DNA of 64,000 nt, from contig JACPTS010000001.1 of NCBI GenBank assembly GCA_016192685.1, positions 458,628 through 522,627 of the forward strand, in the 5' to 3' direction. Positions 1-64,000 of this stretch are shown one piece after another. The notes under the pieces were generated by a model. That model searched no databases, was not told the DNA's origin, and worked only from the letters and a program-made list of their open reading frames with translations. The translations under genes and the position numbers were made by a program. Every line of letters begins with the position of its first letter. The first letter of the stretch is position 1. Origin of the DNA: Candidatus Harrisonbacteria bacterium. Lineage in GTDB: Bacteria; Patescibacteriota; Minisyncoccia; UBA6257; 02-FULL-45-10c.

Positions 1-1380
1 GCCAAACAGCAAAAAATTAACCTCGGGATTTACTTGATTACGCCGGGAGATTTTGATTTGGCGCTTCGGAAATACTCTCCTTATAAAGATGAGGTGGAAG
101 CGGCCATCCGTTCTTTGGATATCAAGCCGGGAAAGAAAGCCGCCTCCGGAGAGCGGCTGATTTTTTTGGAAGAAGGAGTGGCGGTATCCGAAGAGGCGCC
201 GATTATCCGGCTGGTCGCTTCTACTTTGAAAGAAGCGGTTAATCTGGGGGCTTCGGATATTCATATTGAACCGCAAAGATCCAAGTTGCGGATTCGTTTC
301 CGGATTGACGGCAATTTACAGGAAGTGAGCCAGATGCCGATTGAGCTTCATCAGCCGATTATTTCCCGGATTAAAGTGCTGGCGAATTTGAAATTGGATG
401 AGACCCGGATTCCGCAAGACGGCCGTTTTCGGAGCATTGTTTTTGGCCGGGATATTGATTTTCGGGTGGCGACTTTTCCGACGCCGGCCGGAGAAAAAGC
501 GGCTATTCGGGTGCTGGATCCGACTGTCGGTTTAAAGACGCTGGAAGATCTCGGCTTAACCGGCCGGAACGCGGAAATTCTTAAAGAAGCTCTGGCAGAG
601 CCGTACGGCCTGATTTTAATCACTGGACCGACCGGGTCCGGAAAAACTACCACCTTATACGCCTTGCTCCAGATTTTAAATAATATTCAATCTAATATCG
701 TCAGTTTGGAAGATCCGGTGGAGTATTTTATTGAGGGTGTTAACCAATCCCAGGTTCAACCGGAAATCGGTTATGATTTTGCTTCCGGTCTGCGCCAGAT
801 TCTCCGTCAGGACCCGGATGTGATTATGGTTGGCGAGGTAAGAGACACGGAAACTGCCCAGCTGACTATTCATGCCGCTCTTACCGGCCATATCGTGCTT
901 TCCACCCTGCATACCAACAACGCTGCCGGAGTTATTCCGCGTTTGGTTGATATGAAGGTAGATAGTTTTTTACTGCCGGCTTCTTTAAATGTGATGGTGG
1001 CGCAGAGATTGGTTTCCAAGCTTTGCCAAAAATGCAAAAAGCCGGAAGCGCCCAGCGCCAAAGTGGCGGATATTATCAAGAAAGAATTAGAATCTCTGCC
1101 GGCGGAATTAAAGGGAAAATATAAAGATTTAAAAATTTATCATTCTTCCGGCTGTAAAGCCTGCAATGATAAAGGAATCGCCGGCCGAATTGCCATTTTT
1201 GAAACATTAAAAATGACTCCCCAGCTGAAAGATATTATCAATGCCGGAGTTTCCGAAACGAAATTGGCAGAAGAGGCCAGGCATCAGGGAATGATTACTT
1301 TGCGGCAGGACGGAATTTTAAAGGCTTTGGATGGATTGGTGAGTATGGAGGAAGTGTTAAGGGAAACTGCGGAATTATAA
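1..1380 (+). CDS. pilB: Type IV pilus assembly ATPase PilB/GspE family (5' partial; reading frame open to window start)
   Basis: Walker A GPTGSGKTTT, Asp/His boxes, C-terminal tetracysteine CxxC...CxxC zinc motif; sits upstream of pilT/pilC. Confidence 0.85.
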   Translation, partial: AKQQKINLGIYLITPGDFDLALRKYSPYKDEVEAAIRSLDIKPGKKAASGERLIFLEEGVAVSEEAPIIRLVASTLKEAVNLGASDIHIEPQRSKLRIRFRIDGNLQEVSQMPIELHQPIISRIKVLANLKLDETRIPQDGRFRSIVFGRDIDFRVATFPTPAGEKAAIRVLDPTVGLKTLEDLGLTGRNAEILKEALAEPYGLILITGPTGSGKTTTLYALLQILNNIQSNIVSLEDPVEYFIEGVNQSQVQPEIGYDFASGLRQILRQDPDVIMVGEVRDTETAQLTIHAALTGHIVLSTLHTNNAAGVIPRLVDMKVDSFLLPASLNVMVAQRLVSKLCQKCKKPEAPSAKVADIIKKELESLPAELKGKYKDLKIYHSSGCKACNDKGIAGRIAIFETLKMTPQLKDIINAGVSETKLAEEARHQGMITLRQDGILKALDGLVSMEEVLRETAEL

Positions 1381-1395
1381 GTGTATAATTAGGAT

Positions 1396-2475
1396 ATGCC
1401 CGAAAATATTTATAAACAAAAATTAGATGAATTGCTTTTGACAACGGCGAAACATAATGCTTCTGATTTGCATTTGGCGGTTGGCCGGCGGCCGACTTTG
1501 CGGATTGACGGCGTATTAATCGGCCTTCAGAAAGAATCAGTTTTGACTCCGGAAGCCATGGAGGGTTTGGTGGATGCCCTTTTAACTCCGGAACAGCGAA
1601 GCAAATTTTTGGAAAATAAGCAGTTGGATTTCGCCCATTCTTACGAAGACAAGGCGAGATTCCGGGTGAATGTTTATTTTCAGCGGGGGTATCTGGCGGC
1701 GGCTTTGCGTTTGGTTCCGGCTCAGATTAAAACTATTGAAGAATTGAATTTGCCGCCGATTCTCCATGACTTTGCCCGGCTTTCCCAGGGATTTGTTTTA
1801 GTGGTAGGGCCGGCTGGCCACGGAAAATCAACGACCTTAGCCGCCATTTTAGATGAAATTAATCATCAGCGCACTGACCACATTATTACCGTAGAAGACC
1901 CGATTGAATATTTATTCACGCAGGATCGCTGCATTATTTCCCAGCGGGAGGTGAATAACGACACTTTAAGTTTTCATGACGCGCTTCGCACTTTGCTCAG
2001 GCAAGACCCCGATGTAGTGATGATCGGGGAAATGCGGGACCGGGAATCTATTGCCACGGCCATGACTGCCGCGGAAACCGGCCATCTGGTTTTTTCCACC
2101 CTGCATACCAATTCCGCTTCCCAGACCATTGACCGGATAATTGACAGTTTCCCGCCCGACCAGCAAACCCAGGTAGTTTCTCAGCTGGCGGCTACTTTGG
2201 TAGGAATTGTTTCTTCCCGCTTGGTGCCGCGCATTGACGGCGGCCGGATCCCAGCTTCGGAAATCATGCTGGTTAATTCCGCCATCCGTAATTTGATCCG
2301 GGAAAGAAAAACTTATCAGATTGATTTAGTAATTGAAACCAGTTTGCAGGAAGGAATGACTAATTTAAACCGTTCTTTGGCGGAATTAATCCGCCGCCGT
2401 GAAATTTCTCTGGAAAATGCCGAATTATATTCATTAAATCCGTCGGAATTGAGAATTTTATTAGAGCGAGCATGA
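1396..2475 (+). CDS. pilT: Twitching motility / pilus retraction ATPase PilT
   Basis: Walker A GPAGHGKSTT, ~360 aa PilT-size secretion ATPase with no N-terminal extension. Confidence 0.8.
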   Translation: MPENIYKQKLDELLLTTAKHNASDLHLAVGRRPTLRIDGVLIGLQKESVLTPEAMEGLVDALLTPEQRSKFLENKQLDFAHSYEDKARFRVNVYFQRGYLAAALRLVPAQIKTIEELNLPPILHDFARLSQGFVLVVGPAGHGKSTTLAAILDEINHQRTDHIITVEDPIEYLFTQDRCIISQREVNNDTLSFHDALRTLLRQDPDVVMIGEMRDRESIATAMTAAETGHLVFSTLHTNSASQTIDRIIDSFPPDQQTQVVSQLAATLVGIVSSRLVPRIDGGRIPASEIMLVNSAIRNLIRERKTYQIDLVIETSLQEGMTNLNRSLAELIRRREISLENAELYSLNPSELRILLERA

Positions 2476-3680
2476 AATTTAGATACAACGCCAGAACTAA
2501 ACAAGGAGAATTGCAGACCGGTTTTGTGGACGCGGCGAACCGCGACGCGGCTTTGAATATTTTAACCGGCCATGAGCTTTTTATTTTAAGCCTGGAAAGC
2601 GCCGAGACAATTCAATGGTATCAGAGATTTTTGGATTTATTTAAACGGGTGAAACCGGGCGATTTGATGATTTTTACCCGGCAATTGGCCACCCTGTTGG
2701 ACGCGAAGATTTCTTTGGCTGATTCTTTAAGAAATCTTTACAAACAGACCCGCAACCCGATTTTAAAAGAAACAATTTTTGAACTTTCTTCGGATATTGA
2801 TTCCGGACTTTCGCTGTCTCAGGCCATGGAGCGGCACCCGCATATTTTTTCGGAATTTTATACCAGTATGATCCGTTCCGCGGAAATAACCGGGCGTTTA
2901 GAGGAAGTCAGCGCTTTTATGGCGGATTATTTGGAAAAAGAAGTCGGCCTTTTGTCGCGGGTGCGGAATGCTCTTATTTATCCGGTTCTGGTGATAGTGC
3001 TTTTTACGGCGGTGGTGGGTATTATGGTAGGAGTGGTTTTCCCCCAGTTAGAGCCGATTTTCGCCGAATCGCAGGCGCCGGTTCCGGCAGTTACCAGAAT
3101 TTTGCTTGGCGCCGGCGGCTTTATCGCGGAATGGTGGCTGGCCCTGCTGGTAATCTTGGGAATCTTCATTTTTTTGGCGGTTGATTATTTAAATACGAAA
3201 GAAGGGAAAATTGTCTCTGATGAAATCCGGGTGCGCCTGCCGGTGATCGGCGATTTATACAAAAAACTTTATGTGGCCCGTTTTGCCGAATCAACCAGCG
3301 TTTTAATCCGGGGCGGCATTCCGATCGCCCAATCTTTGGAGATTTCCGGCCATAATATCGGCAGCATTATTTATCGGGACGCGCTTCATGAGGTTGCCGA
3401 AGCGGTGAGAGCCGGCCAACTGATGTCGCAAGCGTTGGCGGAACATGAAAATTATTTTCCGCCGCTGGTTTATCAGATGGTGGCAGTCGGCGAATCAACC
3501 GGCAAATTAGAAGCGTTATTATCGCGGATTTCTTCTTTTTACACGCGGGAGGTGGATGACACCGTTGCCAATTTAGTGGAATTAATCCAGCCGGCAATGA
3601 TGGTTGGCATCGGCGTTTTGGTGGCCATCCTTTTCGCGGCAGTGCTTTTGCCGATTTACAATCTCGCCCAATCTTTCTGA
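2472..3680 (+). CDS. pilC: Type IV pilus inner-membrane platform protein PilC/GspF
   Basis: ~400 aa, duplicated GspF domain pattern, 3 TM segments, 4-nt overlap with pilT. Confidence 0.8.
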   Translation: MKFRYNARTKQGELQTGFVDAANRDAALNILTGHELFILSLESAETIQWYQRFLDLFKRVKPGDLMIFTRQLATLLDAKISLADSLRNLYKQTRNPILKETIFELSSDIDSGLSLSQAMERHPHIFSEFYTSMIRSAEITGRLEEVSAFMADYLEKEVGLLSRVRNALIYPVLVIVLFTAVVGIMVGVVFPQLEPIFAESQAPVPAVTRILLGAGGFIAEWWLALLVILGIFIFLAVDYLNTKEGKIVSDEIRVRLPVIGDLYKKLYVARFAESTSVLIRGGIPIAQSLEISGHNIGSIIYRDALHEVAEAVRAGQLMSQALAEHENYFPPLVYQMVAVGESTGKLEALLSRISSFYTREVDDTVANLVELIQPAMMVGIGVLVAILFAAVLLPIYNLAQSF

Positions 3681-3700
3681 TATGTTATAATATAATTAAT

Positions 3701-4165
3701 ATGAATTTAAATTCTAAAAAAGGTTTTACCCTTATAGAAACTTTAGTGGTTGTTTCCATTATCGGGCTTTTGTCATCGGTCTTTTTGGTCGGATTGGGCG
3801 GTTTTCGTTCCCGGGGCCGAGATGCCCGCCGCATTGCCGATTTGAGGCAGGTTCAAAACGCCTTGGAACTTTATTATTCTAAAAACAGCGCCTATCCGGC
3901 ATTAAGCTGTACCAGCTCCGGCAGTCGAACTTGCTGGGATGGTTTAGAAACAACTTTAGCTGGCGCGGGAATTGGAGTAGCCAAGATAGCCAACGACCCC
4001 AATTCCGCCCAAAGTTATATGTATGCTTCGGATGGCCAGAATTATACTTTAGGAGCTAGGTTTCAAGGCCAAGACCCGGTGTTGAATGATGATATAGACG
4101 GAACATCCAATGGAATTGATTGTATTGGCGGCTCTCCGGAAACGGTTTATTGCCTCCAATTTTAG
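3701..4165 (+). CDS. Type IV (pseudo)pilin, probable major pilin
   Basis: N-terminal prepilin signal KKGFTLIETLVVVSIIGLL (class III signal peptide with cleavage/methylation site). Confidence 0.8.
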   Translation: MNLNSKKGFTLIETLVVVSIIGLLSSVFLVGLGGFRSRGRDARRIADLRQVQNALELYYSKNSAYPALSCTSSGSRTCWDGLETTLAGAGIGVAKIANDPNSAQSYMYASDGQNYTLGARFQGQDPVLNDDIDGTSNGIDCIGGSPETVYCLQF

Positions 4166-4180
4166 TTTACAATTTTTTTA

Positions 4181-5041
4181 ATGTTTACCGCCCTTCTACT
4201 TTTCAGCTTCGGTCTGGTTATCGGCAGTTTTTTAAATGTTGTCTCTTTCCGCTATTCGGAAGAAAAAAATTTATTCCATACCGAGCATTTAGGCGGCCGG
4301 TCAAAATGCCGGCATTGCGAACAGAAGCTCGCTTGGTATGAATTAGTGCCGGTTTTTAGTTTTCTTTTGCAAAAAGGCAAATGTTGGGTTTGTTATAAAA
4401 AATTATCCTGGCAGTATCTTTTGATGGAAGTTGCCGGCGGATTAATTTTTTTATTGCCGTTATATTTATACAACCCCATAATTCCAAATTCATTATTCAT
4501 AATTCAGAGCGCCATTTGGATTTTGGCGTTTCTTACCTTTTTGCTGATTTGGTCAATTGATTTCCGGCTTTATCTTATTCCGGATGAATTAAATCTGGTT
4601 TTAGGAGCATTGGGGCTGGTTCTGGCAGATTATACAAATCTTTACGGACAATTCGGGAATTTTAAAGGTTCTTTTTTAGGCAGTTACGCCGCCCTTTTCG
4701 GCTGGCGGAGCAATATTTGGATTAATCATTTTTCTGCCGCCCTAATCGGCGGGGCGCTGGTTGGACTGATTATTTTTTTATCCAAAGGAAAGGGCATGGG
4801 AATGGGGGATTTAAAAATGATGCTGGCGCTTGGGCTTCTTTACGGATGGCCGGATGTTTTATTTATTTTTATAATTGCTTCGGTAATCGGAGCCGCCGCA
4901 AGCTTGGCGCTGATGCTGTTTCACAAAAAAACTTTGAAAGATGCTTTACCTTTCGGGCCATTTTTAGTAATCGGAGCAATCTTAGTCTTTTTTTGGGGAG
5001 AAGCGATTTTAAGGAGTTATTTTAACTTCTTCGGGCTCTAA
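4181..5041 (+). CDS. pilD: Prepilin peptidase (A24 family)
   Basis: N-terminal CxxC...CxxC zinc motif, multi-TM, conserved Asp-containing GDLKMM motif. Confidence 0.8.
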   Translation: MFTALLLFSFGLVIGSFLNVVSFRYSEEKNLFHTEHLGGRSKCRHCEQKLAWYELVPVFSFLLQKGKCWVCYKKLSWQYLLMEVAGGLIFLLPLYLYNPIIPNSLFIIQSAIWILAFLTFLLIWSIDFRLYLIPDELNLVLGALGLVLADYTNLYGQFGNFKGSFLGSYAALFGWRSNIWINHFSAALIGGALVGLIIFLSKGKGMGMGDLKMMLALGLLYGWPDVLFIFIIASVIGAAASLALMLFHKKTLKDALPFGPFLVIGAILVFFWGEAILRSYFNFFGL

Positions 5042-5057
5042 TGTTAAAATTGAGGTA

Positions 5058-5576
5058 ATGATTGATAAGAATTTTGGCTTCACCCTTGTTGAGATATTGG
5101 TTACTTTAGCTATTACCTCGCTTTTAGTCGGAGTTTTAATAACTTATAATCGCACTGGCGGCCTCCAAATTCTTATTTTTAAGGACCAGGCCAGAGTTAT
5201 TAATATGGTTTTGCGCGCGAAAAGTTTGGCAGTTCAAATTTTCAGCCAATCAATCCCGGTCTGCGGCTATGGCGTCCACTTTGATTCCGTTAATAAATCC
5301 TTTATCCTTTTTAAGGATTTAGCCGATCCCTGCTCCGGTTCCGATAATCGTTATTCCGGTTCAACGGAAGATTTAGAAATAATTAATTTAGATTCCCAAC
5401 TAAAATTTTCCAATTTGGAATTAACGGATATTTTATTTATTCCGCCGGAGCCGATCGTCATCATTGACGGCGATTCCGGTAAAAGCGGGGATTTTCTTAT
5501 TGAATTAGACACGATAAGAGGCGGCAGTCCGAAAATAATTAAGGTCAATAATTTCGGTCAAGTAAGCACTCAATGA
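5058..5576 (+). CDS. Minor pilin / pseudopilin with prepilin-type N-terminus
   Basis: GFTLVEILVTLAITSLLVG N-terminal methylation motif. Confidence 0.6.
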   Translation: MIDKNFGFTLVEILVTLAITSLLVGVLITYNRTGGLQILIFKDQARVINMVLRAKSLAVQIFSQSIPVCGYGVHFDSVNKSFILFKDLADPCSGSDNRYSGSTEDLEIINLDSQLKFSNLELTDILFIPPEPIVIIDGDSGKSGDFLIELDTIRGGSPKIIKVNNFGQVSTQ

Positions 5577-6070
5577 GAACCCATCTTAAAAATAGCTCAT
5601 CCGAATCCGGCCAGTTGATGGTAGAGTCTATCATTGCTATTTCCGTTTTGATAATTGGCTTGTTGGGCATTTTCACCTTGCTTTCCCGCTCCCTAAGCTT
5701 AAATCGGGTAATTGCTGACCAATCCGCGGCAACTCATTTAGCCGCGGAAGGAATTGAGCTGGTGAAAAATTTAATTGACGCTAACGCTATTCAGCGGCGG
5801 CCATGGAATCTAGGTGTTAATCCCGGAGATTATGAGGTGGATTTTAATGACGGCGCTTTAGCAGTTCCTCAAAATCGTAAATTGGATTTTGATTCCGGGT
5901 CTGGCCAGTACAGCTATGACTCCGGCTCGCCAACGACTTTTCAGCGTTTAATCGTCATTAGCCAGCCAAGTCCGGATGAGCTCAAAGTTAATTCTTTAGT
6001 TAAATGGACCACCCGGGGCGGCGGGCAATTTGAGGTCAATTTAGAGGATCATTTCTTTAATTGGAGATAA
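5573..6070 (+). CDS. PilV-like type IV pilus minor pilin
   Basis: N-terminal hydrophobic prepilin-like segment ESIIAISVLIIGLLGIFTLL, operon position. Confidence 0.5.
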   Translation: MRTHLKNSSSESGQLMVESIIAISVLIIGLLGIFTLLSRSLSLNRVIADQSAATHLAAEGIELVKNLIDANAIQRRPWNLGVNPGDYEVDFNDGALAVPQNRKLDFDSGSGQYSYDSGSPTTFQRLIVISQPSPDELKVNSLVKWTTRGGGQFEVNLEDHFFNWR

Positions 6071-6071
6071 T

Positions 6072-6551
6072 ATGAAAAATTCTGGTTTCACCATTGTAGA
6101 ATTATTGGTAGCCATTACTCTTTTTTCCGTTATTGTTGCCATTGCCACCGGCACTTTTATCCAGGCTTTGCGGACTCAGAGAGGGGCGGCGGGTTTAATC
6201 GCGGCCAATAGCAATGCCAGTCTGGCCATAGAACAGATAAGCCGGGAAATTAGGACCGGAAGAGCTTTTTCTTTAAGCGGCGGAGTATTGAATTTTACCA
6301 ATGCCAAGGAACAGGCCGTTTCGTATCGCTTAAACAATGAATCCATTGAAAGGATAGTTGGCGGCGAGGCGGGGATTATTACCGCCGCTAACGCGAAAGT
6401 CGCTAAATTAAATTTCATTTTGGCCGGCGAAAGTTCCACTGACGGCTTGCCGACTAAGATTACCGTGATATTGGAAATCGGAGCGCCGGAAGCGGCCGGA
6501 GCGAAAATTAATCTGCAAACCACCGTCAGTTCCAGAATTTTGGAGGGTTAA
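6072..6551 (+). CDS. Minor pilin / pseudopilin (PilW/GspJ-like)
   Basis: GFTIVELLVAITLFSVIVAIATG prepilin N-terminus. Confidence 0.6.
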   Translation: MKNSGFTIVELLVAITLFSVIVAIATGTFIQALRTQRGAAGLIAANSNASLAIEQISREIRTGRAFSLSGGVLNFTNAKEQAVSYRLNNESIERIVGGEAGIITAANAKVAKLNFILAGESSTDGLPTKITVILEIGAPEAAGAKINLQTTVSSRILEG

Positions 6552-6680
6552 ATTTTCAAAAGCCGATTTTGGTAAGCGGAATTAAAGATTATGCCGGAGT
6601 TTTTTATCCGGACGGCACGGAAATTTTAGGGTATCCAGATAACGTAATTTCTTTTATGAATGTGGAGATAAAATTTTAAT

Positions 6681-6709
6681 TTGACAAAAATTAGATATTA
6701 GATTAGTAT
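6681..6709 (+). promoter_or_regulatory. Candidate sigma70-like promoter (TTGACA, 17-nt spacer, TAGTAT)
   Basis: ttgaca at 6681-6686, tagtat at 6704-6709; precedes a hairpin leader and a small ORF. Confidence 0.3.
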
Positions 6710-6780
6710 ATAAATACTGCAGGGTGGCGTTAGGCGCTATACCCGCAGTTTGTACTTTGTAGCAAAAGGAGTTAGTAGTC

Positions 6781-6876
6781 ATGAAAGGACCAGGAAACGG
6801 ACAAGAAGGCGCAGACAGTCAGTACGAAGGCGATCGCGGACAGGGAGAGGGAACTCACAACGCAGATACTGACTAA
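6781..6876 (+). CDS. Small ORF, 31-aa acidic Gly/Glu/Gln-rich peptide (MKGPGNGQEGADSQYEGDRGQGEGTHNADTD); could instead be part of an sRNA
   Basis: Strong RBS aaaggag 9 nt upstream of ATG, followed immediately by an intrinsic terminator; not in the ORF track (<60 aa). Confidence 0.3.
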   Translation: MKGPGNGQEGADSQYEGDRGQGEGTHNADTD

Positions 6877-6881
6877 GTAAG

Positions 6882-6915
6882 AAAGAGCTCTTTTATAAAA
6901 GAGCTCTTTATTTTA
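6882..6915 (+). terminator. Rho-independent terminator
   Basis: aaagagctctttt/aaaagagctcttt perfect hairpin followed by attttat. Confidence 0.6.
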
Positions 6916-6929
6916 TAATTTAGATAAAT

Positions 6930-8162
6930 ATGAATTTTATTAAAAAAATTACAAAAAGCGGAGTACCGCTTTATATTTTGCCGATGCCTAGTGCCAATAC
7001 GGTTGCTTCTGGTGTTTTAGTTAATGTTGGTTCACGTGACGAAAAAATGCCGGAAGAAGCAGGATTGGCCCATGGTTTTGAGCATATGTTCTGTCAAGGT
7101 AGCAAAAAATTTCCGAATAAAAAATCGTTATTTGAATATATTGAAGAAATCGGAGGTGTCCGTAATGCATTTACCTGGAAAGAAATAACTTTTTTTCATA
7201 ATCAAGTTCCTTTTAATGAATTTGAGCGAGGCGTTGATTTATTAAGTGAACAAATTCAGTATTCTTTAATTCAGGAAGAAAAAGTATCTAAAGAAATGAA
7301 AGTTGTGATGCAGGAATTAAAAAGAAGACAAGATAGTCCGGCTATTTTTTTAGGCGATTTAACTTTTGAGGCGGTTTTCGGTGACCATCCGATTGGGCAT
7401 ATGACTTTAGGAAATGAACAAACCTTACTTAGATTTAATAGAGAAAGTTTTATTAGTTTTTTGAATCGTTATTATAATTCCAGTAATTATACTTTTTTGG
7501 TTGCTGGCAATGTTGACCCAGATTTAGCTTTAGATACTTTTAATAAATATTTTGTTTTAAAAGCGGGTGAAAAAAACATACGTCCACGTTTATCAATACA
7601 GCCAGCAAAAAAAACAGCAGTATTTTATAAGGGAATTAATCAAGCCCACATTAATTTAGCAATTCCTATTGACGTCAATAGTTTAAAAGAGAAATGGTCT
7701 TTAAATTTATTTGCAATGATGATAGGTTATGGTTCGTCTTCACCACTTTATATAGAAATTAGAGATAAGCGTGGTTTATGCTATTCAGTAAATGCTAATT
7801 ATTATTGGGGCACGGATTATGGTCTTTTTAAGATTTATATGGCAACTGATAAAGAAAAGTATAAAGAAGCAATTGATTTGGCATTTTCGGTACTTACTGA
7901 AAATAAAAATAATGCTACTTTATTGGAAAAAGCTAAAAAAATGGAATTGGGAGCATTGGCGCGTCGATTTGAAAATCCTATAAATATTATTTCTGATGCA
8001 GCGGAGAGCGTCGCTTTTACGGGAAGTCCTTATGGATTTCAAGAAGTCGGCAAAGCAATAAAAGATATTACAATTCAAAATATAGAAAAAGTAGTGGATA
8101 AATATCTAAAACCCGAACAATTTACTGCCGTGCTTTTGGCGCCGGAAGATTTTAAAGAATAA
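6930..8162 (+). CDS. M16-family (pitrilysin/insulinase-like) zinc peptidase
   Basis: Inverted zinc-binding motif HGFEHM (HxxEH) near N-terminus, ~410 aa. Confidence 0.6.
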   Translation: MNFIKKITKSGVPLYILPMPSANTVASGVLVNVGSRDEKMPEEAGLAHGFEHMFCQGSKKFPNKKSLFEYIEEIGGVRNAFTWKEITFFHNQVPFNEFERGVDLLSEQIQYSLIQEEKVSKEMKVVMQELKRRQDSPAIFLGDLTFEAVFGDHPIGHMTLGNEQTLLRFNRESFISFLNRYYNSSNYTFLVAGNVDPDLALDTFNKYFVLKAGEKNIRPRLSIQPAKKTAVFYKGINQAHINLAIPIDVNSLKEKWSLNLFAMMIGYGSSSPLYIEIRDKRGLCYSVNANYYWGTDYGLFKIYMATDKEKYKEAIDLAFSVLTENKNNATLLEKAKKMELGALARRFENPINIISDAAESVAFTGSPYGFQEVGKAIKDITIQNIEKVVDKYLKPEQFTAVLLAPEDFKE

Positions 8163-8163
8163 A

Positions 8164-8193
8164 TTTGACAAAATTAGTAAGAAATAGTATACT
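8164..8193 (+). promoter_or_regulatory. Candidate sigma70 promoter (TTGACA, 17 nt, TATACT)
   Basis: Consensus-like -35 and -10 about 65 nt upstream of the 8258 ORF, which has an aaggagg RBS. Confidence 0.4.
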
Positions 8194-8257
8194 TAATTTA
8201 GTAATAACGGTTCGCTTGGGCGTCCGGATTGAAAATAAAAACATAAAGGAGGAGTGA

Positions 8258-8857
8258 ATGAAAGGCTTGCTTGCCGGATTCTTGATGCTGGCTGGTTTTT
8301 TTAGCGCCGAGGCCGCAGATTGGAATTTTCGGTCTGGTCCGGCATTGGCGACTGCCAAAATTGAGGGCACCGAGACGAGTCTGTCTGGATGGACCGTTGA
8401 TGTGTATCGCTTATCTCACCGGAAGTATATTTCTTGGGGTCTGGGGCTTAAAAATCTCTCGGCAGGGATGTATCGCTATACTGGAGGAGATGTGCTGCTG
8501 GGATATTATTCGGATAAAACCAATATGAAAAAAGTCAGTTGGCATATTTCGATAGCGGGCGGTTTGGGGATATTATCGGGTTTGCCAAGTGGTTATTCTA
8601 AATTGCCGGCGGTAAGCTCAGCCGCGCCTGGGAAACAACGCTTGAAATTTCCTTCGGTGTCAGGGCGTGGCGGAATGAATTTTGGGATTAACTACCTGGT
8701 CAAGCCGCCTAAAGATGGCAGTAAATCTTTTCTGGCTTTGACTTTTGACTTGGATAATGGAAGAATCGGTCAAGAGGTTTTTACTTCAGCAAATATTAAA
8801 ACTGATTTTAACTTAGATTATTACGCCCCGATGCTGGGATTAATTTTTTATTGGTAG
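8258..8857 (+). CDS. Secreted hypothetical protein (signal peptide; C-terminus ends ...LIFYW)
   Basis: N-terminal signal MKGLLAGFLMLAGFFSAEA; aromatic C-terminus is beta-barrel-like. Confidence 0.4.
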   Translation: MKGLLAGFLMLAGFFSAEAADWNFRSGPALATAKIEGTETSLSGWTVDVYRLSHRKYISWGLGLKNLSAGMYRYTGGDVLLGYYSDKTNMKKVSWHISIAGGLGILSGLPSGYSKLPAVSSAAPGKQRLKFPSVSGRGGMNFGINYLVKPPKDGSKSFLALTFDLDNGRIGQEVFTSANIKTDFNLDYYAPMLGLIFYW

Positions 8858-8909
8858 TTCTTAACGGCTCCGCAGGCATTTCTGCGGGGCTTTTTATTAT
8901 GGTAATATT

Positions 8910-10808
8910 ATGATTATGGGGATGTCTTCAAAAAATTTTTTTAAAGAAATTTTTTTGGCTTTATTTTTGGTTTTACTTTTTTCCAGTCCCGGAATTGCCG
9001 AGGCTCATTGCAAATGGAGTCATCCGCACCATTGCGTTACTCAAACAGTTGATAATTTTGGTCAGGTAGTTAGTAATATTACAGCTGTCACTGTTAATTT
9101 TTTTATTACTGCTTATAATGTTACCGTGAATGTTGTAGCGGTGGCGTGGGATATGACTGTTGTAGTGGGAACTGGAGGAATTGCTTGCGTGGCAGGCGTG
9201 GATTGCGACGTTCTACTTAGAGACGCGGGTTGCCGAATCAACGATTTAACTCAAGATCCGCGTCACCTCCGTTGTTTTGAGCAAGGAGGAATTTTAACTA
9301 TTGGCGAGATAGCGATTGACGCTCCTGCTTGTTTGGCCGCCGGCGCCGAGCTGACTTTTTATGATGCGGGGCCGCGTTCTCCGGACGAAAAAAATTCCAC
9401 GGTTCAGATTTATCGTTTTACCCTGCCTCAAACCGAGCGTTATTATCCGGTTGGCGGCTTAACCGATGAACAAGCCCAAAACGCGGCAGTGATGAATTGG
9501 ATGGCTGGCCTTGATAATCAAGTCGGCAACGGCCTTATCAGCCCTTATGATTTTATTAAAGAAAGCAGTTATTTTTTGGCCAAAGGAGCCGCGGCCGCGC
9601 CGTTAGTGGAAGTTCCGTACAATAAAGTTTGCGGCGCGAGCGGCGTTTGCAGAATTCGGGACCAAGCCCTGCCCAAAGATAAATTTTTCGCTTATATCGC
9701 GAAAACTGCCGCTGATTACGCGTTAACTATTCCCAAAGGAGCAGTTTATCAGCTTCAGGGTGAATGTCCGGTTGGTAATAGCAGTTACACGACTGGCGGG
9801 AAGATTTATTGCGTAGATGAAGCGGGCCAATACAACTTTAACACTTATAAATTGATGTATTTCTTTATCAGCGATCAGGGCGGCAGAAGGGCGGAAGCGC
9901 GCTACGAAGCTCCGCCTGGCGGCTATGAAAATTCCGACGGGGATTGGGTTCCTTGGTTCGGAGAGCCAAAGTGGTTCATTATTGACGCTAACGGCAAAAG
10001 GATTGACGCGGCTATTGACGCTTCTTTGCTGGAAGACAAAGAAACATCAGAAATTTCCGGCATTAAAAATAATTACGGCAATTATTATTTTAAATTCACG
10101 GAAGATTTCTTTTTTCGGCGGCAAGGAAAATTTTTAAGCGCCAAATCCGGCCAGCCGGTAACGGACACCTATATCGGTTCCCCATTTAATTTGGTTAACG
10201 GCAACGGCATTTTCGGGCCGTTTAAACCGATTGCCGAGACGGCTTGCCCGCCGATTCCGGCGCCAACCGTTATTAGCCAAACCTGCAACGCGGTTACTCT
10301 GGAATCAAAAGAATCAAAGCCACTTAATGTTCTTAGGCGGGTTAAGGGCGATACAGGCGGTTTTATTTTGGCGGGCCAATTTGATTTTTCCGGCGGCAGA
10401 ATTTTTACCGATGCCAATCTTCAGCCGCATACCAATTATGAATATGCTTTGGTGCCGGCTGCCGCGGATGCGGGAACAGTGGTTCAGAATGACCAAATAA
10501 TTGAGGCTTATACTTTTTGCCGGCCAAGTTGCAAAATTTTATCTGAATCTGCCGCCATACCCGAGTTAGGCTCGGCAGATTTAAAGTGGCAGTGTGCTTC
10601 CGATACGGTTCCGATTTCCTGCCAGGTTCAATCCGATGACCGTAAAATCGGCGTTAAATCCGGTTTGAATTCCGCTGGTTCGTTGAAAGTTTCTCCGTCT
10701 GATGATTCCCGATATATTTTAACTTGTATGAATGTTGACGGTTCGGTTACGCTTACGCCGTTTAAGGTTAATATATTGAAGCCCGGTATAAAAGAAGTAA
10801 AGCCATGA
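8910..10808 (+). CDS. Large secreted Cys-rich hypothetical protein
   Basis: Signal peptide, many Cys, no recognisable catalytic motif. Confidence 0.4.
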   Translation: MIMGMSSKNFFKEIFLALFLVLLFSSPGIAEAHCKWSHPHHCVTQTVDNFGQVVSNITAVTVNFFITAYNVTVNVVAVAWDMTVVVGTGGIACVAGVDCDVLLRDAGCRINDLTQDPRHLRCFEQGGILTIGEIAIDAPACLAAGAELTFYDAGPRSPDEKNSTVQIYRFTLPQTERYYPVGGLTDEQAQNAAVMNWMAGLDNQVGNGLISPYDFIKESSYFLAKGAAAAPLVEVPYNKVCGASGVCRIRDQALPKDKFFAYIAKTAADYALTIPKGAVYQLQGECPVGNSSYTTGGKIYCVDEAGQYNFNTYKLMYFFISDQGGRRAEARYEAPPGGYENSDGDWVPWFGEPKWFIIDANGKRIDAAIDASLLEDKETSEISGIKNNYGNYYFKFTEDFFFRRQGKFLSAKSGQPVTDTYIGSPFNLVNGNGIFGPFKPIAETACPPIPAPTVISQTCNAVTLESKESKPLNVLRRVKGDTGGFILAGQFDFSGGRIFTDANLQPHTNYEYALVPAAADAGTVVQNDQIIEAYTFCRPSCKILSESAAIPELGSADLKWQCASDTVPISCQVQSDDRKIGVKSGLNSAGSLKVSPSDDSRYILTCMNVDGSVTLTPFKVNILKPGIKEVKP

Positions 10809-11173
10809 AGGGGCAAGTGATGCTTATAACAGTTTTAGTTCTTTCCGGAACTATTTTGGGGGCAACGGCGATTGCCGGCCTTTTGATGGTTTATCAATTG
10901 CGCCAGTCCAATGATGTCATAAATTCCAATAAAGCGATTTTTGCCGCGGATTCCGGAATTGAATGGCGGCTGTATAAATTTTTTAAAGCCGACAGCCAGA
11001 TTTGCAAAGAATGTCCGGACGGCGGCGTTTGCCCGGGACCCAATTTTGAAAATGGCGCCAGTTTTCAGACTACCTGCGAGCTTTTAGGGGGCGGCGCTGT
11101 CCCAACCGTTAAAGTAAAATCCACCGGCACTGCCGGCAACAATTCCAGGGCTTTTGAAATTATTTTACAGTAA
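10805..11173 (+). CDS. PilX-N-like pilus-associated membrane protein
   Basis: N-terminal TM LITVLVLSGTILGATAIAGLLMVYQLRQS resembles the PilX N-terminal domain; overlaps the downstream S8 gene start. Confidence 0.35.
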   Translation: MKGQVMLITVLVLSGTILGATAIAGLLMVYQLRQSNDVINSNKAIFAADSGIEWRLYKFFKADSQICKECPDGGVCPGPNFENGASFQTTCELLGGGAVPTVKVKSTGTAGNNSRAFEIILQ

Positions 11174-14018
11174 AAAGATTTTGTCCATGAAGCATTTTCT
11201 CATATTTATAATAATTATTTTGATTATCGGTTTTTTCAGCATTGCCGCGACGTGGTTTTTTGAGTATCGCCTGCGATGGCCGGTTGTTTCTTATTTTTTT
11301 TCCGGTTTTGACAGTTGGGAAATGGTTAAGTATCCGAAAAGAGTTATGCTGACTTTGGAAAATTGGAGCGATGCCGAGCAAGCCGCCGCTTTAATTAAAA
11401 AAAACGGCGGGCAGATTATCAAGCTCGTTCATTGGCCGGAAAAAAATGTTGTGATAGCCCTGCTTCCCGATAAAGACGCGGAGCAAATTATCCGCCGGGA
11501 CGCTTTCTGGGGCGGAATCGTTGGTTTTTTCGGTTTTACCGGTGCGGGAAATAAAATCGGAGGCGGTATTGATTCCGTGATTACCGATGGAAAGGTTTCC
11601 GCTGATTCCGCGCAGGTTCCCAATTGGGGCGTTTTGAGAATTAAAGCCAATGAAGCTTGGGCCATGAGCCGCGGCTCGGGCGTTCGCATAGCGTTATTGG
11701 ACAGCGGGATTCAGCGCGACCATCCGGATCTGGCCGCGAATATTAAAGGAGGAATTAATTTTATTGCCGGATTGGGCGCTGACCAATGGGGTGATGACGG
11801 TGGCCACGGAACGCATGTCGCCGGAATTATCGCGGCGCTGGATAATGATTTTGGCGTTGTCGGCGCAGCGCCGGAGGCAAATTTATTCGGGGTTAAGGTG
11901 CTGGACGGGGCTGGCAGCGGATATTGGAGCGATGTGATATCCGGAATTTATTGGGCCGTGGAGAATAACATGAAAATCGCCAATATTAGCTTGGGCGGCC
12001 CGCAGGGATTTGATGAATTAAAAAACGCGGTTGATTACGCTTATCAGCACGGAGTTTTGCTGGTTGCGTCTGCCGGAAACAACGGCGCCAGCGGCGGAGC
12101 AGTCAGTTATCCGGGCGCTTATGATTCCGTGATTGCAGTTTCGGCGACTATTCCGGACGACCGTCTGGCTTCCTTTAGTTCGTACGGGCCTCAGGTTGAA
12201 TTAGCCGCTCCGGGTTCCGAGATTAACTCCACTTCCAATAATAGTTTATATTCCGCGCTTAGCGGCACTTCTTTAGCCGCCCCTTTTGTAAGCGGAGCCG
12301 CCGCGCTGGTATGGGCGAAGAACCCTCAATTTACCGCGGTTCAGGTTCGGGAACAATTGCGCGCCACGGCGATTGATTTGGGAATGCCCGGAAAAGATAA
12401 TCAATACGGATACGGTTTGGTTAATGGGCGGGAGAGCGTGATTGCCAGATTGCCGGCATCGCTGATTTTACTTTCTCCGCGGGGCGGCGAGCAATGGCAG
12501 CAGGGTACGCTTCATAATATTTTTTGGTCTTCGCAAAATTTGAACCAAAATGAAAATGTTGACATCAATTTAATCAGGCAATACACCGTTTATGACGATT
12601 TGTGGGATTCTGCCGGAGTAGTCAGCAGCGGAGGCGCCAGCGCCGGGGCGCAATGCGACCAGTTTTTGTCAACTTATAATCGTATTTACGCTCCCAACGA
12701 AAGATATTCTATTAATACCCACAGGCCGCATTGCACTTTTAATAAATTTATACGGAGGCAGGTTGTCCGGGAGGCTGTGGAAGCAATCAGTATTGCCAAA
12801 GGAACAATTAATGACGGAATGGAAGAGTGGGCCGTGCCGGCTGATTTGCCGCCCGAAGGCCGATATTTTGTTGAGGTAAAATGCGGACAAGATTTTGTCG
12901 GCGTCTGCCAGCCGGGAAAAAGTTCCGAATTCAGTATCGCGTTTACGCCTCCGCAGTCATTTTCAATTCTTTTTCCCAATGGCGGGGAGCAATGGCCGTT
13001 GGGAAGTTCTCAGTCGGTAATTTGGTCTTCCTCATATTACGGTTTAGTCGGCGTGGACATCAGTTTATTTCAAAACAAGAGCACACCTCAATATTCGCTT
13101 GAAAAAGAAATCGGCAGCCCCTGGGTTGGCATTGGAAGCGCGGCTAATCCGGACACTTGCGACGGCAACAGAGCCTCGCGCGAGAATGGCGGGGTCTATG
13201 CCTGCCCGGCAACTAATTCCAACGGGAGTTTTACTTGTTCGGATATCGCGGAATCGCGCGATACTGCCGGATATTATTTCCAGCGGGAGGTGGCCTGTTC
13301 TTATTTGGTGTCCGGCACGACTGATACCTTGGAATTGGTCCGGCTTCTGGAATCCGGCATTAATAATGACGGTTCGGAAATAATTGTTATTCCGGCGGAT
13401 TTGCCGTTAAGCGACCAATATTTCATACAGGTCGGCTGTTCCCGATTTTCCGGTTCCTGCGTTCCCGGCAGGAGCGGGCAAGCGCTAAGCATTGTCAGCG
13501 ATAGTCCCGCCGGTTTATCTATTTTATCTTCCGGCGGAAATGAGCAGTGGCAGGCGGGAAAAATGCAAACAGTCAGCTGGCAGAGCGTTGATTATCCGTC
13601 AGACGGAACCGTTGATATTTATCTCTTGAAAAAGACAACCGGCGCGCTCCGCTCTTTTTTGAACGTCATTACCTTTGACGCGATTAAGGATTATGAAATA
13701 TTTAAGCCTTTAATGCTGGAGGCTCCTAATACCGGAAGGGCAATGATTATTGTTCCGGAGGATATTAATGCCGGAGATGAATATTTAATTCAGATTGTTT
13801 GCGGTAAGAATACTCTGCGGGCTCCCTGCCATGGCGATATCAGCGATAAACCATTTCGCATTTTAGCCCCGAATTTTGATAATTCTTCCGAAGAGAGAAA
13901 TTTTTCTGTTCCTTACGTTGCTTCCACTACTATAATTAATAATCAGACCCGATTTCCATATCGCAGGGCTGTTCAGCCTTCAAAATTAAAACCCGGATTT
14001 TATGAAATTCGTCCTTAA
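11154..14018 (+). CDS. Membrane-anchored subtilisin-like serine protease (S8) with I9-like propeptide and C-terminal repeated GGEQW beta-sandwich domains
   Basis: Catalytic D (DSGIQRDHPDL), H (HGTHVAGIIAA) and S (GTSLAAPFVSGAAAL) motifs; N-terminal TM; three GGEQW...W repeats. Confidence 0.8.
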   Translation: MKLFYSKKILSMKHFLIFIIIILIIGFFSIAATWFFEYRLRWPVVSYFFSGFDSWEMVKYPKRVMLTLENWSDAEQAAALIKKNGGQIIKLVHWPEKNVVIALLPDKDAEQIIRRDAFWGGIVGFFGFTGAGNKIGGGIDSVITDGKVSADSAQVPNWGVLRIKANEAWAMSRGSGVRIALLDSGIQRDHPDLAANIKGGINFIAGLGADQWGDDGGHGTHVAGIIAALDNDFGVVGAAPEANLFGVKVLDGAGSGYWSDVISGIYWAVENNMKIANISLGGPQGFDELKNAVDYAYQHGVLLVASAGNNGASGGAVSYPGAYDSVIAVSATIPDDRLASFSSYGPQVELAAPGSEINSTSNNSLYSALSGTSLAAPFVSGAAALVWAKNPQFTAVQVREQLRATAIDLGMPGKDNQYGYGLVNGRESVIARLPASLILLSPRGGEQWQQGTLHNIFWSSQNLNQNENVDINLIRQYTVYDDLWDSAGVVSSGGASAGAQCDQFLSTYNRIYAPNERYSINTHRPHCTFNKFIRRQVVREAVEAISIAKGTINDGMEEWAVPADLPPEGRYFVEVKCGQDFVGVCQPGKSSEFSIAFTPPQSFSILFPNGGEQWPLGSSQSVIWSSSYYGLVGVDISLFQNKSTPQYSLEKEIGSPWVGIGSAANPDTCDGNRASRENGGVYACPATNSNGSFTCSDIAESRDTAGYYFQREVACSYLVSGTTDTLELVRLLESGINNDGSEIIVIPADLPLSDQYFIQVGCSRFSGSCVPGRSGQALSIVSDSPAGLSILSSGGNEQWQAGKMQTVSWQSVDYPSDGTVDIYLLKKTTGALRSFLNVITFDAIKDYEIFKPLMLEAPNTGRAMIIVPEDINAGDEYLIQIVCGKNTLRAPCHGDISDKPFRILAPNFDNSSEERNFSVPYVASTTIINNQTRFPYRRAVQPSKLKPGFYEIRP

Positions 14019-14056
14019 GATTATCCATAAGGTTAAAAATATGGCATAATAAATTT

Positions 14057-14893
14057 ATGGGCAGAAACAGAAGGGGCTATATAATGGTATCTTTGGCGAT
14101 GGCTTTGTTATTTTTTAATGGGCTGGCAGAGGCCGCTTACGAGGTGAAAGTTAATCTTAATACTCTTGGCGGCGGGACAGGCCGGGTTATTTTTTCCGCG
14201 ACTTCGTCCCGCGATTTTGAATTTTCCGGCTGGTCCGGCGAATCCTGCATAGGCAAAGGACTTTGCGTTCTTGGAGATCTTATTCCGAAAAGTTCTAAAA
14301 TAGTAATCGCCAGCTTTAACGCGCCGCTGTGCACTGAATTTACTTATTCTGATTTCGGCGCCTGCCAATTGGACGGCACGGCGCGGAGAACCGTCACATC
14401 TGCCGGTCCGCTGGGGTGCGTTGGCGGGGATCCGGTAACCAGCCGGGGATGTTTTTATGACCCTTGCGCCAGAGCCCAGACCACAGAAGTGACAGAGCCT
14501 AGTTTGTGGGAAAGGTTTAAGGATATGGTGGGTTCGGTGCAACAAGGTGATTATAAGGAAGCGCTTGATAAAGCTGTTGATTTAGTTACTGGAGGCGGCA
14601 AAAAAGAGCCCCTCTTGGAGATTCCGTCAAGTTTCCCGCCGGGCGGGGGCGCTGGCGGCCCTTCTCAATATGAAGTGGATGTTAGCGACACGACGGTCAT
14701 TCCTGTTTCCGGACCTAAGCCCGAACCTCTTTATGAGCTTCCTGATATTATAATTACTGCTCCTCGTTATGTTGAACCCAAGCCCGAGACTGAGCTTCCT
14801 GATATTATAATTACTGCTCCTCGTGATAAGCCCGGATTTGATTTTCAGTTTGATACTAGTTTTACAGCAGATCCAGGTGTTCGGTGCAAGTAA
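14057..14893 (+). CDS. Secreted hypothetical protein with tandem ELPDIIITAPR repeats
   Basis: Signal peptide; 33-nt DNA unit gagcttcctgatattataattactgctcctcgt present twice. Confidence 0.4.
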   Translation: MGRNRRGYIMVSLAMALLFFNGLAEAAYEVKVNLNTLGGGTGRVIFSATSSRDFEFSGWSGESCIGKGLCVLGDLIPKSSKIVIASFNAPLCTEFTYSDFGACQLDGTARRTVTSAGPLGCVGGDPVTSRGCFYDPCARAQTTEVTEPSLWERFKDMVGSVQQGDYKEALDKAVDLVTGGGKKEPLLEIPSSFPPGGGAGGPSQYEVDVSDTTVIPVSGPKPEPLYELPDIIITAPRYVEPKPETELPDIIITAPRDKPGFDFQFDTSFTADPGVRCK

Positions 14894-14902
14894 GGATTTA
14901 TT

Positions 14903-17635
14903 ATGAACTCGCAAAAAATCATTTTTGTAATATTTTGCATTATCGCAATCGTCATTGCTTTATTTGTAATTAATAAAATTGAAACTGCCCCCCAGCAAGT
15001 TCCAGTTACAACACAGCTAACAGCGTGGGAAATACCGGCGCCAGCACCGCCAACCAAAGCATTGGCTCCGGCCGGCAAAGAAACTCCTCTGGAAAAAGAA
15101 TATCCCAGGCAAGTAATGATTGGATTGCGAGCTTGGAGCGATGTGGAATCCGCGAAGAAAATCATTACTGATAATGGCGGACAAATAATCAAAACTTTGA
15201 AATGGCCGGCCAAAAATGTCATTATCGCGGTCCTGCCGGATAAGAATGTAGAACAGAAAATTCTGAAAAATTCTTTTTGGGGAAAGTTAATCGGAGGAAT
15301 CGGGCTGACTTCTTTGGGAAATAAATTAAGCGGCGGCGTGGATTACGTGGAAAAAGATTTGAAAGTCCCGGCGCAAGCCATTAATCCCATTGATTGGGGA
15401 GTGGCGCGCATTAAGGCGGATAAAGTATGGAATGCGAGTACGGGCAAAGGCGTGAAAGTGGCGGTTATTGATTCCGGCATTCAGCGCGACCATCCGGACT
15501 TGGTTGCCAATATTAAAGGAGGAATCAGTTTTATGCCCGGTTCGCCGGCTCAATGGGATGACGAAGGCGGCCATGGCACTAAAGTCGCCGGCTTAATCGC
15601 CGCCGTGAATAATGATATTGGTTATGTTGGTGTTGCGCCGGAAGCCGATATCTACGCGGTAAAAGTCATGGGTAAAGACGGCCTGGCCGCCACCAGCGAT
15701 ATGATTTCCGGAATTTATTGGGCCGCGGACAATGGGATGGATGTTGTTAATTTGAGCCTTGGCGTCTATATGGACCCTGTTATATATAGTAAGACTATCG
15801 CGGAAGAAAAGGCGGCAGTGGATTATGCTTATTCGCGCGGCGTTGTCCTTATAGCTTCTTCCGGCAATGAGCCAAAAGATGGGCCGGATTGCGACAAGGT
15901 TATTTATCCCGCGGCGCTTGACGCGGTTATCGCGGTGGGCGCGACTGCCCCGGATAATACTGTCGTTGATTTCAGCTGTCATGGTCCGGAGGTTGAGCTG
16001 GCTGCTCCGGGGCTTTTTAATAATGTTCCGGTTATGGGAAGTTCTTATGGTTATGGCAACGGCACTTCCATAGCCGCTCCTTTTGTGTCAGGAGTGGCGG
16101 CGCTTATTTTACAAAAAAATCCTCAATTTACTCCGTCAGAGGTTCGCGAGCGGCTGGATTCCACCGCGGTTGATTTTGGCGCGCCCGGCAGAGATGAATA
16201 CTTTGGCTATGGATTGGTAAACGCGTATGACAGCTTGTTTCCTCCGGTTTTGCCCGTAACCATTACTCTTATCTATCCAAAAGGAGGAGAAAAGTGGTGG
16301 GAAGGCACGCAGCAGAAAGTTAGTTGGAGCGTGGCTAATGTGCCCAGCGGCGAAAAAGTGGATAAAGTGGATATTCAATTGATTCGCCAATCCGGCGGCA
16401 CAATCGAAACCATTCCCCTTGCCTTGGACGCGGTTAATAATGGCAGTTTATTATTGAATGTTCCTTCCGGATTGTTGGTTACCGGCGCGTCTGACAGTTA
16501 TTATCTTCAAGTAAGCTGCGCGAAATCATTTGTCGGAAAATGCCAGCCGGCTAAAAGCGGGCCATTGGATATTACGGCCGTGCCTCCGCAGGCGTTAAAA
16601 ATTATTTCTCCCAACGGAGGCGAGCAGTGGCCGCAGGGGACAATTCAATCCGTGTTGTGGACAGGAAATTATTTTGGCGGGCCGAATGTTGATATTACTC
16701 TTTTGAAAAAAACGCAGATATCGCAGTATTCTCTTAGTTTTCAGAGTCCGGAATCTTGGTATGGGGGCGGTATTTGGGACCCGCGGGGCATAGATACTTG
16801 TAACGGTAATTTTGGCAAGCGCGTTGACGGCGGAGTTTTTTCTTGTCCCGCAACTTATTCATCCGACAGTTTTTCTTGCGTAGATGTCGCTACGGACAAA
16901 AGCGTGTCAGGATGGTACTGGAAAACAAATGTTACTTGCGCATATAAACAAACAGGTTTAACTGACGCGACTACCCCAGTACAAACACTTGCGGCAAATA
17001 TTATAAATAAAGGCTCGGCGGAAATTGCCGTGCCCAGCGATGCGGAGGGAAATAATTATCTTATCCAATTAAGCTGCGCCAATTTTACCGGAGAATGCGC
17101 TAAAGGATTAAGCAACGCTCCATTCAGCATTATCCGTTTGGCGGACCCGGTAGTTCTTACTATCAATAAATTCGGCGCCGGCGCGGTAACTGACGGAAAT
17201 ATTATTTGCGGCAGCAGCAGGGATGCTTGTTTAGAAAATTATGAAAGAGGAACCGCGGTAACTTTATCTGCCGCGTCAACAAATCCTATCGTAATATTTA
17301 CCGGCTGGTCCGGAGCTTGCAGCGGCACCGGAACCTGCCAGGTTACCATGGGCGGGGACCAGTCAGTAACTGCCACGTTTTCCGTGAGAGCGGTAACTCT
17401 TATCGCGGAGGCGGATCCGGGCTCAATATTTACCGGCTGGTCCGGAGCTTGCAGCGGCACCGGAACCTGCCAGGTTACAAGCGACCAACAATCAGTTACG
17501 GCTAATTTTATTAAAAGCCAGGTTATTCAGACGCCGCCACCTCCATCGCCTTCGTCACCGTCTCCGTCTCCGTCTCCGCCGCCAGCCGCTCCAAGTCCAT
17601 TTACTCCAGTGCAACTTCGCGAAGTTAAGCCGTAA
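14903..17635 (+). CDS. Second membrane-anchored S8 subtilisin paralog with C-terminal FTGWSGACSGTGTCQVT repeats and Pro/Ser-rich tail
   Basis: DSGIQRDHPDL, HGTKVAGLIAA, GTSIAAPFVSGVAAL; same domain order as 11154..14018; 50-nt exact DNA repeat at 17291-17340 and 17421-17470. Confidence 0.8.
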   Translation: MNSQKIIFVIFCIIAIVIALFVINKIETAPQQVPVTTQLTAWEIPAPAPPTKALAPAGKETPLEKEYPRQVMIGLRAWSDVESAKKIITDNGGQIIKTLKWPAKNVIIAVLPDKNVEQKILKNSFWGKLIGGIGLTSLGNKLSGGVDYVEKDLKVPAQAINPIDWGVARIKADKVWNASTGKGVKVAVIDSGIQRDHPDLVANIKGGISFMPGSPAQWDDEGGHGTKVAGLIAAVNNDIGYVGVAPEADIYAVKVMGKDGLAATSDMISGIYWAADNGMDVVNLSLGVYMDPVIYSKTIAEEKAAVDYAYSRGVVLIASSGNEPKDGPDCDKVIYPAALDAVIAVGATAPDNTVVDFSCHGPEVELAAPGLFNNVPVMGSSYGYGNGTSIAAPFVSGVAALILQKNPQFTPSEVRERLDSTAVDFGAPGRDEYFGYGLVNAYDSLFPPVLPVTITLIYPKGGEKWWEGTQQKVSWSVANVPSGEKVDKVDIQLIRQSGGTIETIPLALDAVNNGSLLLNVPSGLLVTGASDSYYLQVSCAKSFVGKCQPAKSGPLDITAVPPQALKIISPNGGEQWPQGTIQSVLWTGNYFGGPNVDITLLKKTQISQYSLSFQSPESWYGGGIWDPRGIDTCNGNFGKRVDGGVFSCPATYSSDSFSCVDVATDKSVSGWYWKTNVTCAYKQTGLTDATTPVQTLAANIINKGSAEIAVPSDAEGNNYLIQLSCANFTGECAKGLSNAPFSIIRLADPVVLTINKFGAGAVTDGNIICGSSRDACLENYERGTAVTLSAASTNPIVIFTGWSGACSGTGTCQVTMGGDQSVTATFSVRAVTLIAEADPGSIFTGWSGACSGTGTCQVTSDQQSVTANFIKSQVIQTPPPPSPSSPSPSPSPPPAAPSPFTPVQLREVKP

Positions 17636-17641
17636 AAAATA

Positions 17642-17681
17642 CCCCCACCGAGCACATAACGTTTTATGTGTTCGGTGGGGG
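17642..17681. terminator. Bidirectional intrinsic terminator built on the GAGCACATAA-family palindrome
   Basis: cccccaccgagcacataa cgtt ttatgtgttcggtggggg with T-runs on both sides; lies between convergent genes. Confidence 0.7.
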
Positions 17682-17686
17682 TTTGG

Positions 17687-18796
17687 TTATTTTTTCTTCC
17701 GCTTGGCAATTTCCTCATCGTCCATTTTAATTGCCTTCTCCAAAATTCGCATTGAAAGATCTGCGTGATATCCATTCTGATGTGGTTTGGGGGAAGTATT
17801 TATTTTGAAGTAGTCGTTGATGTAGCTTACAATTTGTAAGAGATAACTCCCGTCTTTCATTTGGCGATGCCGGTGGTTTCTTGGCACTTCCTTAAGATCA
17901 AGCGCGTAGTAGAGCATTTCGTGGGCCACAATATCATAAATTAATGCCTCCCTATCTTCAAAGCTGAATTTGTTATAGACAGATTGCTCGCCTCGAATGA
18001 TCCGGAAAATGCTCTCAAGATAAATTTCCGCTTTCTTATTATTAAAGTCAATTCTTCCCAAGCCCTTCGGATTTCTGCTTTTGAGAAACACAATTCCGGG
18101 CATCGGCGTATTCGGGTCAATTTCGGTGATTTTCACCGCCTCTTTCCAGATATTTTGGATTAACTGCTCATCGGATTTCCATTCTTGGATTAATTTTTCA
18201 TCTTGAATAAATTTCTTATCATCTTCTCGTTTTTCCTCTTCGTCCTCGTCAATTGCTTTCGTCAAAGACTGCATTGAAAGATTTACGTGATATCCATTCC
18301 GATGCGATTTGAAGCCATCGTTGATTTTGAAGTAGTCATTGATATAGCTTAAGACTGGCAAGAGATACCCTTTCTCTTTCATTTGACGATGATGAAGATT
18401 ACCCGGCACATCTTTAAGATAAAGTGCGCCGTGGAGCATTTCGTGAGCTACCGTATTATAAACAGACGCCTCTATCTCTTTATGGCTGAAGTCATAACCA
18501 GATGTTCCGTCAGATTTTTGATAAGCATCTTGTGCTTTCCAAATAAATTCCGTAATACTCCCAAGATAAATCTCTGCTTTATTATATTCGTAGAAGAATT
18601 TTCCTAGAGCTTTTGGTTCTGTTTTTTTGAGAAATATAACTTGAGGCATCGGCGTATTCGGGTCAATTTCGGTGATTTTCACCGCCTCTTTCCAGATATT
18701 TTGGATTAACTGCTCATCGGATTTCCACTCTTCGCATCCGCTCAAAACTATTACTGGCAAGAGCAGCGCGCTCCGGGCCAATTTTTTAAGGTTCAT
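17687..18796 (-). CDS. Lipoprotein with tandemly duplicated putative HExxH metallopeptidase-like domains
   Basis: Lipobox LSGC; repeat 1 carries HEMLH, repeat 2 carries HEMLY; 82-nt exact internal DNA repeat (18100-18181 and 18646-18727). Confidence 0.5.
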   Translation of the reverse strand: MNLKKLARSALLLPVIVLSGCEEWKSDEQLIQNIWKEAVKITEIDPNTPMPQVIFLKKTEPKALGKFFYEYNKAEIYLGSITEFIWKAQDAYQKSDGTSGYDFSHKEIEASVYNTVAHEMLHGALYLKDVPGNLHHRQMKEKGYLLPVLSYINDYFKINDGFKSHRNGYHVNLSMQSLTKAIDEDEEEKREDDKKFIQDEKLIQEWKSDEQLIQNIWKEAVKITEIDPNTPMPGIVFLKSRNPKGLGRIDFNNKKAEIYLESIFRIIRGEQSVYNKFSFEDREALIYDIVAHEMLYYALDLKEVPRNHRHRQMKDGSYLLQIVSYINDYFKINTSPKPHQNGYHADLSMRILEKAIKMDDEEIAKRKKK

Positions 18797-18917
18797 TACT
18801 TTCTCCTATTGAGGTATGCTTTTAGCTTATATAATAATAACATATATTATAAATTTATGCAAGTTCTTTTTGACGGTAATTTAGAATATAATTTACTTAA
18901 CAGATTCCGTTAAAATT

Positions 18918-21113
18918 ATGGACAAAAAATCCGTAAAAGAAAGAATTGAAAAATTAAAAAAAGAAATAGAGAAATACCGGTATGCCTATCATGTTTTGGA
19001 TAAATCGCTGATTTCCGACGCGGCTTTGGATTCTTTAAAAAAAGAGCTTTTTGACCTGGAACAGCAATATCCGGAATTTATTGCGCCGGATTCGCCGACC
19101 CAAAGAATCGGAGGCCAGCCGCTGAAAGAATTTCAAAAAGTCCGGCACGGCCAGCCGATGCTTTCTTTTAACGACGCTTTTTCCAGAGAAGACATGCAAG
19201 ATTGGCTGGAGAGGCTGGAGAAGTACCTCGGAAGAACAATTACTAAGCGAGGCGATGCCTCTTCTCCGAAACCCCCGCAGCCGCGAGGCATGGTGTCGCC
19301 GCAGGCGACCGAGCGGCGAGGACTTAGCGAGTCACGCGCTGGCGGGACGAAGCGGGTTGAGGAAAGAGGTTCGCCGAGCGCCCCTTTCTATTGCGAGTTG
19401 AAGATTGACGGCCTCGCGATTGAACTGGAATATGAAAACGGCGTTTTGATTAGGGGCTCCACGCGCGGCGATGGATTGATAGGCGAGGATGTTACGCAAA
19501 ATCTAAAAACTATTGATGCTATTCCATTAAAATTAAATGTTCCAAGTTCCAAGTTTCAAGTTCCAAGAAAGCTGATTGTAAGGGGCGAAGTTTTTTTGAC
19601 TAAAAAAGAATTTGACCGGCTCAATAAGGAGCAATTAAAAAAAGGGGGAAAAATTTACGCGAATCCCAGGAATGTTGCCGCCGGCTCTATCCGTCAATTA
19701 AACCCGAAAATTACTTCCGGCAGGAAATTAGATTCTTTTCAGTATGATATTGCTTCGCCCTTCGAAGCTTTAGCGAAGGAGGGTATTCATTTTAAATTTC
19801 ACGAACAAGAGCATGAGATTTTAAAAGAAATCGGGTTTAAGATTAATCCCCAGAATGCCCCCGCGGCAACTTTAGACGAGGTTTTTAAATTTCATGAATA
19901 TTGGGCCAAGCATCGGGAGCAATTGCCTTATGAAATTGACGGGATTGTGGTAATCGTAAACAACAATAAAGAATTTGATGATGGAGGAGTGATTGGAAAA
20001 GCGCCGCGGGCGGCCATCGCTTTTAAATTTTCCGCGAAAGAAGCGACTACCATTATTAAAGATATTAAGGTCCAGATTGGAAGAACTGGCGTCCTTACCC
20101 CGGTTGCGGTTTTAAAGCCGGTGCCGGTTAGCGGAGTGACAATCAGCCACGCCACGCTTCATAATGCCGACGAAATTAAGCGGCTGGATGTCCGGGTTGG
20201 GGATACGGTGATTGTCAGCCGGGCCGGAGATGTGATTCCAAAAATCACCAAAGTTTTAAAAGAGCTTCGTCCGCGGGGGGCAAAAGAATTTGAGATGCCG
20301 AAGAAATGTCCGGTGGATAATTCGCCGGTGGTACGGGACGGAGTTGCTTATAAATGCGGCAATAAAAATTGCGGAGCGAGGAATCGGGAACAGCTTTATC
20401 ATTTTGTTTCCCGAAATGCTTTTAATCTGGAAGGCCTTGGCCCCAAAATTATTGACCGATTTTTGGATGAAGGCCTGATTTCCGATGCCGCGGATATTTT
20501 TACTTTAGAGGAAGGGGATATCGCGGTTTTAGAGCGGTTCGGGGAAAAATCAGCAAAAAATATCGTGGCAGAAGTTAAGATTAAGAAAAAAATCAGTTTA
20601 GCGCGGTTTATTTATAGTTTGGGAATTTTGCATGTTGGCGAAGAAACCTCCGGATTATTGGGAAAGGCGCTTTTGAAAATTAATCCGAAAATTGATTCGC
20701 CCAAAGAAGTTTTGGCCGCGGGCTTAAAACTTACTGAAGAAAAATTGTTTGAAATGCCGGATATCGGCCCGGCAGTTTCCAAAAGCATTTTAGAATACTT
20801 TAAAGATGCTCGCCACCAAAATTTGCTGAAAAAATTTGATGAAGTAGGTATAGAAATAGAAAGTTCAAAATTAGAAGTTAAAAGTCAGAAGTTAACTGGT
20901 TTAAGTTTTGTTTTAACCGGCGGGTTGGAATCTATGAGCCGGGAAGCGGCCAAAGAAAAAATCCGCGCTCTTGGCGGCGATGTCAATGAATCGGTTTCTA
21001 AAAATACTTCGTATGTGGTGGCGGGAAGCGAACCCGGCTCAAAATTTGAGAAGGCAAAGAAACTGGGCGTAAAAGTCATAGACGAAAAAGAATTTTTGAA
21101 AATGTTGAGTTAA
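18918..21113 (+). CDS. ligA: NAD-dependent DNA ligase
   Basis: KxDG adenylation motif ELKIDGLA, Zn-finger Cys cluster, HhH and BRCT regions; carries extra in-frame insertions (see findings). Confidence 0.85.
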   Translation: MDKKSVKERIEKLKKEIEKYRYAYHVLDKSLISDAALDSLKKELFDLEQQYPEFIAPDSPTQRIGGQPLKEFQKVRHGQPMLSFNDAFSREDMQDWLERLEKYLGRTITKRGDASSPKPPQPRGMVSPQATERRGLSESRAGGTKRVEERGSPSAPFYCELKIDGLAIELEYENGVLIRGSTRGDGLIGEDVTQNLKTIDAIPLKLNVPSSKFQVPRKLIVRGEVFLTKKEFDRLNKEQLKKGGKIYANPRNVAAGSIRQLNPKITSGRKLDSFQYDIASPFEALAKEGIHFKFHEQEHEILKEIGFKINPQNAPAATLDEVFKFHEYWAKHREQLPYEIDGIVVIVNNNKEFDDGGVIGKAPRAAIAFKFSAKEATTIIKDIKVQIGRTGVLTPVAVLKPVPVSGVTISHATLHNADEIKRLDVRVGDTVIVSRAGDVIPKITKVLKELRPRGAKEFEMPKKCPVDNSPVVRDGVAYKCGNKNCGARNREQLYHFVSRNAFNLEGLGPKIIDRFLDEGLISDAADIFTLEEGDIAVLERFGEKSAKNIVAEVKIKKKISLARFIYSLGILHVGEETSGLLGKALLKINPKIDSPKEVLAAGLKLTEEKLFEMPDIGPAVSKSILEYFKDARHQNLLKKFDEVGIEIESSKLEVKSQKLTGLSFVLTGGLESMSREAAKEKIRALGGDVNESVSKNTSYVVAGSEPGSKFEKAKKLGVKVIDEKEFLKMLS
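19249..19384 (+). repeat. GC-rich palindromic element inserted in-frame in ligA
   Basis: ~135 nt of ~65% GC with internal inverted repeats (ggcgatgcctc...gaggcat), placed just before the KxDG motif; encodes a low-complexity peptide. Confidence 0.45.
19549..19577 (+). repeat. Tandem gttccaag repeats coding VPSSKFQVPRK within ligA
   Basis: gttccaagttccaagtttcaagttccaag. Confidence 0.5.
20861..20907 (+). repeat. AAGTT-periodic insertion in ligA coding ESSKLEVKSQKL
   Basis: aagttcaaaattagaagttaaaagtcagaagttaactggtttaagtt. Confidence 0.45.
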
Positions 21114-21125
21114 GATTATAATTTA

Positions 21126-21413
21126 TTGTATATGCTTACTAAAAAGGATTTAGAACATTTGGCAGAATTGGCGAGGATTGATTTAAAAGCAGGGGAGGAG
21201 GGAAAATTATTGAAAGACCTCGGGGCGATTCTGGATTATTTTAAAGAATTACAGAGTGTGAATACCGATGGCGTAGCGCCGATGACCGGGGGAACGGAGT
21301 TTAAAAATGTATTAAGAGAAGATGCAGCTGGTGGGACTGATGATACTGGAAAGGGATCAGACGCTTTTCCGGATAAACAGGGTAGTTATTTACGAGTTCC
21401 TCCGGTTTTTTGA
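21126..21413 (+). CDS. gatC: Asp/Glu-tRNA(Asn/Gln) amidotransferase subunit C
   Basis: 95 aa, GatC-like sequence, immediately upstream of gatA. Confidence 0.7.
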   Translation: MYMLTKKDLEHLAELARIDLKAGEEGKLLKDLGAILDYFKELQSVNTDGVAPMTGGTEFKNVLREDAAGGTDDTGKGSDAFPDKQGSYLRVPPVF

Positions 21414-22846
21414 TTATGCATTCATTACATTCTTTAACTATAAAGAAATTCCATGATGGGCTATTAAAGAAAGAATTTTCCGCATTAGAAATGGCGCAGA
21501 ATTTTTTTGATTGGATTGAAAAGAAAGACGGCGAAATTATGGCTTATTTGAGTTTGAATAAAGATTTGGCAATGCGGCAGGCAGAGGAGGCGGACATTAA
21601 AATAGCCAAGGGCGAATCGCTTAGCGCCTTGACTGGAGTCCCGCTTGCTATTAAAGACAATATTTTAATTGAAGGATTGACGGCGACTGCCGCTTCCAAA
21701 ATTTTAAAAGATTATACGGCGAGTTATGACGCGACGGTGATTAAAAAACTAAAAACCGCCGGAGCGGTTTTCCTTGGGAAAACCAATTTGGATGAATTTG
21801 CCATGGGGTCTTCAACGGAAAATTCCGCTTTCCAGAAAACTAAAAATCCGCATGACCTTTCGCGCGTTCCCGGCGGTTCTTCCGGCGGTTCAGCGGCGGC
21901 AGTAGCGGCAAATATGGCAGTGGCAGCTCTTGGTTCGGATACCGGCGGTTCTATCCGCCAGCCAGCGGCTTTTTGCGGAGTGGTGGGATTAAAACCTACT
22001 TACGGAGCGGTTTCCCGTTTTGGCTTGATTGCGATGGCTTCCAGTTTAGACCAGATCGGCCCGTTTACGAAAACCGTTGAAGATTCAGCTATTTTATTTA
22101 AAGAAATTTTGGGACAAGATGGTTTAGATGCCACTTCAGCTGAGGTTTCGTATGGCAATGAGCTTTTAAATCCCAAATTGGAGGATATCAAAAAATTAAA
22201 AGTCGGCATTCCGGAAGAATATTTCGTGGAAGGATTGGATAAAGAAGTGACAGAAAAAGTTCAGGAAGCGATTAAAACGATTGAAAGTTTGGGTTTAAAA
22301 ACCAAGAAAATCAGCTTGCCACATACCAAATACGCGCTATCCTGTTATTACATTATTATGCCGGCAGAGGTTAGCTCCAATTTGGAGCGGTTTGACGGCA
22401 TTAGATATGGCACGCGCCAGAAAGCGGATAATTTGTTAGAATTGTATAAGAAAGACAGAGAAATGGGATTCGGCTCGGAAGCTAAGCGAAGGATTCTTCT
22501 TGGAACTTTTGTTTTATCTTCCGGATATTATGACGCGTATTACGCAAAAGCTCAGAAAGTCCGCCAATTGATTAAAAAAGATTTTGAAGAGGCATTTAAG
22601 GAGGTGGATGTAATTCTTACGCCGGTTACGCCAACGCCAGCTTTTAAAATCGGTGAGAAAATCAGCGACCCGCTTTCCATGTATCTTTCCGATGTTTTTA
22701 CTATTCCCGTTAATCTTGCCGGCTTGCCCGCAATTTCCATACCGGCAAAGTCGTCAGGCGGATTGCCGGTTGGTTTTCAATTAATCGGCAAGAAATGGCA
22801 TGAAGCGGATATTTTGGGAATCGGGCAATATTACGAACGTTTATAA
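21410..22846 (+). CDS. gatA: Glutamyl-tRNA(Gln) amidotransferase subunit A
   Basis: Amidase signature GGSSGGSAAAVA, Ser-cisSer-Lys family, 478 aa. Confidence 0.85.
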   Translation: MIMHSLHSLTIKKFHDGLLKKEFSALEMAQNFFDWIEKKDGEIMAYLSLNKDLAMRQAEEADIKIAKGESLSALTGVPLAIKDNILIEGLTATAASKILKDYTASYDATVIKKLKTAGAVFLGKTNLDEFAMGSSTENSAFQKTKNPHDLSRVPGGSSGGSAAAVAANMAVAALGSDTGGSIRQPAAFCGVVGLKPTYGAVSRFGLIAMASSLDQIGPFTKTVEDSAILFKEILGQDGLDATSAEVSYGNELLNPKLEDIKKLKVGIPEEYFVEGLDKEVTEKVQEAIKTIESLGLKTKKISLPHTKYALSCYYIIMPAEVSSNLERFDGIRYGTRQKADNLLELYKKDREMGFGSEAKRRILLGTFVLSSGYYDAYYAKAQKVRQLIKKDFEEAFKEVDVILTPVTPTPAFKIGEKISDPLSMYLSDVFTIPVNLAGLPAISIPAKSSGGLPVGFQLIGKKWHEADILGIGQYYERL

Positions 22847-22851
22847 ATTTT

Positions 22852-23496
22852 ATGGCGGGACCAAAAAAACCAGAAACCAAGAGTACGGCAACCGGTCTAG
22901 AATTATTAGTTTTTATTTTATTGCTTACCGCGATTATTCCGGTTATCGCCGGTTTTTTTGCTTTTACTTTTAACCCGCTGAAGTTTTTATCGGAAGTTCG
23001 GGCGTATTTTGCGCCGTTTTTTGAAAGATATTTATTTTGGCTGGAAGCATCGGCAGTTATTTTTTCGGCGCTTTTTTTGTGGGGAATTATTTATATTTTT
23101 ATCAAAACCAATTATTTAGAAATTAAACGGGAGCAATTTTTGGATATTTTAGGAAAACCCTATGTTTCCCGCCGCCGTTCTTTGAAGGGCTGGAAGCAAA
23201 TCCAAAGCCGCCTGCAGTCGCAAGAGCAGAACCAGTGGAAATTGGCGATTCTGGAAGCCGACCATATTTTAAATGAAATTCTGAAAATGTCCGGCTATCT
23301 TGGGGCGAAATTAGAAGATAAGCTGGAATTGATTACGCCTGCTCAGCTTTCTAATGTGGAAGAGGTGAAAAAAGTTCATCAAATCCGCCATAAAATCGCG
23401 AGCGACCCAGGTTTTCTAATTACCAACGAGGAAGCTCGGGAAATTATTGATATATATAAAAAGTCTTTTATTGAGTTGAATTTAATCCAAGATTAA
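22852..23496 (+). CDS. Hypothetical membrane protein
   Basis: Two TM segments near the N-terminus, no recognised motif. Confidence 0.4.
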   Translation: MAGPKKPETKSTATGLELLVFILLLTAIIPVIAGFFAFTFNPLKFLSEVRAYFAPFFERYLFWLEASAVIFSALFLWGIIYIFIKTNYLEIKREQFLDILGKPYVSRRRSLKGWKQIQSRLQSQEQNQWKLAILEADHILNEILKMSGYLGAKLEDKLELITPAQLSNVEEVKKVHQIRHKIASDPGFLITNEEAREIIDIYKKSFIELNLIQD

Positions 23497-23530
23497 GGTA
23501 TTTTTAAAATAGTTTTGCTTACTAGATATA

Positions 23531-23887
23531 TTGTTTAGGATGAAACTGAAAGCGGGGATTGAGGGGGAGTTTGAGAAGTGGCGATTAAAAATGTTGAATG
23601 CCCAAAGAATGGAAGTGCTAAGGGGATTTTCAGAAATCAGCGAGTTGCTGGAAGCTAATCGTCCCACAAAGGAAGCGGCAGAAATTTTAGCTAGAAGCAA
23701 ATTAAAAATAAGAATTAAATTGCAAGATCTGGGATATCTGGCGTTGGCGGTTTCCCTATTTCATGAAAAAGGCAGAAATTTTCGGTTTCATTGGAATCAA
23801 TTTTGGCAAGGGGAAGATTGGGCTTTGGATATGGAAGTTTCTGGGCGGGAAAGAGTTTTTAGTCCTTATGCCTCAGAAAAAGAATAA
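23531..23887 (+). CDS. Hypothetical protein
   Basis: ORF followed by the terminator aaccccgcttagcggggttt. Confidence 0.35.
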   Translation: MFRMKLKAGIEGEFEKWRLKMLNAQRMEVLRGFSEISELLEANRPTKEAAEILARSKLKIRIKLQDLGYLALAVSLFHEKGRNFRFHWNQFWQGEDWALDMEVSGRERVFSPYASEKE

Positions 23888-23905
23888 CCCCGCTTAGCGG
23901 GGTTT
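23886..23905 (+). terminator. Intrinsic terminator
   Basis: ccccgc ttag gcgggg followed by ttt. Confidence 0.5.
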
Positions 23906-23937
23906 ATGTTTGGTTAGAAAAATGATAAAATTTAAGG

Positions 23938-24612
23938 GTGCCAATATTTAGAACCAAAAACGAAAATTTTTTTAAGAAATGGTCACCAGAAATGGCTTAT
24001 GTTTTAGGATTTTTCGTCGCGGACGGGAATTTAACGCTTGGAAAACGAGGAAATCATTATATTGAATTTACTTCTTGTGATAAAGAAATTTTGGAGAGAA
24101 TAAGGAAAAGTCTTGATAGTAATCATAAAATTAGCGCGCGTAAACTCCAGAAAGAAAATCACAAAATTTGTTACAGGATTCAAGTTGGTAGCAAAATTAT
24201 ATTTGAAGATTTAGTTAATTTTGGCTTCAAACCGAATAAAAGCAAAAGATTGGCTTATCCCAAAGTGCCCTCCGCGTATTTTCATCATTTTGTACGCGGC
24301 TATTTTGATGGCGATGGCCACGTGACAGAAGGATTTTATAAAAGCCGGGATAGAAAAAAGCCAAAACATTTACTTTTTGCCGGTTTTACTTCAGGAACCA
24401 AAAGTTTCTTAGAAAAATTGAAGTATAATTTAACAAAAGTTCGTATAGTTAATGGCGGCACACTATATTATTCAAAGGGCTACAGATTAAATTTTTCAAT
24501 TAGCGATAGTTTAAATCTTTATAAATTTCTTTACAAAAGCCTAGATAATCAATTATACTTAGCAAGGAAGAAAAAAGTATTTGAAAAGTATTTAAATGCG
24601 GTAGTAGCTTAG
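23938..24612 (+). CDS. LAGLIDADG homing endonuclease (double-motif), free-standing
   Basis: Two LAGLIDADG motifs, LGFFVADGNL and VRGYFDGDGHV; last 15 nt overlap the 5' exon of tRNA-Asp. Confidence 0.75.
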   Translation: MPIFRTKNENFFKKWSPEMAYVLGFFVADGNLTLGKRGNHYIEFTSCDKEILERIRKSLDSNHKISARKLQKENHKICYRIQVGSKIIFEDLVNFGFKPNKSKRLAYPKVPSAYFHHFVRGYFDGDGHVTEGFYKSRDRKKPKHLLFAGFTSGTKSFLEKLKYNLTKVRIVNGGTLYYSKGYRLNFSISDSLNLYKFLYKSLDNQLYLARKKKVFEKYLNAVVA

Positions 24613-24886
24613 TGGCCTAAAGCGCCTCCCTGTAGGTAACTGCAGCTCCTAATGGAAACTTTGGGATGAACATTCTGGGATAACGGTGAAGCCTTAAATA
24701 AAATTTATTTATGGTAATACCGTGGGAACCGAGCACATAAATCTTTATGTGCTCGGGCGCCGTAGAGACTAGATACCAGAGCGTCTAACCCTAATTTTAG
24801 GTAAGATGAAGATATAGTCCACGCCATTACGAAAGTAGTGGATTCGTGCACGGAGGAGACCGTGGGTTCAAATCCCATCTACCGCG
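24598..24886 (+). tRNA. tRNA-Asp(GUC) interrupted by a ~215-nt group I intron (exons 24598-24633 and 24849-24886; intron 24634-24848)
   Basis: 5' exon gcggtag ta gctt agtggccta aagc g cctcc ctgt; 3' exon cac ggagg agacc gtggg ttcaaat cccat ctaccgc g. Acceptor and anticodon stems complement perfectly, anticodon loop is CUGUCAC, discriminator G73. Intron has a GTAGAGACTAGA core and an ...AGATATAGTCC P7 strand similar to the Azoarcus tRNA intron; candidate P1 is exon ctgt with intron gcag (24642-45); omega-G at 24848. Confidence 0.75.
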
Positions 24887-24888
24887 CA

Positions 24889-24927
24889 ATTATAAAAGCA
24901 GAGCTTGTGCTCTGCTTTTATAATTTT
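24889..24927 (+). terminator. Intrinsic terminator after tRNA-Asp
   Basis: aattataaaagcagagc ttgt gctctgcttttataatt followed by ttt. Confidence 0.6.
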
Positions 24928-25044
24928 GATTGGAAGGGATTTGAAGGGTATTCCAAAAACATAAACTGCTTTATGTTTTTGGAAACCCCGGCTTTGAAGG
25001 AGGAGCGAGCCTGTGCTTTGCACGTGCGAGCGACGGGTGAAAAG

Positions 25045-25063
25045 AAATCCCATCTACCGCGCA
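25045..25063 (+). repeat. 19-nt direct repeat of the tRNA-Asp 3' end (aaatcccatctaccgcgca) inside a degenerate T-arm-like fragment
   Basis: Exact copy of 24870-24888, 175 nt downstream; preceded by gggtgaaaagaaatccc, which resembles a decayed T-arm. Confidence 0.5.
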
Positions 25064-25130
25064 TTAGAAAATCTTAGCGAAGAATGAGCTTTAGATTTTC
25101 TTATGCCCCGCCATTGGCGGGGCTACTTAA

Positions 25131-25640
25131 TTAATTTTTCACTGGATTTGAAATAACAATAATCCTTTTTTTCCAGCCAGTTAGGAATTTTTTAAGAGAA
25201 ACTGACCTTCGGATATTCTTTTTGGCGTCGGGGTCGTGATAAAAAATTTTATTTTTTTCCATTCCTACCAGTACTATTAAGTGCCCGCCTCTTTTTGGAT
25301 TAAAGGCATTATAAATAGAGGCCAAGAGAGGATGTTTTTTTAGGTGAATTTTTAATTGAGGAACGGCAATGTTTAAATCAAGTTTCGCCCAATCAAAATT
25401 TTTACCTTTGGCGCCATATTTTTTGGCAAGTTCTACCAGGCTGCGATGTTTCCAGCCGATTCCCGGCAAATAAGCGTCAATTTTAAGCCCCAGTTTTAAT
25501 AAATCATCCGGCTTAGTTTTTCTGCCTGAATATTCCAAAAGCATCGCCAGGCTTACAATGCCGCAGCTTTTTTTGCGCCATTTTGGGTCTTTAATATGAA
25601 GGTGTTGGGAATAAGCTGGGACGAGATGCCGGACTTTCAT
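25131..25640 (-). CDS. Papain-like C39-family-like cysteine peptidase
   Basis: Cys motif KKSCGIVSLAML, downstream His GGHLIVLVG; 169 aa. Confidence 0.5.
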   Translation of the reverse strand: MKVRHLVPAYSQHLHIKDPKWRKKSCGIVSLAMLLEYSGRKTKPDDLLKLGLKIDAYLPGIGWKHRSLVELAKKYGAKGKNFDWAKLDLNIAVPQLKIHLKKHPLLASIYNAFNPKRGGHLIVLVGMEKNKIFYHDPDAKKNIRRSVSLKKFLTGWKKRIIVISNPVKN

Positions 25641-26089
25641 AAGATTCTTTTAAGCATAACCACTGGCCCTTTTTCTTTAATAATTTCGTGTAAATTGGTT
25701 TCTTCAACGCCTTTTTTAGATGAGCCGTGAATTACTTTGTTATTGCCAATATACATCGCTACATGGCCAATGTAGACTTCACATTCCGGAAAAAGTTCGT
25801 CATCATAATGGCCTTTGGTCCCGCGGAAAAACAGCAAATCCCCGATTTGTAAATCGGAGATTTGCTGTCCTGAGCTCGTCGAAGGATTTACATTAATTTC
25901 TTTTCCGGCTTGCGCCGCCTGAAGAATGGTGCTTCTTGGAATTTCAATGCCTAGGTGTTTATATACATATTGAGTAAAAGAAGAACAATCTAAAAATTGT
26001 GGAATTTCTTCCGGCTTGGCAGCGTATTTATAAGGAGTGCCAATCAGTGAGTGGGCGATGGTTAAAATTTTTTCTTGATTTTCATTCAT
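25637..26089 (-). CDS. NlpC/P60 family cell-wall hydrolase
   Basis: Catalytic Cys DCSSF, His GHVAMYIG, 150 aa; 4-nt overlap with the downstream peptidase gene. Confidence 0.6.
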   Translation of the reverse strand: MNENQEKILTIAHSLIGTPYKYAAKPEEIPQFLDCSSFTQYVYKHLGIEIPRSTILQAAQAGKEINVNPSTSSGQQISDLQIGDLLFFRGTKGHYDDELFPECEVYIGHVAMYIGNNKVIHGSSKKGVEETNLHEIIKEKGPVVMLKRIL

Positions 26090-26110
26090 ATTCTATATAT
26101 AATATAGCAT

Positions 26111-26431
26111 AGCGGGGTAGAGCAGTAGTTAGCTCGCCTGGCTCAATAACAATATATTTGGGCGTCTTAATAAGTAATTATTAAGAAGATTACTCGTCAA
26201 ATTCGGGGAAGTCTTAAGTTGCATTTTGCGGCCTGATAATCCCGAGCTAAAATTTAATACTTTAATTGTATTAAATAAATGTGTAGAGACTAGATGGCGA
26301 GGTCGCTTTTGGCGATAAGGTATAGTCCAGACCACAAACCGTAGCACATAAAATTTTATGTGCTCGGGCGATGAAAATCGTAGTAGGTAAGCATAACCAG
26401 GAGGCCGTTGGTGCAAATCCAACCCCCGCGA
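26111..26431 (+). tRNA. tRNA(CAU) (Met or Ile2) interrupted by a ~248-nt group I intron (exons 26111-26143 and 26392-26431)
   Basis: 5' exon agcgggg ta gagc agtagtta gctc g cctgg ct; 3' exon cataa ccagg aggcc gttgg tgcaaat ccaac ccccgcg a. Intron carries GTGTAGAGACTAGATGG and TATAGTCC core elements plus a GAGCACATAA-family hairpin in the P9 region; omega-G at 26391. Position 1:72 is an A:G mismatch. The splice site (33/34) is inferred and P1 is not cleanly identified. Confidence 0.6.
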
Positions 26432-26444
26432 CATGTTTTAAACA

Positions 26445-26476
26445 AAAAATACCTTGATATAAGGTATTTTTTGTTA
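26445..26476 (+). terminator. Intrinsic terminator after the intron-containing tRNA(CAU)
   Basis: aaaaaatacctt gatat aaggtatttttt. Confidence 0.6.
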
Positions 26477-26481
26477 GCATT

Positions 26482-26609
26482 GCGGGGGTTGGATAGGGAA
26501 GGGGTCGGGAAACGGGAGTTTCCCGTGTCGGAAGGCACCGAGCACATAAAATATTTTATGTGCTCGGGTCGGAAAACCGAGGGTTTCCGAGCATTCTAAT
26601 CCCCCGCGA
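26482..26609 (+). ncRNA. tRNA-like structured RNA of unknown function (~128 nt) containing a GAGCACATAA-family hairpin
   Basis: Ends pair like an acceptor stem (gcggggg ... cccccgc g); internal hairpins cgggagtttcccg, ccgagcacataaaatattttatgtgctcgg and ggaaaaccgagggtttcc; flanked by two intrinsic terminators; no canonical D or T loops. Confidence 0.3.
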
Positions 26610-26614
26610 CTAAT

Positions 26615-26645
26615 TTAAAAATACCCGTGTGGGTATTTTTAAATT
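26615..26645. terminator. Bidirectional intrinsic terminator
   Basis: aaaaataccc gtgt gggtattttt, between the tRNA-like RNA and a convergent GT2 gene. Confidence 0.55.
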
Positions 26646-27328
26646 TTGAATCTGTATTTTAAAATTGTCCAGATTCCAATCAAGCCATCTTTAAAGGAAA
26701 TTTTCTTCCCTTCTTTAAAAGTTCGCGGCTGGTAGCGGACCGGCACTTCTTTAATAAGGCCGCCGCGCTTTAAAATTTTACAGGTAACTTCTTCGCAGAA
26801 TTCAAAACCATTGCTTTTAAGATTAAGAGATTTAAGAAAATCGGTCCGGAAAAGTTTGTAGCCGGTATTAATGTCCGTAAGATGCGAGCCAAAAAATAAA
26901 TTGGTTATAAAAGTTAAAGACCGGCCGCCAAAATAATAATGAAAATAGCCTCTGCCGGCGTTGCCAAGATTGCGTGACCCATAAACCGCCGCGGTATTTT
27001 CATCCATCACGGTAAGCATCCTCGGCCAATCTGCCGGATCATATTCTAAATCCGCGTCTTGAATTATTGCGTAGTCCCCGGTGAGATGAGGTAGGGCGGT
27101 TTTAATTGCCGCGCCTTTGCCCAGATTTTTTTGGTGGCGCAAAACCAGATATTCCGAACTTAATTTTTCCAGAATCTCTGGGGTTTTATCCGTAGAGCCG
27201 TCATCAACGATAATAATTTGTTTTTGGATTGGGCTAAGATTAACGCTCGCCACCCTCCGCAATATTTCCGCAATGGTATTTTTTTCGTTATAAACCGGAA
27301 TAATTATGGAAAGAGTTTTTAGATTCAT
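26639..27328 (-). CDS. Family 2 glycosyltransferase (dolichol-phosphate mannosyltransferase-like)
   Basis: IIIPVYNE...DDGSTD...DADL motifs (DxD), 229 aa. Confidence 0.7.
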   Translation of the reverse strand: MNLKTLSIIIPVYNEKNTIAEILRRVASVNLSPIQKQIIIVDDGSTDKTPEILEKLSSEYLVLRHQKNLGKGAAIKTALPHLTGDYAIIQDADLEYDPADWPRMLTVMDENTAAVYGSRNLGNAGRGYFHYYFGGRSLTFITNLFFGSHLTDINTGYKLFRTDFLKSLNLKSNGFEFCEEVTCKILKRGGLIKEVPVRYQPRTFKEGKKISFKDGLIGIWTILKYRFKI

Positions 27329-27352
27329 AATAATAGTTTAGAATAAGTAAGT

Positions 27353-28891
27353 ATGAAACGAAATAGCGCCTTATTTTTTGTTTTAGCGGCTGTTTTAATT
27401 TCCGCCTTTTTTAATTTTAGCTCGCCGAATATTCCGGACCCGGACAGTTTTTACCATCTCCGCCACGCGGAAATCCTGCGGCGCAACGGCTTATTAGATG
27501 CCAGTTTTCCTTGGACCTATTTTTCCGCCATTCGGACCGAGGGCGCGGATATTTGGTATGGCTTCCACCTTTTGTTAATCCCATTTATTTTTAGCGGCGG
27601 GACAGCGCTGGGGATTAAAGTTGCCGGTGTTTTTTTAACCGCAACTCTTTTGTTGGCTTATTATTGGGTGGTAAAGCGGCAGAAATTTGTTTGGCCGGCG
27701 CTTTGGCCGTTTTTATTTTTTTTGGCAGTGCCGAACGCGCTATTTCAACTGTTGATGGTGCGGCCGCATATGGTGTCTTTAGCGCTGGCAATGCTTTTAT
27801 TATCTTTTTTAAGCTTCGGTCTTTGGTTTCCGATATTTTTAATCAGCGCGGGAATTACTTTTTTCCATCTGAATTTTTTTTGGATCGGGCCGGGGATAGC
27901 GCTGGCTGTATTTTTAGCGTCTATTTTGGAAAAAACTTTTAGCCGTTCGCTTAAAAAAGTTTTAGCAGTGGCGCTCGGGACAGCGGCTGGCGCGCTGTTT
28001 AGGCCGGAACCAATATCCGCCTTGAAACTTACTTATATTCAGGTAGTGAAGCTGCTGCTTGAAAAACAAAGTGACTTGCCGCTTTTATTCAGCCGGGAAC
28101 TGGCGCCTTTGAGCTTAAAAACGCTTTCCCAGACTTCATTTCTTTTTCTTTTGCTTTGGCTGGCGGCTATCTTGGTTAGCGGTTGGACGCTCTACCATTT
28201 TCGCGAGCAGATTAAAAAAATTCCTTCCGAAGCAAAAATATTCTTACTGACGAGCGGCCTGCTCTCAATTGCTTTTTTCTTAATGAGTCTTTTTATCGCG
28301 CGGCGTTCTTATATTCTATGGGTGGCTTTTGGAACGCTTTTCATCGGAAGCGTTGCCAGTTTTCTTTTCCCGAAAAAATCCCAGCAAGATTGGTTTTTGG
28401 TGCTGACAGCGGTTATTTTTTTGATAATGGTTCCGTATACGCTTTCTCAAAACGGGATTAGTATGGCGCGGAATGCCTCGCCGCCGGATTATTTGCGGGA
28501 AGCGGCGGAATGGCTCCGCAATCACAGTAATTCTGGCGATATTGTTTTTAACACCCATTGGGATAATTTCTCCCCGCTTTTTTTCTGGAATCAGACCAAT
28601 TATTATATCGGCGGCATGGACCCGATTTTCCAATATGCCTATAATTCGGAGCTTTATTGGAAATTTCATCATATTTCCGCTGATGAATTTGGCGATTTGA
28701 CTTGCGGCGCAATCATTTGCGATAAATCCAATGTTCAGGATATTTATTCAGTATTAAAAAAAGATTTTCAGGTAAAATATGTCTTGGTGGAAAAAAGGCG
28801 TAACCCAAATTTTCATCGCTGGCTGGAATTAGACCGGCGTTTTGAAAAGCAGTTTGATAATGGAAAAGAAGTGATTTTTCTGTTAAAATAA
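27353..28891 (+). CDS. Polytopic membrane protein, possible GT-C-type glycosyltransferase
   Basis: More than 10 predicted TM segments, divergently placed next to a GT2 gene; no motif-level proof. Confidence 0.3.
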   Translation: MKRNSALFFVLAAVLISAFFNFSSPNIPDPDSFYHLRHAEILRRNGLLDASFPWTYFSAIRTEGADIWYGFHLLLIPFIFSGGTALGIKVAGVFLTATLLLAYYWVVKRQKFVWPALWPFLFFLAVPNALFQLLMVRPHMVSLALAMLLLSFLSFGLWFPIFLISAGITFFHLNFFWIGPGIALAVFLASILEKTFSRSLKKVLAVALGTAAGALFRPEPISALKLTYIQVVKLLLEKQSDLPLLFSRELAPLSLKTLSQTSFLFLLLWLAAILVSGWTLYHFREQIKKIPSEAKIFLLTSGLLSIAFFLMSLFIARRSYILWVAFGTLFIGSVASFLFPKKSQQDWFLVLTAVIFLIMVPYTLSQNGISMARNASPPDYLREAAEWLRNHSNSGDIVFNTHWDNFSPLFFWNQTNYYIGGMDPIFQYAYNSELYWKFHHISADEFGDLTCGAIICDKSNVQDIYSVLKKDFQVKYVLVEKRRNPNFHRWLELDRRFEKQFDNGKEVIFLLK

Positions 28892-28904
28892 TAATTACAA
28901 AATT

Positions 28905-28976
28905 GCCTGTGTAGCTCAGTGGTAGAGCGAGGTCTTCATAAGGCCGAGGTCGCAGGTTCGATCCCTGCCACAGGCA
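28905..28976 (+). tRNA. tRNA(CAU) (Met or Ile2), intron-less
   Basis: gcctgtg ta gctc agtggta gagc g aggtc ttcataa ggccg aggtc gcagg ttcgatc cctgc cacaggc a. Confidence 0.75.
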
Positions 28977-29005
28977 CTAAATCAGTTCAAAGCAATTTTA
29001 ATTTT

Positions 29006-29017
29006 TGCCACAGGCAC
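29006..29017 (+). repeat. 12-nt direct repeat of the tRNA(CAU) 3' end (tgccacaggcac)
   Basis: Exact copy of 28966-28977, 40 nt downstream, abutting the start of the 29022 ORF. Confidence 0.4.
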
Positions 29018-29021
29018 CACG

Positions 29022-29666
29022 ATGAAAAAGCATTTTGGAAGATTCATTGTTTTAAGCGCAGTTTTGGTTGGCGCGTATTTTTTATTAAATAGAGAAACCG
29101 TTTCCAGTTATACTATTCCGTTTATTGAAGTTCGAACTGGGGAGATTGCCGAAAAACTTAGCGGTTTGACTGGGGGAATAAAAAAATATGCTGGTGGGCA
29201 GGCGACTGTCGCGGTTTCGGAATTAGCAGATGATTTTGTCAGTTCAGTTTCAGAAAAAGGTGGACAGTTGACGCGGCAAATTTTTGACGGCGCTAAAAAT
29301 AATGCCTTTAATTTTTTCCGCCAGGCAGTCAGTGAAAAAGTGGATAGCGTCGGCGCTAATTTAGGAATTGATGTCCAGCAAATTGGTAAGGAAATTACGC
29401 CGTCGGAGCAAGAATCGCCGATTATCTTTGGAATTCAAGCCGGCAGTCCGGCGTATTTTACGATTAAAAATCGAGAACTAGAAAAAATCAGTTATGAGGT
29501 AGATTGGCGGGATGGCAATAAAAAGAACGGTGATGTATCGGTTAAAAAATCAGTGACTGTTTCCCGTATTTGGAGTTCTCCCGGCGAATATTACCCAAGA
29601 TTTAAAATCATTACCTCACGCGGCGAGAAAATTTATGAAATCGCAATTTCCGTGATTTCGTTGTAA
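29022..29666 (+). CDS. Secreted hypothetical protein
   Basis: N-terminal signal/TM segment; no motif. Confidence 0.4.
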   Translation: MKKHFGRFIVLSAVLVGAYFLLNRETVSSYTIPFIEVRTGEIAEKLSGLTGGIKKYAGGQATVAVSELADDFVSSVSEKGGQLTRQIFDGAKNNAFNFFRQAVSEKVDSVGANLGIDVQQIGKEITPSEQESPIIFGIQAGSPAYFTIKNRELEKISYEVDWRDGNKKNGDVSVKKSVTVSRIWSSPGEYYPRFKIITSRGEKIYEIAISVISL

Positions 29667-29676
29667 AATTCTTACT

Positions 29677-30756
29677 ATGAGAATAGATTTGGAAAAATTA
29701 AAAAAAGAGGCTTTGGGGCTGATTAGCGGCGTAAAAGACGCTAAAGCTTTGGAAGATTTGCGGATTAAGTATTTGGGGCGGACTAATGGCGAATTAACGA
29801 AACTGATGAAATCTTTGCCGAAAATGTCTTTGGCGGACCGGCGGAAATTTGGTCCGCTTTTGAATTCTTTAAAACGTGAATTGGAAGCGGCGCTGGAAAA
29901 TAAATTAGCGGCCCTCAAAGCTCAAAGCTCAAAGCTCAAAGCTAGTATTGATATTACTATGCCTGGCAAAAAAGTTTCACTTGGCCACCTTCACCCTTTG
30001 ACTATGGTAGAAAAAGAAATCCGGGAGATTTTTACCGCTCTTAATTTTTCGATAGTGGAAGGTCCGGAAGTGGAATCGGAATATTATAATTTTGACGCTT
30101 TAAATATTCCCAAAGACCATCCGGCGCGGGAGATGTGGGACACATTTTGGCTTCGCCAAAATGAACAATTAACTAATAACAAAAAACAATTAACAAAAAG
30201 TGAAAAGTTAAAAGTTAATAGTTCAAAGTTATTGCTTAGGACTCATACTTCGCCGGTGCAAATCCGTTATATGGAAACTCATCAGCCTCCGTTTCAGATT
30301 ATTGTTCCGGGCCGGGTATTCCGCTATGAAGCCACGGACGTTTCCCACGAAACTAATTTTCATCAAGTAGAGGGGTTGATGGTTGGGAAGGACATTAATT
30401 TGGCGAATTTTAAATTTGTAATTGGAGAGTTTTTTAAGCGTTTATTCAAAAAAAATGTTGTGATTCGGCTTCGGCCCAGCTATTTTCCTTTTGTGGAGCC
30501 GGGATTGGAAGTTGACGTGAAATGCGTTCGTTGCGGCGGAAAAGGTTGCGGCTTGTGTAAAGAATCCGGCTGGCTGGAAGTAATGGGCGCGGGCATGGTG
30601 CATCCCAAAGTTTTTGAGGCCGCCGGCTATAACCCGCGCGACTTTCGGGGATTTGCTTTTGGTTTGGGATTGGAGCGGATAGCCATGATTAAATATAATA
30701 TTCCGGATATCCGGCTGTTTTACTCCGGAGATTTGCGGTTTATTAAGCAATTTTAG
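29677..30756 (+). CDS. pheS: Phenylalanyl-tRNA synthetase alpha subunit
   Basis: Class II aaRS motifs (FRYEATDVSHETNFHQVEG, GFAFGLGLERIAM), C-terminal Zn Cys cluster; contains tandem-repeat insertions. Confidence 0.85.
   Translation: MRIDLEKLKKEALGLISGVKDAKALEDLRIKYLGRTNGELTKLMKSLPKMSLADRRKFGPLLNSLKRELEAALENKLAALKAQSSKLKASIDITMPGKKVSLGHLHPLTMVEKEIREIFTALNFSIVEGPEVESEYYNFDALNIPKDHPAREMWDTFWLRQNEQLTNNKKQLTKSEKLKVNSSKLLLRTHTSPVQIRYMETHQPPFQIIVPGRVFRYEATDVSHETNFHQVEGLMVGKDINLANFKFVIGEFFKRLFKKNVVIRLRPSYFPFVEPGLEVDVKCVRCGGKGCGLCKESGWLEVMGAGMVHPKVFEAAGYNPRDFRGFAFGLGLERIAMIKYNIPDIRLFYSGDLRFIKQF
29914..29943 (+). repeat. Tandem ctcaaag x4 within pheS
   Basis: ctcaaagctcaaagctcaaagctcaaagct coding LKAQSSKLKAS. 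Confidence 0.5.
30196..30230 (+). repeat. AAGTT-periodic in-frame insertion in pheS coding KSEKLKVNSSKLL
   Basis: aaaagtgaaaagttaaaagttaatagttcaaagtt. Confidence 0.5.
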
Positions 30757-30759
30757 AAT

Positions 30760-31143
30760 ATGGAAGGGAATTTTGAAAAAAATATAAAAAGAGAATTAAT
30801 CCAAGAACAGATTGATGCCGTTTTAAAAACTATCAGCGAATTTTCCGGCCTTAAAAAAGAAGCGGCTGATTTAAAAGAGAAAGGCGAGAAATATGACCCT
30901 CATTTTGATTCTATAGATCCCGCTGTTATTCAGGTAAAAGAGGCGGAACTATGGCAAAAGATGAAGATTATAGATTCAAAAGAAAAATACAATGATTTTG
31001 TGCAAGAATTAAGAGCGTACCGGAATGCGCTTCAGAAGGAATTAAGAGAAGCTGGCCAGGAAAGAGATACCAATCCGCACGCCGCTTTTGCCGCTTATTT
31101 AAGCAATAAAACAATGGGAGTGTATGAAAAATTAGAAGAATAA
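30760..31143 (+). CDS. Hypothetical protein
   Basis: 127 aa, charged and coiled-coil-like; lies between pheS and pheT. Confidence 0.35.
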   Translation: MEGNFEKNIKRELIQEQIDAVLKTISEFSGLKKEAADLKEKGEKYDPHFDSIDPAVIQVKEAELWQKMKIIDSKEKYNDFVQELRAYRNALQKELREAGQERDTNPHAAFAAYLSNKTMGVYEKLEE

Positions 31144-31150
31144 TAACGGT

Positions 31151-33100
31151 ATGAAATTCAGCTTTTCTTTAATTAAAAAATTAGTTCCCGGCCGATATAC
31201 CAAATCTGAACTGACGGAGAAATTAAATTTGCATTCTTTTGAAACGGCGGATTTGGGCGGCGATGTTTTGGAAATTGCCGTGACACCGAATCGTTTTTCC
31301 GATGCCGCTTCGCATTTGGGGATCGCCAGGGAAGCGGCCGCCATTTTTGGCATCCCATTAAAAGATCCTCTGGAAGAAAAATTAAAATATGGCCATAAAG
31401 ACCAGGGCGTGTTTCGGGTCAATGTTAAAGAAAAGAATTTATGCCGCCGGTATCTGGCGTCTTACGTGAGTAAGATAAAAGTTGGGCCGTCGCCAAAATG
31501 GCTGAAAGAAGTTCTGGAAACTTGCGGGCTTCGTTCCATTAATAATGTCGTGGATATTATGAATTACGTGATGCTGGAAATCGGCCAGCCGCTCCATGCG
31601 TTTGACGCGGATAAGGTTTCCGGCGGATTGGTGGCGCGCCGCGCCCAAAAAGGAGAAACGATTACTACCATTGATAATCAAAAATTTAATTTGGATTCGG
31701 AAGTGTTGGTGATTGCGGACGCGAAACAGCCGCTCGCCATTGCCGGCATTAAAGGCGGCAAATCCAGCGAAGTAACCAGCGGCACTAAACGGATTTTAGT
31801 GGAAGCCGCTCATTTTGAAAGCGCTAATATTTACAAAACTTCCCGTAAATTAGCCTTGCGAACCGATGCGTCGGTGCGTTTTTCCCATTTTTTAAGTCCG
31901 GAATTGCCGGAATTGGGAATGCGCCGGGCGCTCGCGCTTCTTCAAGAATTGGCTGCCGCCACTATTCATCCGCCGATAGATGTTTATGCTAAAAAAGCAG
32001 GATTGCGGCTGGTTCCTTTTAACCTTAAAAAAATGAGCGATTTAATCGGCGAACATTTTAAAGAAAAAGAAGTTTTGCAAGTTCTTTCCAATCTTGGTTT
32101 TAAAAAGAAAGGTAAAAGTTTGTCGGTGCCGGCGTTGAGGATGGATATTGATGGTTTAGAAGACATAGCGGAAGAAGTAGCGCGGATTAAGGGTTACAAT
32201 AATTTGCCTTCCCGGCCGCCAAGCATCGCTCTCGGAGCGGCTCAAGAAGAAGAACAAATTAATTTGAAGAACCGGCTGCGGAAGTTTTCGGCCGGCGTTG
32301 GTTTTAGCGAAGTTTATAATTATTCTTTTTTGGCGGAAAAGGAAGTCGGCAGCCGGGCCGTGGCTATTGCCAATCCTATTAGCAGCCAAGCCGGATTTTT
32401 GCGGGATAGTTTAAAAATGGGATTAAGGAAAAATTTGGAAAGCAATAAGCGATTTTTTGAGGAAGTCCGCGTTTTTGAAATTGGCAAGGTTTTTTCGGAA
32501 GAAAAGGGCAGGGTGGAGGAAAGATTAATGCTGGGAATGGGGATTTTGGCTAAAAATAGTTATTTAGAAATCAAAGGAGTTTTGGATTCTTTGCTGACCG
32601 GATTGGGCATTATTGAATATGAATTAATCGAGAAGAACCCCGCCCGTTTAGAAGTGAAATTGGAAAATTTGCTCGTTGGAAATTTAGATTTGATTTCGGA
32701 ATTAAAAAACGCGGCCGTTTTAGAATTGAATCTGGACCTTTTATTAAAAGAAATGGACGAAGAAAGGGAATTCGCGCCTTTACCGAAATTTCCGGTGATT
32801 ACCCGTGATCTTTCTATTTTTGTTCCGGAAGAAACGCGCGTGGGAGAAGTTTTAGAAATGATCCAGCGGGTTAGCGCTAAATTAGTGAATGACGTGGACT
32901 TGATTGACTTTTATGAGCCGGATGAAAAATTGCGGCCGAAACAAGACCGCAGCGAGACACAGGAAAAAAGGCGGAAAAGCTTGACTTTCCGGATTGTTTT
33001 TCAAGCCGAAGACCGTACTTTAACCGATGCGGAAGCGGATAGGGAAATGGCGGCCATTAATCAAATTTTGATTGATAAATTTGACGCGGAATTAAGGTAA
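31151..33100 (+). CDS. pheT: Phenylalanyl-tRNA synthetase beta subunit (compact form)
   Basis: B3/4 and B5 domain-like regions, 649 aa, positioned after pheS. Confidence 0.75.
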   Translation: MKFSFSLIKKLVPGRYTKSELTEKLNLHSFETADLGGDVLEIAVTPNRFSDAASHLGIAREAAAIFGIPLKDPLEEKLKYGHKDQGVFRVNVKEKNLCRRYLASYVSKIKVGPSPKWLKEVLETCGLRSINNVVDIMNYVMLEIGQPLHAFDADKVSGGLVARRAQKGETITTIDNQKFNLDSEVLVIADAKQPLAIAGIKGGKSSEVTSGTKRILVEAAHFESANIYKTSRKLALRTDASVRFSHFLSPELPELGMRRALALLQELAAATIHPPIDVYAKKAGLRLVPFNLKKMSDLIGEHFKEKEVLQVLSNLGFKKKGKSLSVPALRMDIDGLEDIAEEVARIKGYNNLPSRPPSIALGAAQEEEQINLKNRLRKFSAGVGFSEVYNYSFLAEKEVGSRAVAIANPISSQAGFLRDSLKMGLRKNLESNKRFFEEVRVFEIGKVFSEEKGRVEERLMLGMGILAKNSYLEIKGVLDSLLTGLGIIEYELIEKNPARLEVKLENLLVGNLDLISELKNAAVLELNLDLLLKEMDEEREFAPLPKFPVITRDLSIFVPEETRVGEVLEMIQRVSAKLVNDVDLIDFYEPDEKLRPKQDRSETQEKRRKSLTFRIVFQAEDRTLTDAEADREMAAINQILIDKFDAELR

Positions 33101-33179
33101 TTTTTTGTTTGATTTTAACTAGTAGATTTGCTATACTAATAAAGTAGAAATAGATATAAAAAGGCCGGGCCTTTTTTAA

Positions 33180-35129
<1,950 letters not shown>

Positions 35130-35132
35130 TTC

Positions 35133-35268
35133 GCTACCTATCTGTCTACCGGCACCGGCGTTCGCCGACTCCTGCGGTCGGCGCCGCCTACGCCTCGCCC
35201 CGATTTTTCGCCTTCGGCGAAACCTAGCAAATCGGGGCTCCGTAGTTGCCGTACGACAGACAGGTAGC
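35133..35268. repeat. GC-rich, highly palindromic intergenic element (~136 nt) with 14-bp terminal inverted repeats
   Basis: gctacctatctgtc ... gacagacaggtagc termini; internal hairpins ccccgattt..aaatcgggg and cgcc ttcg gcga; ~65% GC in an AT-rich genome. Confidence 0.6.
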
Positions 35269-35313
35269 TCACTCTGATTGACGGGGGGTGAATGAATTAG
35301 GTATAATATTAAA

Positions 35314-35502
35314 ATGTTTTCAAAACTAACCTCATTTTTACAAGAATCCAAGCAAGAGCTGATGCGGGTTAATTGGCCGAGCCGGGAAGATACTACCCGG
35401 CTAACTCTGGCAGTTATTGTAATTTCTTTGCTGGTAGCGCTTTTTTTGGGAGTCCTGGATTTTATTTTCAGCAGCCTTTTGAATACTTTTTTACTAAAAT
35501 AA
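35314..35502 (+). CDS. secE: Preprotein translocase subunit SecE
   Basis: 62 aa, single C-terminal TM, position upstream of nusG. Confidence 0.7.
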   Translation: MFSKLTSFLQESKQELMRVNWPSREDTTRLTLAVIVISLLVALFLGVLDFIFSSLLNTFLLK

Positions 35503-35506
35503 TTTA

Positions 35507-36076
35507 ATGAAAGCTAATAAAGAATCAAAAATAGTGGAAATTAAGAGCAAAGAACGGCATTGGTATGCGGTGCATACTTATTCCGGCTATGAAGACGCCG
35601 TGGCGCGCTATTTGAAACAGCGGGTGGATTCGCTATCCATGAATGATAAAATTTTCAATGTTTTAGTTCCGAAAGAAACCAAAATTAAGATTAAAAACGG
35701 CAAGCGCCGGACTGTGGAGGAAAAAATTTATCCTGGCTATGTGCTGGTGGATATGACTTTAACCGAAGATTCCTGGTATGTGGTTCGGAATACGCCGCGA
35801 GTGACCGGTTTTGTCGGGCCGGACTCCACCACCCCAGTCCCGCTTTCTAAAGATGAAATTGACGTCTTGATGGCCCGAATGTCGGGGGAGGAAAAGAAGT
35901 TTAAGATTGAATTGAGGCCTGGAGAAATGGTAAAAGTTATTGACGGCCCGTTTAAGGATTACGACGCGAAAGTGGCGGAAGTGGATGATGAAAAAGCTAA
36001 GGTGAAAGTGCTGGTTCCGATTTTCGGCCGCGACACCGCGGTAGAGTTAGATTCATTACAAGTACAAAAGATATAA
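35507..36076 (+). CDS. nusG: Transcription termination/antitermination factor NusG
   Basis: NGN domain plus KOW (GEMVKVIDGPFKDYDAKV); secE-nusG-rplK order. Confidence 0.85.
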   Translation: MKANKESKIVEIKSKERHWYAVHTYSGYEDAVARYLKQRVDSLSMNDKIFNVLVPKETKIKIKNGKRRTVEEKIYPGYVLVDMTLTEDSWYVVRNTPRVTGFVGPDSTTPVPLSKDEIDVLMARMSGEEKKFKIELRPGEMVKVIDGPFKDYDAKVAEVDDEKAKVKVLVPIFGRDTAVELDSLQVQKI

Positions 36077-36088
36077 TAAATTAAAGTT

Positions 36089-36514
36089 ATGGCAAAAATA
36101 GTTAAAACAATTCTTAAATTACAGCTGGAAGCCGGAAAAGCAAATCCTGCTCCTCCAGTGGGCACGGCGCTTGGGCCGCATGGCGTGAATATTCAGGATT
36201 TCTGCAAGAAATTTAATGACGCGACCAAAGATATGGCCGGTGATGTGGTGCCGGCGGAAATTACGATCTATGAAGACCGGAGTTTTGATTTTAAATTAAA
36301 AACCCCGCCAGCATCGGCGCTTCTTAAAAAAGCCGCGGGCATTGAAAAAGGTTCTGGCGATTCGCTTAAAAATAAGGTTGGTAAAGTTACTAAAGCGGAG
36401 GTACGGAAAATTGCGGAGCGGAAGATGGTGGATTTAAATGCTTATGACCTGGATGCCGCGGAAAAAATCATTGCCGGCACCGCCCGGAATATGGGGATTG
36501 AGGTGGTTGATTAG
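36089..36514 (+). CDS. rplK: 50S ribosomal protein L11
   Basis: 141 aa, conserved L11 N-terminus [14 protein letters not shown]. Confidence 0.9.
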
Positions 36515-36519
36515 AAGTT

Positions 36520-36555
36520 TAAAAACTGCTACTTTATGAAGTAGCAGTTTTTAAT
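36520..36555 (+). terminator. Intrinsic terminator after rplK
   Basis: aaaaactgctactt tatg aagtagcagttttt. Confidence 0.65.
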
Positions 36556-36568
36556 TTATAATTTAAAA

Positions 36569-37309
36569 ATGGATAAACCGAGGGGAAGATTTATTGTTTT
36601 GGATGGTTTGCCGGGATGCGGGAAAAGCACACAGGCGAGATTGCTTTCGGAAAGATTGCTGAACGCGGTTTTAAACGTTGAGCCGACTAAGGCGCTGTTC
36701 GGCGCCGTAATCCGCGCTTATATTGAACGCCAAGCAATTCCGGAGGAATTGCTGGAACAATGTTATCGTTATAAATCTTCGGAAAATGATTTTTGGCCAA
36801 TTGCCCATCACATTATTAATCAGCTGAAACTGAAAATGCCGCTGGGCGAGATGGAAAGGCAAATTCTTTTTGTGGCTGACAGGGTTTATGATTTAGAAAT
36901 GAATATTTTGCCGGCTTTGGCTGCTGGCAAAACCGTTATTCAGGACCGCTATTTTTTCAGCACTTTGGCCTTTGGCTATTCGGGAGGGTTAGAGATTGAG
37001 TGGTTATGGAAAATTCACCAGGAGGCTTTTGCCGCCAGTTCTAAAATTGGGGGTCTTTGGAAGCCGGATTTAACAGTTATTTTTGATTTGGATCCCGCAG
37101 TATCAATGGCCCGGCAAAAAGCCTCCGGAAAAGTTTTGGATATTTTTGAAGAAAAACCGGAACGATTGGATAAAATAAGAGAGGCATATCTTCAATTATC
37201 TAAAAGAACTGATCTTTCTACCGGCATTTCTGTTATCAATGCCGATCAGCCCGCAGAAAAAGTTTTTTCGCAATTGGAGCAATTAATTAAATATCAAACT
37301 GCCGTTTAA
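36569..37309 (+). CDS. tmk: Thymidylate kinase family (d)NMP kinase
   Basis: P-loop LDGLPGCGKSTQ, DRY-like QDRYFFS; 246 aa. Confidence 0.5.
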   Translation: MDKPRGRFIVLDGLPGCGKSTQARLLSERLLNAVLNVEPTKALFGAVIRAYIERQAIPEELLEQCYRYKSSENDFWPIAHHIINQLKLKMPLGEMERQILFVADRVYDLEMNILPALAAGKTVIQDRYFFSTLAFGYSGGLEIEWLWKIHQEAFAASSKIGGLWKPDLTVIFDLDPAVSMARQKASGKVLDIFEEKPERLDKIREAYLQLSKRTDLSTGISVINADQPAEKVFSQLEQLIKYQTAV

Positions 37310-37353
37310 GAGGCAGTTTTTAATTTTTTAAAATTTCTGTTAAATTTAAATAA

Positions 37354-38658
37354 ATGATAGCTAAATTACCGGTTCAAAAAATTGTTTCCGACCCGATTTT
37401 GGGGCTGATTGATATCAGCAAGGTTTTGCCGATGGTGGATGTCCGGGAATTCCAGTCGCTGGCTTATAAATATCAGCTTGGTTTGGCGTTTTTGCTTTTC
37501 CCTTCCGCCACTCACACCCGCAAACAGCATTGCTTGGGCGCTTACCAGCGGACTAAAGAATTAACCGGGCGCTGGGTGGAAAGCGGGATGATTACTAAAG
37601 ACCAGGCCCGGAATGTCAATGCTTACGCGCTTTATCATGATATCGGCCATGGTCCGTTTTCCCATACCGTGGAGCCGCTTTTTGACCTTTTACCCGGAGC
37701 AAAAAAATCAAAATTGCGCGCTGATGACGCCATGGGAATTGAGATAGCGCGAAATTTGAAAAAGGAGATTGAGGCGACCGGAGCCGAATTTGAATCTTTA
37801 ATGAAATTTATGAAACACGAAGACCCTTTGTACTTGGCAGTTCATGATAAGAATTTAGGAATGGAAAAATTTGATTATTTAACCAGAGACGCTTTTTACA
37901 CCATTAAAGAAATGCCGGGGGTGGATTATTTATCCCGCTATATCTATTTTGTGGATGGGCAAGTGGCGGTAGATGAGCGGGTGATTGACCAGGCAAAAGC
38001 AATCCAGGAATTTTATATAAAAATGTCCAAGCATGTTTATTTGCGCAAAAAATCCGCGATTTTACAGCGTTTAGTCCAAAAAATGGCTTACGAGCTGTTA
38101 AAAGAAGGGATGACGGTCGGGGAGATTTGGAAACTTACGGATTTTGGGCTTTTGGGAAGATTGGAAATTTCTCCCAACCCGCTTATCAGGAATTATTATG
38201 GTCGGCTGATGGCGGGTGATTTGCCGAAGATTGCCATTGAATTTAAGCAGGAGCAATTTGTTCAATTAGATGAAAAGCGGGGAGATAAGTCTTTGCACAC
38301 TTTTGGGCTGCCGGAGAAGGTTTTAAATAAAGTTCTTGCCCAAGAAGAGGTTTCCGGCATTAAATTTTTAGCTGATTTTGAAAAAGGAATTGCCGCGGCC
38401 GCCGGCATTCCGGAGGACAGCGTTATGGTGGTACCGCCGATGTCTCACCACCGTTTTGTTCCGGAAGACGTGAAAGTTTACGGCCGAGACGGCAGTATTG
38501 TTCTTCTTAGCGATTTTTACCCCAATCATTTTGCCGCTATGACTGAATACGGAAAATCCCATCATCTTTTGCGGATTTGCGCCTTTCCGGAGCATCGGGA
38601 TAATTTGGAAGCCAAAGCAGAGAAAATTAAGGATTATCTTTTGGAATTTTCAAAATGA
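37354..38658 (+). CDS. HD-domain phosphohydrolase (dGTPase-like)
   Basis: HD motif H...HDIGHGPFSH...D. Confidence 0.55.
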   Translation: MIAKLPVQKIVSDPILGLIDISKVLPMVDVREFQSLAYKYQLGLAFLLFPSATHTRKQHCLGAYQRTKELTGRWVESGMITKDQARNVNAYALYHDIGHGPFSHTVEPLFDLLPGAKKSKLRADDAMGIEIARNLKKEIEATGAEFESLMKFMKHEDPLYLAVHDKNLGMEKFDYLTRDAFYTIKEMPGVDYLSRYIYFVDGQVAVDERVIDQAKAIQEFYIKMSKHVYLRKKSAILQRLVQKMAYELLKEGMTVGEIWKLTDFGLLGRLEISPNPLIRNYYGRLMAGDLPKIAIEFKQEQFVQLDEKRGDKSLHTFGLPEKVLNKVLAQEEVSGIKFLADFEKGIAAAAGIPEDSVMVVPPMSHHRFVPEDVKVYGRDGSIVLLSDFYPNHFAAMTEYGKSHHLLRICAFPEHRDNLEAKAEKIKDYLLEFSK

Positions 38659-40172
38659 AATATATGCCAACAATTGGTTTAGAGATTCATTCGGAGCTTA
38701 AAACAGCAACGAAAATGTTTTGTGATTGTCCGAACGACCCGGATGAGAAGCACCCCAATACCAATGTCTGCCCGATTTGCTTGGGACATCCGGGAGTTTT
38801 ACCGACCATTAATAAAAAAGCCGTAGAGTCAATTATTAAAATTGGTTTCACGGTTAGCGGGAAAATTAATGAAAATTTTAAATTTGACCGGAAAAATTAT
38901 TTTTATCCGGATTTGCCGAAAGGTTACCAGATTTCCCAATATGATTTGCCGATTGTGAAAGGCGGCAGTCTGGATATTTCCGATAGACTGGGAATGACTA
39001 AAATTGTTTATTTAGATAGAGTGCATTTAGAAGAAGACGCCGCGAGGCTAGTACACGGCGGTAGCCCTTCGACAAGGGCTTCGACTGAGCTCAGCCGAAT
39101 GTCCTCAGGGCAACAAGCTTCGCTTGTTGATTTTAATCGTGGCGGTGTTCCGCTGATGGAGTTAGTTACCGAACCCAATATGCATACAGCCGAAGAAGCG
39201 GTAGCTTTTGCCAAAGAATTACAGTTGATTTTGCGGTATTTGGAAGTTTCGGACGCGGATTTGGAAAGAGGCCAGATGAGATTTGACGCGAATATTAGTT
39301 TGACGAACGATCAACAACCAACGACTAACGACAAGTTAGGGACTAAAGTTGAAATCAAGAATTTAAATTCTTTTGCGGCATTGGAACAAGCAATTCAACA
39401 CGAAATAGAGCGCCAAACCGAAGTTTTAGAAAGCAGTAAGTTTGTAAAGCAAGAAACTCGCGGCTGGGATGACGTAAAAAAGAAAACTGTCAGCCAGCGG
39501 TCAAAAGAAGAAGCCCATGATTACCGTTATTTCCCGGAACCGGATTTGCCGCCGCTGGAAGCTTCGGCTTTTGATTTAGCGAGTTTGAAACTAGCTGTTC
39601 CGGAATTGCCCAAAGAAAAAAGGCAGCGTTTTAAAGAACAGCTTGGCTTAAATTTTGAGCAGGCCGATCTTTTGGCGGAAGATCGCCAAGCCGCCGCTTA
39701 TTTTGAAGAAGCGATTTCGGAATTAGAGGCAGACAGCGGTTTATCAGCCGGCAAAGAAAAAATCCAGCTGGCATTTAATTATTTAACCAGTGATCTCCGC
39801 GGTTTGATGAAAGAATACGAATTAAGCTTTGAAAGCTTAAAAATTACTCCGGAGAACTTTGGGGATTTAATTGAGATGATTTCTAAAAAAGAAATTTCCA
39901 GCCGCACCGCCAAAGATTTATTAGTGAAGATGCTGGAGGGCGTAGACCCCCGAACACTGGTAGAAAATGAAGGACTGGCTCAAGTATCGGAGGAAAGCGC
40001 CTTATTAGAAACCATTAAAAAGGTTATTTCGGAAAATCCGGCGGCAGTTGCGGATTATAAAAAAGGAAAATCCAACGCCTTGCAGTTTTTAGTTGGCAAA
40101 GCAATGGCGGAACTTGGGGGCAGAGGGAACCCATCGGTTTTAAAATCCTTATTTGAAAAAGAATTGGAGTGA
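38655..40172 (+). CDS. gatB: Asp/Glu-tRNA amidotransferase subunit B
   Basis: GatB N-terminal CxxC, HLEEDA motif, C-terminal GatB_Yqey region; contains a GC-rich in-frame insertion. Confidence 0.85.
   Translation: MKYMPTIGLEIHSELKTATKMFCDCPNDPDEKHPNTNVCPICLGHPGVLPTINKKAVESIIKIGFTVSGKINENFKFDRKNYFYPDLPKGYQISQYDLPIVKGGSLDISDRLGMTKIVYLDRVHLEEDAARLVHGGSPSTRASTELSRMSSGQQASLVDFNRGGVPLMELVTEPNMHTAEEAVAFAKELQLILRYLEVSDADLERGQMRFDANISLTNDQQPTTNDKLGTKVEIKNLNSFAALEQAIQHEIERQTEVLESSKFVKQETRGWDDVKKKTVSQRSKEEAHDYRYFPEPDLPPLEASAFDLASLKLAVPELPKEKRQRFKEQLGLNFEQADLLAEDRQAAAYFEEAISELEADSGLSAGKEKIQLAFNYLTSDLRGLMKEYELSFESLKITPENFGDLIEMISKKEISSRTAKDLLVKMLEGVDPRTLVENEGLAQVSEESALLETIKKVISENPAAVADYKKGKSNALQFLVGKAMAELGGRGNPSVLKSLFEKELE
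39035..39130 (+). repeat. GC-rich palindromic element inserted in-frame in gatB
   Basis: Hairpins agccctt cgac aagggct, ctgagctcag and caacaagc ttcg cttgttg directly after the HLEEDA motif; shares the 9-mer ccgcgaggc with the ligA element. Confidence 0.45.
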
Positions 40173-40198
40173 TGGTATAATTTATTTAGTTTTAATTT

Positions 40199-40432
40199 AT
40201 GGAGCCAGAAATGAATCCGCATAAAGAAATTGAAGAGATTATTAGGCAGACGCAAAAAGAGCGTTTAAGAAAAGAGAGATTAATGGCGGAACAAAAAATT
40301 CTGGCGCGCGAGAAAGCCATCAGAGAAACAGAAGAAGGAATAAAGCAAGCAGGCGTTACGGCCGAAGATATAGAACAATTAGAAAAGGCAGTCCGAATTC
40401 AAAGATTAAAAAAACCCGATTCTCAAATATAA
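40199..40432 (+). CDS. Hypothetical small charged protein
   Basis: 77 aa, coiled-coil-like. Confidence 0.3.
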   Translation: MEPEMNPHKEIEEIIRQTQKERLRKERLMAEQKILAREKAIRETEEGIKQAGVTAEDIEQLEKAVRIQRLKKPDSQI

Positions 40433-40459
40433 TGACCGCTCCCGGAGCGGTCATTTTTT
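40431..40459. terminator. Bidirectional intrinsic terminator
   Basis: aatgaccgctcc cgga gcggtcatt followed by tttt; convergent with thrS. Confidence 0.65.
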
Positions 40460-42221
40460 ATGACGAGTTTGTCCTATTTTTTATTTCTTCCCTAAGCTTT
40501 TCTTTTAAGGATTCCAATTTCATATTGCCAAGAACGCCGGTTTTATAATGGCGGACATTCGCGCTATTTTGTTCAATTTCTTTATCTCCAGCCACTAATA
40601 TATAAGGAATTTTTTGAAGCTGGGCGTTTCGGATTTTTTTACCCAGCGTTTCATTTTCTTCGGAAATTTCCGCGCGGAATTCGGAAAGTTCTGACTTTAA
40701 TTTTTTCGCGTAATCAAGATGTTTTTCGGAAATCGGGACAATGGCGATTTGAACCGGCGCGAGCCAAAGCGGAAAAGCGCCGCCGAAGTGTTCAATAAGA
40801 ATTCCCAAAAATCTTTCGGTGGAACCAAGGATAGCGCGGTGAATTACTACCGGCTGCTGTTTTTTCCCAGCGGCATCGGTATATTCCAGTTCAAATCTTT
40901 TTGGCAGGTTCATATCCAATTGGATGGTAGACAGCTGCCATTCGCGGCCAAGGACATCTTTTAATATGAAATCCAGTTTTGGCCCGTAAAATGCGGCTTC
41001 GCCCACGCCGATTTCACTGCGCCAGCCGCGCTTGGCAATCAGGGTTTTCAGAGCGGCTTCTGATTCTTGCCAGACTTTCGGATTGCCGATGTATTTCTCT
41101 TTATTTTTTGGGTCGCTGACGGAAATTCTTATCCAAAAATCTTTAAAGCCAAAATCTTGATAAGCTTGGCCAATCATATCCAGCATCAGATTGATTTCGG
41201 ATTCAATTTGTTCCGGAGCGCAAAATACGTGGCAATCGTCCTGGGTTAGCGCCCGAACTCTGGTTAAACCGGAAAGCTCGCCGCTTTTTTCATAGCGGTA
41301 GTTGGTGGTGGTGGCAGTGTAGCGAAGCGGCAAATCGCGGTAAGAATGAGGTTCGGTTTTATAAAGCATCATAAAATGCGGGCAGTTCATCGGTTTCAGA
41401 TAATAATCAGCCTCATCTTTTAATTTCATTGGCGGATACATCGCGTCGTATTTATCTAAATGCCCGGAAATTTTATAAAGTTCGCCTTTAGTAATATGCG
41501 GTATCCAGATTGGCACATAGCCGTTTTTTTCCTGGAGTTCAATGATATAGTTTTCCACCAAGCGGCGGAGAATCGCGCCTTTGGGATAAAAAAGCGGCAG
41601 GCCCGGACCAATTTCATCAATAATGGTAAATAAGCCGAGTTCTTTTCCAAGTTTTCTATGGTCGCGTTTTTTTGCTTCTTCCACCATTTTTAAATGTTCT
41701 TCCAGTTCTTGTTTAGTATTAAAAGCCAGGCCGTAGATTCTGGTGAGCATTGGATTTTTTTCACTGCCGCGCCAATAAGCGCCAGCCAAGTGAGTTAATT
41801 TAAATGATTCAGGATTAATTTCTTTGGTATTTTTCACATGCCCCCCGCGGCAAAGGTCGGTAAAGATATCACCAGTATGATAAATAGTCAGCGGTTTTTT
41901 ATCTTTAGAAAATTCTTTAATTAAATCTAGCTTAAACGGCTGGCCTTTAAACATTTTTTTAGCCTTTAGGGGCGTGAGTTTTTCGCCTTTAAAATCCAGG
42001 CCGGCTTTAATCAGCGAGCGCATTTCGTTTTCCAGCCGTTCTAAATCAGCTTCAGCTATCGGTTTGGGAAACTGGAAATCATAATAAAACCCGTTTTCAA
42101 TCACCGGACCAATGCCGAGTTTAGTTTTCGGATATTTTTTAAGCACTGCCGCCGCCAGCAAGTGCGCCAGCGAGTGCCGAATTTCTTCTAGTGATGACAT
42201 AAAGACTTGCGAAGTTAACAT
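40458..42221 (-). CDS. thrS: Threonyl-tRNA synthetase
   Basis: Class II motifs, HRAILGSTERF, N-terminal second additional domain (SAD, HxxxH Zn motif), C-terminal anticodon-binding domain; 587 aa. Confidence 0.85.
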   Translation of the reverse strand: MLTSQVFMSSLEEIRHSLAHLLAAAVLKKYPKTKLGIGPVIENGFYYDFQFPKPIAEADLERLENEMRSLIKAGLDFKGEKLTPLKAKKMFKGQPFKLDLIKEFSKDKKPLTIYHTGDIFTDLCRGGHVKNTKEINPESFKLTHLAGAYWRGSEKNPMLTRIYGLAFNTKQELEEHLKMVEEAKKRDHRKLGKELGLFTIIDEIGPGLPLFYPKGAILRRLVENYIIELQEKNGYVPIWIPHITKGELYKISGHLDKYDAMYPPMKLKDEADYYLKPMNCPHFMMLYKTEPHSYRDLPLRYTATTTNYRYEKSGELSGLTRVRALTQDDCHVFCAPEQIESEINLMLDMIGQAYQDFGFKDFWIRISVSDPKNKEKYIGNPKVWQESEAALKTLIAKRGWRSEIGVGEAAFYGPKLDFILKDVLGREWQLSTIQLDMNLPKRFELEYTDAAGKKQQPVVIHRAILGSTERFLGILIEHFGGAFPLWLAPVQIAIVPISEKHLDYAKKLKSELSEFRAEISEENETLGKKIRNAQLQKIPYILVAGDKEIEQNSANVRHYKTGVLGNMKLESLKEKLREEIKNRTNSS

Positions 42222-42271
42222 TATTTATTATATACTATTTTTAGCACAGTTACATTAAAGTTTGGGGCAGA

Positions 42272-42652
42272 ATGTTGAGTGAAAAAGAAGTAGAAAATAT
42301 TTGTAGAAAAGCCAAAGAAGGTAAGCTTAGCGAAATCGCCGCTTTTTTAAAAGATAAACTTGGAAGCAGATTGACTACTTTAATTAGCGGCAAACATGAC
42401 GCAAGCATTTTGGATTTATGGATAAGTGGACAAGAAAAGCCAACTAACATAGAAGAATTGCGTTTGCGTTACGGGTATGAAGCAACGGCGTTAGTAGTTG
42501 CTGAATTTGGCGCCGAAACAGCTAGGGCATGGTTTATGGGCACCCACGAAGAGTTGAATGATGGTTCTCCAGCTTGTTGGTTAGCAGATCATGAAAAAGA
42601 AGAGGATTTAAAATTAGTTGTTAGTGACGTAAAAGGTTTCCTTTATAGATAA
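42272..42652 (+). CDS. Hypothetical protein
   Basis: 126 aa, followed by a terminator-like hairpin. Confidence 0.35.
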   Translation: MLSEKEVENICRKAKEGKLSEIAAFLKDKLGSRLTTLISGKHDASILDLWISGQEKPTNIEELRLRYGYEATALVVAEFGAETARAWFMGTHEELNDGSPACWLADHEKEEDLKLVVSDVKGFLYR

Positions 42653-42751
42653 ATAGTTTTATAAAACCTCGCATCCTGCGGGGTTTTTTTAATTTGATAT
42701 TTTATTTAAACCCTGTTATTTTATTTATAGCAAATTGAAAAGGCATTAGAG

Positions 42752-44140
42752 ATGGAAGAACAGACAGCGGTTGAAGAAGATAAGAAGGTTTGGAGTTTAT
42801 TGGTGAATGATATGTTATTTGGATTGGCAGGCAAACCTAGAAAGTGGGAAGATTGGAAGTTCTCCCAACCCCTTCAAGAACGAAGAATATTCGTTTTTAA
42901 TACATTAAAGGAAACAATCAAAGCTGATAGGAAGAAAAATCGCTTAGCCTGCAAGCAAGCCATAATTCTTGCCAGGCACTTCAAGCTTTTGGAAACAGAA
43001 CCCTTGGAAATCCAGGAATTGTATCTCCAAGTTTTTGTGATGACCGAATTTATGTTATCCGGACCAAATAGTTTTTCTAATTTGATAGAAAATCCGTTTT
43101 TATTTGAAGAGCAGCTGTTTTGGCGGCAAATTGCCGTTCATAATCTTAGTTTGTCACATGAATTTCAGAAGTATAATCTTAATTGGGAACATTGGTTAAA
43201 TTATCCTCCTGCCCGTTTTGAATCAAGAGTTAATAATGAAAATCAAGATGTTCTATGGGCTAAGCTTAATCAAGAATTGGATGCGCTAGTGGCGATGTTT
43301 GCGAATCATTCGTTACAACCAAGCCTTAGAAAAGATTGCATTGCCATTAAGAAAATGAAAAAAGAAATTCTGGCTGGCGAATTGGTTTTGTTGCGACGGT
43401 TTTTCCCGCGGTTTTTCCCGCTATATTATAAAACTCTTGATTATTTAAAGAAAAAAGGTCAACCAATCAGCGATCTATTGTCTAAGTTTGAAAGACCGGA
43501 TTTAATTAAGCAATTAATTTTGGAATTGGGGGAAATTAAAAGTAGGAATTTTATAATCAAGCTTTGGGAACGCGATTTTGGAAACTTATATTCGGGTAAT
43601 TATATAGGCAATTGTTTGGCAATTGGAAATAAAGGTTCTTGTCCAGTCATAACTCTTCCTGGGGTTCCGGGGGAAAAACGGCCGGCTGGAATTTTGGATT
43701 ACTTAGTTGATAAGGGGATTCAAGTGGTGGAGATTATGGAATGTAAAAATGGAGATGAGTATTATGTCGGGCAATGCTATCTTTATGTTTTTTTGGACAA
43801 TGGCAAGCCGGTTTTAATGGCGGATTCCATTGATTTTCGTCCGATTTATCAGTTAAGCCGCCGGAAATCTTTAAATTTTAAAATTAGAACCGAGCTGTTT
43901 AAATTTTTAATGGGTTATGCCAGCGCTATCGGCATTGAAAGGGTGGTAATAGCTAAAAATGGTCCGATATTGGAATCCGGTAAAAATAAAGGGGAGAGGC
44001 ACGTGATCGGCAATGACGTGGATGTTTCGGATTTGCTGGAAGTTAATTTTGAAAAGATTGAGAAGCTTGGCGGCTACTGGAATCATCAGCCTTATTTTCT
44101 GGAAAGCGTCGGCGGCACGGAAGCTTTTGTCATTAGGTAA
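42752..44140 (+). CDS. Hypothetical protein
   Basis: 462 aa, no recognisable motif. Confidence 0.4.
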   Translation: MEEQTAVEEDKKVWSLLVNDMLFGLAGKPRKWEDWKFSQPLQERRIFVFNTLKETIKADRKKNRLACKQAIILARHFKLLETEPLEIQELYLQVFVMTEFMLSGPNSFSNLIENPFLFEEQLFWRQIAVHNLSLSHEFQKYNLNWEHWLNYPPARFESRVNNENQDVLWAKLNQELDALVAMFANHSLQPSLRKDCIAIKKMKKEILAGELVLLRRFFPRFFPLYYKTLDYLKKKGQPISDLLSKFERPDLIKQLILELGEIKSRNFIIKLWERDFGNLYSGNYIGNCLAIGNKGSCPVITLPGVPGEKRPAGILDYLVDKGIQVVEIMECKNGDEYYVGQCYLYVFLDNGKPVLMADSIDFRPIYQLSRRKSLNFKIRTELFKFLMGYASAIGIERVVIAKNGPILESGKNKGERHVIGNDVDVSDLLEVNFEKIEKLGGYWNHQPYFLESVGGTEAFVIR

Positions 44141-44144
44141 ATCT

Positions 44145-44172
44145 AAAACCTCGTATTGCGAGGTTTTTTTAT
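44145..44172 (+). terminator. Intrinsic terminator
   Basis: aaaacctcg tatt gcgaggttttttt; followed by a 34-nt near-perfect palindrome agttaacaatgctacgatcgtagcgttgttaact at the dnaE 3' end. Confidence 0.6.
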
Positions 44173-44214
44173 TTAGTTAACAATGCTACGATCGTAGCGT
44201 TGTTAACTAAAAGG

Positions 44215-47200
44215 CTAAAGTTCTTTTACGGAATCGCAAATCAGTTTTGGTTCGCCGTTCCGCCAAGACATTTTTCCGGAGACCAGTACGGCGTTATTTT
44301 CCCGCCAGACCGGCAGAGTTTTTTGGAGCGTGTCGGAAAAGACGATGACTTCCAGAGAATCATTAAAATCTTCCACTTTGGCAAAAACCATTTGTTGGCC
44401 GAGCTTGGTCATTACTCGCTGGACTTTGGAAACAATGCCGGCAATTTTCGGCCTGGGCGCGTATCCGTCTTCAGTTTTAACAAGCAAATTTTTTATCGGT
44501 TGGGAACCGGATTTTTCAATTTTATCTCTGTGCTGGTTCAGGGGGTGGTCGGAAATATAAAGTCCCAGCAATTCTTTTTCCCAGGTGAGTTTTTCCTGTG
44601 ATGTCGCGGTTGGGGCAGATTTTAATTTGAGCGCGTTTGAGGAAACAGTATGGCCGCCAAAAAGAGAAAATTGGTTAGTCTGTTTGGATTTTCTAAGAGT
44701 GTTCGCGAAACTGATAATTTCTTCAATATTAGCAAGTCCGGCGTTTCTTTCCATGCCAAGAGAATCCAGCGCCCCGCATTTTAACAAGCTTTCCAGAGAT
44801 TTTTTATTTAAATCCTTGTGCTCCACCCTTTGGAGAAAATCAGTAAAATTTTTATAGGGGCCGGATTTTTGCCGTTCGGCAACAATGGCTTCCACCACAT
44901 TTTGCCCGACATTTTTGATGGCCAGAAGCCCAAACCGGATATTTTTTTGGTCGGGCGTGAAATTCGCAAGGCTGGCATTGATATCCGGCGGCAATACATT
45001 TATTCCGGCTTTTTTCGCTTCCGCGATTAAAAAGGCCATTCGTTCCACGTCGCCGGCATCCGCATTGAATAAACTGGTGTAAAATTCCACCGGATAATGG
45101 GCGCGAAGATAAGCAGTCTGGTAGCCAATGATCGCGTAACAGGCGGCGTGCGACCGGTTGAACCCATACCGGTCAAAAGGTTCTATGAGAGTCCAGAAAT
45201 GTTCCGCGATTTCTTTTTTTACGCCGTTTTTAATCGCCCCGTTGATAACTTTTTCTTTTTGTTCCTGCATCAGCGATTTTATTTTTTTGCCGACAGCTTT
45301 CCGAAGAAGATCTGCTTCCGATAGCGTGAATCCGGAGAGCGCCCGCACGCCTGCCATTAATTGTTCTTGATAAATCATAATACCGTAGGTATTTTTTAAA
45401 ACCGGCTCCAAAAGCGGATGAAGATAAGCCACTCGTTCTTTGCCGAATTTTCTTTTCAGGTATTGCGGAATAAGTTCCATCGGCCCGGGACGGTAAAGAG
45501 AAATCATGGCAATAATATCTTCCAGTTCGGTAGGTTTTAATTCTTTTAAATATCTGCGCATGCCGCTGGATTCCAGCTGGAAAACTCCGGTGGTATCGGC
45601 AGCTTGTAAAATTGCGAAAGTTTTTTTATCATCCAGCGGAATTCGGCTGATGTTAATTCTTTCTCTGCCCGCGTCTTCAACGAGCCGCAAGGTGTCTTCA
45701 ATTATGGTTAAGTTTTTAATTCCCAGAAGATCCATTTTTAAAAGTCCCAAATCTTCCACGCTGTGCATTTCAAATTGGGTGATAATGGTATTTTCATCTT
45801 GCGGCGCGTATTGGATCGGCATATATTCGGTTAGGGGCTCTTTGGAAATAACAATGCCGCAGGCGTGGACTGAAGCATGCCGAACAACGCCCTCTAAATT
45901 TCTAGCGGCATCCAGCACCCGTTTTGCGTCCGGATTGTCGCGATACATCGCCTTTAGTTCAGAGACATTTTTTAAACATTCATCCAGCCAGCCCTCTTTC
46001 ATTCCTTGAGTCGGATTAAAAGGAATAAGTTTGGCGATTTGGTCGCAAAATCCATAATTTAATCCCATAGCCCGGCCGGCATCGCGAATTGCCGCGCGGG
46101 CCGCCATAGTTCCAAAAGTAATAATTTGCGCAACGTGATTTTTGCCGTATTTTTCTTCAATGTATCCCAACACTTCATTCCGGCGGGTGTCGGCAAAGTC
46201 CAAGTCAATATCCGGCATAGAGATTCTTTCCGGATTTAAAAACCTTTCAAAAAGAAGATTGTATTGCAGGGGATCAAGGTCAGTGATATTTAAAATATAA
46301 GAGATTATACTGCCGGCGGCCGAGCCTCGGCCCGGACCAACGACAATGCCGTGATCTTTTGCCCAGTTCACAAAGTCTTGGACAATCAAGAAATAGTCGG
46401 CAAACCCCATTTTTCCAATTACTTCCAGTTCAAATTCAATCCGTTTTTGGATTTCCGGAGTCAAATTAAGATAGCGGACCGAAGTTCGTTCAGTTACTAA
46501 TTCGCAAAGATAAGCATTAGCGGTTTTTTTGTCTGGGACATCAAATTTCGGCAGTTGGATTTTCCCGAGTTCCAATTCTAAATTACATTCGTTGGCTATT
46601 TTAACAGTATTAGCAATGGCTTCGGGGGCATCTTTAAAAAATTCCGCCATTTCTTCAGGAGAACGCAGGGAAAAATCATCATCTTTTAAAGTCAGGCGGT
46701 CGGCATCGGAAAGTTTATTGCCGGTTTGGACGGCGAGTAGGATATCGTGATACGGAGCATCTTCTTTTTTAACGTAATGGATGTCTTGGGTGGCAACGAG
46801 CGGGATGCCGGTGCTGGCAGAGATTTTTTTTAACCCCTCGTTAGCTTTTATGGTTGGCGTGATTCCCGGATGATGGCCGATTTCCAGATAAAAATTTCCC
46901 TTTCCGAAAATTTCCTCGTATTCCCTAGCGGTTTTTTCCGCTCCGGATAAATTATTTTGTAAAATTAATTTTGCCACCTCGCCGGTAATGCAGGCAGAAA
47001 GCGCGATTAACCCCTCATGGTATTGGCGGAGCAAATTTTTGTCTACCCGCGGTTTATAATAGTAGCCTTTGAGATGAGAAATGGTGACTAATTGGATTAA
47101 ATTTTTCCAGCCGGTCTGGTTTTTGGCTAAAAGAATCAGGTGGTAATATTTATTTTCGCCGTTGGAATTTTTTTCTAAATGGTTTTTAGGCGCCACGTAA

Positions 47201-47403
47201 GCTTCCATGCCCAAAATTGGTTTTACTCCGGCCTTTTTCGCCTTTTTATAAAATTCAATGGCGCCGTAGAGCGCGCCATGATCCGTGAGAGCGATAGAAT
47301 CCATTCCCAGTTCTTTAGCGTGGTTTACAATAGCGTCAATTTTTCCAAGGCCGTCAAGAAGCGAGTAGTGGGAATGGGTATGTAAATGGACAAAGCGAGA
47401 CAT
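44215..47403 (-). CDS. dnaE: DNA polymerase III alpha subunit
   Basis: N-terminal PHP domain HLHTHSHYSLLDG, polymerase core, 1062 aa. Confidence 0.9.
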   Translation of the reverse strand: MSRFVHLHTHSHYSLLDGLGKIDAIVNHAKELGMDSIALTDHGALYGAIEFYKKAKKAGVKPILGMEAYVAPKNHLEKNSNGENKYYHLILLAKNQTGWKNLIQLVTISHLKGYYYKPRVDKNLLRQYHEGLIALSACITGEVAKLILQNNLSGAEKTAREYEEIFGKGNFYLEIGHHPGITPTIKANEGLKKISASTGIPLVATQDIHYVKKEDAPYHDILLAVQTGNKLSDADRLTLKDDDFSLRSPEEMAEFFKDAPEAIANTVKIANECNLELELGKIQLPKFDVPDKKTANAYLCELVTERTSVRYLNLTPEIQKRIEFELEVIGKMGFADYFLIVQDFVNWAKDHGIVVGPGRGSAAGSIISYILNITDLDPLQYNLLFERFLNPERISMPDIDLDFADTRRNEVLGYIEEKYGKNHVAQIITFGTMAARAAIRDAGRAMGLNYGFCDQIAKLIPFNPTQGMKEGWLDECLKNVSELKAMYRDNPDAKRVLDAARNLEGVVRHASVHACGIVISKEPLTEYMPIQYAPQDENTIITQFEMHSVEDLGLLKMDLLGIKNLTIIEDTLRLVEDAGRERINISRIPLDDKKTFAILQAADTTGVFQLESSGMRRYLKELKPTELEDIIAMISLYRPGPMELIPQYLKRKFGKERVAYLHPLLEPVLKNTYGIMIYQEQLMAGVRALSGFTLSEADLLRKAVGKKIKSLMQEQKEKVINGAIKNGVKKEIAEHFWTLIEPFDRYGFNRSHAACYAIIGYQTAYLRAHYPVEFYTSLFNADAGDVERMAFLIAEAKKAGINVLPPDINASLANFTPDQKNIRFGLLAIKNVGQNVVEAIVAERQKSGPYKNFTDFLQRVEHKDLNKKSLESLLKCGALDSLGMERNAGLANIEEIISFANTLRKSKQTNQFSLFGGHTVSSNALKLKSAPTATSQEKLTWEKELLGLYISDHPLNQHRDKIEKSGSQPIKNLLVKTEDGYAPRPKIAGIVSKVQRVMTKLGQQMVFAKVEDFNDSLEVIVFSDTLQKTLPVWRENNAVLVSGKMSWRNGEPKLICDSVKEL

Positions 47404-47516
47404 AATAATTAAATTTTACTGCCGGAGCGAAGTTAGAAGCAAGAAATATTGGGGATAAAGGATTGACTTCTTTAAAATCCATGTTAATATTAGAAAATTA
47501 AGATATTTTTATAATT

Positions 47517-47681
47517 ATGGGTGGCGTACCAGTAAAACATCGTTCTAAGTCCGCGGTTGGACATACTCGTTCTCATCAGGCCTTGAAAAAGGTGCCGGTT
47601 TTAGTTTGTTCCAATTGTAGGGCGCCAGTTTTGCCGCACCGAATTTGTCCCAATTGCAAGCAATATCGAAAAAGCGACTAG
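47517..47681 (+). CDS. rpmF: 50S ribosomal protein L32
   Basis: 54 aa MGGVPVKHRSKSAVGHTRSHQALKK...CSNC...CPNC zinc ribbon; not in the ORF track. Confidence 0.8.
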   Translation: MGGVPVKHRSKSAVGHTRSHQALKKVPVLVCSNCRAPVLPHRICPNCKQYRKSD

Positions 47682-47748
47682 TGTTTAGCGACTAGCGACT
47701 AGTAAATTTTAAATAAATACTAGTGGCTAGTGGCTAGTGGCTAGTCCA
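47674..47748 (+). repeat. CTAG-dense inverted tandem repeats forming a long hairpin (3x gcgactag / 3x ctagtggc)
   Basis: 7 CTAG tetramers in 75 nt; arms are complementary with G-U wobbles; AT-rich loop; located between rpmF and nusB. Confidence 0.5.
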
Positions 47749-47755
47749 CTAATGA

Positions 47756-48211
47756 ATGGCAACTCGACAACTTTGCAGATCAATAGTATTGCAATCCCTT
47801 TACGAGTGGGATTTTTATAAACAGAAATCGGATTTGACCGGGATTTTAGAGCGTAATCTCCAGGAGTTCGGCCCGGGAATTGACGAGCCGGAATTTGCCT
47901 GGAAAATTTTAAAAGGCATTATTGACCACAGAAAAGAAATTGATGAGATTATTGAAAAGGCGGCTCCGGATTGGCCGTTAGAGCAGATAGCGATTATTGA
48001 CCGCAACGCGCTCCGGGTCGGCCTTTATGAACTTTTATTCGCGGACCGGCAGGAGGTTCCGCCGAAAGTGGCGATTAACGAAGCCATTGAGATTGCTAAA
48101 AATTACGGCGGCCCGAATTCCGGAAAATTCATAAACGGCGTTTTGGGCACAATTTACCGGGAAATCGGCGAACCGGGCAAGGATGATAAGGCTCCGGAAA
48201 AAAAGGGATGA
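47756..48211 (+). CDS. nusB: Transcription antitermination factor NusB
   Basis: 151 aa NusB-like helical protein upstream of rnc. Confidence 0.7.
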
Positions 48212-48897
48212 ATTCAGACAAATTAGAAAATTTAATTTCTTACGATTTTAAAAATAAGGACCTTTTAAAAGAAGCGCTGACTCACCGTTCTTATTTAAAT
48301 GAAAATCCGAAATGGCCGTTGCCGCATAACGAACGGCTGGAATTTTTGGGCGATGCCGTCTTGGAATTGGCGATTACCGAATCTTTATATGAGCAATTTC
48401 CAAAAGAAAGCGAGGGGAAATTAACTACTTTGCGGGCGGCGCTTGTCAATTATCAGATGTTAGCCGGTTTATCCAAGCAGATTAGTCTGGAGAAATTTTT
48501 GCTGATGTCACGAGGGGAGGCCAAAGACACCGGCCGGGCGCGGGAAGTGATTTTGGCTAACGCGATGGAAGCGCTAATCGGAGCGATTTATTTGGATGCG
48601 GATTTTAAACAAGTAAAAAGTTTTGTTTTGAAATTCATTTTTCCGGAAATTAAAGAAGTGCTTCAAAAAGGCCTTGACCGCGACCCTAAAAGCTTGCTTC
48701 AGGAATGGTCGCAGGCAAATTTAAAAATAACCCCGCTTTACAAGCTGATCAGCGAGAAAGGGCCGGATCATAAGAAAGTTTTTACGGTGGCGGTTTATTT
48801 TGGTAAAGAAGAAATAGCGCGAGGCGAAGGAATGTCTAAGCAGGACGCGGAAGTGGAAGCCGCTAAAAAAGCACTTGCAATCAAAGCAATTTTATAG
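48208..48897 (+). CDS. rnc: Ribonuclease III
   Basis: Signature [12 protein letters not shown]-terminal dsRBD. Confidence 0.9.
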
Positions 48898-48936
48898 TTT
48901 TATTTAAGTAGTCTTTGCTCTTAGAAAATTGAATAA

Positions 48937-50739
48937 GTGAATCGTACTTCAATGGGATTGATTTTATGGGTTGGCGTTTTTCTGCTGTTATTTAATTTTT
49001 CCAATGCCTTGAGAAAAATTGATCAGCCGGAAAAGGTGTCGGCATCGGAAATCAAAACTCATTTTCTTTCTGGTAAAGTTAAAGGTGTTGTTTTTGAGAT
49101 TGAAACTTTGAATGTCCAATGGGAGGAGCCTGCCAATAATCCGCCGGCAATTAAAAAATTTATTGCTCGAGCTGCCGGACAAGGCCATTTTAATGAATTA
49201 GTGGCTTTAGCCGAAAAAGAGAAAATTCCTTTTGATCCGGCTCCGCCGCCAAATTATTTTTGGCAGTCTTTGCTTAGCAATCTTTTGTGGGTGGTATTGC
49301 TGGTTGTTTTCTGGATTTGGATGATGAAAAAACAAACCGAACAAGTATCCGGCCGAGGAGGGCCGTTCGGTTTCGGCCAATCAAAGGCAAAGTTAATTGC
49401 GCAGAAGGCAGAAAAAACTTTTGCCGATGTGGCAGGCTGTGAAGAAGCTAAGGAAGAAATTAAAGAAATTGTTGATTTTTTAAAAAACCCGTCCGGTTTT
49501 GCTCGTTTAGGAGCCAGGATTCCCAAGGGAGTGCTTTTATACGGCCTTCCGGGAACCGGAAAAACTCTTTTAGCTAAGGCGGTTGCCGGAGAAGCCGGAG
49601 TTCCGTTTTTATCAACTAACGGCTCAAAATTCATTGAAATGTTTGTCGGCGTCGGCGCTTCCAGGGTAAGGGATTTATTTGAAAGCGCGAGAAAATTAGC
49701 TCCTTGCGTGGTGTTTATTGATGAAATTGACGCGGTGGGCAAAAAAAGAGGTTTTGCCATTGGCGGCGGCCATGACGAAAGAGAGCAAACCCTGGATGCT
49801 TTATTGGAAGAATTAGACGGTTTTGATAAAAATTGCGGCATTGTGGTGATGGCGGCGACTAACCGGCCGGATATTCTAGACGAAGCTTTGGTTCGGCCAG
49901 GGAGATTTGACCGCCAAATTATGGTTCCCAAACCGGAATTAACCGGCAGAGAAATGATTTTAAAAATTCACGCCAGAAATGCCGTCCTTGGTCCGGAGGT
50001 TAATTTATTGGAAGTTGCCAAAGATACGGCCGGAATGGTTGGCGCGGACTTGGAAAACGTTGTTAATGAGGCGGTATTGATCGCCACCAGAAAAAAGAAA
50101 GATTATGTTGAGCAGTCGGATTTCAGCGAGGCCGTGGATAAAGTATCCATGGGTCCGGCAAGAAAATCGGTAAAACTTACCGAAAAAGAAAAACAGCGCA
50201 CTGCTTATCACGAAGCCGGCCATACTTTGGCGGCTATGCTTACTGAAGGAGCGGACCCGGTCCACAAAGTCACGATTATACCGCGCGGTCCGGCGCTGGG
50301 TTTTACCAAGCAGTTGCCGGAAGACAGGCATTCTATTACCAAAAAGGAGTTAGAAGCAATGGTGGCGGTTTGCGTTGCCGGACGGGCCGCGGAAGAAGTG
50401 AAATTCGGAGAAATTACCACTGGCCACTCCAATGATTTTGAGAAGGCCACGCTTCTTTTAAAGAAAATGATTTATGAACTTGGCATGGATGAGGAAACGG
50501 GTATGGCGGTTTATAAAGAGAAAGCTGATTTTTGGGGAAATCCCACCGGCCTGGACGCTTCTCAAAAAACTAAGGAGCTTTTAGAAAGGGCAGTAAAAAC
50601 AAAATTAGCTAAGATTTATAATGATGTTAAAGAACTTTTGGTAAGAGAAGTGAATAAGCTTGATAAGTTAGCCGGCCAGCTTATGGAAAAAGAAACATTG
50701 GATGCCAATGAAATTCGGGCTATTATAAATTCCTCCTAA
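48937..50739 (+). CDS. ftsH: ATP-dependent zinc metalloprotease FtsH
   Basis: AAA Walker A GPPGTGKT, second region of homology (SRH), HEAGH zinc site, 2 N-terminal TM segments. Confidence 0.9.
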   Translation: MNRTSMGLILWVGVFLLLFNFSNALRKIDQPEKVSASEIKTHFLSGKVKGVVFEIETLNVQWEEPANNPPAIKKFIARAAGQGHFNELVALAEKEKIPFDPAPPPNYFWQSLLSNLLWVVLLVVFWIWMMKKQTEQVSGRGGPFGFGQSKAKLIAQKAEKTFADVAGCEEAKEEIKEIVDFLKNPSGFARLGARIPKGVLLYGLPGTGKTLLAKAVAGEAGVPFLSTNGSKFIEMFVGVGASRVRDLFESARKLAPCVVFIDEIDAVGKKRGFAIGGGHDEREQTLDALLEELDGFDKNCGIVVMAATNRPDILDEALVRPGRFDRQIMVPKPELTGREMILKIHARNAVLGPEVNLLEVAKDTAGMVGADLENVVNEAVLIATRKKKDYVEQSDFSEAVDKVSMGPARKSVKLTEKEKQRTAYHEAGHTLAAMLTEGADPVHKVTIIPRGPALGFTKQLPEDRHSITKKELEAMVAVCVAGRAAEEVKFGEITTGHSNDFEKATLLLKKMIYELGMDEETGMAVYKEKADFWGNPTGLDASQKTKELLERAVKTKLAKIYNDVKELLVREVNKLDKLAGQLMEKETLDANEIRAIINSS

Positions 50740-50767
50740 CGGAGGAATTTTTGTTATAATAAATCCG

Positions 50768-52945
50768 ATGTATCTTAAACATTTGGAATTGATAGGTTTT
50801 AAATCTTTTGCCCCTAAAACCATTTTGGATTTTCCGGCGGGCATTATCGGAATCGTCGGTCCCAACGGCAGCGGCAAAAGCAATATTATTGACGCAGTTC
50901 GCTGGATTTTAGGCGAACGGGAAGCCAAGAATCTTCGCGGCGGAAAAGCCGAAGATTTAATTTTTGCCGGCACTCCCAAGAGGCCGCGGATGGGCATGGC
51001 GCAGGTGACGCTTACTTTTGATAATGCCTCCGGATTTTTCCCGGTGGATTACAAAGAAGTTTCTATTCAACGCCGGATTGAGCGGGACGGTAATTCCCAT
51101 TATTTTTTGAATAAAGCTGAAGTCCGCTTGCGGGATATTATTGATTTTTTCGCGAAAGTCCGGCTCGGCACCCGCGGGCTTTCTATCATTAACCAGGGTT
51201 CCAGCGATTTATTTGTCCGGGCTGCTCCGGAAGAGCGGCGGGCGATGATTGAAGAAATTTTAGGTTTGCGGCAATACCAATTAAAAAAGCATGAAGCTGA
51301 CCGGAAATTAAAAAACACCCGGATTAACATTGAAAAAGTGCGGGCGATGATTGAGGAGGTGGCGCCCCACCTTAGGTTTTTAAAGCGGCAGACCGCCAAA
51401 TGGGGAAAGCTTTCCGATTTGGAAAAAGAAATAAAAGACCTGGAAAATATTTATTTTGCCCATAAATTGAAAGAAATTCGGGAGGGCGTTGAGAGATTGG
51501 ATCCCCAGATTAAAAAATTAGACAGCGAAATCGGCGGCAAACAAAATCAACTGCGGGTTTTGAAAATGGTCGTGGAAAAAATTGAAGCCGGAAAGCCGGG
51601 AAAAAATTCCGGCGGTGAATTGCGGAAAAAGCGGGAAGTTTTGCTCCAGGAACGTTCGGAGATTGAAAGGGAAGTCGGCAAATTGGAAGCGAAAATTGAA
51701 TTTTTGAATTCGGTAGCGGCCAGCGAAAATTTAGACCTGCGCTCCGGCGAACTTTTAACGGTTTTGGAAGAAGTAAAAGACAGTCTGGAAAAGCTGATGC
51801 AAGAAAAGAATTTAGAAAAGGTTCATTCGGATTTGCGGGCGCTGCTGGAGAAAGTGGCCGGCGTTACTGACCGGTCTTCAAAAAAGAAAAACGAAATTGC
51901 TGATTTAAAATCAGTCAAAGATGCTTTGTTAAAAAAGCTGGTTCCGATCCGGGACGAACTATCCGCTTTAACCTCTAAGGAAGAAGCCTCGGCAAAAGAA
52001 TTTGAAGAGTTTAACGACCAATTCCGCGGCGCTTTTGAAAAAATGGAAATTAAGAAAGAAGAAATTTCCGGATTAGACAAAGAAAAAAATAAGCTGCTTT
52101 TTGATTTAGAGCGATTTAATCTTAGAAAACAGGATTTGGAAATGCAGATAAATCAGATTGGCAGAAAGTTGGACGAGTTTATAAGTCCAATAAGTCCTAT
52201 AGGTCTTATAGACGATTTACCGGCGCTGGAAAGGAAGATGCTTAGGCTTCGTTCGGAAATCGCCGGGATTGGGGAGGTGGACCAGGCTTTAATTAAAGAG
52301 GCCGAGGAAACCGAAACCCGCCATAATTTTTTGGCTGGCCAGCTGGCGGATTTGGAAAAAGCGGCCACCGACCTGGAACAGCTGATTCAAGAGTTGGAAG
52401 AAAAAATTGATAATGAATTCCAGCAATCTTTCAGGAAAATCAATACGGAATTTGATAAATTTTTTAATTTGATGTTCGGCGGCGGCAAAGCGAAATTGGT
52501 TTTAGAAAAGCCTGAGCCGAAAGTCCAGGCGGCGGTGGAGGGGGTAACGGATCCGGAAATGAAAGAGCATCGGAAGGAAACCGAAGATTTGGAAACCGAG
52601 GAATTAAAGCAAACCGGAATTGAAATTGATTTAAGCTTGCCGCGGAAACGGATTCATGGATTGGATATGCTCTCCGGCGGCGAAAAAAGTTTGGTTTCCA
52701 TTGCGGCCCTTTTTGCCTTGATTTCGGTCAGCCCGCCGCCGTTTTTGGTACTGGATGAAGTGGACGCGGCTTTGGATGAAAAAAATACCAAGCGGTTTGC
52801 CGATATTGTCCGGGATTTTTCAAAAAAAACCCAGTTTTTAATTGTCACCCATAACCGCGCCACCATGGAAGCCGCTAATATTCTTTACGGCGTCACGATG
52901 GAAGAAGACGGAGTATCTAAAGTTTTATCATTAAAGCTTGAATAG
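50768..52945 (+). CDS. smc: SMC-family chromosome partition ATPase (short, 725 aa)
   Basis: N-terminal Walker A GPNGSGKSN, C-terminal signature LSGGEKSL and Walker B LVLDEVDAALD; coiled-coil middle, shorter than canonical SMC. Confidence 0.6.
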   Translation: MYLKHLELIGFKSFAPKTILDFPAGIIGIVGPNGSGKSNIIDAVRWILGEREAKNLRGGKAEDLIFAGTPKRPRMGMAQVTLTFDNASGFFPVDYKEVSIQRRIERDGNSHYFLNKAEVRLRDIIDFFAKVRLGTRGLSIINQGSSDLFVRAAPEERRAMIEEILGLRQYQLKKHEADRKLKNTRINIEKVRAMIEEVAPHLRFLKRQTAKWGKLSDLEKEIKDLENIYFAHKLKEIREGVERLDPQIKKLDSEIGGKQNQLRVLKMVVEKIEAGKPGKNSGGELRKKREVLLQERSEIEREVGKLEAKIEFLNSVAASENLDLRSGELLTVLEEVKDSLEKLMQEKNLEKVHSDLRALLEKVAGVTDRSSKKKNEIADLKSVKDALLKKLVPIRDELSALTSKEEASAKEFEEFNDQFRGAFEKMEIKKEEISGLDKEKNKLLFDLERFNLRKQDLEMQINQIGRKLDEFISPISPIGLIDDLPALERKMLRLRSEIAGIGEVDQALIKEAEETETRHNFLAGQLADLEKAATDLEQLIQELEEKIDNEFQQSFRKINTEFDKFFNLMFGGGKAKLVLEKPEPKVQAAVEGVTDPEMKEHRKETEDLETEELKQTGIEIDLSLPRKRIHGLDMLSGGEKSLVSIAALFALISVSPPPFLVLDEVDAALDEKNTKRFADIVRDFSKKTQFLIVTHNRATMEAANILYGVTMEEDGVSKVLSLKLE

Positions 52946-52994
52946 AGGATGCTTGACACTAAAAGCTAAAACCTATAAGCTAAAAGCTACTTTT

Positions 52995-53333
52995 ATGTTA
53001 ATGATTCGTCTCCAGCGCCGAGGGAAAAAGCACCAAGCGGCTTATCGCGTGGTGGTCGGCGAGAAAAGATCTAAATTGCTCGGCAAGCAGACCGATGATT
53101 TGGGCTGGTATGATCCGCATTCTGCCAAATTGGATTTGAATAAAGACCGCCTTCAACACTGGCTTTCCGCGGGAGCCAAAATGAGTGATACCGTGAATAA
53201 TCTTTTAGTTAGTGCTGGTATGGTTCCGGGTAAAAAAATTGCAGTTCATAAAAAAGCGCAAATTTCCGGCGGCCAAAAATCTGAAGCAGCTCCAGCAGTT
53301 GCTGAAACTCCAAAAACTGAAACGTCAAAATAG
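52995..53333 (+). CDS. rpsP: 30S ribosomal protein S16 with Lys/Ala-rich C-terminal extension
   Basis: MLMIRLQRRGKKHQAAYRVVV S16 N-terminus; ORF track start 52938 is probably too far upstream. Confidence 0.75.
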   Translation: MLMIRLQRRGKKHQAAYRVVVGEKRSKLLGKQTDDLGWYDPHSAKLDLNKDRLQHWLSAGAKMSDTVNNLLVSAGMVPGKKIAVHKKAQISGGQKSEAAPAVAETPKTETSK

Positions 53334-53336
53334 GAT

Positions 53337-53365
53337 TTGACAAATATTTTATTATCTGATATATT
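53337..53365 (+). promoter_or_regulatory. Candidate sigma70 promoter (TTGACA, 17 nt, TATATT)
   Basis: Upstream of the KH-domain gene. Confidence 0.3.
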
Positions 53366-53414
53366 ATTATAAATTAGCTCAAAGGTCGGTAAAGGTAAGT
53401 AAATAAAATCAAGA

Positions 53415-53747
53415 ATGTTCGGAAAAGCTAAAGATAAAGATATGGCACAGAAACCACATGATCAGGAATTTCTGGAATATCTCGTCAAGTCTATTGTTGA
53501 GAATCCAGATAAAGTAGAAGTTGACCGTAAGGTAGACGAAATGGGAGTTCTGCTTTCTTTGAAAGTGGACCCGAAAGATATGGGTCTGGTTGTCGGAAGA
53601 CAAGGTTCCACGGCCAAGGCCATCCGCTCGCTTTTGAGAATCGTCGGCGTTCGGAATAACGCCCGCGTTAATCTCAAGATTGAAGAGCCGGAAGGTTCTA
53701 CCCGCGGTCCGCGCATGGAGCGCGGAGACAGAGATATGAATCTCTAA
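53415..53747 (+). CDS. KH-domain RNA-binding protein (YlqC/UPF0109-like)
   Basis: GxxG-containing KH fold VGRQGSTAKAIRSLLR; sits in the rpsP-KH-trmD conserved neighbourhood. Confidence 0.65.
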   Translation: MFGKAKDKDMAQKPHDQEFLEYLVKSIVENPDKVEVDRKVDEMGVLLSLKVDPKDMGLVVGRQGSTAKAIRSLLRIVGVRNNARVNLKIEEPEGSTRGPRMERGDRDMNL

Positions 53748-53759
53748 AAGTATTTCGCT

Positions 53760-53784
53760 AAAATCCCCCAAAGCGGGGGATTTT
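53760..53784 (+). terminator. Intrinsic terminator
   Basis: aaaatccccc aaag cgggggatttt. Confidence 0.6.
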
Positions 53785-53828
53785 AGTTTATAATAAGTCT
53801 TATAGACTTATCGGACTTATTTAATTTT

Positions 53829-54488
53829 ATGCGTTTTGATATAATAACAATTTTCCCGAAAATTTTAGATTCTTATTTCAGCGAATCACTTTTAAAAAAA
53901 GCCCAAGATAAGGGTTTAATTAAAATTCAAATTCATAATCTTAGAGATTTCACCGGCGATAAACATCATAAGGTTGACGATACGCCGTATGGCGGCGGGC
54001 CTGGGATGGTATTAAAAGCTGAACCGGTTTATAAGGCGGTTCAAGCTATAAAGTTAAAAGTTAAAAGTTCTAAGTTAAAAGTTAGGACAATTTTATTGTC
54101 CTTGCGCGGCAAAAAGTTTGACCAGAAAGAAGCGCATCGTTTGGCAAAATACGGCCAATTGGTTTTTATTTGCGGCCGTTATGAGGGCGTGGATGAGCGG
54201 GTGGCAAAATATGTGGCGGATGAGGAGCTGTCAATCGGTGATTATGTGCTTTCCGGCGGCGAATTGCCGGCTGCGATTGTGATTGAAGCAGTGAGCCGGC
54301 TTATTCCCGGCATGCTTGGAAAATCCGAGTCTTTGGAGGAGCGCAAGGGAACTTATCCGGTTTATACCAAGCCGGAAAGAATAGAGTTGAAAGTGAAAAG
54401 TGGAAAGTTAAAAGTATTTAAAGTTCCGCCAATTTTGTTATCCGGAGACCATAAAAAAATTGAAGAATGGAGGGAGAAAAATTCTTAG
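53829..54488 (+). CDS. trmD: tRNA (guanine37-N1)-methyltransferase
   Basis: MRFDIITIFP N-terminus, SPOUT knot region GRYEGVDERV; carries two AAGTT-repeat insertions. Confidence 0.85.
   Translation: MRFDIITIFPKILDSYFSESLLKKAQDKGLIKIQIHNLRDFTGDKHHKVDDTPYGGGPGMVLKAEPVYKAVQAIKLKVKSSKLKVRTILLSLRGKKFDQKEAHRLAKYGQLVFICGRYEGVDERVAKYVADEELSIGDYVLSGGELPAAIVIEAVSRLIPGMLGKSESLEERKGTYPVYTKPERIELKVKSGKLKVFKVPPILLSGDHKKIEEWREKNS
54051..54083 (+). repeat. AAGTT-periodic in-frame insertion in trmD coding KLKVKSSKLKV
   Basis: aagttaaaagttaaaagttctaagttaaaagtt. Confidence 0.5.
54386..54425 (+). repeat. Second AAGTT-periodic insertion in trmD coding ELKVKSGKLKVFKV
   Basis: gttgaaagtgaaaagtggaaagttaaaagtatttaaagtt. 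Confidence 0.5.
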
Positions 54489-54531
54489 GGGCTTGCGGTA
54501 ATTACTAAGTTTATATATAATGTAACTCTAT

Positions 54532-55296
54532 ATGGAAGATTTATTGACTAGGGAAGAATTAAATAATAATCCGGATAACTTGCCGGTTCTGGAAGAAATG
54601 ATGAAGGCCGGTTTGTTTGTCGGCCGCAGGAGTTCTAAAACTCATCCGAAAATGCGGGGTTTTATTTTAGGCATCCGGAATAAATCTTCGTTAATTGATT
54701 TGGAAGAGACTTTGAAAATGCTGGAAAAAGCAATGGAATTTATAAAAACTAAAGCCGCGGAAAAAGAAGGGAATATTTTATTAGTCGGTACCGCGCCGGT
54801 GGCTAAAAACTCCGTTGAAAAAACCGCCAAACAGCTGGATTTGCCTTTTGTAACGGAGCGTTGGCTGGGCGGGACTTTGACTAATTTTAAGACTTTGTCA
54901 AAAAGGATTGTTTATTTCAAAAAATTAAAAAGCGATAAAGAGGCGGGACGGCTGGATAAATATACCAAAAAAGAACGTTTGGATATTGACCGTCAAATTC
55001 AAAAAATGACCACGATGTTTAGCGGCGTGGAGAAAATGGAATCTTTGCCGGCGGCGCTTTTCGTGGCTGACGTTAATGCGCATTTGACTGCGGTCAGGGA
55101 AGCGAGGCGTTTGAAAATCCCCATTGTCGGGATTATGAATACCGATACTGACCCGGAATTAGTAGACTATCCGATTCTTGCCAATGATCGCAGTAAAGTC
55201 AGCATTGATTGGATTTTAGCGCGTCTGGAAAAGGCGGTGGAAGAAGGACGGGCGCTGGCAAGAGAAGCGGGAAAAGCCGAAGATAAAAAAAGTTAA
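54532..55296 (+). CDS. rpsB: 30S ribosomal protein S2
   Basis: 254 aa with conserved S2 regions; rpsB-tsf order. Confidence 0.85.
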   Translation: MEDLLTREELNNNPDNLPVLEEMMKAGLFVGRRSSKTHPKMRGFILGIRNKSSLIDLEETLKMLEKAMEFIKTKAAEKEGNILLVGTAPVAKNSVEKTAKQLDLPFVTERWLGGTLTNFKTLSKRIVYFKKLKSDKEAGRLDKYTKKERLDIDRQIQKMTTMFSGVEKMESLPAALFVADVNAHLTAVREARRLKIPIVGIMNTDTDPELVDYPILANDRSKVSIDWILARLEKAVEEGRALAREAGKAEDKKS

Positions 55297-55298
55297 TC

Positions 55299-55739
55299 GT
55301 GACTACTGTTATCCAAAAATTAAGGGAGGAAACCGGCGCCGGAGTGATGGATTGCAAGCGGGCTTTGGAGGAAGCCGGCGGAGATTTTAATTTAGCGAAA
55401 CAACTTATTGAAAAACAGGGGCTGGTGAAAGCGGCCAAAAAAGCCGAGCGGGCCACTGGCGCTGGCCTTTTAGAGGCTTATGTGCATAACGGCCGGGTCG
55501 GAGTTTTGCTGGAGCTTCGTTCCGAAACTGATTTTGTTGCTCACTCGGAGCCTGTTAAAGCGTTAGCCCATAATTTGGCGCTTCACGTTGCGGCTATGGC
55601 TCCGGAGACGGTTGATGATTTATTAAAACAGCCGTATGCGAGGGATGAGGCAAAAACCGTAGAGGAAGTAATTAAGGGAACGATTGCTATAGTTGGTGAG
55701 AATTTAAAGGTGGCCAGATTTTCCCGATATCAGATATAA
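55299..55739 (+). CDS. tsf: Elongation factor Ts (short form)
   Basis: N-terminal UBA-like IQKLREETGAGVMDCKRALEEAGGD; 146 aa. Confidence 0.8.
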   Translation: MTTVIQKLREETGAGVMDCKRALEEAGGDFNLAKQLIEKQGLVKAAKKAERATGAGLLEAYVHNGRVGVLLELRSETDFVAHSEPVKALAHNLALHVAAMAPETVDDLLKQPYARDEAKTVEEVIKGTIAIVGENLKVARFSRYQI

Positions 55740-55753
55740 GATATAATAGAATC

Positions 55754-56080
55754 GTGTACAACTTTATCCTTCAAACCATTGTAATGTTGAGCCTCGGCGC
55801 CTTGATTTATCTGGTGGCGCGGGCTGTACCGCGAGTTTCCGAAACCGAGATTAAAACTTTCTCTCCCGGTGATTCTCTTGATCGGTGGATTAAAAAGTTG
55901 CCGCTGGAAAAAATGGACGCTTGGTTAAGCAGCCAATTGGAAAAATTCTTGCGGAAATTTAAAGTAGCGGTTTTGAAATTAGATAATCTTTTAACTAAGC
56001 ATCTTTCTAATTTAAAATCCGTCGCTACCGAAGAAAAACCAACCTTATTTGAAAAAAAAGAGGACAATGATATAAAGTAA
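55754..56080 (+). CDS. Hypothetical small membrane protein
   Basis: N-terminal TM segment, 108 aa. Confidence 0.35.
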   Translation: MYNFILQTIVMLSLGALIYLVARAVPRVSETEIKTFSPGDSLDRWIKKLPLEKMDAWLSSQLEKFLRKFKVAVLKLDNLLTKHLSNLKSVATEEKPTLFEKKEDNDIK

Positions 56081-56092
56081 AAAGTAGAATCT

Positions 56093-56179
56093 GGGCAGAT
56101 ACCAAAGCGGTCAAATGGGACTGGCTGTAGACCAGTTGGCTTTACGCCTTCGGGGGTTCGAATCCCTCTCTGCCCACCA
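56093..56179 (+). tRNA. tRNA-Tyr(GUA), long variable arm, CCA encoded
   Basis: gggcaga ta cca aagcggtcaaa tgg g actgg ctgtaga ccagt + variable arm + ggggg ttcgaat ccctc tctgccc a cca. Confidence 0.8.
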
Positions 56180-56240
56180 TTGAAATATAAAATTATCTTT
56201 GATAAGCTATTTTTAGCGTTAACCTTAAAAACCGAATAAG

Positions 56241-56486
56241 ATGACTCGTAATGAACTTATCTTAAAGATTCAAGCGGCTTCCAAAGAGGATGATAAAGAG
56301 TTTCAGGAAATTATCGCCACCCTGCTTGATCAAGGTTTTTTGACAGAAACAGATTTATGCCGAGAGATTGGTGCTTCAAAACCAACTATTCGCAGATGGA
56401 AAGAAGGAAAAAGTTCTCCGCTTCCGTTGATGCGACTACATCTTTTCAAACGATTGATTAAAAAACTTCAAGAAAACGACCTTTAA
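56241..56486 (+). CDS. Hypothetical protein, possible HTH DNA-binding
   Basis: 81 aa; segment TDLCREIGASKPTIRRWKEG is helix-turn-helix-like. Confidence 0.3.
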   Translation: MTRNELILKIQAASKEDDKEFQEIIATLLDQGFLTETDLCREIGASKPTIRRWKEGKSSPLPLMRLHLFKRLIKKLQENDL

Positions 56487-56527
56487 AATAACTTGCGTCA
56501 GCAAGTTATTTTTAATATTCTAAGTTT

Positions 56528-56860
56528 ATGCCTTATATTGCCCCAAAAGACAGAAAAAAGATTGACCCGCTGATTGATAAATTGGCTGGCGCGATTGTAA
56601 AAGAAGCCAAAGAATCTAAATATGACGCCGCTTTTGCCGGTTTATTGAATTACACTTGCACTCGTTTAGCTTTGAAAGTCACCCGGGCTTTGTTCGGTAA
56701 AATGCGCTACTGGATTATTGCCACGGTTATCGGAACTTTTAACAATATCGCGGACGAATTTTACCGCCGGATCGGCCTTCCTTATGAAAATAAACAAATG
56801 AAAAAGAGCGGCGATGTTGATCTTTACGAGGAATATCAAAAGGAAATAGAGTTAGATTAA
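56528..56860 (+). CDS. Hypothetical protein
   Basis: 110 aa, no motif. Confidence 0.3.
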   Translation: MPYIAPKDRKKIDPLIDKLAGAIVKEAKESKYDAAFAGLLNYTCTRLALKVTRALFGKMRYWIIATVIGTFNNIADEFYRRIGLPYENKQMKKSGDVDLYEEYQKEIELD

Positions 56861-56869
56861 TTTTTGTAA

Positions 56870-56940
56870 GCCTCCTTAGCTTAGTGGCAAAGCAACGGTT
56901 TTGTAAACCGTAGACGTCAGTTCGATTCTGACAGGAGGCT
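56870..56940 (+). tRNA. tRNA-Thr(UGU)
   Basis: gcctcct ta gctt agtggca aagc a acggt tttgtaa accgt agac gtcag ttcgatt ctgac aggaggc t. Confidence 0.8.
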
Positions 56941-56988
56941 CAATTTGAAAAATATTTCTAAGACAGTTATAATTAATAACAGATTTTT

Positions 56989-57277
56989 GCCGATGTAGCT
57001 CAGTGGTAGAGCAACTCCATGGTGGGTCGCAAGATCCTGGGAAGTCAGACTTCCATCCGCCCATTCGCCGAGTAATTGGTGAATGAATCCCGAATAACGG
57101 TTAAAAACCAAGTCAAACTTGGCTAAGACCGTGGCCGCCGTAGGCGGCCCGAACGACTGACAAGGGGCTCCGGTAATTTCGGAGTAAGATACAGTCTAGT
57201 CCTCTTATAATCCCTTATTGGAGAAATAGAGGTGTAAGCGAAGGAGTAGGTCGTCGGTTCAATCCCGACCATCGGCT
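56989..57277 (+). tRNA. tRNA-Thr(GGU) interrupted by a ~217-nt group I intron (exons 56989-57023 and 57241-57277)
   Basis: 5' exon gccgatg ta gctc agtggta gagc a actcc atggt; 3' exon aa ggagt aggtc gtcgg ttcaatc ccgac catcggc t. Exons restore perfect acceptor and anticodon stems. Intron has gactg...cagtc P7-like pairing and a ...AAGATACAGTCTAGTCC segment; omega-G at 57240. Confidence 0.6.
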
Positions 57278-57321
57278 CAAATTTGATTTTTGAGTCAATA
57301 TAAAGTAAAATAAATTACTAT

Positions 57322-57492
57322 ATGAGCGAGTCAAAGTTTTCTAAAAACTTAATCAAGCTTCGGTGCGAAGTCTGCAAGATGGTTAATTATTATACCCGCA
57401 AGAATAAAAAGAAAGTGGAACGGAAGATTGAAACCAGCAAATTCTGCAAACATTGCCGGAGGCACACTAAACATAAAGAAGCCAAAAAATAA
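57322..57492 (+). CDS. rpmG: 50S ribosomal protein L33
   Basis: 56 aa [30 protein letters not shown]...[12 protein letters not shown], four-Cys zinc ribbon; not in the ORF track. Confidence 0.8.
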
Positions 57493-57523
57493 TCGAGCAC
57501 ATAAACTTGTTATGTGCTCGATT
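57491..57523 (+). terminator. Intrinsic terminator built on the GAGCACATAA-family palindrome
   Basis: aatcgagcacataa acttg ttatgtgctcgatt followed by atttttt. Confidence 0.65.
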
Positions 57524-57551
57524 ATTTTTTAGTATTAGAATATTCCTATAA

Positions 57552-57622
57552 GGGGGCGTCGTATAATGGTAGTACAGCGGTCTCCAAAACCGTTAGTCAG
57601 GGTTCGATTCCTTGCGCCCCCG
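57552..57622 (+). tRNA. tRNA-Trp(CCA)
   Basis: gggggcg tc gtat aatggta gtac a gcggt ctccaaa accgt tagt caggg ttcgatt ccttg cgccccc g. Confidence 0.8.
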
Positions 57623-59077
57623 CATTTCAAGTAAAGTGGTAGGTTTTGATGATATTGTTGCAAGTTCTTGATAGCCATTTTTGAATGTAAAACTCGCTAT
57701 TTTTTGATTTCTAATTTTGCAGTTCGAAAGTAAATTATTTAGCAATTCTCTCTTTTCTTCATTTTTTGCAAATTTAAATACTTTTGCCGCTGTTTGTGCT
57801 TTAAAAAAGGCATTTCTCATTTGTTCGAAAGTAATAACATCCTTCTGATCATTTTCATTTGTTTTGGTTTCTAAACTTACTACCTCATTCTGTAGTTCCC
57901 TCATTTTTGATTCATAAACCTCTTTAGAAATGATTCCGGAGATATAAGTGTCTAATAATCTATTCTTTTTATCCTTAACGCTATTAAGCTCTTTTAAACG
58001 CATTTCTTCCATCTTTTCTGAACGATCATACTCAACCTTATATTTTTCTTTGTCAGCTTCAAATGCCAATTCAACCAATTTTTCATCAAACTGAAGTTTT
58101 TGTAGAAGTTTAGAGATAAGATTCTCGGCATCTTTGGAAGTAAGGTGTTTATTCCTTTGGTTGCAGATTCCTTTTCCGTTTGTGCAGTAATAGTAAATAT
58201 ATTTTCCTTTTTGAAGCGTAGCGGTTAGTAGGCATCCACAAACATCACAATTCATAAACCCACGAAGGGGGAAGCAATTCTTTTTCTTTTTTGATTTATT
58301 ATTTCCACCAAGGATTTCATTTGCTTTATCGAATAAATCTTTGCTTATAAGCGGTTCATGATTGCCGCGATAATAAATTCCTTGTTTAAGCATTACCCCA
58401 TAATAAAAAGGATTTCTAAGAATAAAATAAATTGTGCTTTTGGAAATTTTTTGACCAGACTTTGGTCTGTACCCATCTTCGTAAAGTATATCCGCAAGTT
58501 CTTTTGGGGTGTATTTTTCAGTTGCGAACAATTCAAATATTCTTTTAATAACTAATGAGTATTTGGGGTCAATAATAATAGTCTGATTTGATTTGTCATT
58601 TAAATATCCAAAAGGAGCAATGCCTGGCCAACCGCCTTTTTCTAATTTGGCCCTAATACCTCGCTTTACATTTACCGATAAATCATCAACATACTTCTTA
58701 GCAATACCGAAGTCTAAGCTCATCATGAATTTGTCGTCAGAGATATTACGGAATACTTTTTCCGGAGTTTTGATTTCAGTAATTAAACCTCTATCCATAA
58801 ACCAAGATACCTTTCCACCATCTAAGGCATTACGAGCTAAACGATCTAATTTCCAAACTAACAGACCACAATTATTTTTCTTTTCTATGAATTTCAGCAT
58901 TTCTTCAAAGATAGGTCTTCCCGGAGCTTTGGCTGACATGGATTCTTTATAGATTTTAATAACATTTAAACTATCTTTTTTAGCTAAACATAATAGTTCT
59001 GATTCTTGAGAATCTATTGATTGCACCTGACGATCTTCTGCCTCTGATGATTTACGACAATAAATTATATAGTTCAT
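57593..59077 (-). CDS. Large serine recombinase (resolvase/integrase family)
   Basis: N-terminal catalytic domain YCRKSS...QSIDSQ, recombinase domain, C-terminal zinc ribbon CDVCGC...YYYCTNGKGIC; 494 aa. Confidence 0.8.
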   Translation of the reverse strand: MNYIIYCRKSSEAEDRQVQSIDSQESELLCLAKKDSLNVIKIYKESMSAKAPGRPIFEEMLKFIEKKNNCGLLVWKLDRLARNALDGGKVSWFMDRGLITEIKTPEKVFRNISDDKFMMSLDFGIAKKYVDDLSVNVKRGIRAKLEKGGWPGIAPFGYLNDKSNQTIIIDPKYSLVIKRIFELFATEKYTPKELADILYEDGYRPKSGQKISKSTIYFILRNPFYYGVMLKQGIYYRGNHEPLISKDLFDKANEILGGNNKSKKKKNCFPLRGFMNCDVCGCLLTATLQKGKYIYYYCTNGKGICNQRNKHLTSKDAENLISKLLQKLQFDEKLVELAFEADKEKYKVEYDRSEKMEEMRLKELNSVKDKKNRLLDTYISGIISKEVYESKMRELQNEVVSLETKTNENDQKDVITFEQMRNAFFKAQTAAKVFKFAKNEEKRELLNNLLSNCKIRNQKIASFTFKNGYQELATISSKPTTLLEMRGRKESNPD

Positions 59078-59808
59078 AATTTTTCTTTTAAATAAAATTT
59101 CTTTGTGATTTTACCAGTAAAGTAATTTTCTCCAGACCAATTTTTGAATGATTCTTTTTTATCATACCGGCGCTTAAGTTCTTCAGCAAGTTTTCCGCGG
59201 ATAACTATTTCTTTTGGAAATCCGTGAGATATGCGTAGTAGTCGCATCGCATTAAATAAAACTTCTCCAGCACCTTTAGTTATATATTTACTTATATAAT
59301 ACGCCAACTTTCTAGAACCATCAGTCTTTCGCGCATCCACAAAACCTTGTCCCCATAATTTCGCAAGGATTCGGGTTTTACGTTCATCTCCGTAAGAAAT
59401 AATCCGTCTACCAATTTTCGTATCTCCAAGAGACAAGGGCACGTTAAAAACAAGGCCATGAAAATGGATTCGTCCTCGCGGGGAGAGTTCTGGAACAAAG
59501 AGGGATTGGGCTTTAGGAAATTTAGTTTGCAACCGCACTTGGAAGCGGCGAAGGGAATCGTTTGCAAATGAAGCATCTGAGGCGTCACCTTTAAAGGTGA
59601 GCGTAACCAAGAGCGGGCATCCAAATTCTTCAAGAGCAGAAGACAAGCGCCGCACACATATTTGTTTTGTTCGCCAAATATTATCGCGTCTTCGAGGACC
59701 GTATATAATACGCCTTGCCCTGGGAGAGTATACGCGTATTTTGGATGGCTCTTTTTCGGTTTCTGTGATTTCAACGATTTCGCCATATTTTCGATAAATA
59801 ACTGGCAT
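59074..59808 (-). CDS. HUH rolling-circle replication initiator (pC194/Rep_1-like)
   Basis: Motif I LLVTLTF, motif II HFHGLVF (HUH), motif III YYISKYITK (Y..K); 4-nt overlap with the recombinase start. Confidence 0.6.
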   Translation of the reverse strand: MPVIYRKYGEIVEITETEKEPSKIRVYSPRARRIIYGPRRRDNIWRTKQICVRRLSSALEEFGCPLLVTLTFKGDASDASFANDSLRRFQVRLQTKFPKAQSLFVPELSPRGRIHFHGLVFNVPLSLGDTKIGRRIISYGDERKTRILAKLWGQGFVDARKTDGSRKLAYYISKYITKGAGEVLFNAMRLLRISHGFPKEIVIRGKLAEELKRRYDKKESFKNWSGENYFTGKITKKFYLKEKL

Positions 59809-59837
59809 TGATTAAATATCAGTTTTACAACTGTGAG

Positions 59838-59882
59838 GATATATCAAGTCAGGAGGAGTCCTCGCAGAGCGAGGACTCCTCC
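59838..59882 (-). promoter_or_regulatory. Candidate double-strand origin (dso): CTTGATA nick motif adjacent to a 14-bp GC-rich perfect hairpin
   Basis: Minus-strand cttgata (plus-strand tatcaag at 59842-59848), next to ggaggagtcctcgc aga gcgaggactcctcc (59852-59882), ~45 nt upstream of the rep start. Confidence 0.45.
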
Positions 59883-60114
59883 TTCTTAATAGGGAAAACC
59901 CGACAGACTAATCCAGCTAAATTCGCCAAAGACGATAAAAATTCAGCCGCGCCCTCTTTACTAATTGGCCGACCTTTTATTTCAAAATATTGAATTGTTT
60001 TATTGATTAGTTCTTCGCTGAATTGATCCATAAGCAAACTTTAATTTGCCCATTTGACGGAAAACGGGTATAAACTTACAGATAAGTTCAAAATTCAGCT
60101 AACTTTCGTTTTTT

Positions 60115-61044
60115 ATGCTTAAAAAACTATTTGGAAATAAAGTTAAAAAAATACCCAGGGTTTTCCCAAGTGGAGTTTTAACATTTGAAAAATCTGGTCA
60201 CACATTAACTCAAGATAAAAATTTCTATGTGTGTTCTAAAAAACAAAAAGGAGTGTGTGAAAATGATAATGAAACTCGCCTAAAAGCAGAAATTTTTCAA
60301 AGGAATTTTTCTAGATTAGCTATGAAATTTTCTATACCTGACGGGAATCAAGCGTTTCTTTCTAAAAATATGGTAGCCAAAATTTTACATGCTTTTATAG
60401 ATGAAATAACCGAATCCAATTTAGACACCGAGTTTTTTGATACAACTATTGATGTAATGGAGCAAGAATCTGGAATTAATAAAAAACAATATAAAACCGA
60501 CTTTAAAGATGCAAAAAATAGCTATGTAGCCATACAAAATGAAAATACAATATTGCCTCTTGCCTCAATACTTATTTCAGTAATCATAACTTTTATAAGA
60601 CAAGACAAATCAGAAGCAGAAATGGGAGCAGTTCTAGCGTATTTATCCGATAAAGTTTATTTATCTGATAGCGGCAAAATTAACAAAATTAAATTTAACA
60701 AATTAGGAAATTATATAGTGCAATATATTCAAAAATATCTCCCAAACTATGGAAATTCATTTAAGCATTTACTTACTAATGCTGAAAAATTTGAGACTTT
60801 AGAATTTAAAAATGTAGCAAAATTAATACGAAAAGGAGAAATGGATAATTTGCTTCCGTATGATCCATTTCAATCTAGCTATACTATTAGCAAATACATA
60901 AAATTAACCTTTTCAAATATCTTAGAACTAAAACCGGAAAGGGCAATTGATCATTTAAAGTTTCTTGGCTCTGACCTACAATGGTGGGCGATAAATAATT
61001 TATTAAGATTAATTGGAATAAAGCCAGTTAAAAAAGATGAATGA
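60115..61044 (+). CDS. Hypothetical protein (element cargo)
   Basis: 309 aa, AT-rich codon usage, no motif. Confidence 0.35.
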   Translation: MLKKLFGNKVKKIPRVFPSGVLTFEKSGHTLTQDKNFYVCSKKQKGVCENDNETRLKAEIFQRNFSRLAMKFSIPDGNQAFLSKNMVAKILHAFIDEITESNLDTEFFDTTIDVMEQESGINKKQYKTDFKDAKNSYVAIQNENTILPLASILISVIITFIRQDKSEAEMGAVLAYLSDKVYLSDSGKINKIKFNKLGNYIVQYIQKYLPNYGNSFKHLLTNAEKFETLEFKNVAKLIRKGEMDNLLPYDPFQSSYTISKYIKLTFSNILELKPERAIDHLKFLGSDLQWWAINNLLRLIGIKPVKKDE

Positions 61045-61098
61045 ATAAGTTATACTTTAACTAACAATTTAATTGCCTAAACCTTAATTTATTAGGGC

Positions 61099-62361
61099 AT
61101 GGCTAAAAGACCCGATGAAGATACTGAACCCCGCGTTCAGCAACTCTTCATCGGGCCATATTGGGAAACTGATATGGGGTCGCAAGACCTAGCTGGTGCG
61201 GGGTTTAGTATTTATATGGCATTAACTAAATGTAATGAATGTGGCGGAGAAGTATCAGATAAAGCATCTATTTGCCCGCATTGTGGTAATCCAATTCATA
61301 CTGAACCTAACTCAATAATTAACCCCCCACCTTTACCAATTTCAGAAATAAATATAGAAGAAAAACCGGGGATTCTTTTTAAAATTACTTATACAATATT
61401 ATGGATATTTGCTGTATTAATAATAGTTTTTGTTCTCATACTTGTAATTGGGCCATTTATACTCCCAAATAATCTTTATAAAGACCTTATATTACAAGAA
61501 CTGACGAATTCACCAACAAACCTTTTCCAAAAGCAGTGGTGGCAAGAATTTCAACAGAAGATACCACAAACAAAAGATTCTTCCCCAACGTCATCAACAA
61601 AAATTATTTTTAATCCAAAACTTATTTCTGATAGTAAATTTTCATTCTATACATTGAACGTAGGAAAGAACGAAGACCATAATATATCTTATAGAGACGA
61701 GCAAGGAATAATAAAATTACTTAATACAATAAATTATCCACCCAAATTAACACAAAATTTAATCATAATTTTTATAAATCCAGATGATGTAACTTCAGAT
61801 ATGATACTTGTAAATCCGGATAAAACTTGGTTAAATTTTTCTGATAATAGAACTGCAGAGGGTGGGCTTTATGCAACAAATAAAAATTGGCATTGGATTG
61901 AAATTAATAAACCAGTACCATCATTTACTGGAGCAATTTTAATTCATGAGCTCGGTCATCGTGTAGCTACAGAATTAACTCAACAAGAATGGGATAATTA
62001 CTATAAACTCCGAGGTATATCAGCTAATACATCAAGAAATATAAATAATTGGATTTTATCCCCACAAGAAGATTTTGCCGAAGTTTTTAAATATATTTTT
62101 CGCCAAGGAGACCCTAAAATATCCGTAGAATGGCAGATCCGAACTCAATATGGAAATGTTATACCAACAAATGAATTGATTGAACCAGTAATAACGGGAT
62201 GTGATTCTTTATTCGGAAGAGCCGATCAAAAGAAATTACAAAGTTGTAGAAATGCTAATAGCGGAGCGCTCGATTGGGTTGGTAGGCCTTTATATTTTAG
62301 GGTTACTGATTCAGCAACAGAACAATTTATCAGAAATATTATTAAAAGATTATTGCAATAA
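61099..62361 (+). CDS. Membrane-anchored protein with N-terminal zinc ribbon and C-terminal HExxH zincin-like domain
   Basis: CNECGG...CPHCGN zinc ribbon, one TM helix (ILWIFAVLIIVFVLILVIGPFIL), HELGH motif with downstream Glu. Confidence 0.45.
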   Translation: MAKRPDEDTEPRVQQLFIGPYWETDMGSQDLAGAGFSIYMALTKCNECGGEVSDKASICPHCGNPIHTEPNSIINPPPLPISEINIEEKPGILFKITYTILWIFAVLIIVFVLILVIGPFILPNNLYKDLILQELTNSPTNLFQKQWWQEFQQKIPQTKDSSPTSSTKIIFNPKLISDSKFSFYTLNVGKNEDHNISYRDEQGIIKLLNTINYPPKLTQNLIIIFINPDDVTSDMILVNPDKTWLNFSDNRTAEGGLYATNKNWHWIEINKPVPSFTGAILIHELGHRVATELTQQEWDNYYKLRGISANTSRNINNWILSPQEDFAEVFKYIFRQGDPKISVEWQIRTQYGNVIPTNELIEPVITGCDSLFGRADQKKLQSCRNANSGALDWVGRPLYFRVTDSATEQFIRNIIKRLLQ

Positions 62362-62368
62362 TTTAATT

Positions 62369-62842
62369 ATGAAAAATATTGAATTTTCAAGAGAATTAAT
62401 AAAGGGCAGGATTGCTGAAGTAATATTTGAACAAATGATCCGTGAGGAAGAAAAATATACTGTTATACCATTTGGCTATGAGCATACTATGCCCACACTT
62501 GCTCAATACAGGCATCTCGCAGAAATCCCTAAAATTATTGATAATATTGCAGACGCTCCCGACTTCGCTCTTATTTCAGAAAATAACAATGAAATCTTTC
62601 TTGTTGAAGTGAAGTATCAACACAAACTTAATCTCGCCAAACTCGAAGAATATGCTAATAAATTATTAAACCGATGGGACTACCCATGGCTTTTTGTGGC
62701 AACGCTTGATGGCTTTTATTGTGGTTTATGTAAATGGATTGTTGATGAGAAAAAGATCAACAAATTATCAGAAAATTGGGTTACAAAAGAACGCCAAGTA
62801 GAATACTTAGAATTATTGAAAGAATTTGAAAAACAGTCTTAA
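62369..62842 (+). CDS. PD-(D/E)xK nuclease-fold protein
   Basis: Motif PDFALI...EIFLVEVKYQ (D...E-x-K); the ORF-track start at 62201 overlaps the upstream gene, and the ATG at 62369 is preferred. Confidence 0.45.
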   Translation: MKNIEFSRELIKGRIAEVIFEQMIREEEKYTVIPFGYEHTMPTLAQYRHLAEIPKIIDNIADAPDFALISENNNEIFLVEVKYQHKLNLAKLEEYANKLLNRWDYPWLFVATLDGFYCGLCKWIVDEKKINKLSENWVTKERQVEYLELLKEFEKQS

Positions 62843-62907
62843 TTCTTGCTTGATTATCTTAAAATTTAGATATATTATTTATCATGGCTTGAAGAAACTT
62901 TTTAATT

Positions 62908-63549
62908 ATGGACGATGAATTTATCTATACATTATTTTTTACAAAAGAAGAGATAAAAAAGTTTTTGGAAGATTATAGTATACCAGAAACGAAAGATTAC
63001 GAATTTGTTGTCGCAGTTATTTTTCACCATTATTTTTCTGAAAAAAACCAAAGAAATAAATACTGGATTGGTTTCAAAATACGGTTAGATTACTTAAAAA
63101 TTTTACCATCCCGTGGCTCTAAGGAGCCAAGAAAGCTATCAGAAATTGCAGAACTTTTTAGAAAAGGCATTGACGAAAACTCTATTATTGATTTTATTAT
63201 CGCAAAAGAAGTAAATATAAAAAAAGCAGAAGTAAAAACTTTTCAAGTAAAACGATTTGGTATAGGTAGAACAAAAAAAGACACAAATGAATTAATTGCT
63301 TATCTTAAAAATTTATTCATGCGTAAATATGGTAAAAAAGCAAAAACCGATCTTGTTGTTGTTCTAGATAATGGAGTAAACATTGATATGAAAAAATTAT
63401 ATGCCGAGATTAATACAGTTAATAATCCCTTCGATAGAGTATTATTTATATGGTTTGACGATAAGATGGTCTATCTAAGTCATGTATATCCACGAGGCGG
63501 TATAGAGAAGTGTCCGATTATTGATATTTTCCCCACATTAACACTATGA
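62908..63549 (+). CDS. Hypothetical protein (element cargo)
   Basis: 213 aa, no motif. Confidence 0.3.
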   Translation: MDDEFIYTLFFTKEEIKKFLEDYSIPETKDYEFVVAVIFHHYFSEKNQRNKYWIGFKIRLDYLKILPSRGSKEPRKLSEIAELFRKGIDENSIIDFIIAKEVNIKKAEVKTFQVKRFGIGRTKKDTNELIAYLKNLFMRKYGKKAKTDLVVVLDNGVNIDMKKLYAEINTVNNPFDRVLFIWFDDKMVYLSHVYPRGGIEKCPIIDIFPTLTL

Positions 63550-63731
63550 AGCAATAAGATTTACATTATCTTACTTTCTATTAATTTGGTTCGAAAATCG
63601 TTTAATACAGCCCGCCAGCTGATTATTCTTTATTAAGCTATTTTTATTGAGGAATTTTTTCTTGATTTTTGGGTTTTTAAATCGTAGTATACATAAGAAA
63701 GTTCTTTAATAAATTGGGGAGCGCCCATATA

Positions 63732-64000
63732 TGCAAAATTTTGATTTGTTTGCCAGGTTTTTAGTAGAATCAAACTTAATTGAAAATATAGAAGATAATT
63801 TGGATTTTGTCAGGGAAGAATTAAGATGCGGCGCAAAAGACGGCCATGCCGGGGCGATTCTTTATCTGGAAAAGTTAGCACAGGATAAAAGCCATCTGCT
63901 GATTGAGGCGGATATAAAAAAGGTTCAAGGTTTAATTACCAAAGAGCAGGGAGAAAAAAGATTTGATCTTATTTTAAAACCAAAGTGGATAGGCAATTAT
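63732..64000 (+). CDS. Hypothetical protein, 3' partial at window end
   Basis: ATG at 63732 with an open frame to the end of the window (MQNFDLFARFLVESNLIENIED...). Confidence 0.25.

Follow-up and report, generated by a model that had tools for sequence, protein, structure and literature searches.

Free-standing homing endonucleases have been recorded mainly in phages and organelles, and homing endonucleases of the LAGLIDADG family make site-specific double-strand cuts in targets of 14-40 bp. In phages T4/T6, SegB is a free-standing GIY-YIG homing endonuclease encoded in a tRNA cluster and associated with intronless homing; it reportedly cuts tRNA-containing DNA and is co-inherited with the flanking tRNA genes by recombination (excerpts of PMC13096335 and PMC3984707). 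Collaborative, or trans, homing is exemplified by F-CphI with the cyanophage psbA intron and by mobE/I-TevIII at nrdB, and group I introns in bacterial tRNA genes include those of cyanobacterial tRNA-Leu(UAA) and of tRNA-fMet with I-Ssp6803I (excerpts of PMC3984707). In CPR bacteria, LAGLIDADG genes have been described in rRNA introns, in a report that does not contain the word "tRNA" (PMC11270868).

The locus described here lies in a window of 64,000 nt, which is the whole stretch of DNA analysed, from a Candidatus Harrisonbacteria bacterium. A LAGLIDADG homing endonuclease gene (HEG) ends inside a tRNA-Asp gene that is itself split, and the features of the locus are as follows.

23886..23904, + strand: terminator-like hairpin closing the upstream unit, just 5' of the HEG (8-bp stem, 6 GC pairs; overall scan not above chance)
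23923..23931, + strand: possible extended -10 element TGATAAAAT (read by eye; unreported by the two-hexamer scan)
23938..24612, + strand: HEG, free-standing, two-motif LAGLIDADG, 224 aa (ORF, Pfam, AlphaFold, alignment)
24530..24559, + strand: promoter-like hexamers TTTACA-18-TATACT in the HEG 3' end (10/12 matches, weak)
24598..24633, + strand: tRNA-Asp(GUC) 5' exon, 36 nt, last base U35 (sequence, ARAGORN on joined exons, groundwater contigs)
24634..24848, + strand: group I intron, ORF-less, 215 nt, interrupting the anticodon between 35 and 36 (RF00028, 59 bits; conserved core)
about 24729..24756, no strand assigned: palindrome CCGAGCACATAA...TTATGTGCTCGG, P6 hairpin of the intron (RF00028 scan, genome pattern search, intron comparison)
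24849..24887, + strand: tRNA-Asp(GUC) 3' exon (sequence, ARAGORN on joined exons, groundwater contigs)
24889..25062, + strand: downstream insert, a terminator-like hairpin followed by an element whose end repeats the tRNA 3' end (read from sequence)

The ORF starts with GTG, a choice supported by the N-terminus MPI[FY]K.KNENFFKKW, which is kept across homologs. Its TAG stop (24610-24612) occupies positions 13-15 of tRNA-Asp, so that ORF and tRNA overlap by 15 nt; the final four HEG codons and the stop codon lie inside the tRNA, and 21 nt separate the stop from the start of the intron. Flanked by the terminator-like hairpin on its 5' side and by the 5' end of tRNA-Asp, the gene is outside any intron or intein. 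An earlier sequence-only reading had described an intact 224-aa, two-motif LAGLIDADG ORF ending 15 nt inside the tRNA-Asp 5' exon, and both the coordinates and Pfam agree with it. The protein matches Pfam LAGLIDADG_3 (PF14528) in two stretches at 51.8 bits (cut-off 22.5) and contains the motifs VLGFFVADG (D29) and VRGYFDGDG (D126), with the catalytic D29 kept in 115/117 aligned family proteins and D126 in 116/117. The AlphaFold (AF2) model (pLDDT 92.6, pTM 0.89) predicts two repeats, each of one helix and four strands, in agreement with the pseudo-dimeric alpha-beta-beta-alpha-beta-beta-alpha fold. A Foldseek search of this model against the PDB gave 140 matches at E<=0.001, and the top matches listed are LAGLIDADG enzymes. 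I-Tsp061I (PDB 2DCH) is the best match by both sequence (E 7.9e-5) and fold (E 1.7e-11), the bifunctional I-AniI and the bI3 maturase are second and third by fold, and I-OnuI is also among the top matches. The protein is predicted to be a monomeric two-domain LAGLIDADG homing endonuclease.

Several candidate expression signals lie beside or within the gene; the promoter/terminator scan returned 6 sites against 5.1 expected, which is not above chance. The element TGATAAAAT ends 6 nt upstream of the GTG start and could make the HEG mRNA leaderless or nearly so. TTTACA-18-TATACT, 38 nt upstream of tRNA-Asp, is possibly the tRNA's own promoter. Downstream, a 19-nt repeat of the tRNA 3' end is present at 24870-24888 and 25044-25062; the insert that it delimits (24889..25062) lies outside the HEG cassette, and similar inserts duplicating a tRNA 3' end occur elsewhere.

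The tRNA-Asp 5' exon ends in ...CCCUGU, the last base of the intron is G, and the 3' exon begins with CACGGAGG at 24849, giving the splice junctions ...CCCUGU/AGG and ...UCGUG/CACGG. ARAGORN called no tRNA on the unspliced locus because the gene is split, and called the joined exons, a 75-nt tRNA, as tRNA-Asp(gtc). Groundwater contigs from the same samples but other organisms run from ...CCCTGT straight into the sequence from position 24849, confirming where the exons join, and intron-less tRNA-Asp alleles show an identical junction. The joined exons and these contigs uphold the 5' exon assignment made earlier from the sequence. No second tRNA-Asp was found in the 725-kb genome. Among the groundwater metagenome DNA contigs, none clearly represented the same strain without the HEG or without the intron; the joints listed from them, with short sides or low likeness, were left out of account, and no RNA dataset was listed as containing the locus. 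Split tRNA genes escape standard tRNA finders, and both tRNA-Asp and tRNA-Phe look "missing" in the genome.

The intron belongs to group I and is putatively self-splicing. Its Rfam RF00028 match, 59 bits where the gathering score is 50, was obtained both in a sensitive scan and in a whole-genome scan, although a default-filter scan of the window missed the match. A conserved core is common to 18 or more homologous introns. The palindrome GAGCACATAA within the intron had been put forward as a candidate recognition site, which was not borne out: copies of the repeat are dispersed over the genome (9 regex matches), and it sits in the P6 hairpin, a variable part of the intron whose counterparts in other tRNA-Asp introns are unrelated hairpins. 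It was rejected as the homing target.

Comparison across genomes shows that the primary association of this HEG family is with the tRNA gene rather than with the intron. A tRNA 5' end adjoins 75 of the 80 homolog loci found in genomes, 68 at tRNA-Asp (50 intron-less and 18 split) and 7 at tRNA-Cys. Within a 401-genome sample of the phylum, 36/40 homolog sites adjoin the 5' end of a tRNA gene (Asp, Cys, Leu, or Phe). Phage-borne relatives, used as a control, are tRNA-adjacent in only 1/80 loci, which indicates that the adjacency in genomes is not due to chance. A second homolog in the same genome, a paralog of the HEG, stops 1 nt upstream of an intron-less tRNA-Leu(GAG).

The contact between the genes is also precise. 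At intron-less Asp loci the stop codon lies inside the tRNA in 38/56 cases (16 loci overlapping by 10 nt and 14 by 15 nt), and it is usually drawn from conserved tRNA bases, either U8-A9-G10 or, as in the window, positions 13-15. On the other side, the HEG start is flush with an upstream tRNA-Met in seven loci, and in many genomes the ATG lies 2-4 nt past the tRNA-Met 3' end. The conserved core of the protein terminates at the first base of tRNA-Asp, and the HEG/tRNA junction is exact to a few nucleotides over dozens of distantly related genomes. Protein clades track the tRNA partner, with 17 label changes on the tree versus 56.6 when labels were shuffled and none of 200 shuffles matching. These comparative data are a good fit to one option in the sequence-only reading, that the HEG targets the tRNA locus. 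Its description of the gene as free-standing is also supported by the tRNA-Asp introns, which are 205-236 nt long, ORF-less, and without a homolog inside.

We consider it probable, from this pattern of residence, that the HEG is a mobile free-standing cassette belonging to a large, horizontally mobile family of Patescibacteria (CPR), with the spacer 5' of a tRNA gene as its niche. The mobile unit would be hardly more than the ORF, with many loci appearing to have no promoter or stop codon of their own. The enzyme would cut HEG-less alleles of the tRNA-Met/tRNA-Asp spacer at the tRNA 5' boundary or close to it, insertion of the HEG would destroy its own cut site, and repair from a HEG-bearing copy, for which the conserved tRNA genes would supply the flanking homology, would copy the ORF in by "intronless homing". 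Expression would probably be low and coupled to tRNA transcription, and an RNase P cut at tRNA +1 may strip the stop codon from the HEG message. A cassette that carried a replacement tRNA 5' half would be expected to leave a partial tRNA 5' duplication upstream, and no partial copy of the tRNA 5' end was seen by eye upstream of the HEG in the window. The empty tRNA-Met/tRNA-Asp spacers are AT-rich and show no visibly conserved left half-site. An attempt to derive the target site from the tRNA-Asp D-arm type failed, as HEG-bearing genes span as wide a set of 5' sequences as HEG-less ones, with the two sets shared; next to HEGs, the 5' part of tRNA-Asp is diverse.

The distribution of the family is sporadic. 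Homologs of any type are present in 35/401 genomes of the phylum and the Asp type in 10. Neither the labels nor the binning of MAGs are reliable. Thirty intron-less tRNA-Asp loci in the class held no intact HEG and one remnant, and empty sites consist of tRNA-Met, a spacer of 3-47 nt, and tRNA-Asp. Decayed HEG copies were identified at five loci. Three genomes within one order hold three different HEG subclades, and near-identical copies were found in one Nomurabacteria and one Daviesbacteria genome. The HEG tree agrees in part with host taxonomy (Moranbacteria, Wolfebacteria, and Harrisonbacteria groups), suggesting that much of the inheritance may be vertical. Over more than 100 family proteins, identity is 50-75% and reading frames are nearly always intact, which would also fit a gene that benefits its host.

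It is accordingly conceivable, if unlikely, that the protein is a domesticated LAGLIDADG, either a trans-acting maturase required for splicing of the tRNA-Asp intron or a DNA/RNA-binding factor of the tRNA operon, kept by selection and mostly inherited vertically. Intact frames and strong conservation over many lineages would be expected of such a protein, I-AniI and the bI3 maturase are close fold matches, some clades match host taxa, and the intron is present only where the protein is encoded (one exception is given below). Against this, 366/401 phylum genomes have no homolog, and the gene is absent at 29/30 tRNA-Asp loci of the class, whose hosts evidently produce tRNA-Asp in its absence. 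Maturase-only LAGLIDADG proteins often lose their catalytic aspartates, but here both are retained. Furthermore, near relatives of the intron in tRNA-Asn and tRNA-Tyr are present in genomes that lack a LAGLIDADG homolog, and decayed HEG copies exist.

The relationship between the HEG and the intron is close in one direction only. In metagenomes, a HEG or its remnant lies upstream of 13/14 split tRNA-Asp loci, and split tRNA-Asp genes occur in 2/10 genomes with an Asp-type HEG versus 0/391 others. Both counts carry an ascertainment bias, HEG-linked introns having been the source of the search patterns; in addition, tRNA regions frequently fail to assemble and related genomes are not independent samples. 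An initial intron motif, GGGATAWCGGTGAA, also matched tRNA-Asn/tRNA-Tyr introns and five chance sites, and a pattern specific to tRNA-Asp was used in its place; of 80 loci retrieved in the metagenome pattern scan, 66 were attributed to chance and only the 14 with both intron core and T-arm were counted. One split tRNA-Asp has no recognisable HEG, and no split tRNA-Asp was found in 30 further genomes of the class. On the HEG tree, intron status switches at least 6 to 11 times. The intron family sits after U35 of tRNAs with GUN anticodons (Asp, Asn, Tyr), and related tRNA-Asn/tRNA-Tyr introns are present in genomes without a LAGLIDADG homolog, five of which were recorded as examples. Some copies of the tRNA-Asn intron hold a small internal HNH-like ORF. 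Anticodon arms are alike with and without a HEG, GCCTCC-CTGTCAC-GGAGGA being found in 5 HEG-bearing and 7 HEG-less intron-less tRNA-Asp genes. With most HEGs beside intron-less genes and the insertion sites unchanged, the intron looks like an optional passenger, and the tRNA-Asp intron most likely hitch-hikes with the HEG.

Strict collaborative homing, as described in excerpts of PMC3984707, would make the two an obligate pair in which the HEG cuts intron-less tRNA-Asp at the anticodon-loop insertion site and the intron protects the donor. The near-exclusive occurrence of the intron with the HEG and the short distance, 36 bp, from the HEG to the intron insertion site speak for this arrangement. 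However, 50/68 tRNA-Asp-linked HEGs adjoin an uninterrupted tRNA-Asp with the same anticodon arm as HEG-less genes, which their own enzyme would be expected to cut, and sister clades adjoin intron-less tRNA-Cys, Leu, and Phe. We therefore judge the strict form to be improbable. The link between intron and HEG proposed in the sequence-only reading stands insofar as split tRNA-Asp genes are found almost only beside a HEG, but not as a dependence of the HEG on the intron, and its suggestion of collaborative homing may apply only loosely. As part of the mobile cassette reading, the ORF-less group I intron downstream would be an element in its own right, co-converted with the HEG, and such co-conversion or hitch-hiking would explain why the intron occurs almost only beside a HEG, yet most HEGs are intron-less. 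A purely incidental adjacency, with tRNA 5' flanks acting as permissive, well-transcribed "safe harbours" in the absence of site-specific targeting, would fit the lack of a conserved left half-site in empty spacers and the other small inserts gathered in tRNA clusters of the same genome, but is very improbable given that each protein clade is specific to one tRNA identity, that the junction is precise within a few nucleotides, and that phage relatives are so rarely tRNA-adjacent.

The LAGLIDADG family at tRNA 5' ends in these ultra-small bacteria is large and unreported. More tentatively, the family may represent phylum-wide "naked ORF" LAGLIDADG cassettes of Patescibacteria (>1,750 proteins) for which tRNA genes serve at once as homing target, homology arms, transcription unit, and translational punctuation. 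If so, punctuation would consist of a start codon directly after one tRNA and a stop codon inside the next, and RNase P processing would compete with translation of the HEG. The family is site-specific, residing at the 5' margin of tRNA genes on bacterial chromosomes, with separate Asp, Cys, Leu, and Phe clades and a gene reduced to the bare ORF. It would show a selfish gene crossing a phylum of very divergent small genomes by using tRNA genes, the most conserved DNA on offer, both to land in and as homology arms. On the more tentative reading, a HEG beside an ORF-less intron would represent a naturally occurring stage, before fusion, in the origin of mobile introns, found in cellular bacteria and not in phages. 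With the tRNA-Asp intron tied almost exclusively to an external HEG, the question of how introns gain endonucleases becomes testable, with natural states available for comparison: HEG alone, HEG with intron, decayed HEG with intron, and sister introns with an HNH-like ORF. The family may also be a pool of compact (~220 aa) monomeric meganucleases with predictable targets centred on tRNA genes.

In comparison with known systems, the locus resembles SegB in having a free-standing endonuclease gene among tRNA genes. SegB, however, is a GIY-YIG enzyme of phages with its own gene boundaries, whereas the HEG has a LAGLIDADG fold, is located on a cellular chromosome, and has an ORF flush with or overlapping the tRNA, with one tRNA identity per clade. 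F-CphI/psbA and mobE/I-TevIII are cases in which the HEG targets the site of intron insertion, while here most HEGs reside beside intron-less genes whose insertion sites are unchanged. I-Tsp061I and the CPR rRNA-intron enzymes share the fold and motifs of the HEG protein but are encoded within rRNA introns, in contrast to a gene that flanks a tRNA from outside any intron or intein. The intron itself, like those of cyanobacterial tRNA-Leu(UAA) and tRNA-fMet, is a small group I intron that interrupts the anticodon loop, but its family occupies other host tRNAs (Asp, Asn, Tyr), and in the case of tRNA-Asp the endonuclease is external to the intron.

The split tRNA-Asp(GUC) and the homing endonuclease gene (HEG) beside it are laid out as follows, the tRNA and intron limits being set by sequence reading.

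23886 to 23904, hairpin upstream of the HEG, then TGATAAAAT, ending 6 nt ahead of the GTG
23938 to 24612 (+), LAGLIDADG HEG, GTG start, 224 aa
24598 to 24633, tRNA-Asp(GUC) 5' exon, ending ...CCCUGU
24634 to 24848, tRNA-Asp intron, with terminal G
from 24849, tRNA-Asp 3' exon, beginning CACGGAGG

ARAGORN called no tRNA at this locus, and in the whole genome (724,852 bp in three contigs, estimated 99.94% complete) tRNA-Asp and tRNA-Phe seemed to be absent. The joined exons gave a 75-nt tRNA-Asp(gtc) call, and ...CCCTGT runs straight into the sequence at 24849 in contigs of other organisms from the same groundwater metagenomes. The intron scored 59 bits against Rfam RF00028 (gathering score 50) in sensitive and whole-genome scans and was missed by the default scan of the window. 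The HEG stop codon (TAG, 24610 to 24612) occupies tRNA positions 13 to 15, so the 15-nt overlap is exact, and the sequence-only reading of a two-motif LAGLIDADG ORF overlapping the 5' exon was right. Downstream, an insert (24889 to 25062) contains a pseudo 3'-half broken by a hairpin and ends in a second tRNA 3' end (19 nt, 24870 to 24888 and 25044 to 25062); similar sequence was present in several contigs from other groundwater runs.

The HEG product scored 51.8 bits against Pfam LAGLIDADG_3 (cut-off 22.5), and the closest gene relatives bear the names Candidatus Harrisonbacteria and other Patescibacteria. Homologs of about 224 aa number more than 1,750, the best 120 with 52-100% identity, and because they keep the N-terminus MPI[FY]K.KNENFFKKW the GTG start is taken as correct. 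Both catalytic aspartates, one per LAGLIDADG motif, are present in the window protein (D29, conserved in 115 of 117 aligned family members, and D126, in 116). The conserved core stops at about residue 219-220 (...RKKxVFEKY..), and the final four residues, encoded by the tRNA, vary across the 117-member alignment. An AlphaFold model built from 40 homologs (pLDDT 92.6) predicts two repeats, each of a helix and four strands, with best PDB fold matches to I-Tsp061I (E 1.7e-11), I-AniI, the bI3 maturase and the I-OnuI group. The sole clear sequence match was I-Tsp061I (2DCH, E 7.9e-5).

The position of the gene at a tRNA 5' end is specific for tRNA identity. Among 80 HEG loci kept from genome_contigs (131 confirmed), the ORF adjoined an intron-less tRNA-Asp(GTC) in 50, a tRNA-Asp split at the identical site in 18 (two of them, L061 and L069, with an additional insert) and tRNA-Cys(GCA) in seven; one reached the contig end, and no tRNA was present at four distant loci (Amesbacteria, a Hodarchaeota MAG and two Bacillaceae). 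Of 401 genomes sampled evenly across the phylum, 35 carried a homolog (E<=1e-10), and in 36 of the 40 places retrieved (45 listed) it adjoined a tRNA 5' end (9 Asp, 5 Cys, 19 Leu, 3 Phe), three others not doing so and one being ambiguous. A paralog in the same genome (37% identity) stops 1 nt upstream of an intron-less tRNA-Leu(GAG). As a control, 80 loci were checked among at least 575 viral-contig relatives (28-42% identity), and a single one adjoined a tRNA. This case, a 427-kb viral contig (L338) with the stop 1 nt inside tRNA-Trp, could be a transfer vehicle or a cellular contig mis-called as viral. A FastTree built from 117 proteins groups them by tRNA partner: 76 rows fall in the Asp clade, Cys sits on a single branch (support 89), and Leu plus Phe make up a clade (support 100); partner labels changed 17 times on this tree, versus 56.6 with shuffled labels.

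At the 3' side, 38 of 56 intron-less Asp loci have the HEG stop within the tRNA (16 with an overlap of 10 nt, 14 with 15 nt and four with 23 nt) and the other 18 have it 2-37 nt upstream, and nine of 12 Cys-clade loci have an 18-nt overlap. At the 5' side, the ATG in seven loci lies 2-4 nt past the 3' end of tRNA-Met, leaving no space for a promoter or ribosome-binding site. In genomes of the same class without the HEG, tRNA-Met stands immediately 5' of tRNA-Asp, with spacers of 3, 7, 13, 19, 23, 27, 35, 40, 47 nt and up. Given these flush junctions and short empty spacers, the cassette is essentially a bare ORF in place of the spacer. The window HEG has no upstream tRNA, and TGATAAAAT is possibly an extended -10 for a leaderless message. 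In three loci (L061, L069 and L220) a short pseudo tRNA 5' end (GCGGYYGTA, then unrelated sequence) and an extra insert separate the HEG from the real tRNA-Asp, which suggests a further element aimed at the tRNA 5' part.

Asp-type HEGs occurred in only ten of the 401 genomes (G000, G311, G161, G390, G235, G133, G241, G387, G309 and G193), a sporadic distribution that counts for mobility. None of 30 intron-less tRNA-Asp loci retrieved from the class (89 of 121 genomes were pattern-positive) had an intact HEG; one (L163) held a remnant whose N- and C-terminal pieces could still be recognised, and other decayed copies were found at L073, L107, L220 and L274. Within the window's order, three genomes each have an HEG from a different subclade, and near-identical copies occur in one Nomurabacteria and one Daviesbacteria, host labels resting on MAG naming and binning, both fallible. 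Against a purely horizontal picture, several HEG subclades agree with the labels Moranbacteria, Wolfebacteria and Harrisonbacteria.

The core motif of the Asp intron matched 21 of the 401 genomes (a reversed-pattern control matched one), in introns inserted after U35 of GUN-anticodon tRNAs (Asn 11, Tyr 4, Asp 2); five further matches were chance hits in coding DNA. Four of the 11 tRNA-Asn(GUU) introns, in other Patescibacteria genomes (L140, L144, L146 and L147), hold an ORF within the P1 loop. The one in L146 is 104 aa and HNH-like (Pfam HNH 20 bits, just under the cut-off of 21.4), a candidate internal endonuclease, in contrast to the external LAGLIDADG gene at tRNA-Asp. A tRNA-Asp-specific pattern (intron 3' core plus start of the 3' exon) matched two genomes (G000 and G241), both with an Asp-type HEG. 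Split tRNA-Asp was thus found in two of ten Asp-type HEG genomes versus none of 391 others, counts in which related genomes are non-independent, tRNA regions are often unassembled and search patterns derive from HEG-linked introns. No split tRNA-Asp was found among 30 loci retrieved (39 matches) from 30 genomes of the class in which no intron-less tRNA-Asp was matched; these genomes have group I introns in Asn-, Tyr- and Phe-type tRNAs. In metagenome contigs, 14 of 80 listed matches to this tRNA-Asp-specific pattern that were retrieved were real split tRNA-Asp loci, the others being chance. Of the 14 real loci, ten had an upstream HEG, intact or clipped by the contig end, one had just the C-terminal HEG motif in the 186 nt available, two had decayed remnants and one (L221) had no recognisable HEG. 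Intron state changed 11 times on the HEG tree, at least six changes being forced by well-supported branches. The intron occurs beside the HEG while most HEGs have no intron, so the dependence is one-sided. In one lineage (L050, L052, L053, L055, L063 and L067) the T-arm of the tRNA-Asp genes is unusual (GGGGTCAGCACCC, without TTC), and all these genes are intron-split and adjoin an HEG.

The sequence-only reading, which proposed collaborative homing or targeting of the tRNA locus, was partly right. A link between intron and HEG has support; the strict form of collaborative homing, in which the HEG cuts intron-less tRNA-Asp at the intron insertion site, is argued against by the anticodon arms. 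Intron-less tRNA-Asp genes beside an HEG have the same arms as HEG-less genes (one arm in 5 of 57 HEG-bearing and 7 of 30 HEG-less genes; six arms common to both), so such a target would exist unchanged beside most HEG copies. This comparison favours a target that would be destroyed by HEG insertion itself, namely the tRNA 5' boundary. The tRNA-Asp 5' parts adjoining HEGs are diverse, and no conserved left half-site was found in the empty tRNA-Met/tRNA-Asp spacers compared. With the boundary as target, the enzyme would cut empty spacers there, and repair from an HEG-bearing copy, with the tRNA genes as homology arms, would amount to intronless homing as defined in a review (PMC3984707). The intron, 36 bp distant, would be co-converted. 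The HEG message would come from tRNA-operon transcripts, and RNase P cutting at 24598 would remove its stop codon, thereby limiting expression; this genome has a tmRNA gene (C1:241996-242341, C1 being one of its contigs).

The palindrome at 24729 to 24756, put forward as a candidate recognition site, was rejected as a homing site. Rfam alignment places it at the P6 hairpin of the Asp intron, where other tRNA-Asp introns have unrelated hairpins, and it is one copy of a dispersed repeat (CCGAGCAYATAA..TTATRTGCTCGG; nine regex matches in the genome, e.g. 24729-24756, 26538-26570 and 57495-57519). Among the matches of this repeat are intergenic sites resembling terminators, the tRNA-Phe intron and one place downstream of a CAU tRNA, and sequence reading found a further copy, outside the regex, in the CAU-tRNA intron; its settings are peripheral intron hairpins, MITE-like elements and terminator-like hairpins. 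Introns split three tRNA genes of this genome (Asp, the CAU tRNA and Phe). The CAU tRNA (26112 to 26433, Met/fMet/Ile2 type), missed by ARAGORN and with no adjoining HEG, has a 248-nt group I intron (26144 to 26391, RF00028 62.4 bits) after U33. tRNA-Phe(GAA), outside the window at C1:217903-218151 (-), likewise has a group I intron after U33 (73.3 bits), and its apparent absence is due to this split. A MITE-like or structured element of about 110-130 nt (GGGAAGGGGTCGGGAAACGGGAGTTTCCC...CCGAGGGTTTCCGAG) lies directly 3' of tRNA genes, preceded by an inverted tRNA T-arm copy and in some copies followed by a duplicate tRNA 3' end; it matched no Rfam family at gathering score. Its copies are:

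window 26434 to 26610
C1:451540
C1:347353 (-)
C1:217810 (-)
L129, a locus in a related genome

A LOOT RNA (Rfam RF03000, 84.8 bits) is located at 61074 to 61190.

The finding is broader than a single locus, and sequence comparison points to a family of homing endonuclease cassettes, free-standing and specific to tRNA flanks, in which the intron would be a passenger. LAGLIDADG genes of CPR bacteria have been described within rRNA introns (PMC11270868, which does not use the word 'tRNA'). The literature covered also includes PMC7143001 and PMC11809585. Full-text searches, subscription-only papers aside, gave no description in CPR bacteria of LAGLIDADG genes flanking tRNA genes or of group I introns in tRNA-Asp. 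In function, the closest parallel is phage SegB, a GIY-YIG endonuclease that stands free in the T4/T6 tRNA cluster (PMC13096335), and for the link between HEG and intron the closest conceptual parallel is collaborative homing (PMC3984707).

What the first reader, a model, noticed from the sequence alone, without database searches (positions are those of the whole stretch)
29914..54425. Family of AAGTT-periodic in-frame insertions (SSKLKVKS-like peptides) in essential genes
Short A/T-rich periodic repeats of the form aagttaaaagtt... occur inside pheS (30196-30230, plus ctcaaag x4 at 29914-29943), trmD (54051-54083 and 54386-54425) and ligA (19549-19577 and 20861-20907). Each is in-frame and codes related peptides (KSSKLKVRT, KSGKLKVFKV, NSSKLLLRT, ESSKLEVKSQKL, VPSSKFQVPRK). 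They sit at positions where orthologs normally have no sequence, inferred from the compact conserved motifs on either side. This resembles the in-frame spread of Rickettsia palindromic elements but with a non-palindromic, periodic unit. It could be a new class of intragenic mobile or slippage-generated repeat, or a lineage-specific surface-loop tag.
Basis: seen in the sequence. Interest (0 to 1): 0.75.

Follow-up and report, generated by a model that had tools for sequence, protein, structure and literature searches.

The report
Heptanucleotide repeats inside essential genes
Short runs of a 7-base unit repeated four to five times sit in frame inside loops and linkers of housekeeping genes (ligA, pheS, trmD, gatB) of a Candidatus Harrisonbacteria genome; they belong to a known repeat class (heptanucleotide simple-sequence repeats) and grew in place rather than arriving as a mobile element, and they show how a non-triplet repeat can add new peptide loops to essential enzymes.

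Summary
All six cited segments are at the stated coordinates, are in frame, and encode the stated peptides. The repeat period is 7 nt, with units AAAGTTA, CTCAAAG and GTTCCAA.

Period-7 arrays are the dominant tandem-repeat class. This holds in the window (5 strict arrays against 0 in shuffles) and in 269 kb of related Patescibacteria DNA (33 arrays against 0-4 for any other period except 14).

Codon choice follows the 7-nt register far beyond what the peptides require, so the periodicity was created in the DNA.

Alignments with relatives show the sites are hypervariable hot spots, not ancestral sequence. At ligA site 1 the insert is exactly 21 nt, three copies of the local GTTCCAA (Val-Pro-Lys codons). 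At trmD site 1, orthologous 33-nt arrays carry a different unit in every copy in different lineages, which indicates concerted evolution.

Two of the six sites (pheS site 1, ligA site 2) are not net insertions. There the array overwrites an existing linker.

The arrays are not palindromic, have no conserved ends, and are not RPE- or MITE-like.

Best reading: heptanucleotide simple-sequence repeats generated in place by slippage and template switching, then filtered by selection for frame, absence of stop codons, hydrophilic sense strand and permissive loops. The class is known; I found no earlier report of in-frame copies in essential genes of these bacteria. Interest is moderate.

The parts
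18918..21113 (+). ligA (NAD-dependent DNA ligase), host gene of two arrays
   Evidence: Pfam DNA_ligase_aden, OB, HhH and BRCT domains. 100% identical to a Candidatus Harrisonbacteria LigA.
19539..19567 (+). ligA site 1: (GTTCCAA)x4.1, encoding VPSSKFQ-VP. A 21-nt (three-unit) in-frame expansion of the local Val-Pro-Lys/Arg codons.
   Evidence: TRF gives 90% matches. The short-form relative L209 reads AAA GTC CCG AAG; the window has an extra GTT CCA AGT TCC AAG TTT CAA before GTT CCA AGA AAG. Among 120 relatives the segment is 18 aa in 6 and 25 aa in 68.
20861..20897 (+). ligA site 2: degenerate AAAGTTA-type array (ESSKLEVKSQKL) in the HhH-BRCT linker. It adds no net length.
   Evidence: TRF period 14. 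Segment length is the same in nearly all of 58 relatives (+3 aa in two), whether or not they are periodic there. L211 has (ATTATCA)x4 at the same place and the same length. Codon resampling gives 91/20000.
29677..30756 (+). pheS (phenylalanyl-tRNA synthetase alpha), host gene of two arrays
   Evidence: Pfam tRNA-synt_2d and Phe_tRNA-synt_N.
29914..29943 (+). pheS site 1: perfect (CTCAAAG)x4.3, encoding LKAQSSKLKA, at the end of the N-terminal coiled-coil helix. Not a net insertion.
   Evidence: TRF gives 100% matches. Alignment to 4p71 shows no extra length. Relatives carry LQAASHKLQA, LKVQSSKLKV, LKTQNSKLKT or non-periodic sequence. The array uses the rare CTC Leu codon twice. Codon resampling gives 0/20000. 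AF2 places it at the end of helix 52-85.
30163..30231 (+). pheS site 2: AACAAAA/AAAAGTT arrays encoding QLTNNKK-QLTKSEK-LKVNSSK-L. About a 20-residue insertion just before the conserved LLRTHTSP block.
   Evidence: TRF arrays 30178-30199 and 30196-30231. Query residues 163-182 have no counterpart in 4p71. Relatives range from no insert (KPESQRLLLRTH) to 40 or more residues. AF2 pLDDT is below 50 here.
38655..40172 (+). gatB, host gene of one weaker array
   Evidence: Pfam GatB_N and GatB_Yqey.
39302..39332 (+). gatB array (GACNAAC-type, x4.4, 75% matches), encoding LTNDQQPTTND. +4 aa against T. maritima GatB.
   Evidence: TRF. PDB 3al0 alignment. Codon resampling gives 294/20000, which is weak.
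53829..54488 (+). trmD (tRNA m1G37 methyltransferase), host gene of two arrays
   Evidence: Pfam tRNA_m1G_MT. 100% identical to a Candidatus Harrisonbacteria TrmD.
54050..54084 (+). trmD site 1: (AAAGTTA)x5, encoding KLKVKSSKLKV. The in-frame TAA of the perfect repeat is replaced by TCT.
   Evidence: TRF. +5 aa against 8byh. Orthologous 33-nt arrays with the same boundaries have units AAAGCTA, AAAGTCA or AAATCCA in other lineages. AF2 places it at the end of helix 64-77, a loop and the start of strand 85.
54385..54425 (+). trmD site 2: AAAGTGA/AAAGTTA array, encoding ELKVKSGKLKVFKV. It runs into the ancestral AAA GTT CCG (Lys-Val-Pro).
   Evidence: TRF. The basal form in most bacteria and many CPR relatives is 11 residues; here it is 20. 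AF2 predicts a beta-hairpin, strands 184-188 and 194-198.
52959..52989 (+). Non-coding member: (CTAAAAG)x4.4 between smc and rpsP, directly upstream of the S16 start (MLMIRL).
   Evidence: TRF and sequence. A near-identical array lies upstream of rpsB in relative L088.
47673..47745 (+). Non-coding members: (AGCGACT)x4.3 at and after the end of rpmF, and (CTAGTGG)x3.7 just upstream of nusB.
   Evidence: TRF and sequence. Both units contain TAG, which is only tolerable outside coding frames.
55726..55746 (+). (GATATAA)x3 spanning the tsf stop codon.
   Evidence: TRF and sequence. Relative L086 has (GTCAAAT)x5 in the equivalent spacer after tsf.
4477..4506 (+). Weak (CATAATT)x4.3 array inside the prepilin peptidase gene (PIIPNSLFIIQ).
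   Evidence: TRF gives 73% matches. Pfam Peptidase_A24. Not examined further.

Best explanation
These are heptanucleotide simple-sequence repeats of the same general class as cyanobacterial STRRs and the heptamer repeats of Xanthomonas, Beggiatoaceae and Geobacter. They arise and turn over in place in this Patescibacteria lineage. Some survive inside essential genes.

**Step 1 (shown for ligA site 1, inferred elsewhere).** A local 7-nt motif is amplified in tandem by slipped-strand or template-switch replication errors.

**Step 2 (shown statistically).** Selection removes most coding copies. What survives has a net length divisible by 3 (for example +21 nt, which is 3 units or 7 codons), has lost the in-frame stop of the perfect repeat, has the A-rich strand as sense strand (Lys/Ser/Leu/Val peptides), and lies in permissive loops, hairpins or inter-domain linkers.

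**Step 3 (shown by comparison, mechanism inferred).** Arrays are homogenised and replaced over time. This happens within an array, and probably between arrays of one genome. As a result, orthologous sites carry different units in different lineages, while arrays within one genome resemble each other.

Because 7 and 3 are coprime, every frame of a given unit yields the same cyclic heptapeptide. For T[A/C]AAAG[T/C] this is L-K-(V/A)-(K/Q)-S-(stop/S)-K. That is why unrelated genes show 'related' peptides.

The peptides themselves most likely have no conserved function. They are tolerated surface additions.
For: **Created in the DNA.** Codon choice tracks the 7-nt register: 0-91 of 20,000 synonymous resamples reach the observed periodicity at the six sites.

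**Genome-wide property.**
- Period-7 arrays: 33 in 269 kb of labelled Patescibacteria loci, against 0-4 for periods 4-13 and 15 (period 14 gives 11).
- Density is 12.3 per 100 kb, against 2.6 in labelled non-CPR loci and 7.8 in the window.
- Contigs holding one (AAAGTTA)n array hold 112 further heptamer arrays with 75 different units.

**Origin in place.**
- The ligA site 1 insert is (GTTCCAA)x3, copied from the adjacent Val-Pro codons.
- Relatives have (ATTNAAA)x3 next to ATT CCC, or GTCCAAA GCCCAAA GTTAAAA next to GTT CCG. The short form lacks exactly 21 nt.
- Insert residue 1 equals residue 8 in 20 of 68 relatives, against 7.2 expected and a maximum of 14 in 2,000 shuffles.

**Turnover.**
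- trmD site 1 arrays share 33-nt boundaries but have units AAAGTTA, AAAGCTA, AAAGTCA or AAATCCA in every copy.
- Both trmD sites, both pheS sites and ligA site 1 vary from absent to long among relatives of 63-84% identity.

**Selection filter.**
- 19 of 53 arrays lie outside long ORFs, although only 10.6% of bases do (p = 1e-6).
- The sense strand has A>T in 30 of 33 coding arrays (p = 1.4e-6).
- The would-be TAA codon is TCT, TCA, AAA, AAA, CAA or CCA in six orthologous arrays.
- Non-coding (AAAGTTA)n arrays reach 181 nt, while coding arrays stay near 30-35 nt.

**Structure.** trmD site 2 is predicted as a beta-hairpin, and site 1 as a helix end plus loop.

**Literature.** Heptanucleotide repeats are the most abundant long simple-sequence-repeat class in many bacteria, and polymerase slippage with a footprint of about 7 nt has been proposed (PMC4692102 and PMC4679880, citing Mrazek et al. 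2007).
Against: - A one-step +3-unit expansion from a seed of about one unit is not classical slippage. It needs reiterative copying or unobserved intermediates.
- Pure local slippage does not explain why one unit family, AAAG(T/C)TA, which contains a stop codon, dominates. It accounts for 6-7 of about 12 arrays in the window.
- Nearly identical arrays with the same CTATAAG variant occur at three unrelated places: window rpsP upstream, L088 rpsB upstream and L011 trmD site 2.
- Arrays at the two trmD sites of one genome are more alike than shuffled pairs (69 against 57.1, 57 of 5,000 shuffles). This test does not control for phylogeny.
- These three points hint at copying between sites or a templated source.
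- No within-population length polymorphism could be examined. Five independent assemblies are identical to the window.
- The 7-nt preference itself remains unexplained.
Confidence: 0.7

Rival explanations
1. A dedicated, sequence-specific 'writing' or copying process creates the arrays. Candidates are a reverse-transcriptase or telomerase-like enzyme, an RNA-mediated small mobile repeat (as proposed for cyanobacterial SDR elements), or template switching to a master array. This process deposits AAAG(T/C)TA-type arrays at hot spots. Local slippage only modifies them afterwards.
For: - One unit family dominates within a genome and recurs at many sites and in more than 120 metagenome contigs.
- The same CTATAAG-variant array occurs at three unrelated sites.
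- Arrays at the two trmD sites of one genome resemble each other.
- In relatives, GC-rich hairpin mini-inserts sit exactly at unit boundaries inside the arrays. This is the arrangement described for SDR elements embedded in heptameric repeats of Nostoc (Elhai et al. 2008, recalled from memory; the paper is not held).
- Lineage-specific favoured heptamers without an evident mechanism are reported in Beggiatoaceae (PMC4679880).
Against: - ligA site 1 units are copied from the local codons and differ by lineage.
- 75 different units co-occur in array-bearing contigs.
- Orthologous arrays change unit in concert.
- No candidate enzyme or template was identified in the window.
Confidence: 0.13
2. 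A miniature mobile element (RPE- or MITE-like) has inserted in frame into many genes.
For: The segments are in frame, in loops of essential genes, and encode related peptides in different genes. In relatives, composite structures occur with arrays flanking a GC-rich hairpin.
Against: - No inverted repeats or palindrome in the arrays.
- No conserved termini or target-site duplication.
- Length and unit vary continuously.
- Orthologous sites carry different units.
- Two of the six sites show no net insertion.
- The ligA insert derives from adjacent sequence.
- The larger GC-rich inserts in ligA and gatB have no second copy in the window or in the roughly 1.3 Mb of related and metagenome loci held at the time.
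Confidence: 0.05
3. Protein-level selection for a Lys-rich amphipathic beta-hairpin or nucleic-acid-binding 'tag' created the similar peptides. The DNA periodicity would then be a by-product.
For: The host proteins all bind tRNA or DNA. The peptides are Lys-rich with alternating polar and hydrophobic residues. trmD site 2 is predicted as a beta-hairpin.
Against: - Synonymous positions follow the 7-nt register, including rare CTC Leu codons.
- The same repeat class occurs in non-coding DNA.
- Close relatives lack the segments or carry unrelated sequence, including the hydrophobic IIINYQLSIIN in L211 LigA.
Confidence: 0.04
4. Chance low-complexity sequence or conserved ancestral sequence.
For: The regions are A-rich, Lys-rich loops where low-complexity sequence is common.
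Against: Shuffle controls, the specificity to period 7, and ortholog alignments.
Confidence: 0.01

Closest known systems
Long heptanucleotide simple-sequence repeats of prokaryotes (Mrazek, Guo & Shah 2007, as summarised in PMC4692102 and PMC4679880)
   Same: Tandem 7-nt units. Period 7 is over-represented against neighbouring periods. Many different units occur per genome. The repeats are enriched in intergenic DNA. Polymerase slippage is the proposed origin.
   Different: In that work, units whose length is a multiple of three were the ones most likely to be found in coding regions. Here 34 of 53 arrays lie inside long ORFs, several in essential genes. These are kept in frame by a total length divisible by 3 and by loss of the stop codon.
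Cyanobacterial STRR heptamers (Mazel et al. 1990; Calothrix/Nostoc; cited in PMC4692102) and GGGNATC repeats of Xanthomonas/Nostoc (PMC4692102)
   Same: Tandem heptamers with a typical copy number near four. Length and sequence vary between close relatives at the same locus. Some units are favoured in a lineage.
   Different: [quoted passage not shown] The arrays here are A-rich, cannot form G4 structures, and are translated.
TAACTGA direct repeats of marine Beggiatoaceae, cyanobacteria and Bacteroidetes (PMC4679880)
   Same: [quoted passage not shown] The repeats often lie directly upstream of start codons, as with the rpsP and rpsB arrays here. Translation gives a cyclic heptapeptide with a stop in one orientation.
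   Different: The TAACTGA repeats are mainly intergenic and a translational-regulation role has been proposed for them. Here the emphasis is on in-frame copies inside conserved enzymes.
Four- to five-unit heptanucleotide elements of Geobacter metallireducens (PMC2700814)
   Same: Arrays of four to five tandem heptamers found both between and within genes at dozens of sites.
   Different: The Geobacter units are GC-rich (GGGACCG and MTYCTGA) and were interpreted as regulatory RNA or binding sites. Comparative turnover and in-frame behaviour were not analysed there.
Rickettsia palindromic elements (RPE; Ogata et al. 2000, from my own knowledge)
   Same: In-frame extra peptide segments in surface regions of essential proteins, compatible with function.
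   Different: RPEs are palindromic elements of about 100-150 bp with a conserved sequence. The arrays here are about 30 nt, non-palindromic, variable in unit, and locally derived.
Tandem repeats of Borg elements that create disordered protein regions (PMC9879509)
   Same: Rapidly evolving, independently arising tandem repeats that add new peptide segments to proteins.
   Different: As I recall that paper's detail, which I did not check here, Borg coding repeats have unit lengths divisible by three. Here the unit is 7 nt, so only three-unit steps or compensated changes preserve the frame.
Small dispersed repeats (SDR) nested in heptameric repeats of Nostoc (Elhai et al. 2008; recalled, paper not held; cited in PMC3116915)
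   Same: In relatives (L087, L088), GC-rich hairpin mini-inserts of 27-75 nt lie at unit boundaries inside heptamer arrays.
   Different: This arrangement is not present in the window's own arrays. No sequence relation to the SDR families was tested. Here the composites are translated.

Membership tests
Heptanucleotide simple-sequence repeats (STRR-like) | Head-to-tail tandem copies of a 7-nt unit | tested here: met
   TRF finds period 7, 3-5 copies and 73-100% matches at 13 places. An independent scan agrees.
Heptanucleotide simple-sequence repeats (STRR-like) | Period 7 over-represented against other periods in the same genomes, with many different units | tested here: met
   Window: 5 arrays against 0-1 for other periods. 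Patescibacteria loci: 33 arrays against 0-4, with period 14 at 11. 75 units occur in array-bearing metagenome contigs.
Heptanucleotide simple-sequence repeats (STRR-like) | Copy number or sequence varies between related genomes at the same locus | tested here: met
   trmD, pheS and ligA alignments and DNA comparisons.
Heptanucleotide simple-sequence repeats (STRR-like) | Copy-number polymorphism within a population or strain (active slippage) | not testable with these tools
   Only assemblies are available, and five of them are identical to the window. Read-level data are needed.
Heptanucleotide simple-sequence repeats (STRR-like) | Enrichment in non-coding DNA | tested here: met
   19 of 53 arrays lie outside long ORFs, against 10.6% of bases (p = 1e-6).
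Rickettsia palindromic elements / in-frame palindromic MITEs | Palindromic (hairpin-forming) element with conserved sequence at all insertion sites | tested here: not met
   The units are direct repeats. The reverse complement (AACTTTT...) is absent from the arrays, with 0-1 hits on the - strand. Units differ between sites and lineages.
Rickettsia palindromic elements / in-frame palindromic MITEs | In-frame insertion at protein surface positions | tested here: inconclusive
   In frame at all sites. Four of the six sites are net insertions. The AF2 models have moderate or low confidence at the sites.
MITE / transposon-derived element | Terminal inverted repeats and target-site duplication | tested here: not met
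   None is seen in the flanks of arrays in the window or in about 200 arrays from other loci.
Phase-variation (contingency) loci | A repeat tract whose unit-number changes switch a dispensable gene on and off | tested here: not met
   The hosts are housekeeping genes. The arrays are interrupted by variant units, and every allele seen in relatives is in frame.
Borg-type coding tandem repeats | Unit length divisible by three | tested here: not met
   The unit is 7 nt. Frame is kept through 21-nt steps or a total length divisible by 3.
SDR-like mini-elements nested in heptamer arrays | Small hairpin-forming insert embedded within a tandem heptamer array | tested here: inconclusive
   Seen in relatives L087 and L088 but not in the window's arrays. 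Homology to the published SDR families was not tested.

The most novel reading that the evidence does not exclude
Patescibacteria, and perhaps other heptamer-rich lineages, may possess a specific heptamer-generating or heptamer-copying mechanism rather than generic polymerase slippage. It would deposit and homogenise arrays of a lineage-favoured unit (here AAAG(T/C)TA) at recurrent hot spots, including inside essential genes. These arrays would in turn serve as landing pads for GC-rich hairpin mini-elements. The system would act as a continuous source of new surface loops in a highly reduced proteome.
Probability: 0.15. Interest if true: 0.75.

Novelty: new member of a known kind. Interest (0 to 1): 0.42.

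Why it matters
**Birth of peptide loops.** This is a natural example of how peptide loops arise in essential enzymes from a repeat whose unit is not a multiple of three. The 7/3 arithmetic makes any reading frame give the same heptapeptide. The only frame-safe step is 21 nt (7 codons), and ligA shows exactly such a step copied from its own codons.

**A way to test the heptamer question.** Orthologous arrays in trmD, pheS and ligA across hundreds of Patescibacteria genomes form a comparative series. It could be used to measure rates of array birth, homogenisation and decay. It could also test the unexplained preference of bacterial genomes for heptanucleotide repeats.

**Practical consequences.** These segments distort alignments and phylogenies of marker genes in these bacteria. 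They also explain part of the lineage-specific 'insertions' seen in their proteins.

Tried and rejected
- **Strain-level polymorphism.** Five Logan contigs encoding the identical TrmD are 100% identical to the window, so they give no information on copy-number variation.
- **Genome-contig scan with the TrmD alignment.** It was useful for the period census but not for close comparison. Close relatives were fetched one by one instead.
- **Promoter reading of the rpsP-upstream array.** TTGACA-15 nt-TATAAG is also seen upstream of rpsB in L088. The consensus scan found no promoter, because the spacer is outside its 16-18 nt range. This remains an unconfirmed aside.
- **Dispersed-element test for the large GC-rich inserts.** BLAST of the ligA and gatB inserts against the window and all loci held at the time found no second copy.
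- **'SAKGG...SGGK' hairpin peptide.** Seen in relatives, but absent from the window's coding frames.
- **Elhai et al. 2008 paper.** Two look-ups failed, so the SDR comparison rests on memory.
- **AF2 model of PheS.** Confidence is too low at site 2 to establish surface exposure.
- **Literature search.** Searches combining CPR/Patescibacteria with simple-sequence repeats found nothing relevant in the held library. This is not proof of absence.


Full report
**Source and genes.** The window comes from a Candidatus Harrisonbacteria genome (Patescibacteria/CPR). Its TrmD and LigA are 100% identical to proteins with that label on a 608-kb contig. Pfam confirms ligA (18918-21113), pheS (29677-30756), gatB (38655-40172), rpsP, trmD (53829-54488), rpsB and tsf.

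**Observation.** The period is 7 nt.
- trmD site 1: (AAAGTTA)x5.
- trmD site 2: AAAGTGA/AAAGTTA units.
- pheS site 1: a perfect (CTCAAAG)x4.3.
- pheS site 2: (AAAAGTT)x5.1.
- ligA site 1: (GTTCCAA)x4.1.
- ligA site 2: a degenerate AAAGTTA-type array.

This is not chance. A strict scan finds 5 period-7 arrays against 0 in 20 codon-block shuffles, and 0-1 for every other period from 4 to 15. AAGTNNAAAGT occurs 11 times on the + strand against 0.5 expected.

- gatB (39302-39332);
- upstream of rpsP (52959-52989);
- between rpmF and nusB (47673-47745);
- across the tsf stop codon (55726-55746);
- a weak array in the prepilin peptidase gene (4477-4506).

**The periodicity was created in the DNA.** I re-encoded each peptide 20,000 times with the window's own codon usage. 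The observed 7-nt identity was reached in 0 (trmD site 1), 25 (trmD site 2), 0 (pheS site 1), 0 (pheS site 2), 2 (ligA site 1) and 91 (ligA site 2) resamples. pheS site 1 uses the rare CTC Leu codon twice, as the repeat dictates.

The peptide resemblance follows from arithmetic. Because 7 and 3 are coprime, all three frames of a heptamer repeat encode the same cyclic heptapeptide. For T[A/C]AAAG[T/C] this is L-K-(V/A)-(K/Q)-S-(stop/S)-K. A perfect AAAGTTA array has an in-frame TAA once per 21 nt, and that codon is the one altered:
- TCT in trmD site 1, GGA in trmD site 2, CAG in ligA site 2;
- TCA, AAA, AAA, CAA and CCA in five orthologous arrays.

**Insertions or not.**
- Against solved structures, trmD has +5 and +4 residues at its two sites. 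Against the basal 11-residue form, site 2 has +9.
- pheS site 2 is an insertion of about 20 residues, but pheS site 1 adds no length.
- ligA site 1 is +4 residues against E. coli LigA, and ligA site 2 adds none.
- Among 120 LigA relatives the site 1 segment is 18 residues in 6 and 25 in 68, a step of 7 residues.
- ligA site 2 has the same length in nearly all of 58 relatives (+3 aa in two), whether or not it is periodic.

So four of the six sites are net insertions. At the other two, the repeat overwrites an existing coiled-coil end or inter-domain linker.

**Hypervariability.** Alignments of 35 TrmD relatives (68-84% identity) and 36 PheS relatives (63-81% identity) show that each site ranges widely:
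- no extra sequence (for example KLGGKNRKVPPV);
- heptamer-encoded peptides of various types (KLKAKSSKLKA, KVKSQKSKV, KTKNSKLKT, LQAASHKLQA);
- much longer composites.

These segments are not ancestral conserved sequence.

**Origin in place.** DNA of LigA relatives gives the clearest case.
- The short form (L209) reads AAG TTG AAA GTC CCG AAG AAA.
- The window has 21 extra nucleotides, GTT CCA AGT TCC AAG TTT CAA, directly before GTT CCA AGA AAG. This is three copies of the local GTTCCAA that encodes the conserved Val-Pro-Lys/Arg.
- L211 has ATTGAAA ATTTAAA ATTTAAA before ATT CCC.
- L210 has GTCCAAA GCCCAAA GTTAAAA before GTT CCG.

In each case the inserted units echo that lineage's own flanking codons. 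At protein level, insert residue 1 equals residue 8 in 20 of 68 long forms, against 7.2 expected and a maximum of 14 in 2,000 shuffles.

**Concerted turnover.** At trmD site 1, six lineages share the same 33-nt boundaries but differ in the unit in every copy: AAAGTTA (window), AAAGCTA (L086), AAAGTNA (L006, L011), AAAGTCA (L085) and AAATCCA (L009). More distant genomes have GAATCAG, AACAAGA, AAAAGCG or AAGACGC arrays at the same spot. In L211, ligA site 2 is (ATTATCA)x4 at unchanged length.

Arrays at the two trmD sites of one genome are more alike than shuffled pairs: 69 against 57.1 ± 4.8, reached in 57 of 5,000 shuffles. This test does not control for phylogeny. It suggests exchange between arrays.

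**A genome-wide repeat class.**
- In 269 kb of labelled Patescibacteria loci there are 33 period-7 arrays, against 0-4 for periods 4-13 and 15. Period 14 gives 11.
- Density is 12.3 per 100 kb, against 2.6 in labelled non-CPR loci and 7.8 in the window.
The arrays there are 19-181 nt long and mostly outside ORFs.
- The same contigs carry 112 further heptamer arrays with 75 different units, against 3-24 arrays for other periods (period 14 gives 33).

**Selection filter.**
- 19 of 53 arrays lie outside long ORFs, although only 10.6% of bases do (p = 1e-6).
- The sense strand has A>T in 30 of 33 coding arrays (p = 1.4e-6).
- Non-coding arrays freely contain stop triplets (CTAGTGG, AGCGACT, CTAAAAG).
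- Coding arrays stay near 30-35 nt.

**Structure.** The AF2 model of TrmD (mean pLDDT 74) places site 1 at the end of helix 64-77, the following loop and the start of strand 85. It places site 2 in a beta-hairpin formed by strands 184-188 and 194-198. The PheS model puts site 1 at the end of the long helix 52-85. It has pLDDT below 50 at site 2, so surface exposure there is only suggested.

**Comparison with what is known.**
- Over-representation of heptanucleotide repeats among long bacterial simple-sequence repeats, and the proposal that a polymerase footprint of about 7 nt favours slippage, are described in PMC4692102 and PMC4679880 (citing Mrazek et al. 2007).
- Those papers also describe GGGNATC repeats of Xanthomonas and Nostoc with a preference for four units, and TAACTGA repeats that often lie directly upstream of start codons.
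- Four- to five-unit heptamer elements within and between genes are reported in Geobacter (PMC2700814).

The arrays here meet the tested defining features of that class. They fail those of RPEs and MITEs (no palindrome, no conserved ends, no constant sequence), of contingency loci, and of Borg-type triplet-compatible repeats.

**What seems undocumented.** In the library I could search, I found no report of three things:
- the in-frame persistence of such arrays in essential genes of Patescibacteria;
- the 21-nt step;
- the orthologous-site series with concerted unit change.

**Unresolved.**
- Why 7 nt is favoured.
- Why a stop-containing unit family, AAAG(T/C)TA, dominates.
- Why near-identical arrays with the same CTATAAG variant occur at three unrelated sites (window rpsP upstream, L088 rpsB upstream, L011 trmD site 2).

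These points keep a templated or copying mechanism alive as a minority reading. In two relatives, GC-rich hairpin mini-inserts of 27-75 nt sit exactly at unit boundaries inside the arrays. This recalls SDR elements nested in heptameric repeats of Nostoc (Elhai et al. 2008, from memory).

**Verdict.**
- This is a new member of a known repeat kind.
- Interest is moderate (0.42).

Noticed in passing
window 19230-19385 (ligA residues ~105-156): A GC-rich, hairpin-containing in-frame insertion of about 45 residues (GRTITKRGDASSPKPPQPRG...RVEERGSPSAP) lies just upstream of the adenylation KxDG motif. Homologous versions occur patchily in a few relatives (P0247, P0250, P0251, P0284, P0295). Most relatives lack it. 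No second copy was found in the window or fetched loci.
   Followed up: partly
window 39072-39104 (gatB residues ~140-150): An 11-residue in-frame insertion relative to T. maritima GatB. It is made of small perfect hairpins (AGCCCTTCGACAAGGGCT; TTCGACTGAGCTCAGCCGAA). This is a different kind of insert from the heptamer arrays.
   Followed up: partly
L087:117-884 (TrmD P0040) and L088:3373-4098 (TrmD P0029); PheS P0137/P0145; LigA P0285/P0294: GC-rich hairpin mini-inserts of 27-75 nt (for example TCCGCCAAAGGCGGA, giving 'SAKGG...SGGK' peptides) are nested at unit boundaries inside heptamer arrays. They recur in different genes of different relatives, which suggests a small dispersed element that targets or tolerates the arrays.
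   Followed up: partly
L057 TrmD site 1 (locus ~3200-3360): The same trmD hot spot carries a peptide 'VIPAQAGIQ...MDPRIRKDD'. From memory, this looks like the translation of a widespread palindromic repeat element. The loop appears to accept several kinds of insert.
   Followed up: no
window 52953-52995 and L088:4112-4156: The (CTAAAAG)n array upstream of rpsP is preceded by TTGACA and contains TATAAG 15 nt downstream. An almost identical arrangement (TTGACT-15 nt-TATAAG) lies upstream of rpsB in a relative. It may be a promoter built from a heptamer array. The consensus scan did not call it.
   Followed up: partly
window 47519-47683: A small ORF encodes ribosomal protein L32 (MGGVPVKHRSKS...CPNCKQYRKSD; my own translation and identification from the sequence, not run through a tool). 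It is too short for the ORF list used. The AGCGACT array starts in its last codons.
   Followed up: no
window ~26112-26434 (+): A tRNA gene with a CAU anticodon (GCGGGGTAGAGCAG...GGCTCAT|AA) is interrupted in the anticodon loop by a group I intron (Rfam Intron_gpI, 62 bits, 26134-26344). ARAGORN did not call the split tRNA.
   Followed up: partly
window ~57500-64000: A probable integrated mobile element. tRNA-Trp (57552-57623) is overlapped by a large serine recombinase gene (57593-59077, -). This is followed by a Rep (REP_ORF2-G2P) gene, a drop in G+C to 0.30-0.37, and a LOOT RNA match (61074-61190, 85 bits). Two independent Logan contigs end at window position 57023.
   Followed up: partly
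L211:668-1351: A Y1 (IS200/IS605 or RAYT-type) transposase gene lies immediately upstream of ligA in a relative. It may be relevant to the GC-rich hairpin inserts.
   Followed up: no
L058:3734-3790 and L084:3729-3790: Chloroflexota/Anaerolinea loci carry GACCTTC-type heptamer arrays just downstream of trmD. Heptamer arrays near this gene are therefore not confined to Patescibacteria.
   Followed up: no

Follow-up and report, generated by a model that had tools for sequence, protein, structure and literature searches.

A probable small integrative rolling-circle element in a tRNA-Trp gene of a Candidatus Harrisonbacteria bacterium, and its family

What occupies the DNA that begins at the 3′ end of a tRNA-Trp gene in a Candidatus Harrisonbacteria bacterium (Patescibacteria/CPR), and how might it move and replicate? 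The window, the whole 64,000-nucleotide stretch that was analysed, had been read from its sequence alone as carrying, beside tRNA-Trp, an integrated element with a HUH rolling-circle Rep and a large serine recombinase (LSR), and that description was borne out. Positions 57619-63615 (~5,992 bp) are probably an integrated small integrative rolling-circle element, plasmid-like, in which a core module and variable cargo follow an LSR/Rep life cycle. It belongs to a large family, seemingly without earlier description, that is also present as free circles. The AT-richness claimed for the region is confirmed by a composition check: the element has a GC content of 0.324 (cargo 0.304; the rep gene alone 0.40), versus 0.431 in window positions 1-57551 and 0.415 beyond the right end, with GC steps at both element ends (at attR, from 0.30 to 0.415).

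The left end lies in the integration target, tRNA-Trp(cca) (57552..57623, plus strand; called by ARAGORN, Rfam tRNA score of 63.2 bits), whose 3′ end forms attL. The minus-strand operon overlaps this 3′ end by ~30-31 nt, in agreement with the 30 nt first reported. In particular, the LSR gene (57593..59077, minus strand) encodes 494 aa when integrated, and its last ~10 codons (..GRKESNPD, then stop) are the antisense of the tRNA T-arm. The recombinase assignment is upheld by domain matches to Pfam Resolvase (1.5e-17), Recombinase (5.9e-18) and Zn_ribbon_recom (2.1e-6), and by a match to the PHROG integrase family phrog_95 (2.3e-86).

The right end had been placed beyond position 64000; instead, it lies within the window. 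There, attR (63561..63615, minus strand) combines a core, CCCGC (63611-63615), with a separated piece of the LSR gene, namely the 3′ end that this gene has in its free form (AVLNDFRTKLIESKIM, then stop). A search of the 9.2 kb upstream of rep for the family tail motif matched here and nowhere else. When the two ends are compared, CCCGC (57619..57623 in attL) proves to be the sole sequence they share, a core of only 5 nt, and the crossover would fall within it. When the circle is closed in silico, the tail LEMRAVLNDFRT.. is in frame and the LSR becomes 502 aa long, ending ..LEMRAVLNDFRTKLIESKIM before its stop. The LSR ends with ..AVW(D/V)DVGT.. in both free circles of the family, and integrated copies, that of the window among them, still encode this peptide at their far end, separated from the rest of the gene. 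Further, attR contains a T-arm-like TCGAACC, whose distance from the core exceeds that in the tRNA by 5 nt; the window, L024, L022 and L019 all show this 5-nt shift outward when GAAC on the element side is compared with GAAC on the tRNA side. Serine-integrase attP half-sites reportedly carry the zinc-domain motif ~5 bp further out than attB half-sites, as Rutherford et al. are said to have described in 2013. The predicted sites of the window element are ..AATCGTTTAATACAGCCCGCATTTCAAGTAAAGTGG.. for attP and ..TTGCGCCCCCGCCAGCTGATTATTC.. for attB. In a scan of one sequence collection, attB, attP, attL and attR of the window copy were all unmatched, so the strain is absent from that collection.

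The same arrangement recurs across a comparison set of ~90 related Patescibacteria loci (labelled L001 and so on, with WIN for the window). Where Rep is at least 57% identical and the downstream DNA is readable, the LSR adjoins Rep in 25 of 25 genome loci and 31 of 31 metagenome loci. Only a small ORF, Rep and the LSR are common to all elements compared, and the cargo differs; as read from these sequences, the core module is ordered small ORF, GC hairpin, 28-nt dso motif, rep with an embedded +1 ORF, and LSR. The circular forms that the sequence-only reading had suggested looking for do occur in the family, as closed circles of two members: three samples yielded one and the same circle of 6,521 bp, opened at different points (L034, L035 and L036; 0 mismatches) and with cargo that includes a CD-NTase (CBASS-like) set, and L021 is a circle of 5,696 bp. 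Moreover, of the 51 loci in which the LSR stop was read, 29 have a convergent tRNA at that stop or beneath it, and several further loci have tRNA-antisense LSR tails or tRNAs beyond the scoring window; three tRNA scans together show eight tRNA species in use (Gln, Leu, Lys, Ser, Tyr, Trp, Asn and Gly). In L008, L013, L019, L022, L024 and L029, the tRNA 3′ end recurs as a short direct repeat 4-6.4 kb away. The att-site model may fail for some members, because in L008 and L013 the repeats are longer and a tail remnant is missing.

The rep gene (59074..59808, minus strand; 244 aa) shares 4 nt (ATGA) with the start of the LSR gene and encodes a HUH rolling-circle Rep whose motifs LVTLTF, HFHGL and YISKYITK are invariant in a 27-sequence alignment. 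Profile searches support the HUH motifs recognised earlier, with matches to Pfam PF23343 REP_ORF2-G2P (3.5e-13; 50.1 bits versus a cutoff of 27.8) and to phrog_3419, 'rolling circle DNA replication initiation'. The assignment to the pC194 Rep_1 family did not survive: there is no Rep_1 match at E<=0.1, the two-tyrosine YISKY is as in phiX174 gpA, and the closest outsiders include inovirus and microvirus Reps. Homologues at 65-100% identity number 251 and are from Patescibacteria in every case with an organism named by the source. The nearest relatives outside the family are Reps of inoviruses, microviruses and tiny Firmicutes rolling-circle plasmids (25-36% identity), and a sister clade (~51-52% identity) is located in inovirus-like prophages, where Rep sits at the end of a module with two coat-like proteins of 50 and 66 aa, an 88-aa membrane protein, a Zot-like P-loop protein and a 436-aa protein with hydrophobic stretches at its N- and C-terminus.

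The rep gene also contains an overlapping ORF in its +1 frame (59292..59786, minus strand; 164 aa from its ATG) with three Cys pairs (YVCGxC, SKCGC and LTCxC). At the sequence level this ORF is conserved: the +1 frame has no stops for 168-191 codons in all 53 of 53 related rep genes (synonymous-permutation P mostly <0.01), the 4-fold sites of Rep have an entropy of 0.98 versus 1.69 bits (P=0.0002), and the invariant synonymous sites are codons for Cys/Gly residues of the +1 frame.

Upstream of rep lies a candidate dso (59825..59852, minus strand; CTGACTTGATATATCCTCACAGTTGTAA) with a conserved motif. Of 64 members, 62 have the 28-nt family version, CTGACTTGATATCCCCTCAyAGTTGTAA, no more than 150 nt ahead of rep, with most positions 90-100% conserved. 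The CTTGATA previously noted ~45 nt upstream of rep is present inside it (minus strand, 59842-59848), at a measured distance of 33-40 nt from the rep ATG; the heptamer alone is not significant, because it has 13 occurrences in the window, and the extended 12-mer CTGACTTGATAT occurs there once and is conserved family-wide. The tails of the small ORFs read the motif in two different frames, so its conservation is at the DNA level. L044 and L045 retain only the part 3′ of G↓ATAT (arrow, nick). Both phiX174 gpA and pC194 RepA nick at CTTG↓ATA, and we infer a nick at the same point in the window element, on the minus strand between positions 59845 and 59844. Abutting the motif is a perfect GC hairpin (59851..59883; 3-nt loop), as described before, with a stem of 15 bp instead of 14 bp. 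Its dG is -35.3 kcal/mol and its z -6.8 in a 62-nt segment (overall, dG of -35 to -41 and z of about -6 to -7 versus shuffles), and in most of the 29 folded members a long GC hairpin, its sequence unrelated, immediately precedes the dso motif (mean dG -40.9, mean z -3.0). The hairpin is a candidate single-strand origin, packaging signal or Rep-binding site.

These features bear on a doubtful alternative, that of a filamentous-phage satellite: with the same anatomy, the element would spread as ssDNA in virions of a co-resident Patescibacteria inovirus with a related Rep and dso, and the GC hairpin beside the nick site would be a packaging signal or minus-strand origin, akin to RS1 and CTXphi. 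Its Rep family, PF23343, includes inovirus gpII; L081 and L082, from the sister clade at 51-52% identity whose Rep ends an inovirus-like module, share the GACTTGATAT core; L094 is a 5.75-kb circle with Zot (4e-8) and a 30%-identical Rep; hairpin, nick site and rep are ordered as in the Ff intergenic region; and the element itself carries no genes for transfer. However, no helper phage is visible within the 64-kb window, coat and Zot genes are neither in nor adjoining any Rep-LSR element of the set, no relatives were found in IMG/VR viral contigs, and the sister-clade dso diverges 3′ of the core.

Among the element proteins, no gene for cell-to-cell transfer was identified. It is very unlikely that the element is an integrative mobilisable one whose HUH protein is mainly a relaxase, acting at an oriT (the conserved motif) and moved by the type IV secretion system, which is common across Patescibacteria. 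Many Firmicutes integrative mobilisable elements do use relaxases related to rolling-circle initiators, some with serine integrases (PMC5357655), and most Patescibacteria type IV secretion clusters have no known relaxase (PMC12102498); yet PF23343 proteins are known for initiating the replication of ssDNA phages and are not known to be relaxases, the elements neither contain nor adjoin genes for a coupling protein or type IV secretion, and the free circles from three samples suggest episomal replication.

The third core gene of the integrative rolling-circle element is the small ORF (59849..60031, minus strand; 60 aa; called on Logan contig L001), with the family consensus FSxxLIxxxIxxFxxExGxxISxExAxEYLxSLAxLYLxFA. 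It has no match in Pfam, PHROG or NCBIfam and no credible homologue in the inovirus-like sister clade; it may be a recombination directionality factor or a regulator. Four cargo genes and one RNA follow on the plus strand, and profile and structure searches gave the four genes no assignable function. The first, p309 (60115..61044), has homologues in L015, L017, L061 and L063, no protein-family match and an AF2 model (pLDDT 61.7) with no Foldseek PDB match. A LOOT RNA (Rfam RF03000; 61074..61190) scores 84.8 bits in cmscan versus a gathering score of 46.4 (E=1.8e-15), and recurs in L017, L019 and L005 upstream of rep, on the opposite strand and within typical element length. The second gene, p420 (61099..62361; homologues in L023, L025, L061, L076 and L090), encodes a zinc ribbon, a hydrophobic stretch that is probably a membrane span, and a domain with HELGH; its Zn-ribbon matches (Pfam, PHROG) begin at residue 38-44, and its first 92 nt are covered by the LOOT RNA, so translation probably starts at M41 (61219). 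The third, p157 (62369..62842; homologues in L019, L049 and L061), shows only a faint, below-cutoff resemblance to TnsA-like nucleases (PF08722, E=0.038). The fourth, p213 (62908..63549), has no protein-family match; the identical protein occurs on 7 contigs, with a homologue in L019.

Pfam and PHROG profile searches of the element proteins found no structural or morphogenesis gene; the 'ssDNA-phage-like' option of the sequence-only reading is accordingly apt for the replication module, which is phage-type, and for that part only. That p309, p420, p157 and p213 hide micro- or inovirus structural proteins too divergent to recognise, making this a complete ssDNA prophage, is extremely improbable. 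The 6 kb size, phage-type Rep, overlapping gene, phiX174-like nick sequence, hydrophobic and perhaps membrane-spanning stretch of p420, and recurrence of the window cargo genes in several elements are consistent with it, but no capsid, Zot or coat match appears in Pfam or PHROGs, the putative structural genes are missing from most members, which carry other cargo (e.g., the CD-NTase set and HTH regulators), and genuine inovirus modules are easily recognised in the sister clade.

Returning to the integrative rolling-circle element, its excision, nicking and replication can be proposed as follows. The LSR would recombine attL with attR and release a circle, the small ORF possibly helping as a directionality factor, and circularisation would rebuild the full LSR gene, because attP lies within its last ~17 codons. 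The two-tyrosine HUH Rep would then nick the rep-sense strand at CTGACTTG↓ATAT and drive rolling-circle replication, and the LSR would insert the circle into the tRNA-Trp 3′ end. One arm of the recognition site would be the near-universal tRNA T-arm TCGAACC, with the attP mimic 5 bp further from the crossover, and the acceptor-stem region would set the choice of tRNA. Integration would remake the acceptor stem and replace the encoded CCA and, since attP is within the LSR gene, would exchange the conserved C-terminal tail (xVWxDVGT) for one read from the tRNA antisense.

Known systems resemble parts of this design. The pC194/pUB110 plasmids are likewise small, with a HUH motif and a CTTGATA nick core, but are not known to integrate, and the window Rep has no Rep_1 profile match; pC194 RepA uses one Tyr and a Glu, versus two Tyr in the window Rep. 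Around the nick, the window 9-mer ACTTGATAT is identical to the phiX174 origin, the two tyrosines are spaced Y-x-x-K-Y as in gpA, and phiX174 also has out-of-frame genes within its replication gene (B and K within A), to which the embedded ORF is unrelated; in contrast to microviruses, whose VP4/Rep similarity is only ~30% over half of the protein, the element has no capsid gene. Filamentous phages (Ff gpII) are alike in a Rep Pfam family that includes inovirus G2P, an origin with hairpin(s) directly upstream of rep, and the Zot and coat genes of the Patescibacteria sister clade. RS1, like the window element, is a Rep-plus-integration element without morphogenesis genes. Unlike CTXphi/RS1 and Ff, the window element has variable cargo, no Zot or coat genes, and its own LSR acting at tRNA genes instead of host XerCD at dif.

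The pSAM2-type AICEs (10-20 kb) differ in their tyrosine integrase with Xis and their FtsK-like transfer gene, and the pSAM2 RepSA family PF20199 matches the window Rep only faintly and below threshold (E=0.046; 13.3 bits versus a cutoff of 34). They are alike in integrating into a tRNA gene 3′ end, excising and replicating as rolling circles with a HUH Rep (mentioned in PMC3146451). Streptococcal integrative mobilisable elements are also small and pair a serine integrase with a relative of the rolling-circle initiators (Coluzzi et al. 2017, PMC5357655), but their serine integrases insert within and disrupt protein-coding genes, tRNA targets belonging to tyrosine integrases (PMC5357655). Their HUH proteins are relaxases of other families. 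The ssrA-specific islands of Dehalococcoides differ in their target (tmRNA, not tRNAs), 20 bp repeat, second, small serine recombinase DsiA and Chloroflexota host (PMC3146451). Like the window element, they have an outward-facing large serine recombinase, DsiB, at one edge, whose 3′ end shares sequence with attL and with a small-RNA gene, likewise at its 3′ end, and whose stop codon differs between the integrated and circular states, with insertion near the T-loop and a short direct repeat at the far end (McMurdie et al. 2011, PMC3146451).

As judged from its sequence and those of its relatives, the element in the 3′ end of tRNA-Trp is an intact-looking member of a large CPR family of integrative rolling-circle elements of 4-9 kb, occasionally larger. 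The tRNA-Trp(cca) gene (57552-57623, plus strand; ARAGORN and Rfam in agreement) is overlapped by a minus-strand operon, in which a rep ORF (59074-59808, 244 aa) overlaps by 4 nt the ORF of a large serine recombinase, LSR (57593-59077, 494 aa; ORF call and domain matches). Over its last 30-31 nt, the LSR gene reads the tRNA's T-arm and acceptor strand in antisense. A sequence match to CTTGATA lies upstream of rep (59842-59848, minus strand), next to a GC hairpin whose folding gives a perfect 15-bp stem (59851-59883), and the GC content of the element is 0.324 vs 0.431 in the rest of the window. The sequence-only reading had listed this operon with its HUH Rep and LSR, the heptamer, the hairpin and the AT-rich region, and all are present. 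In the LSR, the domains PF00239 (Resolvase), PF07508 (Recombinase) and PF13408 (Zn_ribbon_recom) all score above cutoff, the phrog_95 integrase matches at 2.3e-86, and the R-x-S motif is read from the sequence as RKSS (S10).

The same reading expected the other boundary beyond position 64000; we place it inside the window, at 63611-63615, where an attR core CCCGC repeats the pentamer that ends tRNA-Trp (57619-57623). This site was found via the core and a T-arm-like motif, and later via a tail-peptide motif, whose only remnant in the window (AVLNDFRT) adjoins the pentamer. The placement is favored because joining the ends in silico yields an in-frame LSR of 502 aa ending in LEMRAVLNDFRTKLIESKIM and a stop (the integrated gene ends in LEMRGRKESNPD and a stop), the reconstructed attB is a tRNA-Trp with its CCA encoded, GC content jumps here from 0.30 to 0.415, and the resulting length of about 5,992 bp falls in the size range of the family's circles. 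In addition, the distance between the core and the T-arm-like TCGAACC is 18 nt on the element side, against 13 nt on the tRNA side, and this 5-nt offset of the GAAC motif recurs in all four exactly scorable elements (the window element and those of loci L024, L022 and L019). It agrees with the half-site geometry of serine integrases that Rutherford et al. reportedly described in 2013, where attP half-sites are about 5 bp longer. The predicted attP (TTCGAAAATCGTTTAATACAGCCCGC followed by ATTTCAAGTAAAGTGGTAGGTTTTGA) and attB (CAGGGTTCGATTCCTTGCGCCCCCGC followed by CAGCTGATTATTCTTTATTAAGCTAT) share only a short core of 5 nt, and their geometry, as reconstructed from the integrated junctions, fits a serine integrase. 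An empty site would read from tRNA-Trp directly into CAGCTGATTATTC and then into a Fic gene.

Other placements of the distal end were considered and dropped. A CCCGCATT repeat within the Fic gene (position 7043 of L001, a 12,058-bp Logan contig) was rejected as attR, as the Fic ORF is unbroken there and the tail motif is missing, and early guesses from 9-10 nt distal repeats in loci L020, L027 and L018 were replaced by tail-motif positions. A long direct repeat of the tRNA-Trp 3′ end was found neither in L001 nor, by blastn-short, in the window. A degenerate pattern covering attB, attP, attL and attR matched both junctions in the window and nothing in the metagenome collection, from which this strain is absent, and the contigs encoding an identical flanking DUF6899 protein all end before the integration site; these two sources yielded no empty site and no circular junction of the window copy. 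Samples that contain this contig include SRR12113428 and SRR4343430.

The L001 contig matches the window from 56994 onward and reaches 5 kb beyond its end, where, past the last complete window ORF, it carries Fic, YtxH, metK and further host-like genes. The Fic-domain gene (63731-64000 onward; L001 6738-7370) starts outside the element and adjoins its right end; it matches the PADLOC candidate defence families PDC-S04 (5e-21) and SoFic (1.3e-15), has an intermediate GC content and may be part of a separate small island. On the other side, a tRNA-like gene (56989-57276, plus strand) has a pairing acceptor stem (GCCGATG/CATCGGC), a D arm and a T arm (GTCGGTTCAATCCCGAC), with its anticodon loop split by about 210 nt; ARAGORN does not call it, the Rfam tRNA model reaches only 20.6 bits on its 5′ part, and no group I intron model matches. 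Every Logan contig covering ~56994-57023 starts or ends here, from both sides (L001 begins at 56994, and contigs L031-L033 stop about 160 nt past the DUF6899 gene), a sign of a repeat, or of variation among strains, at this gene's 5′ exon. Further, genes for an 81-aa HTH protein and the 110-aa DUF6899 protein (56241-56860, plus strand) sit between tRNA-Tyr and tRNA-Thr and may have entered the tRNA cluster as another small insertion.

The family was delineated from 26 loci found by a genome-collection scan, all in Patescibacteria MAGs, and 57 more from a metagenome scan; IMG/VR viral contigs contained no relatives. A hypothetical protein from a Candidatus Harrisonbacteria MAG has the same sequence as the window Rep, which has at least 251 full-length database homologues (clusters at 90% identity) with 65-100% identity, on contigs from about 1 kb to 941 kb and from Patescibacteria wherever the organism is named. 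The LSR gene directly follows rep in every locus where Rep is at least 57% identical and the downstream DNA is readable, and Rep is far more conserved across the family (57-75%) than the LSR (36-55%). An all-against-all ORF comparison of 24 elements identified only three common genes, namely rep, the LSR gene and a small ORF of about 60-80 aa; other apparent shared clusters are alternative frames of these three, and the cargo varies.

The same module is found at different chromosomal sites, in eight tRNA targets (Gln, Leu, Lys, Ser, Tyr, Trp, Asn and Gly), and as free circles of two kinds. Of the 51 loci where the LSR stop was read, 29 have a convergent tRNA at or under it; several further loci have tRNA-antisense LSR tails or a tRNA just beyond the scoring window. 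In several, the outermost 9-19 nt of the tRNA 3′ end recur 4-6.4 kb away, across rep. Three contigs from three samples (L034, L035 and L036), each with k-1 terminal overlaps, can be rotated exactly onto one another as a single circle of 6,521 bp, and a fourth (L021) closes into a circle of 5,696 bp. The LSR gene of both circles ends with ..AVW(D/V)DVGT.., and in integrated copies a peptide of this type is encoded as a separate remnant at the far end, which places attP inside the 3′ end of the LSR gene. Among individual loci, L011 has an LSR tail of the free-form type despite its 46-kb contig, and L009 (3711, 6765 and 7189) and L026 (4921 and 7956) have multiple GVWDEVGT-type remnants upstream of one rep, which suggests tandem accretion or decayed older insertions at the same tRNA.

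tRNA genes are the classical targets of tyrosine integrases. We tentatively propose, as a possibility we consider rather less than even, that this family's serine integrase is self-switching and retargetable, combining a tail swap, T-arm anchoring and acceptor-stem choice in a compact CPR system. With attP within the integrase gene, the conserved tail xVWxDVGT would be encoded by the free circle only, and integration would put arbitrary tRNA-antisense codons in its place; this swap could bias the balance between integration and excision, or reduce LSR activity, in the integrated state. The LSR would anchor on the near-universal T-arm sequence, while the acceptor-stem region would decide which tRNA is used; if true, this would account for the spread of one family over at least eight tRNA species. 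Nicking, excision, the tail switch and the route of transfer are what we infer by comparing sequences.

The Rep had been assigned to the pC194 family, an assignment we revise: its sequence identifies it as phage-type. PF23343 (REP_ORF2-G2P) matches residues 66-179 with 50.1 bits (gathering score 27.8; E=3.5e-13) and phrog_3419 ('rolling circle DNA replication initiation') matches at 1.1e-10, so profile searches do back the motifs that had been noticed, which are LVTLTF (motif 1, uuTuT), HFHGL (HUH; H115 and H117) and YISKYITK (Y171, K174, Y175 and K178). By contrast, the Pfam scan gave no Rep_1 (PF01446) match at E<=0.1. The RepA of pC194 relies on one catalytic Tyr and a Glu that precedes it by a helical turn (E210/Y214); the window Rep instead has Y171-I-S-K-Y175, with both Tyr invariant, and the Y171-x3-Y175 spacing is the arrangement of phiX174 gpA rather than the Glu/Tyr of pC194. 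In an alignment of 27 Rep sequences, T71, F72, H115, H117, Y171, K174, Y175 and K178 are all invariant. The best matches in annotated collections are weak (25-36% identity over about half of the protein) and comprise microvirus and inovirus replication initiators and 1.5-7 kb rolling-circle plasmids of Firmicutes. An exhaustive profile search returned one tight cluster, 30 clusters at E<1e-30 and 1,907 at E<1e-3; no solved structure matched by sequence at E<=1.

The nick core CTTGATA, expected of a pC194/Rep_1 double-strand origin (dso), is present upstream of rep within CTGACTTGATAT, in 62 of 64 members. This core does not discriminate between the two Rep types because it is common to both: around its nick the phiX174 origin reads ACTTGATAT, and pC194 is likewise nicked at CTTG/ATA. 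Nor is the heptamer significant by itself, as it occurs 13 times in the window; its meaning comes from family conservation. In particular, the motif CTGACTTGATATCCCCTCAyAGTTGTAA lies within 150 nt upstream of rep in those 62 members, with most positions 90-100% conserved, and its window copy, CTGACTTGATATATCCTCACAGTTGTAA (59825-59852, minus strand), is the candidate dso. The motif is kept as DNA and not as peptide, since the tails of the small ORFs read it in differing frames or stop within it. Conservation as the peptide PDLISPHSCK was rejected for that reason, many members using another frame or stopping earlier, and a sigma-70 promoter was rejected because the TTGATA/TGTAAA spacing is just 12 nt and a promoter scan was silent there. 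Rep would cut after CTTG in CTGACTTGATATATCC and attach covalently to the 5′ A. At two loci (L044 and L045), ATATCCCCTCATAGTTGTAA alone is kept upstream of rep and CTGACTTG is replaced by unrelated DNA, a cut exactly at the proposed nick; such a truncation is the expected leftover of strand transfer at G/A, a hint and not proof. When 29 members were folded, most showed a long GC-rich hairpin immediately 5′ of the motif (mean ΔG of -40.9 kcal/mol and mean z of -3.0 over the 29). The hairpins have unrelated primary sequences at an equivalent place, indicating that structure and not sequence is conserved; they may be a packaging signal, bind Rep or act as a single-strand origin.

The sequence-only reading also called the element ssDNA-phage-like. 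This holds for the Rep, which is phage-type by PF23343, and does not extend to virion genes, as no capsid, Zot or coat genes were found in the element (Pfam and PHROGs gave no match to Zot or to the Microviridae F/VP1 capsid family). The replication module relates the family to CPR filamentous phages. A sister Rep clade (loci L081-L085; 51-52% identity) lacks the LSR. Its rep gene in L082 closes an inovirus-like prophage module (5954-10732). Two small proteins of this module, 50 and 66 aa long, are coat-like, each with a hydrophobic core and a basic C-terminus; the others are a 436-aa protein with hydrophobic stretches at both termini, a membrane protein of 88 aa, and a P-loop protein that weakly matches Zot. 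L081 and L084 have a similar module, and all three lie in Patescibacteria genomes. The origin sequence GACTTGATAT is kept in L081 and L082. A more distant relative, L094, is a 5.75-kb circle with a Zot gene (4e-8) and a Rep that is 30% identical. Neither the window nor any Rep-LSR locus gave a tblastn match to the Zot, coat, 88-aa or 436-aa proteins of the sister clade.

A further trait of this module is a 164-aa ORF in the +1 frame inside rep (59292-59786, minus strand). In all 28 genes first examined, the +1 frame is stop-free for 171-190 codons from the rep start, and the +2 frame of the same genes has 10-24 stops. Permutation of synonymous codons gave a mean longest open stretch of 63-131 codons (P<=0.06 per gene, mostly <0.01). 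The open frame was repeated in 20 more family genes and 5 sister-clade genes (53/53 related rep genes), and was not reproduced in distant L094. Mean entropy at four-fold third positions of Rep is 0.98 bits up to codon 170 vs 1.69 beyond codon 190 (P=0.0002); the first stretch has 12 invariant or nearly invariant sites, the second has none. Among the frozen synonymous sites are those behind the invariant Cys and Gly of the +1 frame (YVCGxC, SKCGC and LTCxC), whose product has three invariant Cys pairs. A protein-coding overlapping gene is the most economical reading of these patterns and, in our judgement, a probable one; the alternatives are a frameshift product or a nucleic-acid element. The predicted protein has no Pfam or PADLOC match, its only 12 database matches are same-frame calls within family rep genes, and its AF2 model (pLDDT 53.5) is too low for use. 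An overlapping gene inside rep would resemble the gene-within-gene arrangement of phiX174.

The cargo genes p309, p420, p157 and p213 each recur in some other elements (L015, L017, L019, L061, L063 and others), and no function could be assigned to them from Pfam, PHROGs, PADLOC (nothing) or NCBIfam (nothing specific). p420 combines a zinc ribbon with a hydrophobic stretch and a HELGH motif; p309 has only 4 homologues, an AF2 model with a pLDDT of 61.7 and a meaningless best Foldseek PDB match (E=0.57). Between these two genes, Rfam identifies a LOOT RNA (RF03000; 61074-61190, plus strand) with 84.8 bits against a gathering threshold of 46.4, over model positions 1-121 of 121. The mechanical start of p420 falls within this RNA; the true one is probably M41. 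In L017, L019 and L005, LOOT is likewise found upstream of rep, on the opposite strand and within a typical element length, and it occurs elsewhere in L025, L026 and L030. A role as single-strand origin is unlikely, because LOOT is on the strand opposite the nicked one and is present in a minority of elements only. Separately, the 6,521-bp circle carries a CD-NTase (DncV-like/SMODS) gene with DUF2726, YunG-like and HTH genes, a cargo that looks like CBASS-like defence.

To our knowledge, plasmids and integrative elements of Patescibacteria/CPR are barely described, and genetic tools for CPR bacteria are largely lacking. The family, present across several CPR lineages in integrated and circular form, would be a well-defined native CPR mobile element and a source of candidate parts for CPR genetics, namely a small replicon whose origin is defined and a serine integrase whose attB in tRNA genes can be predicted. 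If true, the phage-type Rep and dso with an embedded Cys-rich +1 gene would form a compact native replicon-plus-integration system. The shared module of Rep, dso and overlapping gene connects integrative elements with CPR filamentous phages. Moreover, serine integrases with attP in their own gene and a T-arm-mimicking half-site would offer an informative natural experiment in site recognition, and the orphan LOOT RNA gains a genomic context.

No description of this family was found in the literature on Patescibacteria serine recombinases, rolling circle or integrative plasmids; other journals may hold one. AICEs of the pSAM2 type combine tRNA integration with rolling-circle replication, as here, but use a tyrosine integrase with Xis and another Rep family: the RepSA profile matches the window Rep only faintly (13.3 bits; cutoff 34), and the element has neither an FtsK-like nor a tyrosine recombinase gene. 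In streptococci, the integrative mobilisable elements that use serine integrases have protein-coding genes as their targets (PMC5357655). The Dehalococcoides ssrA islands (PMC3146451) are a clear precedent for the integration architecture, in islands without a replication module. Overall, the family is a variation on known kinds of element rather than a new category.
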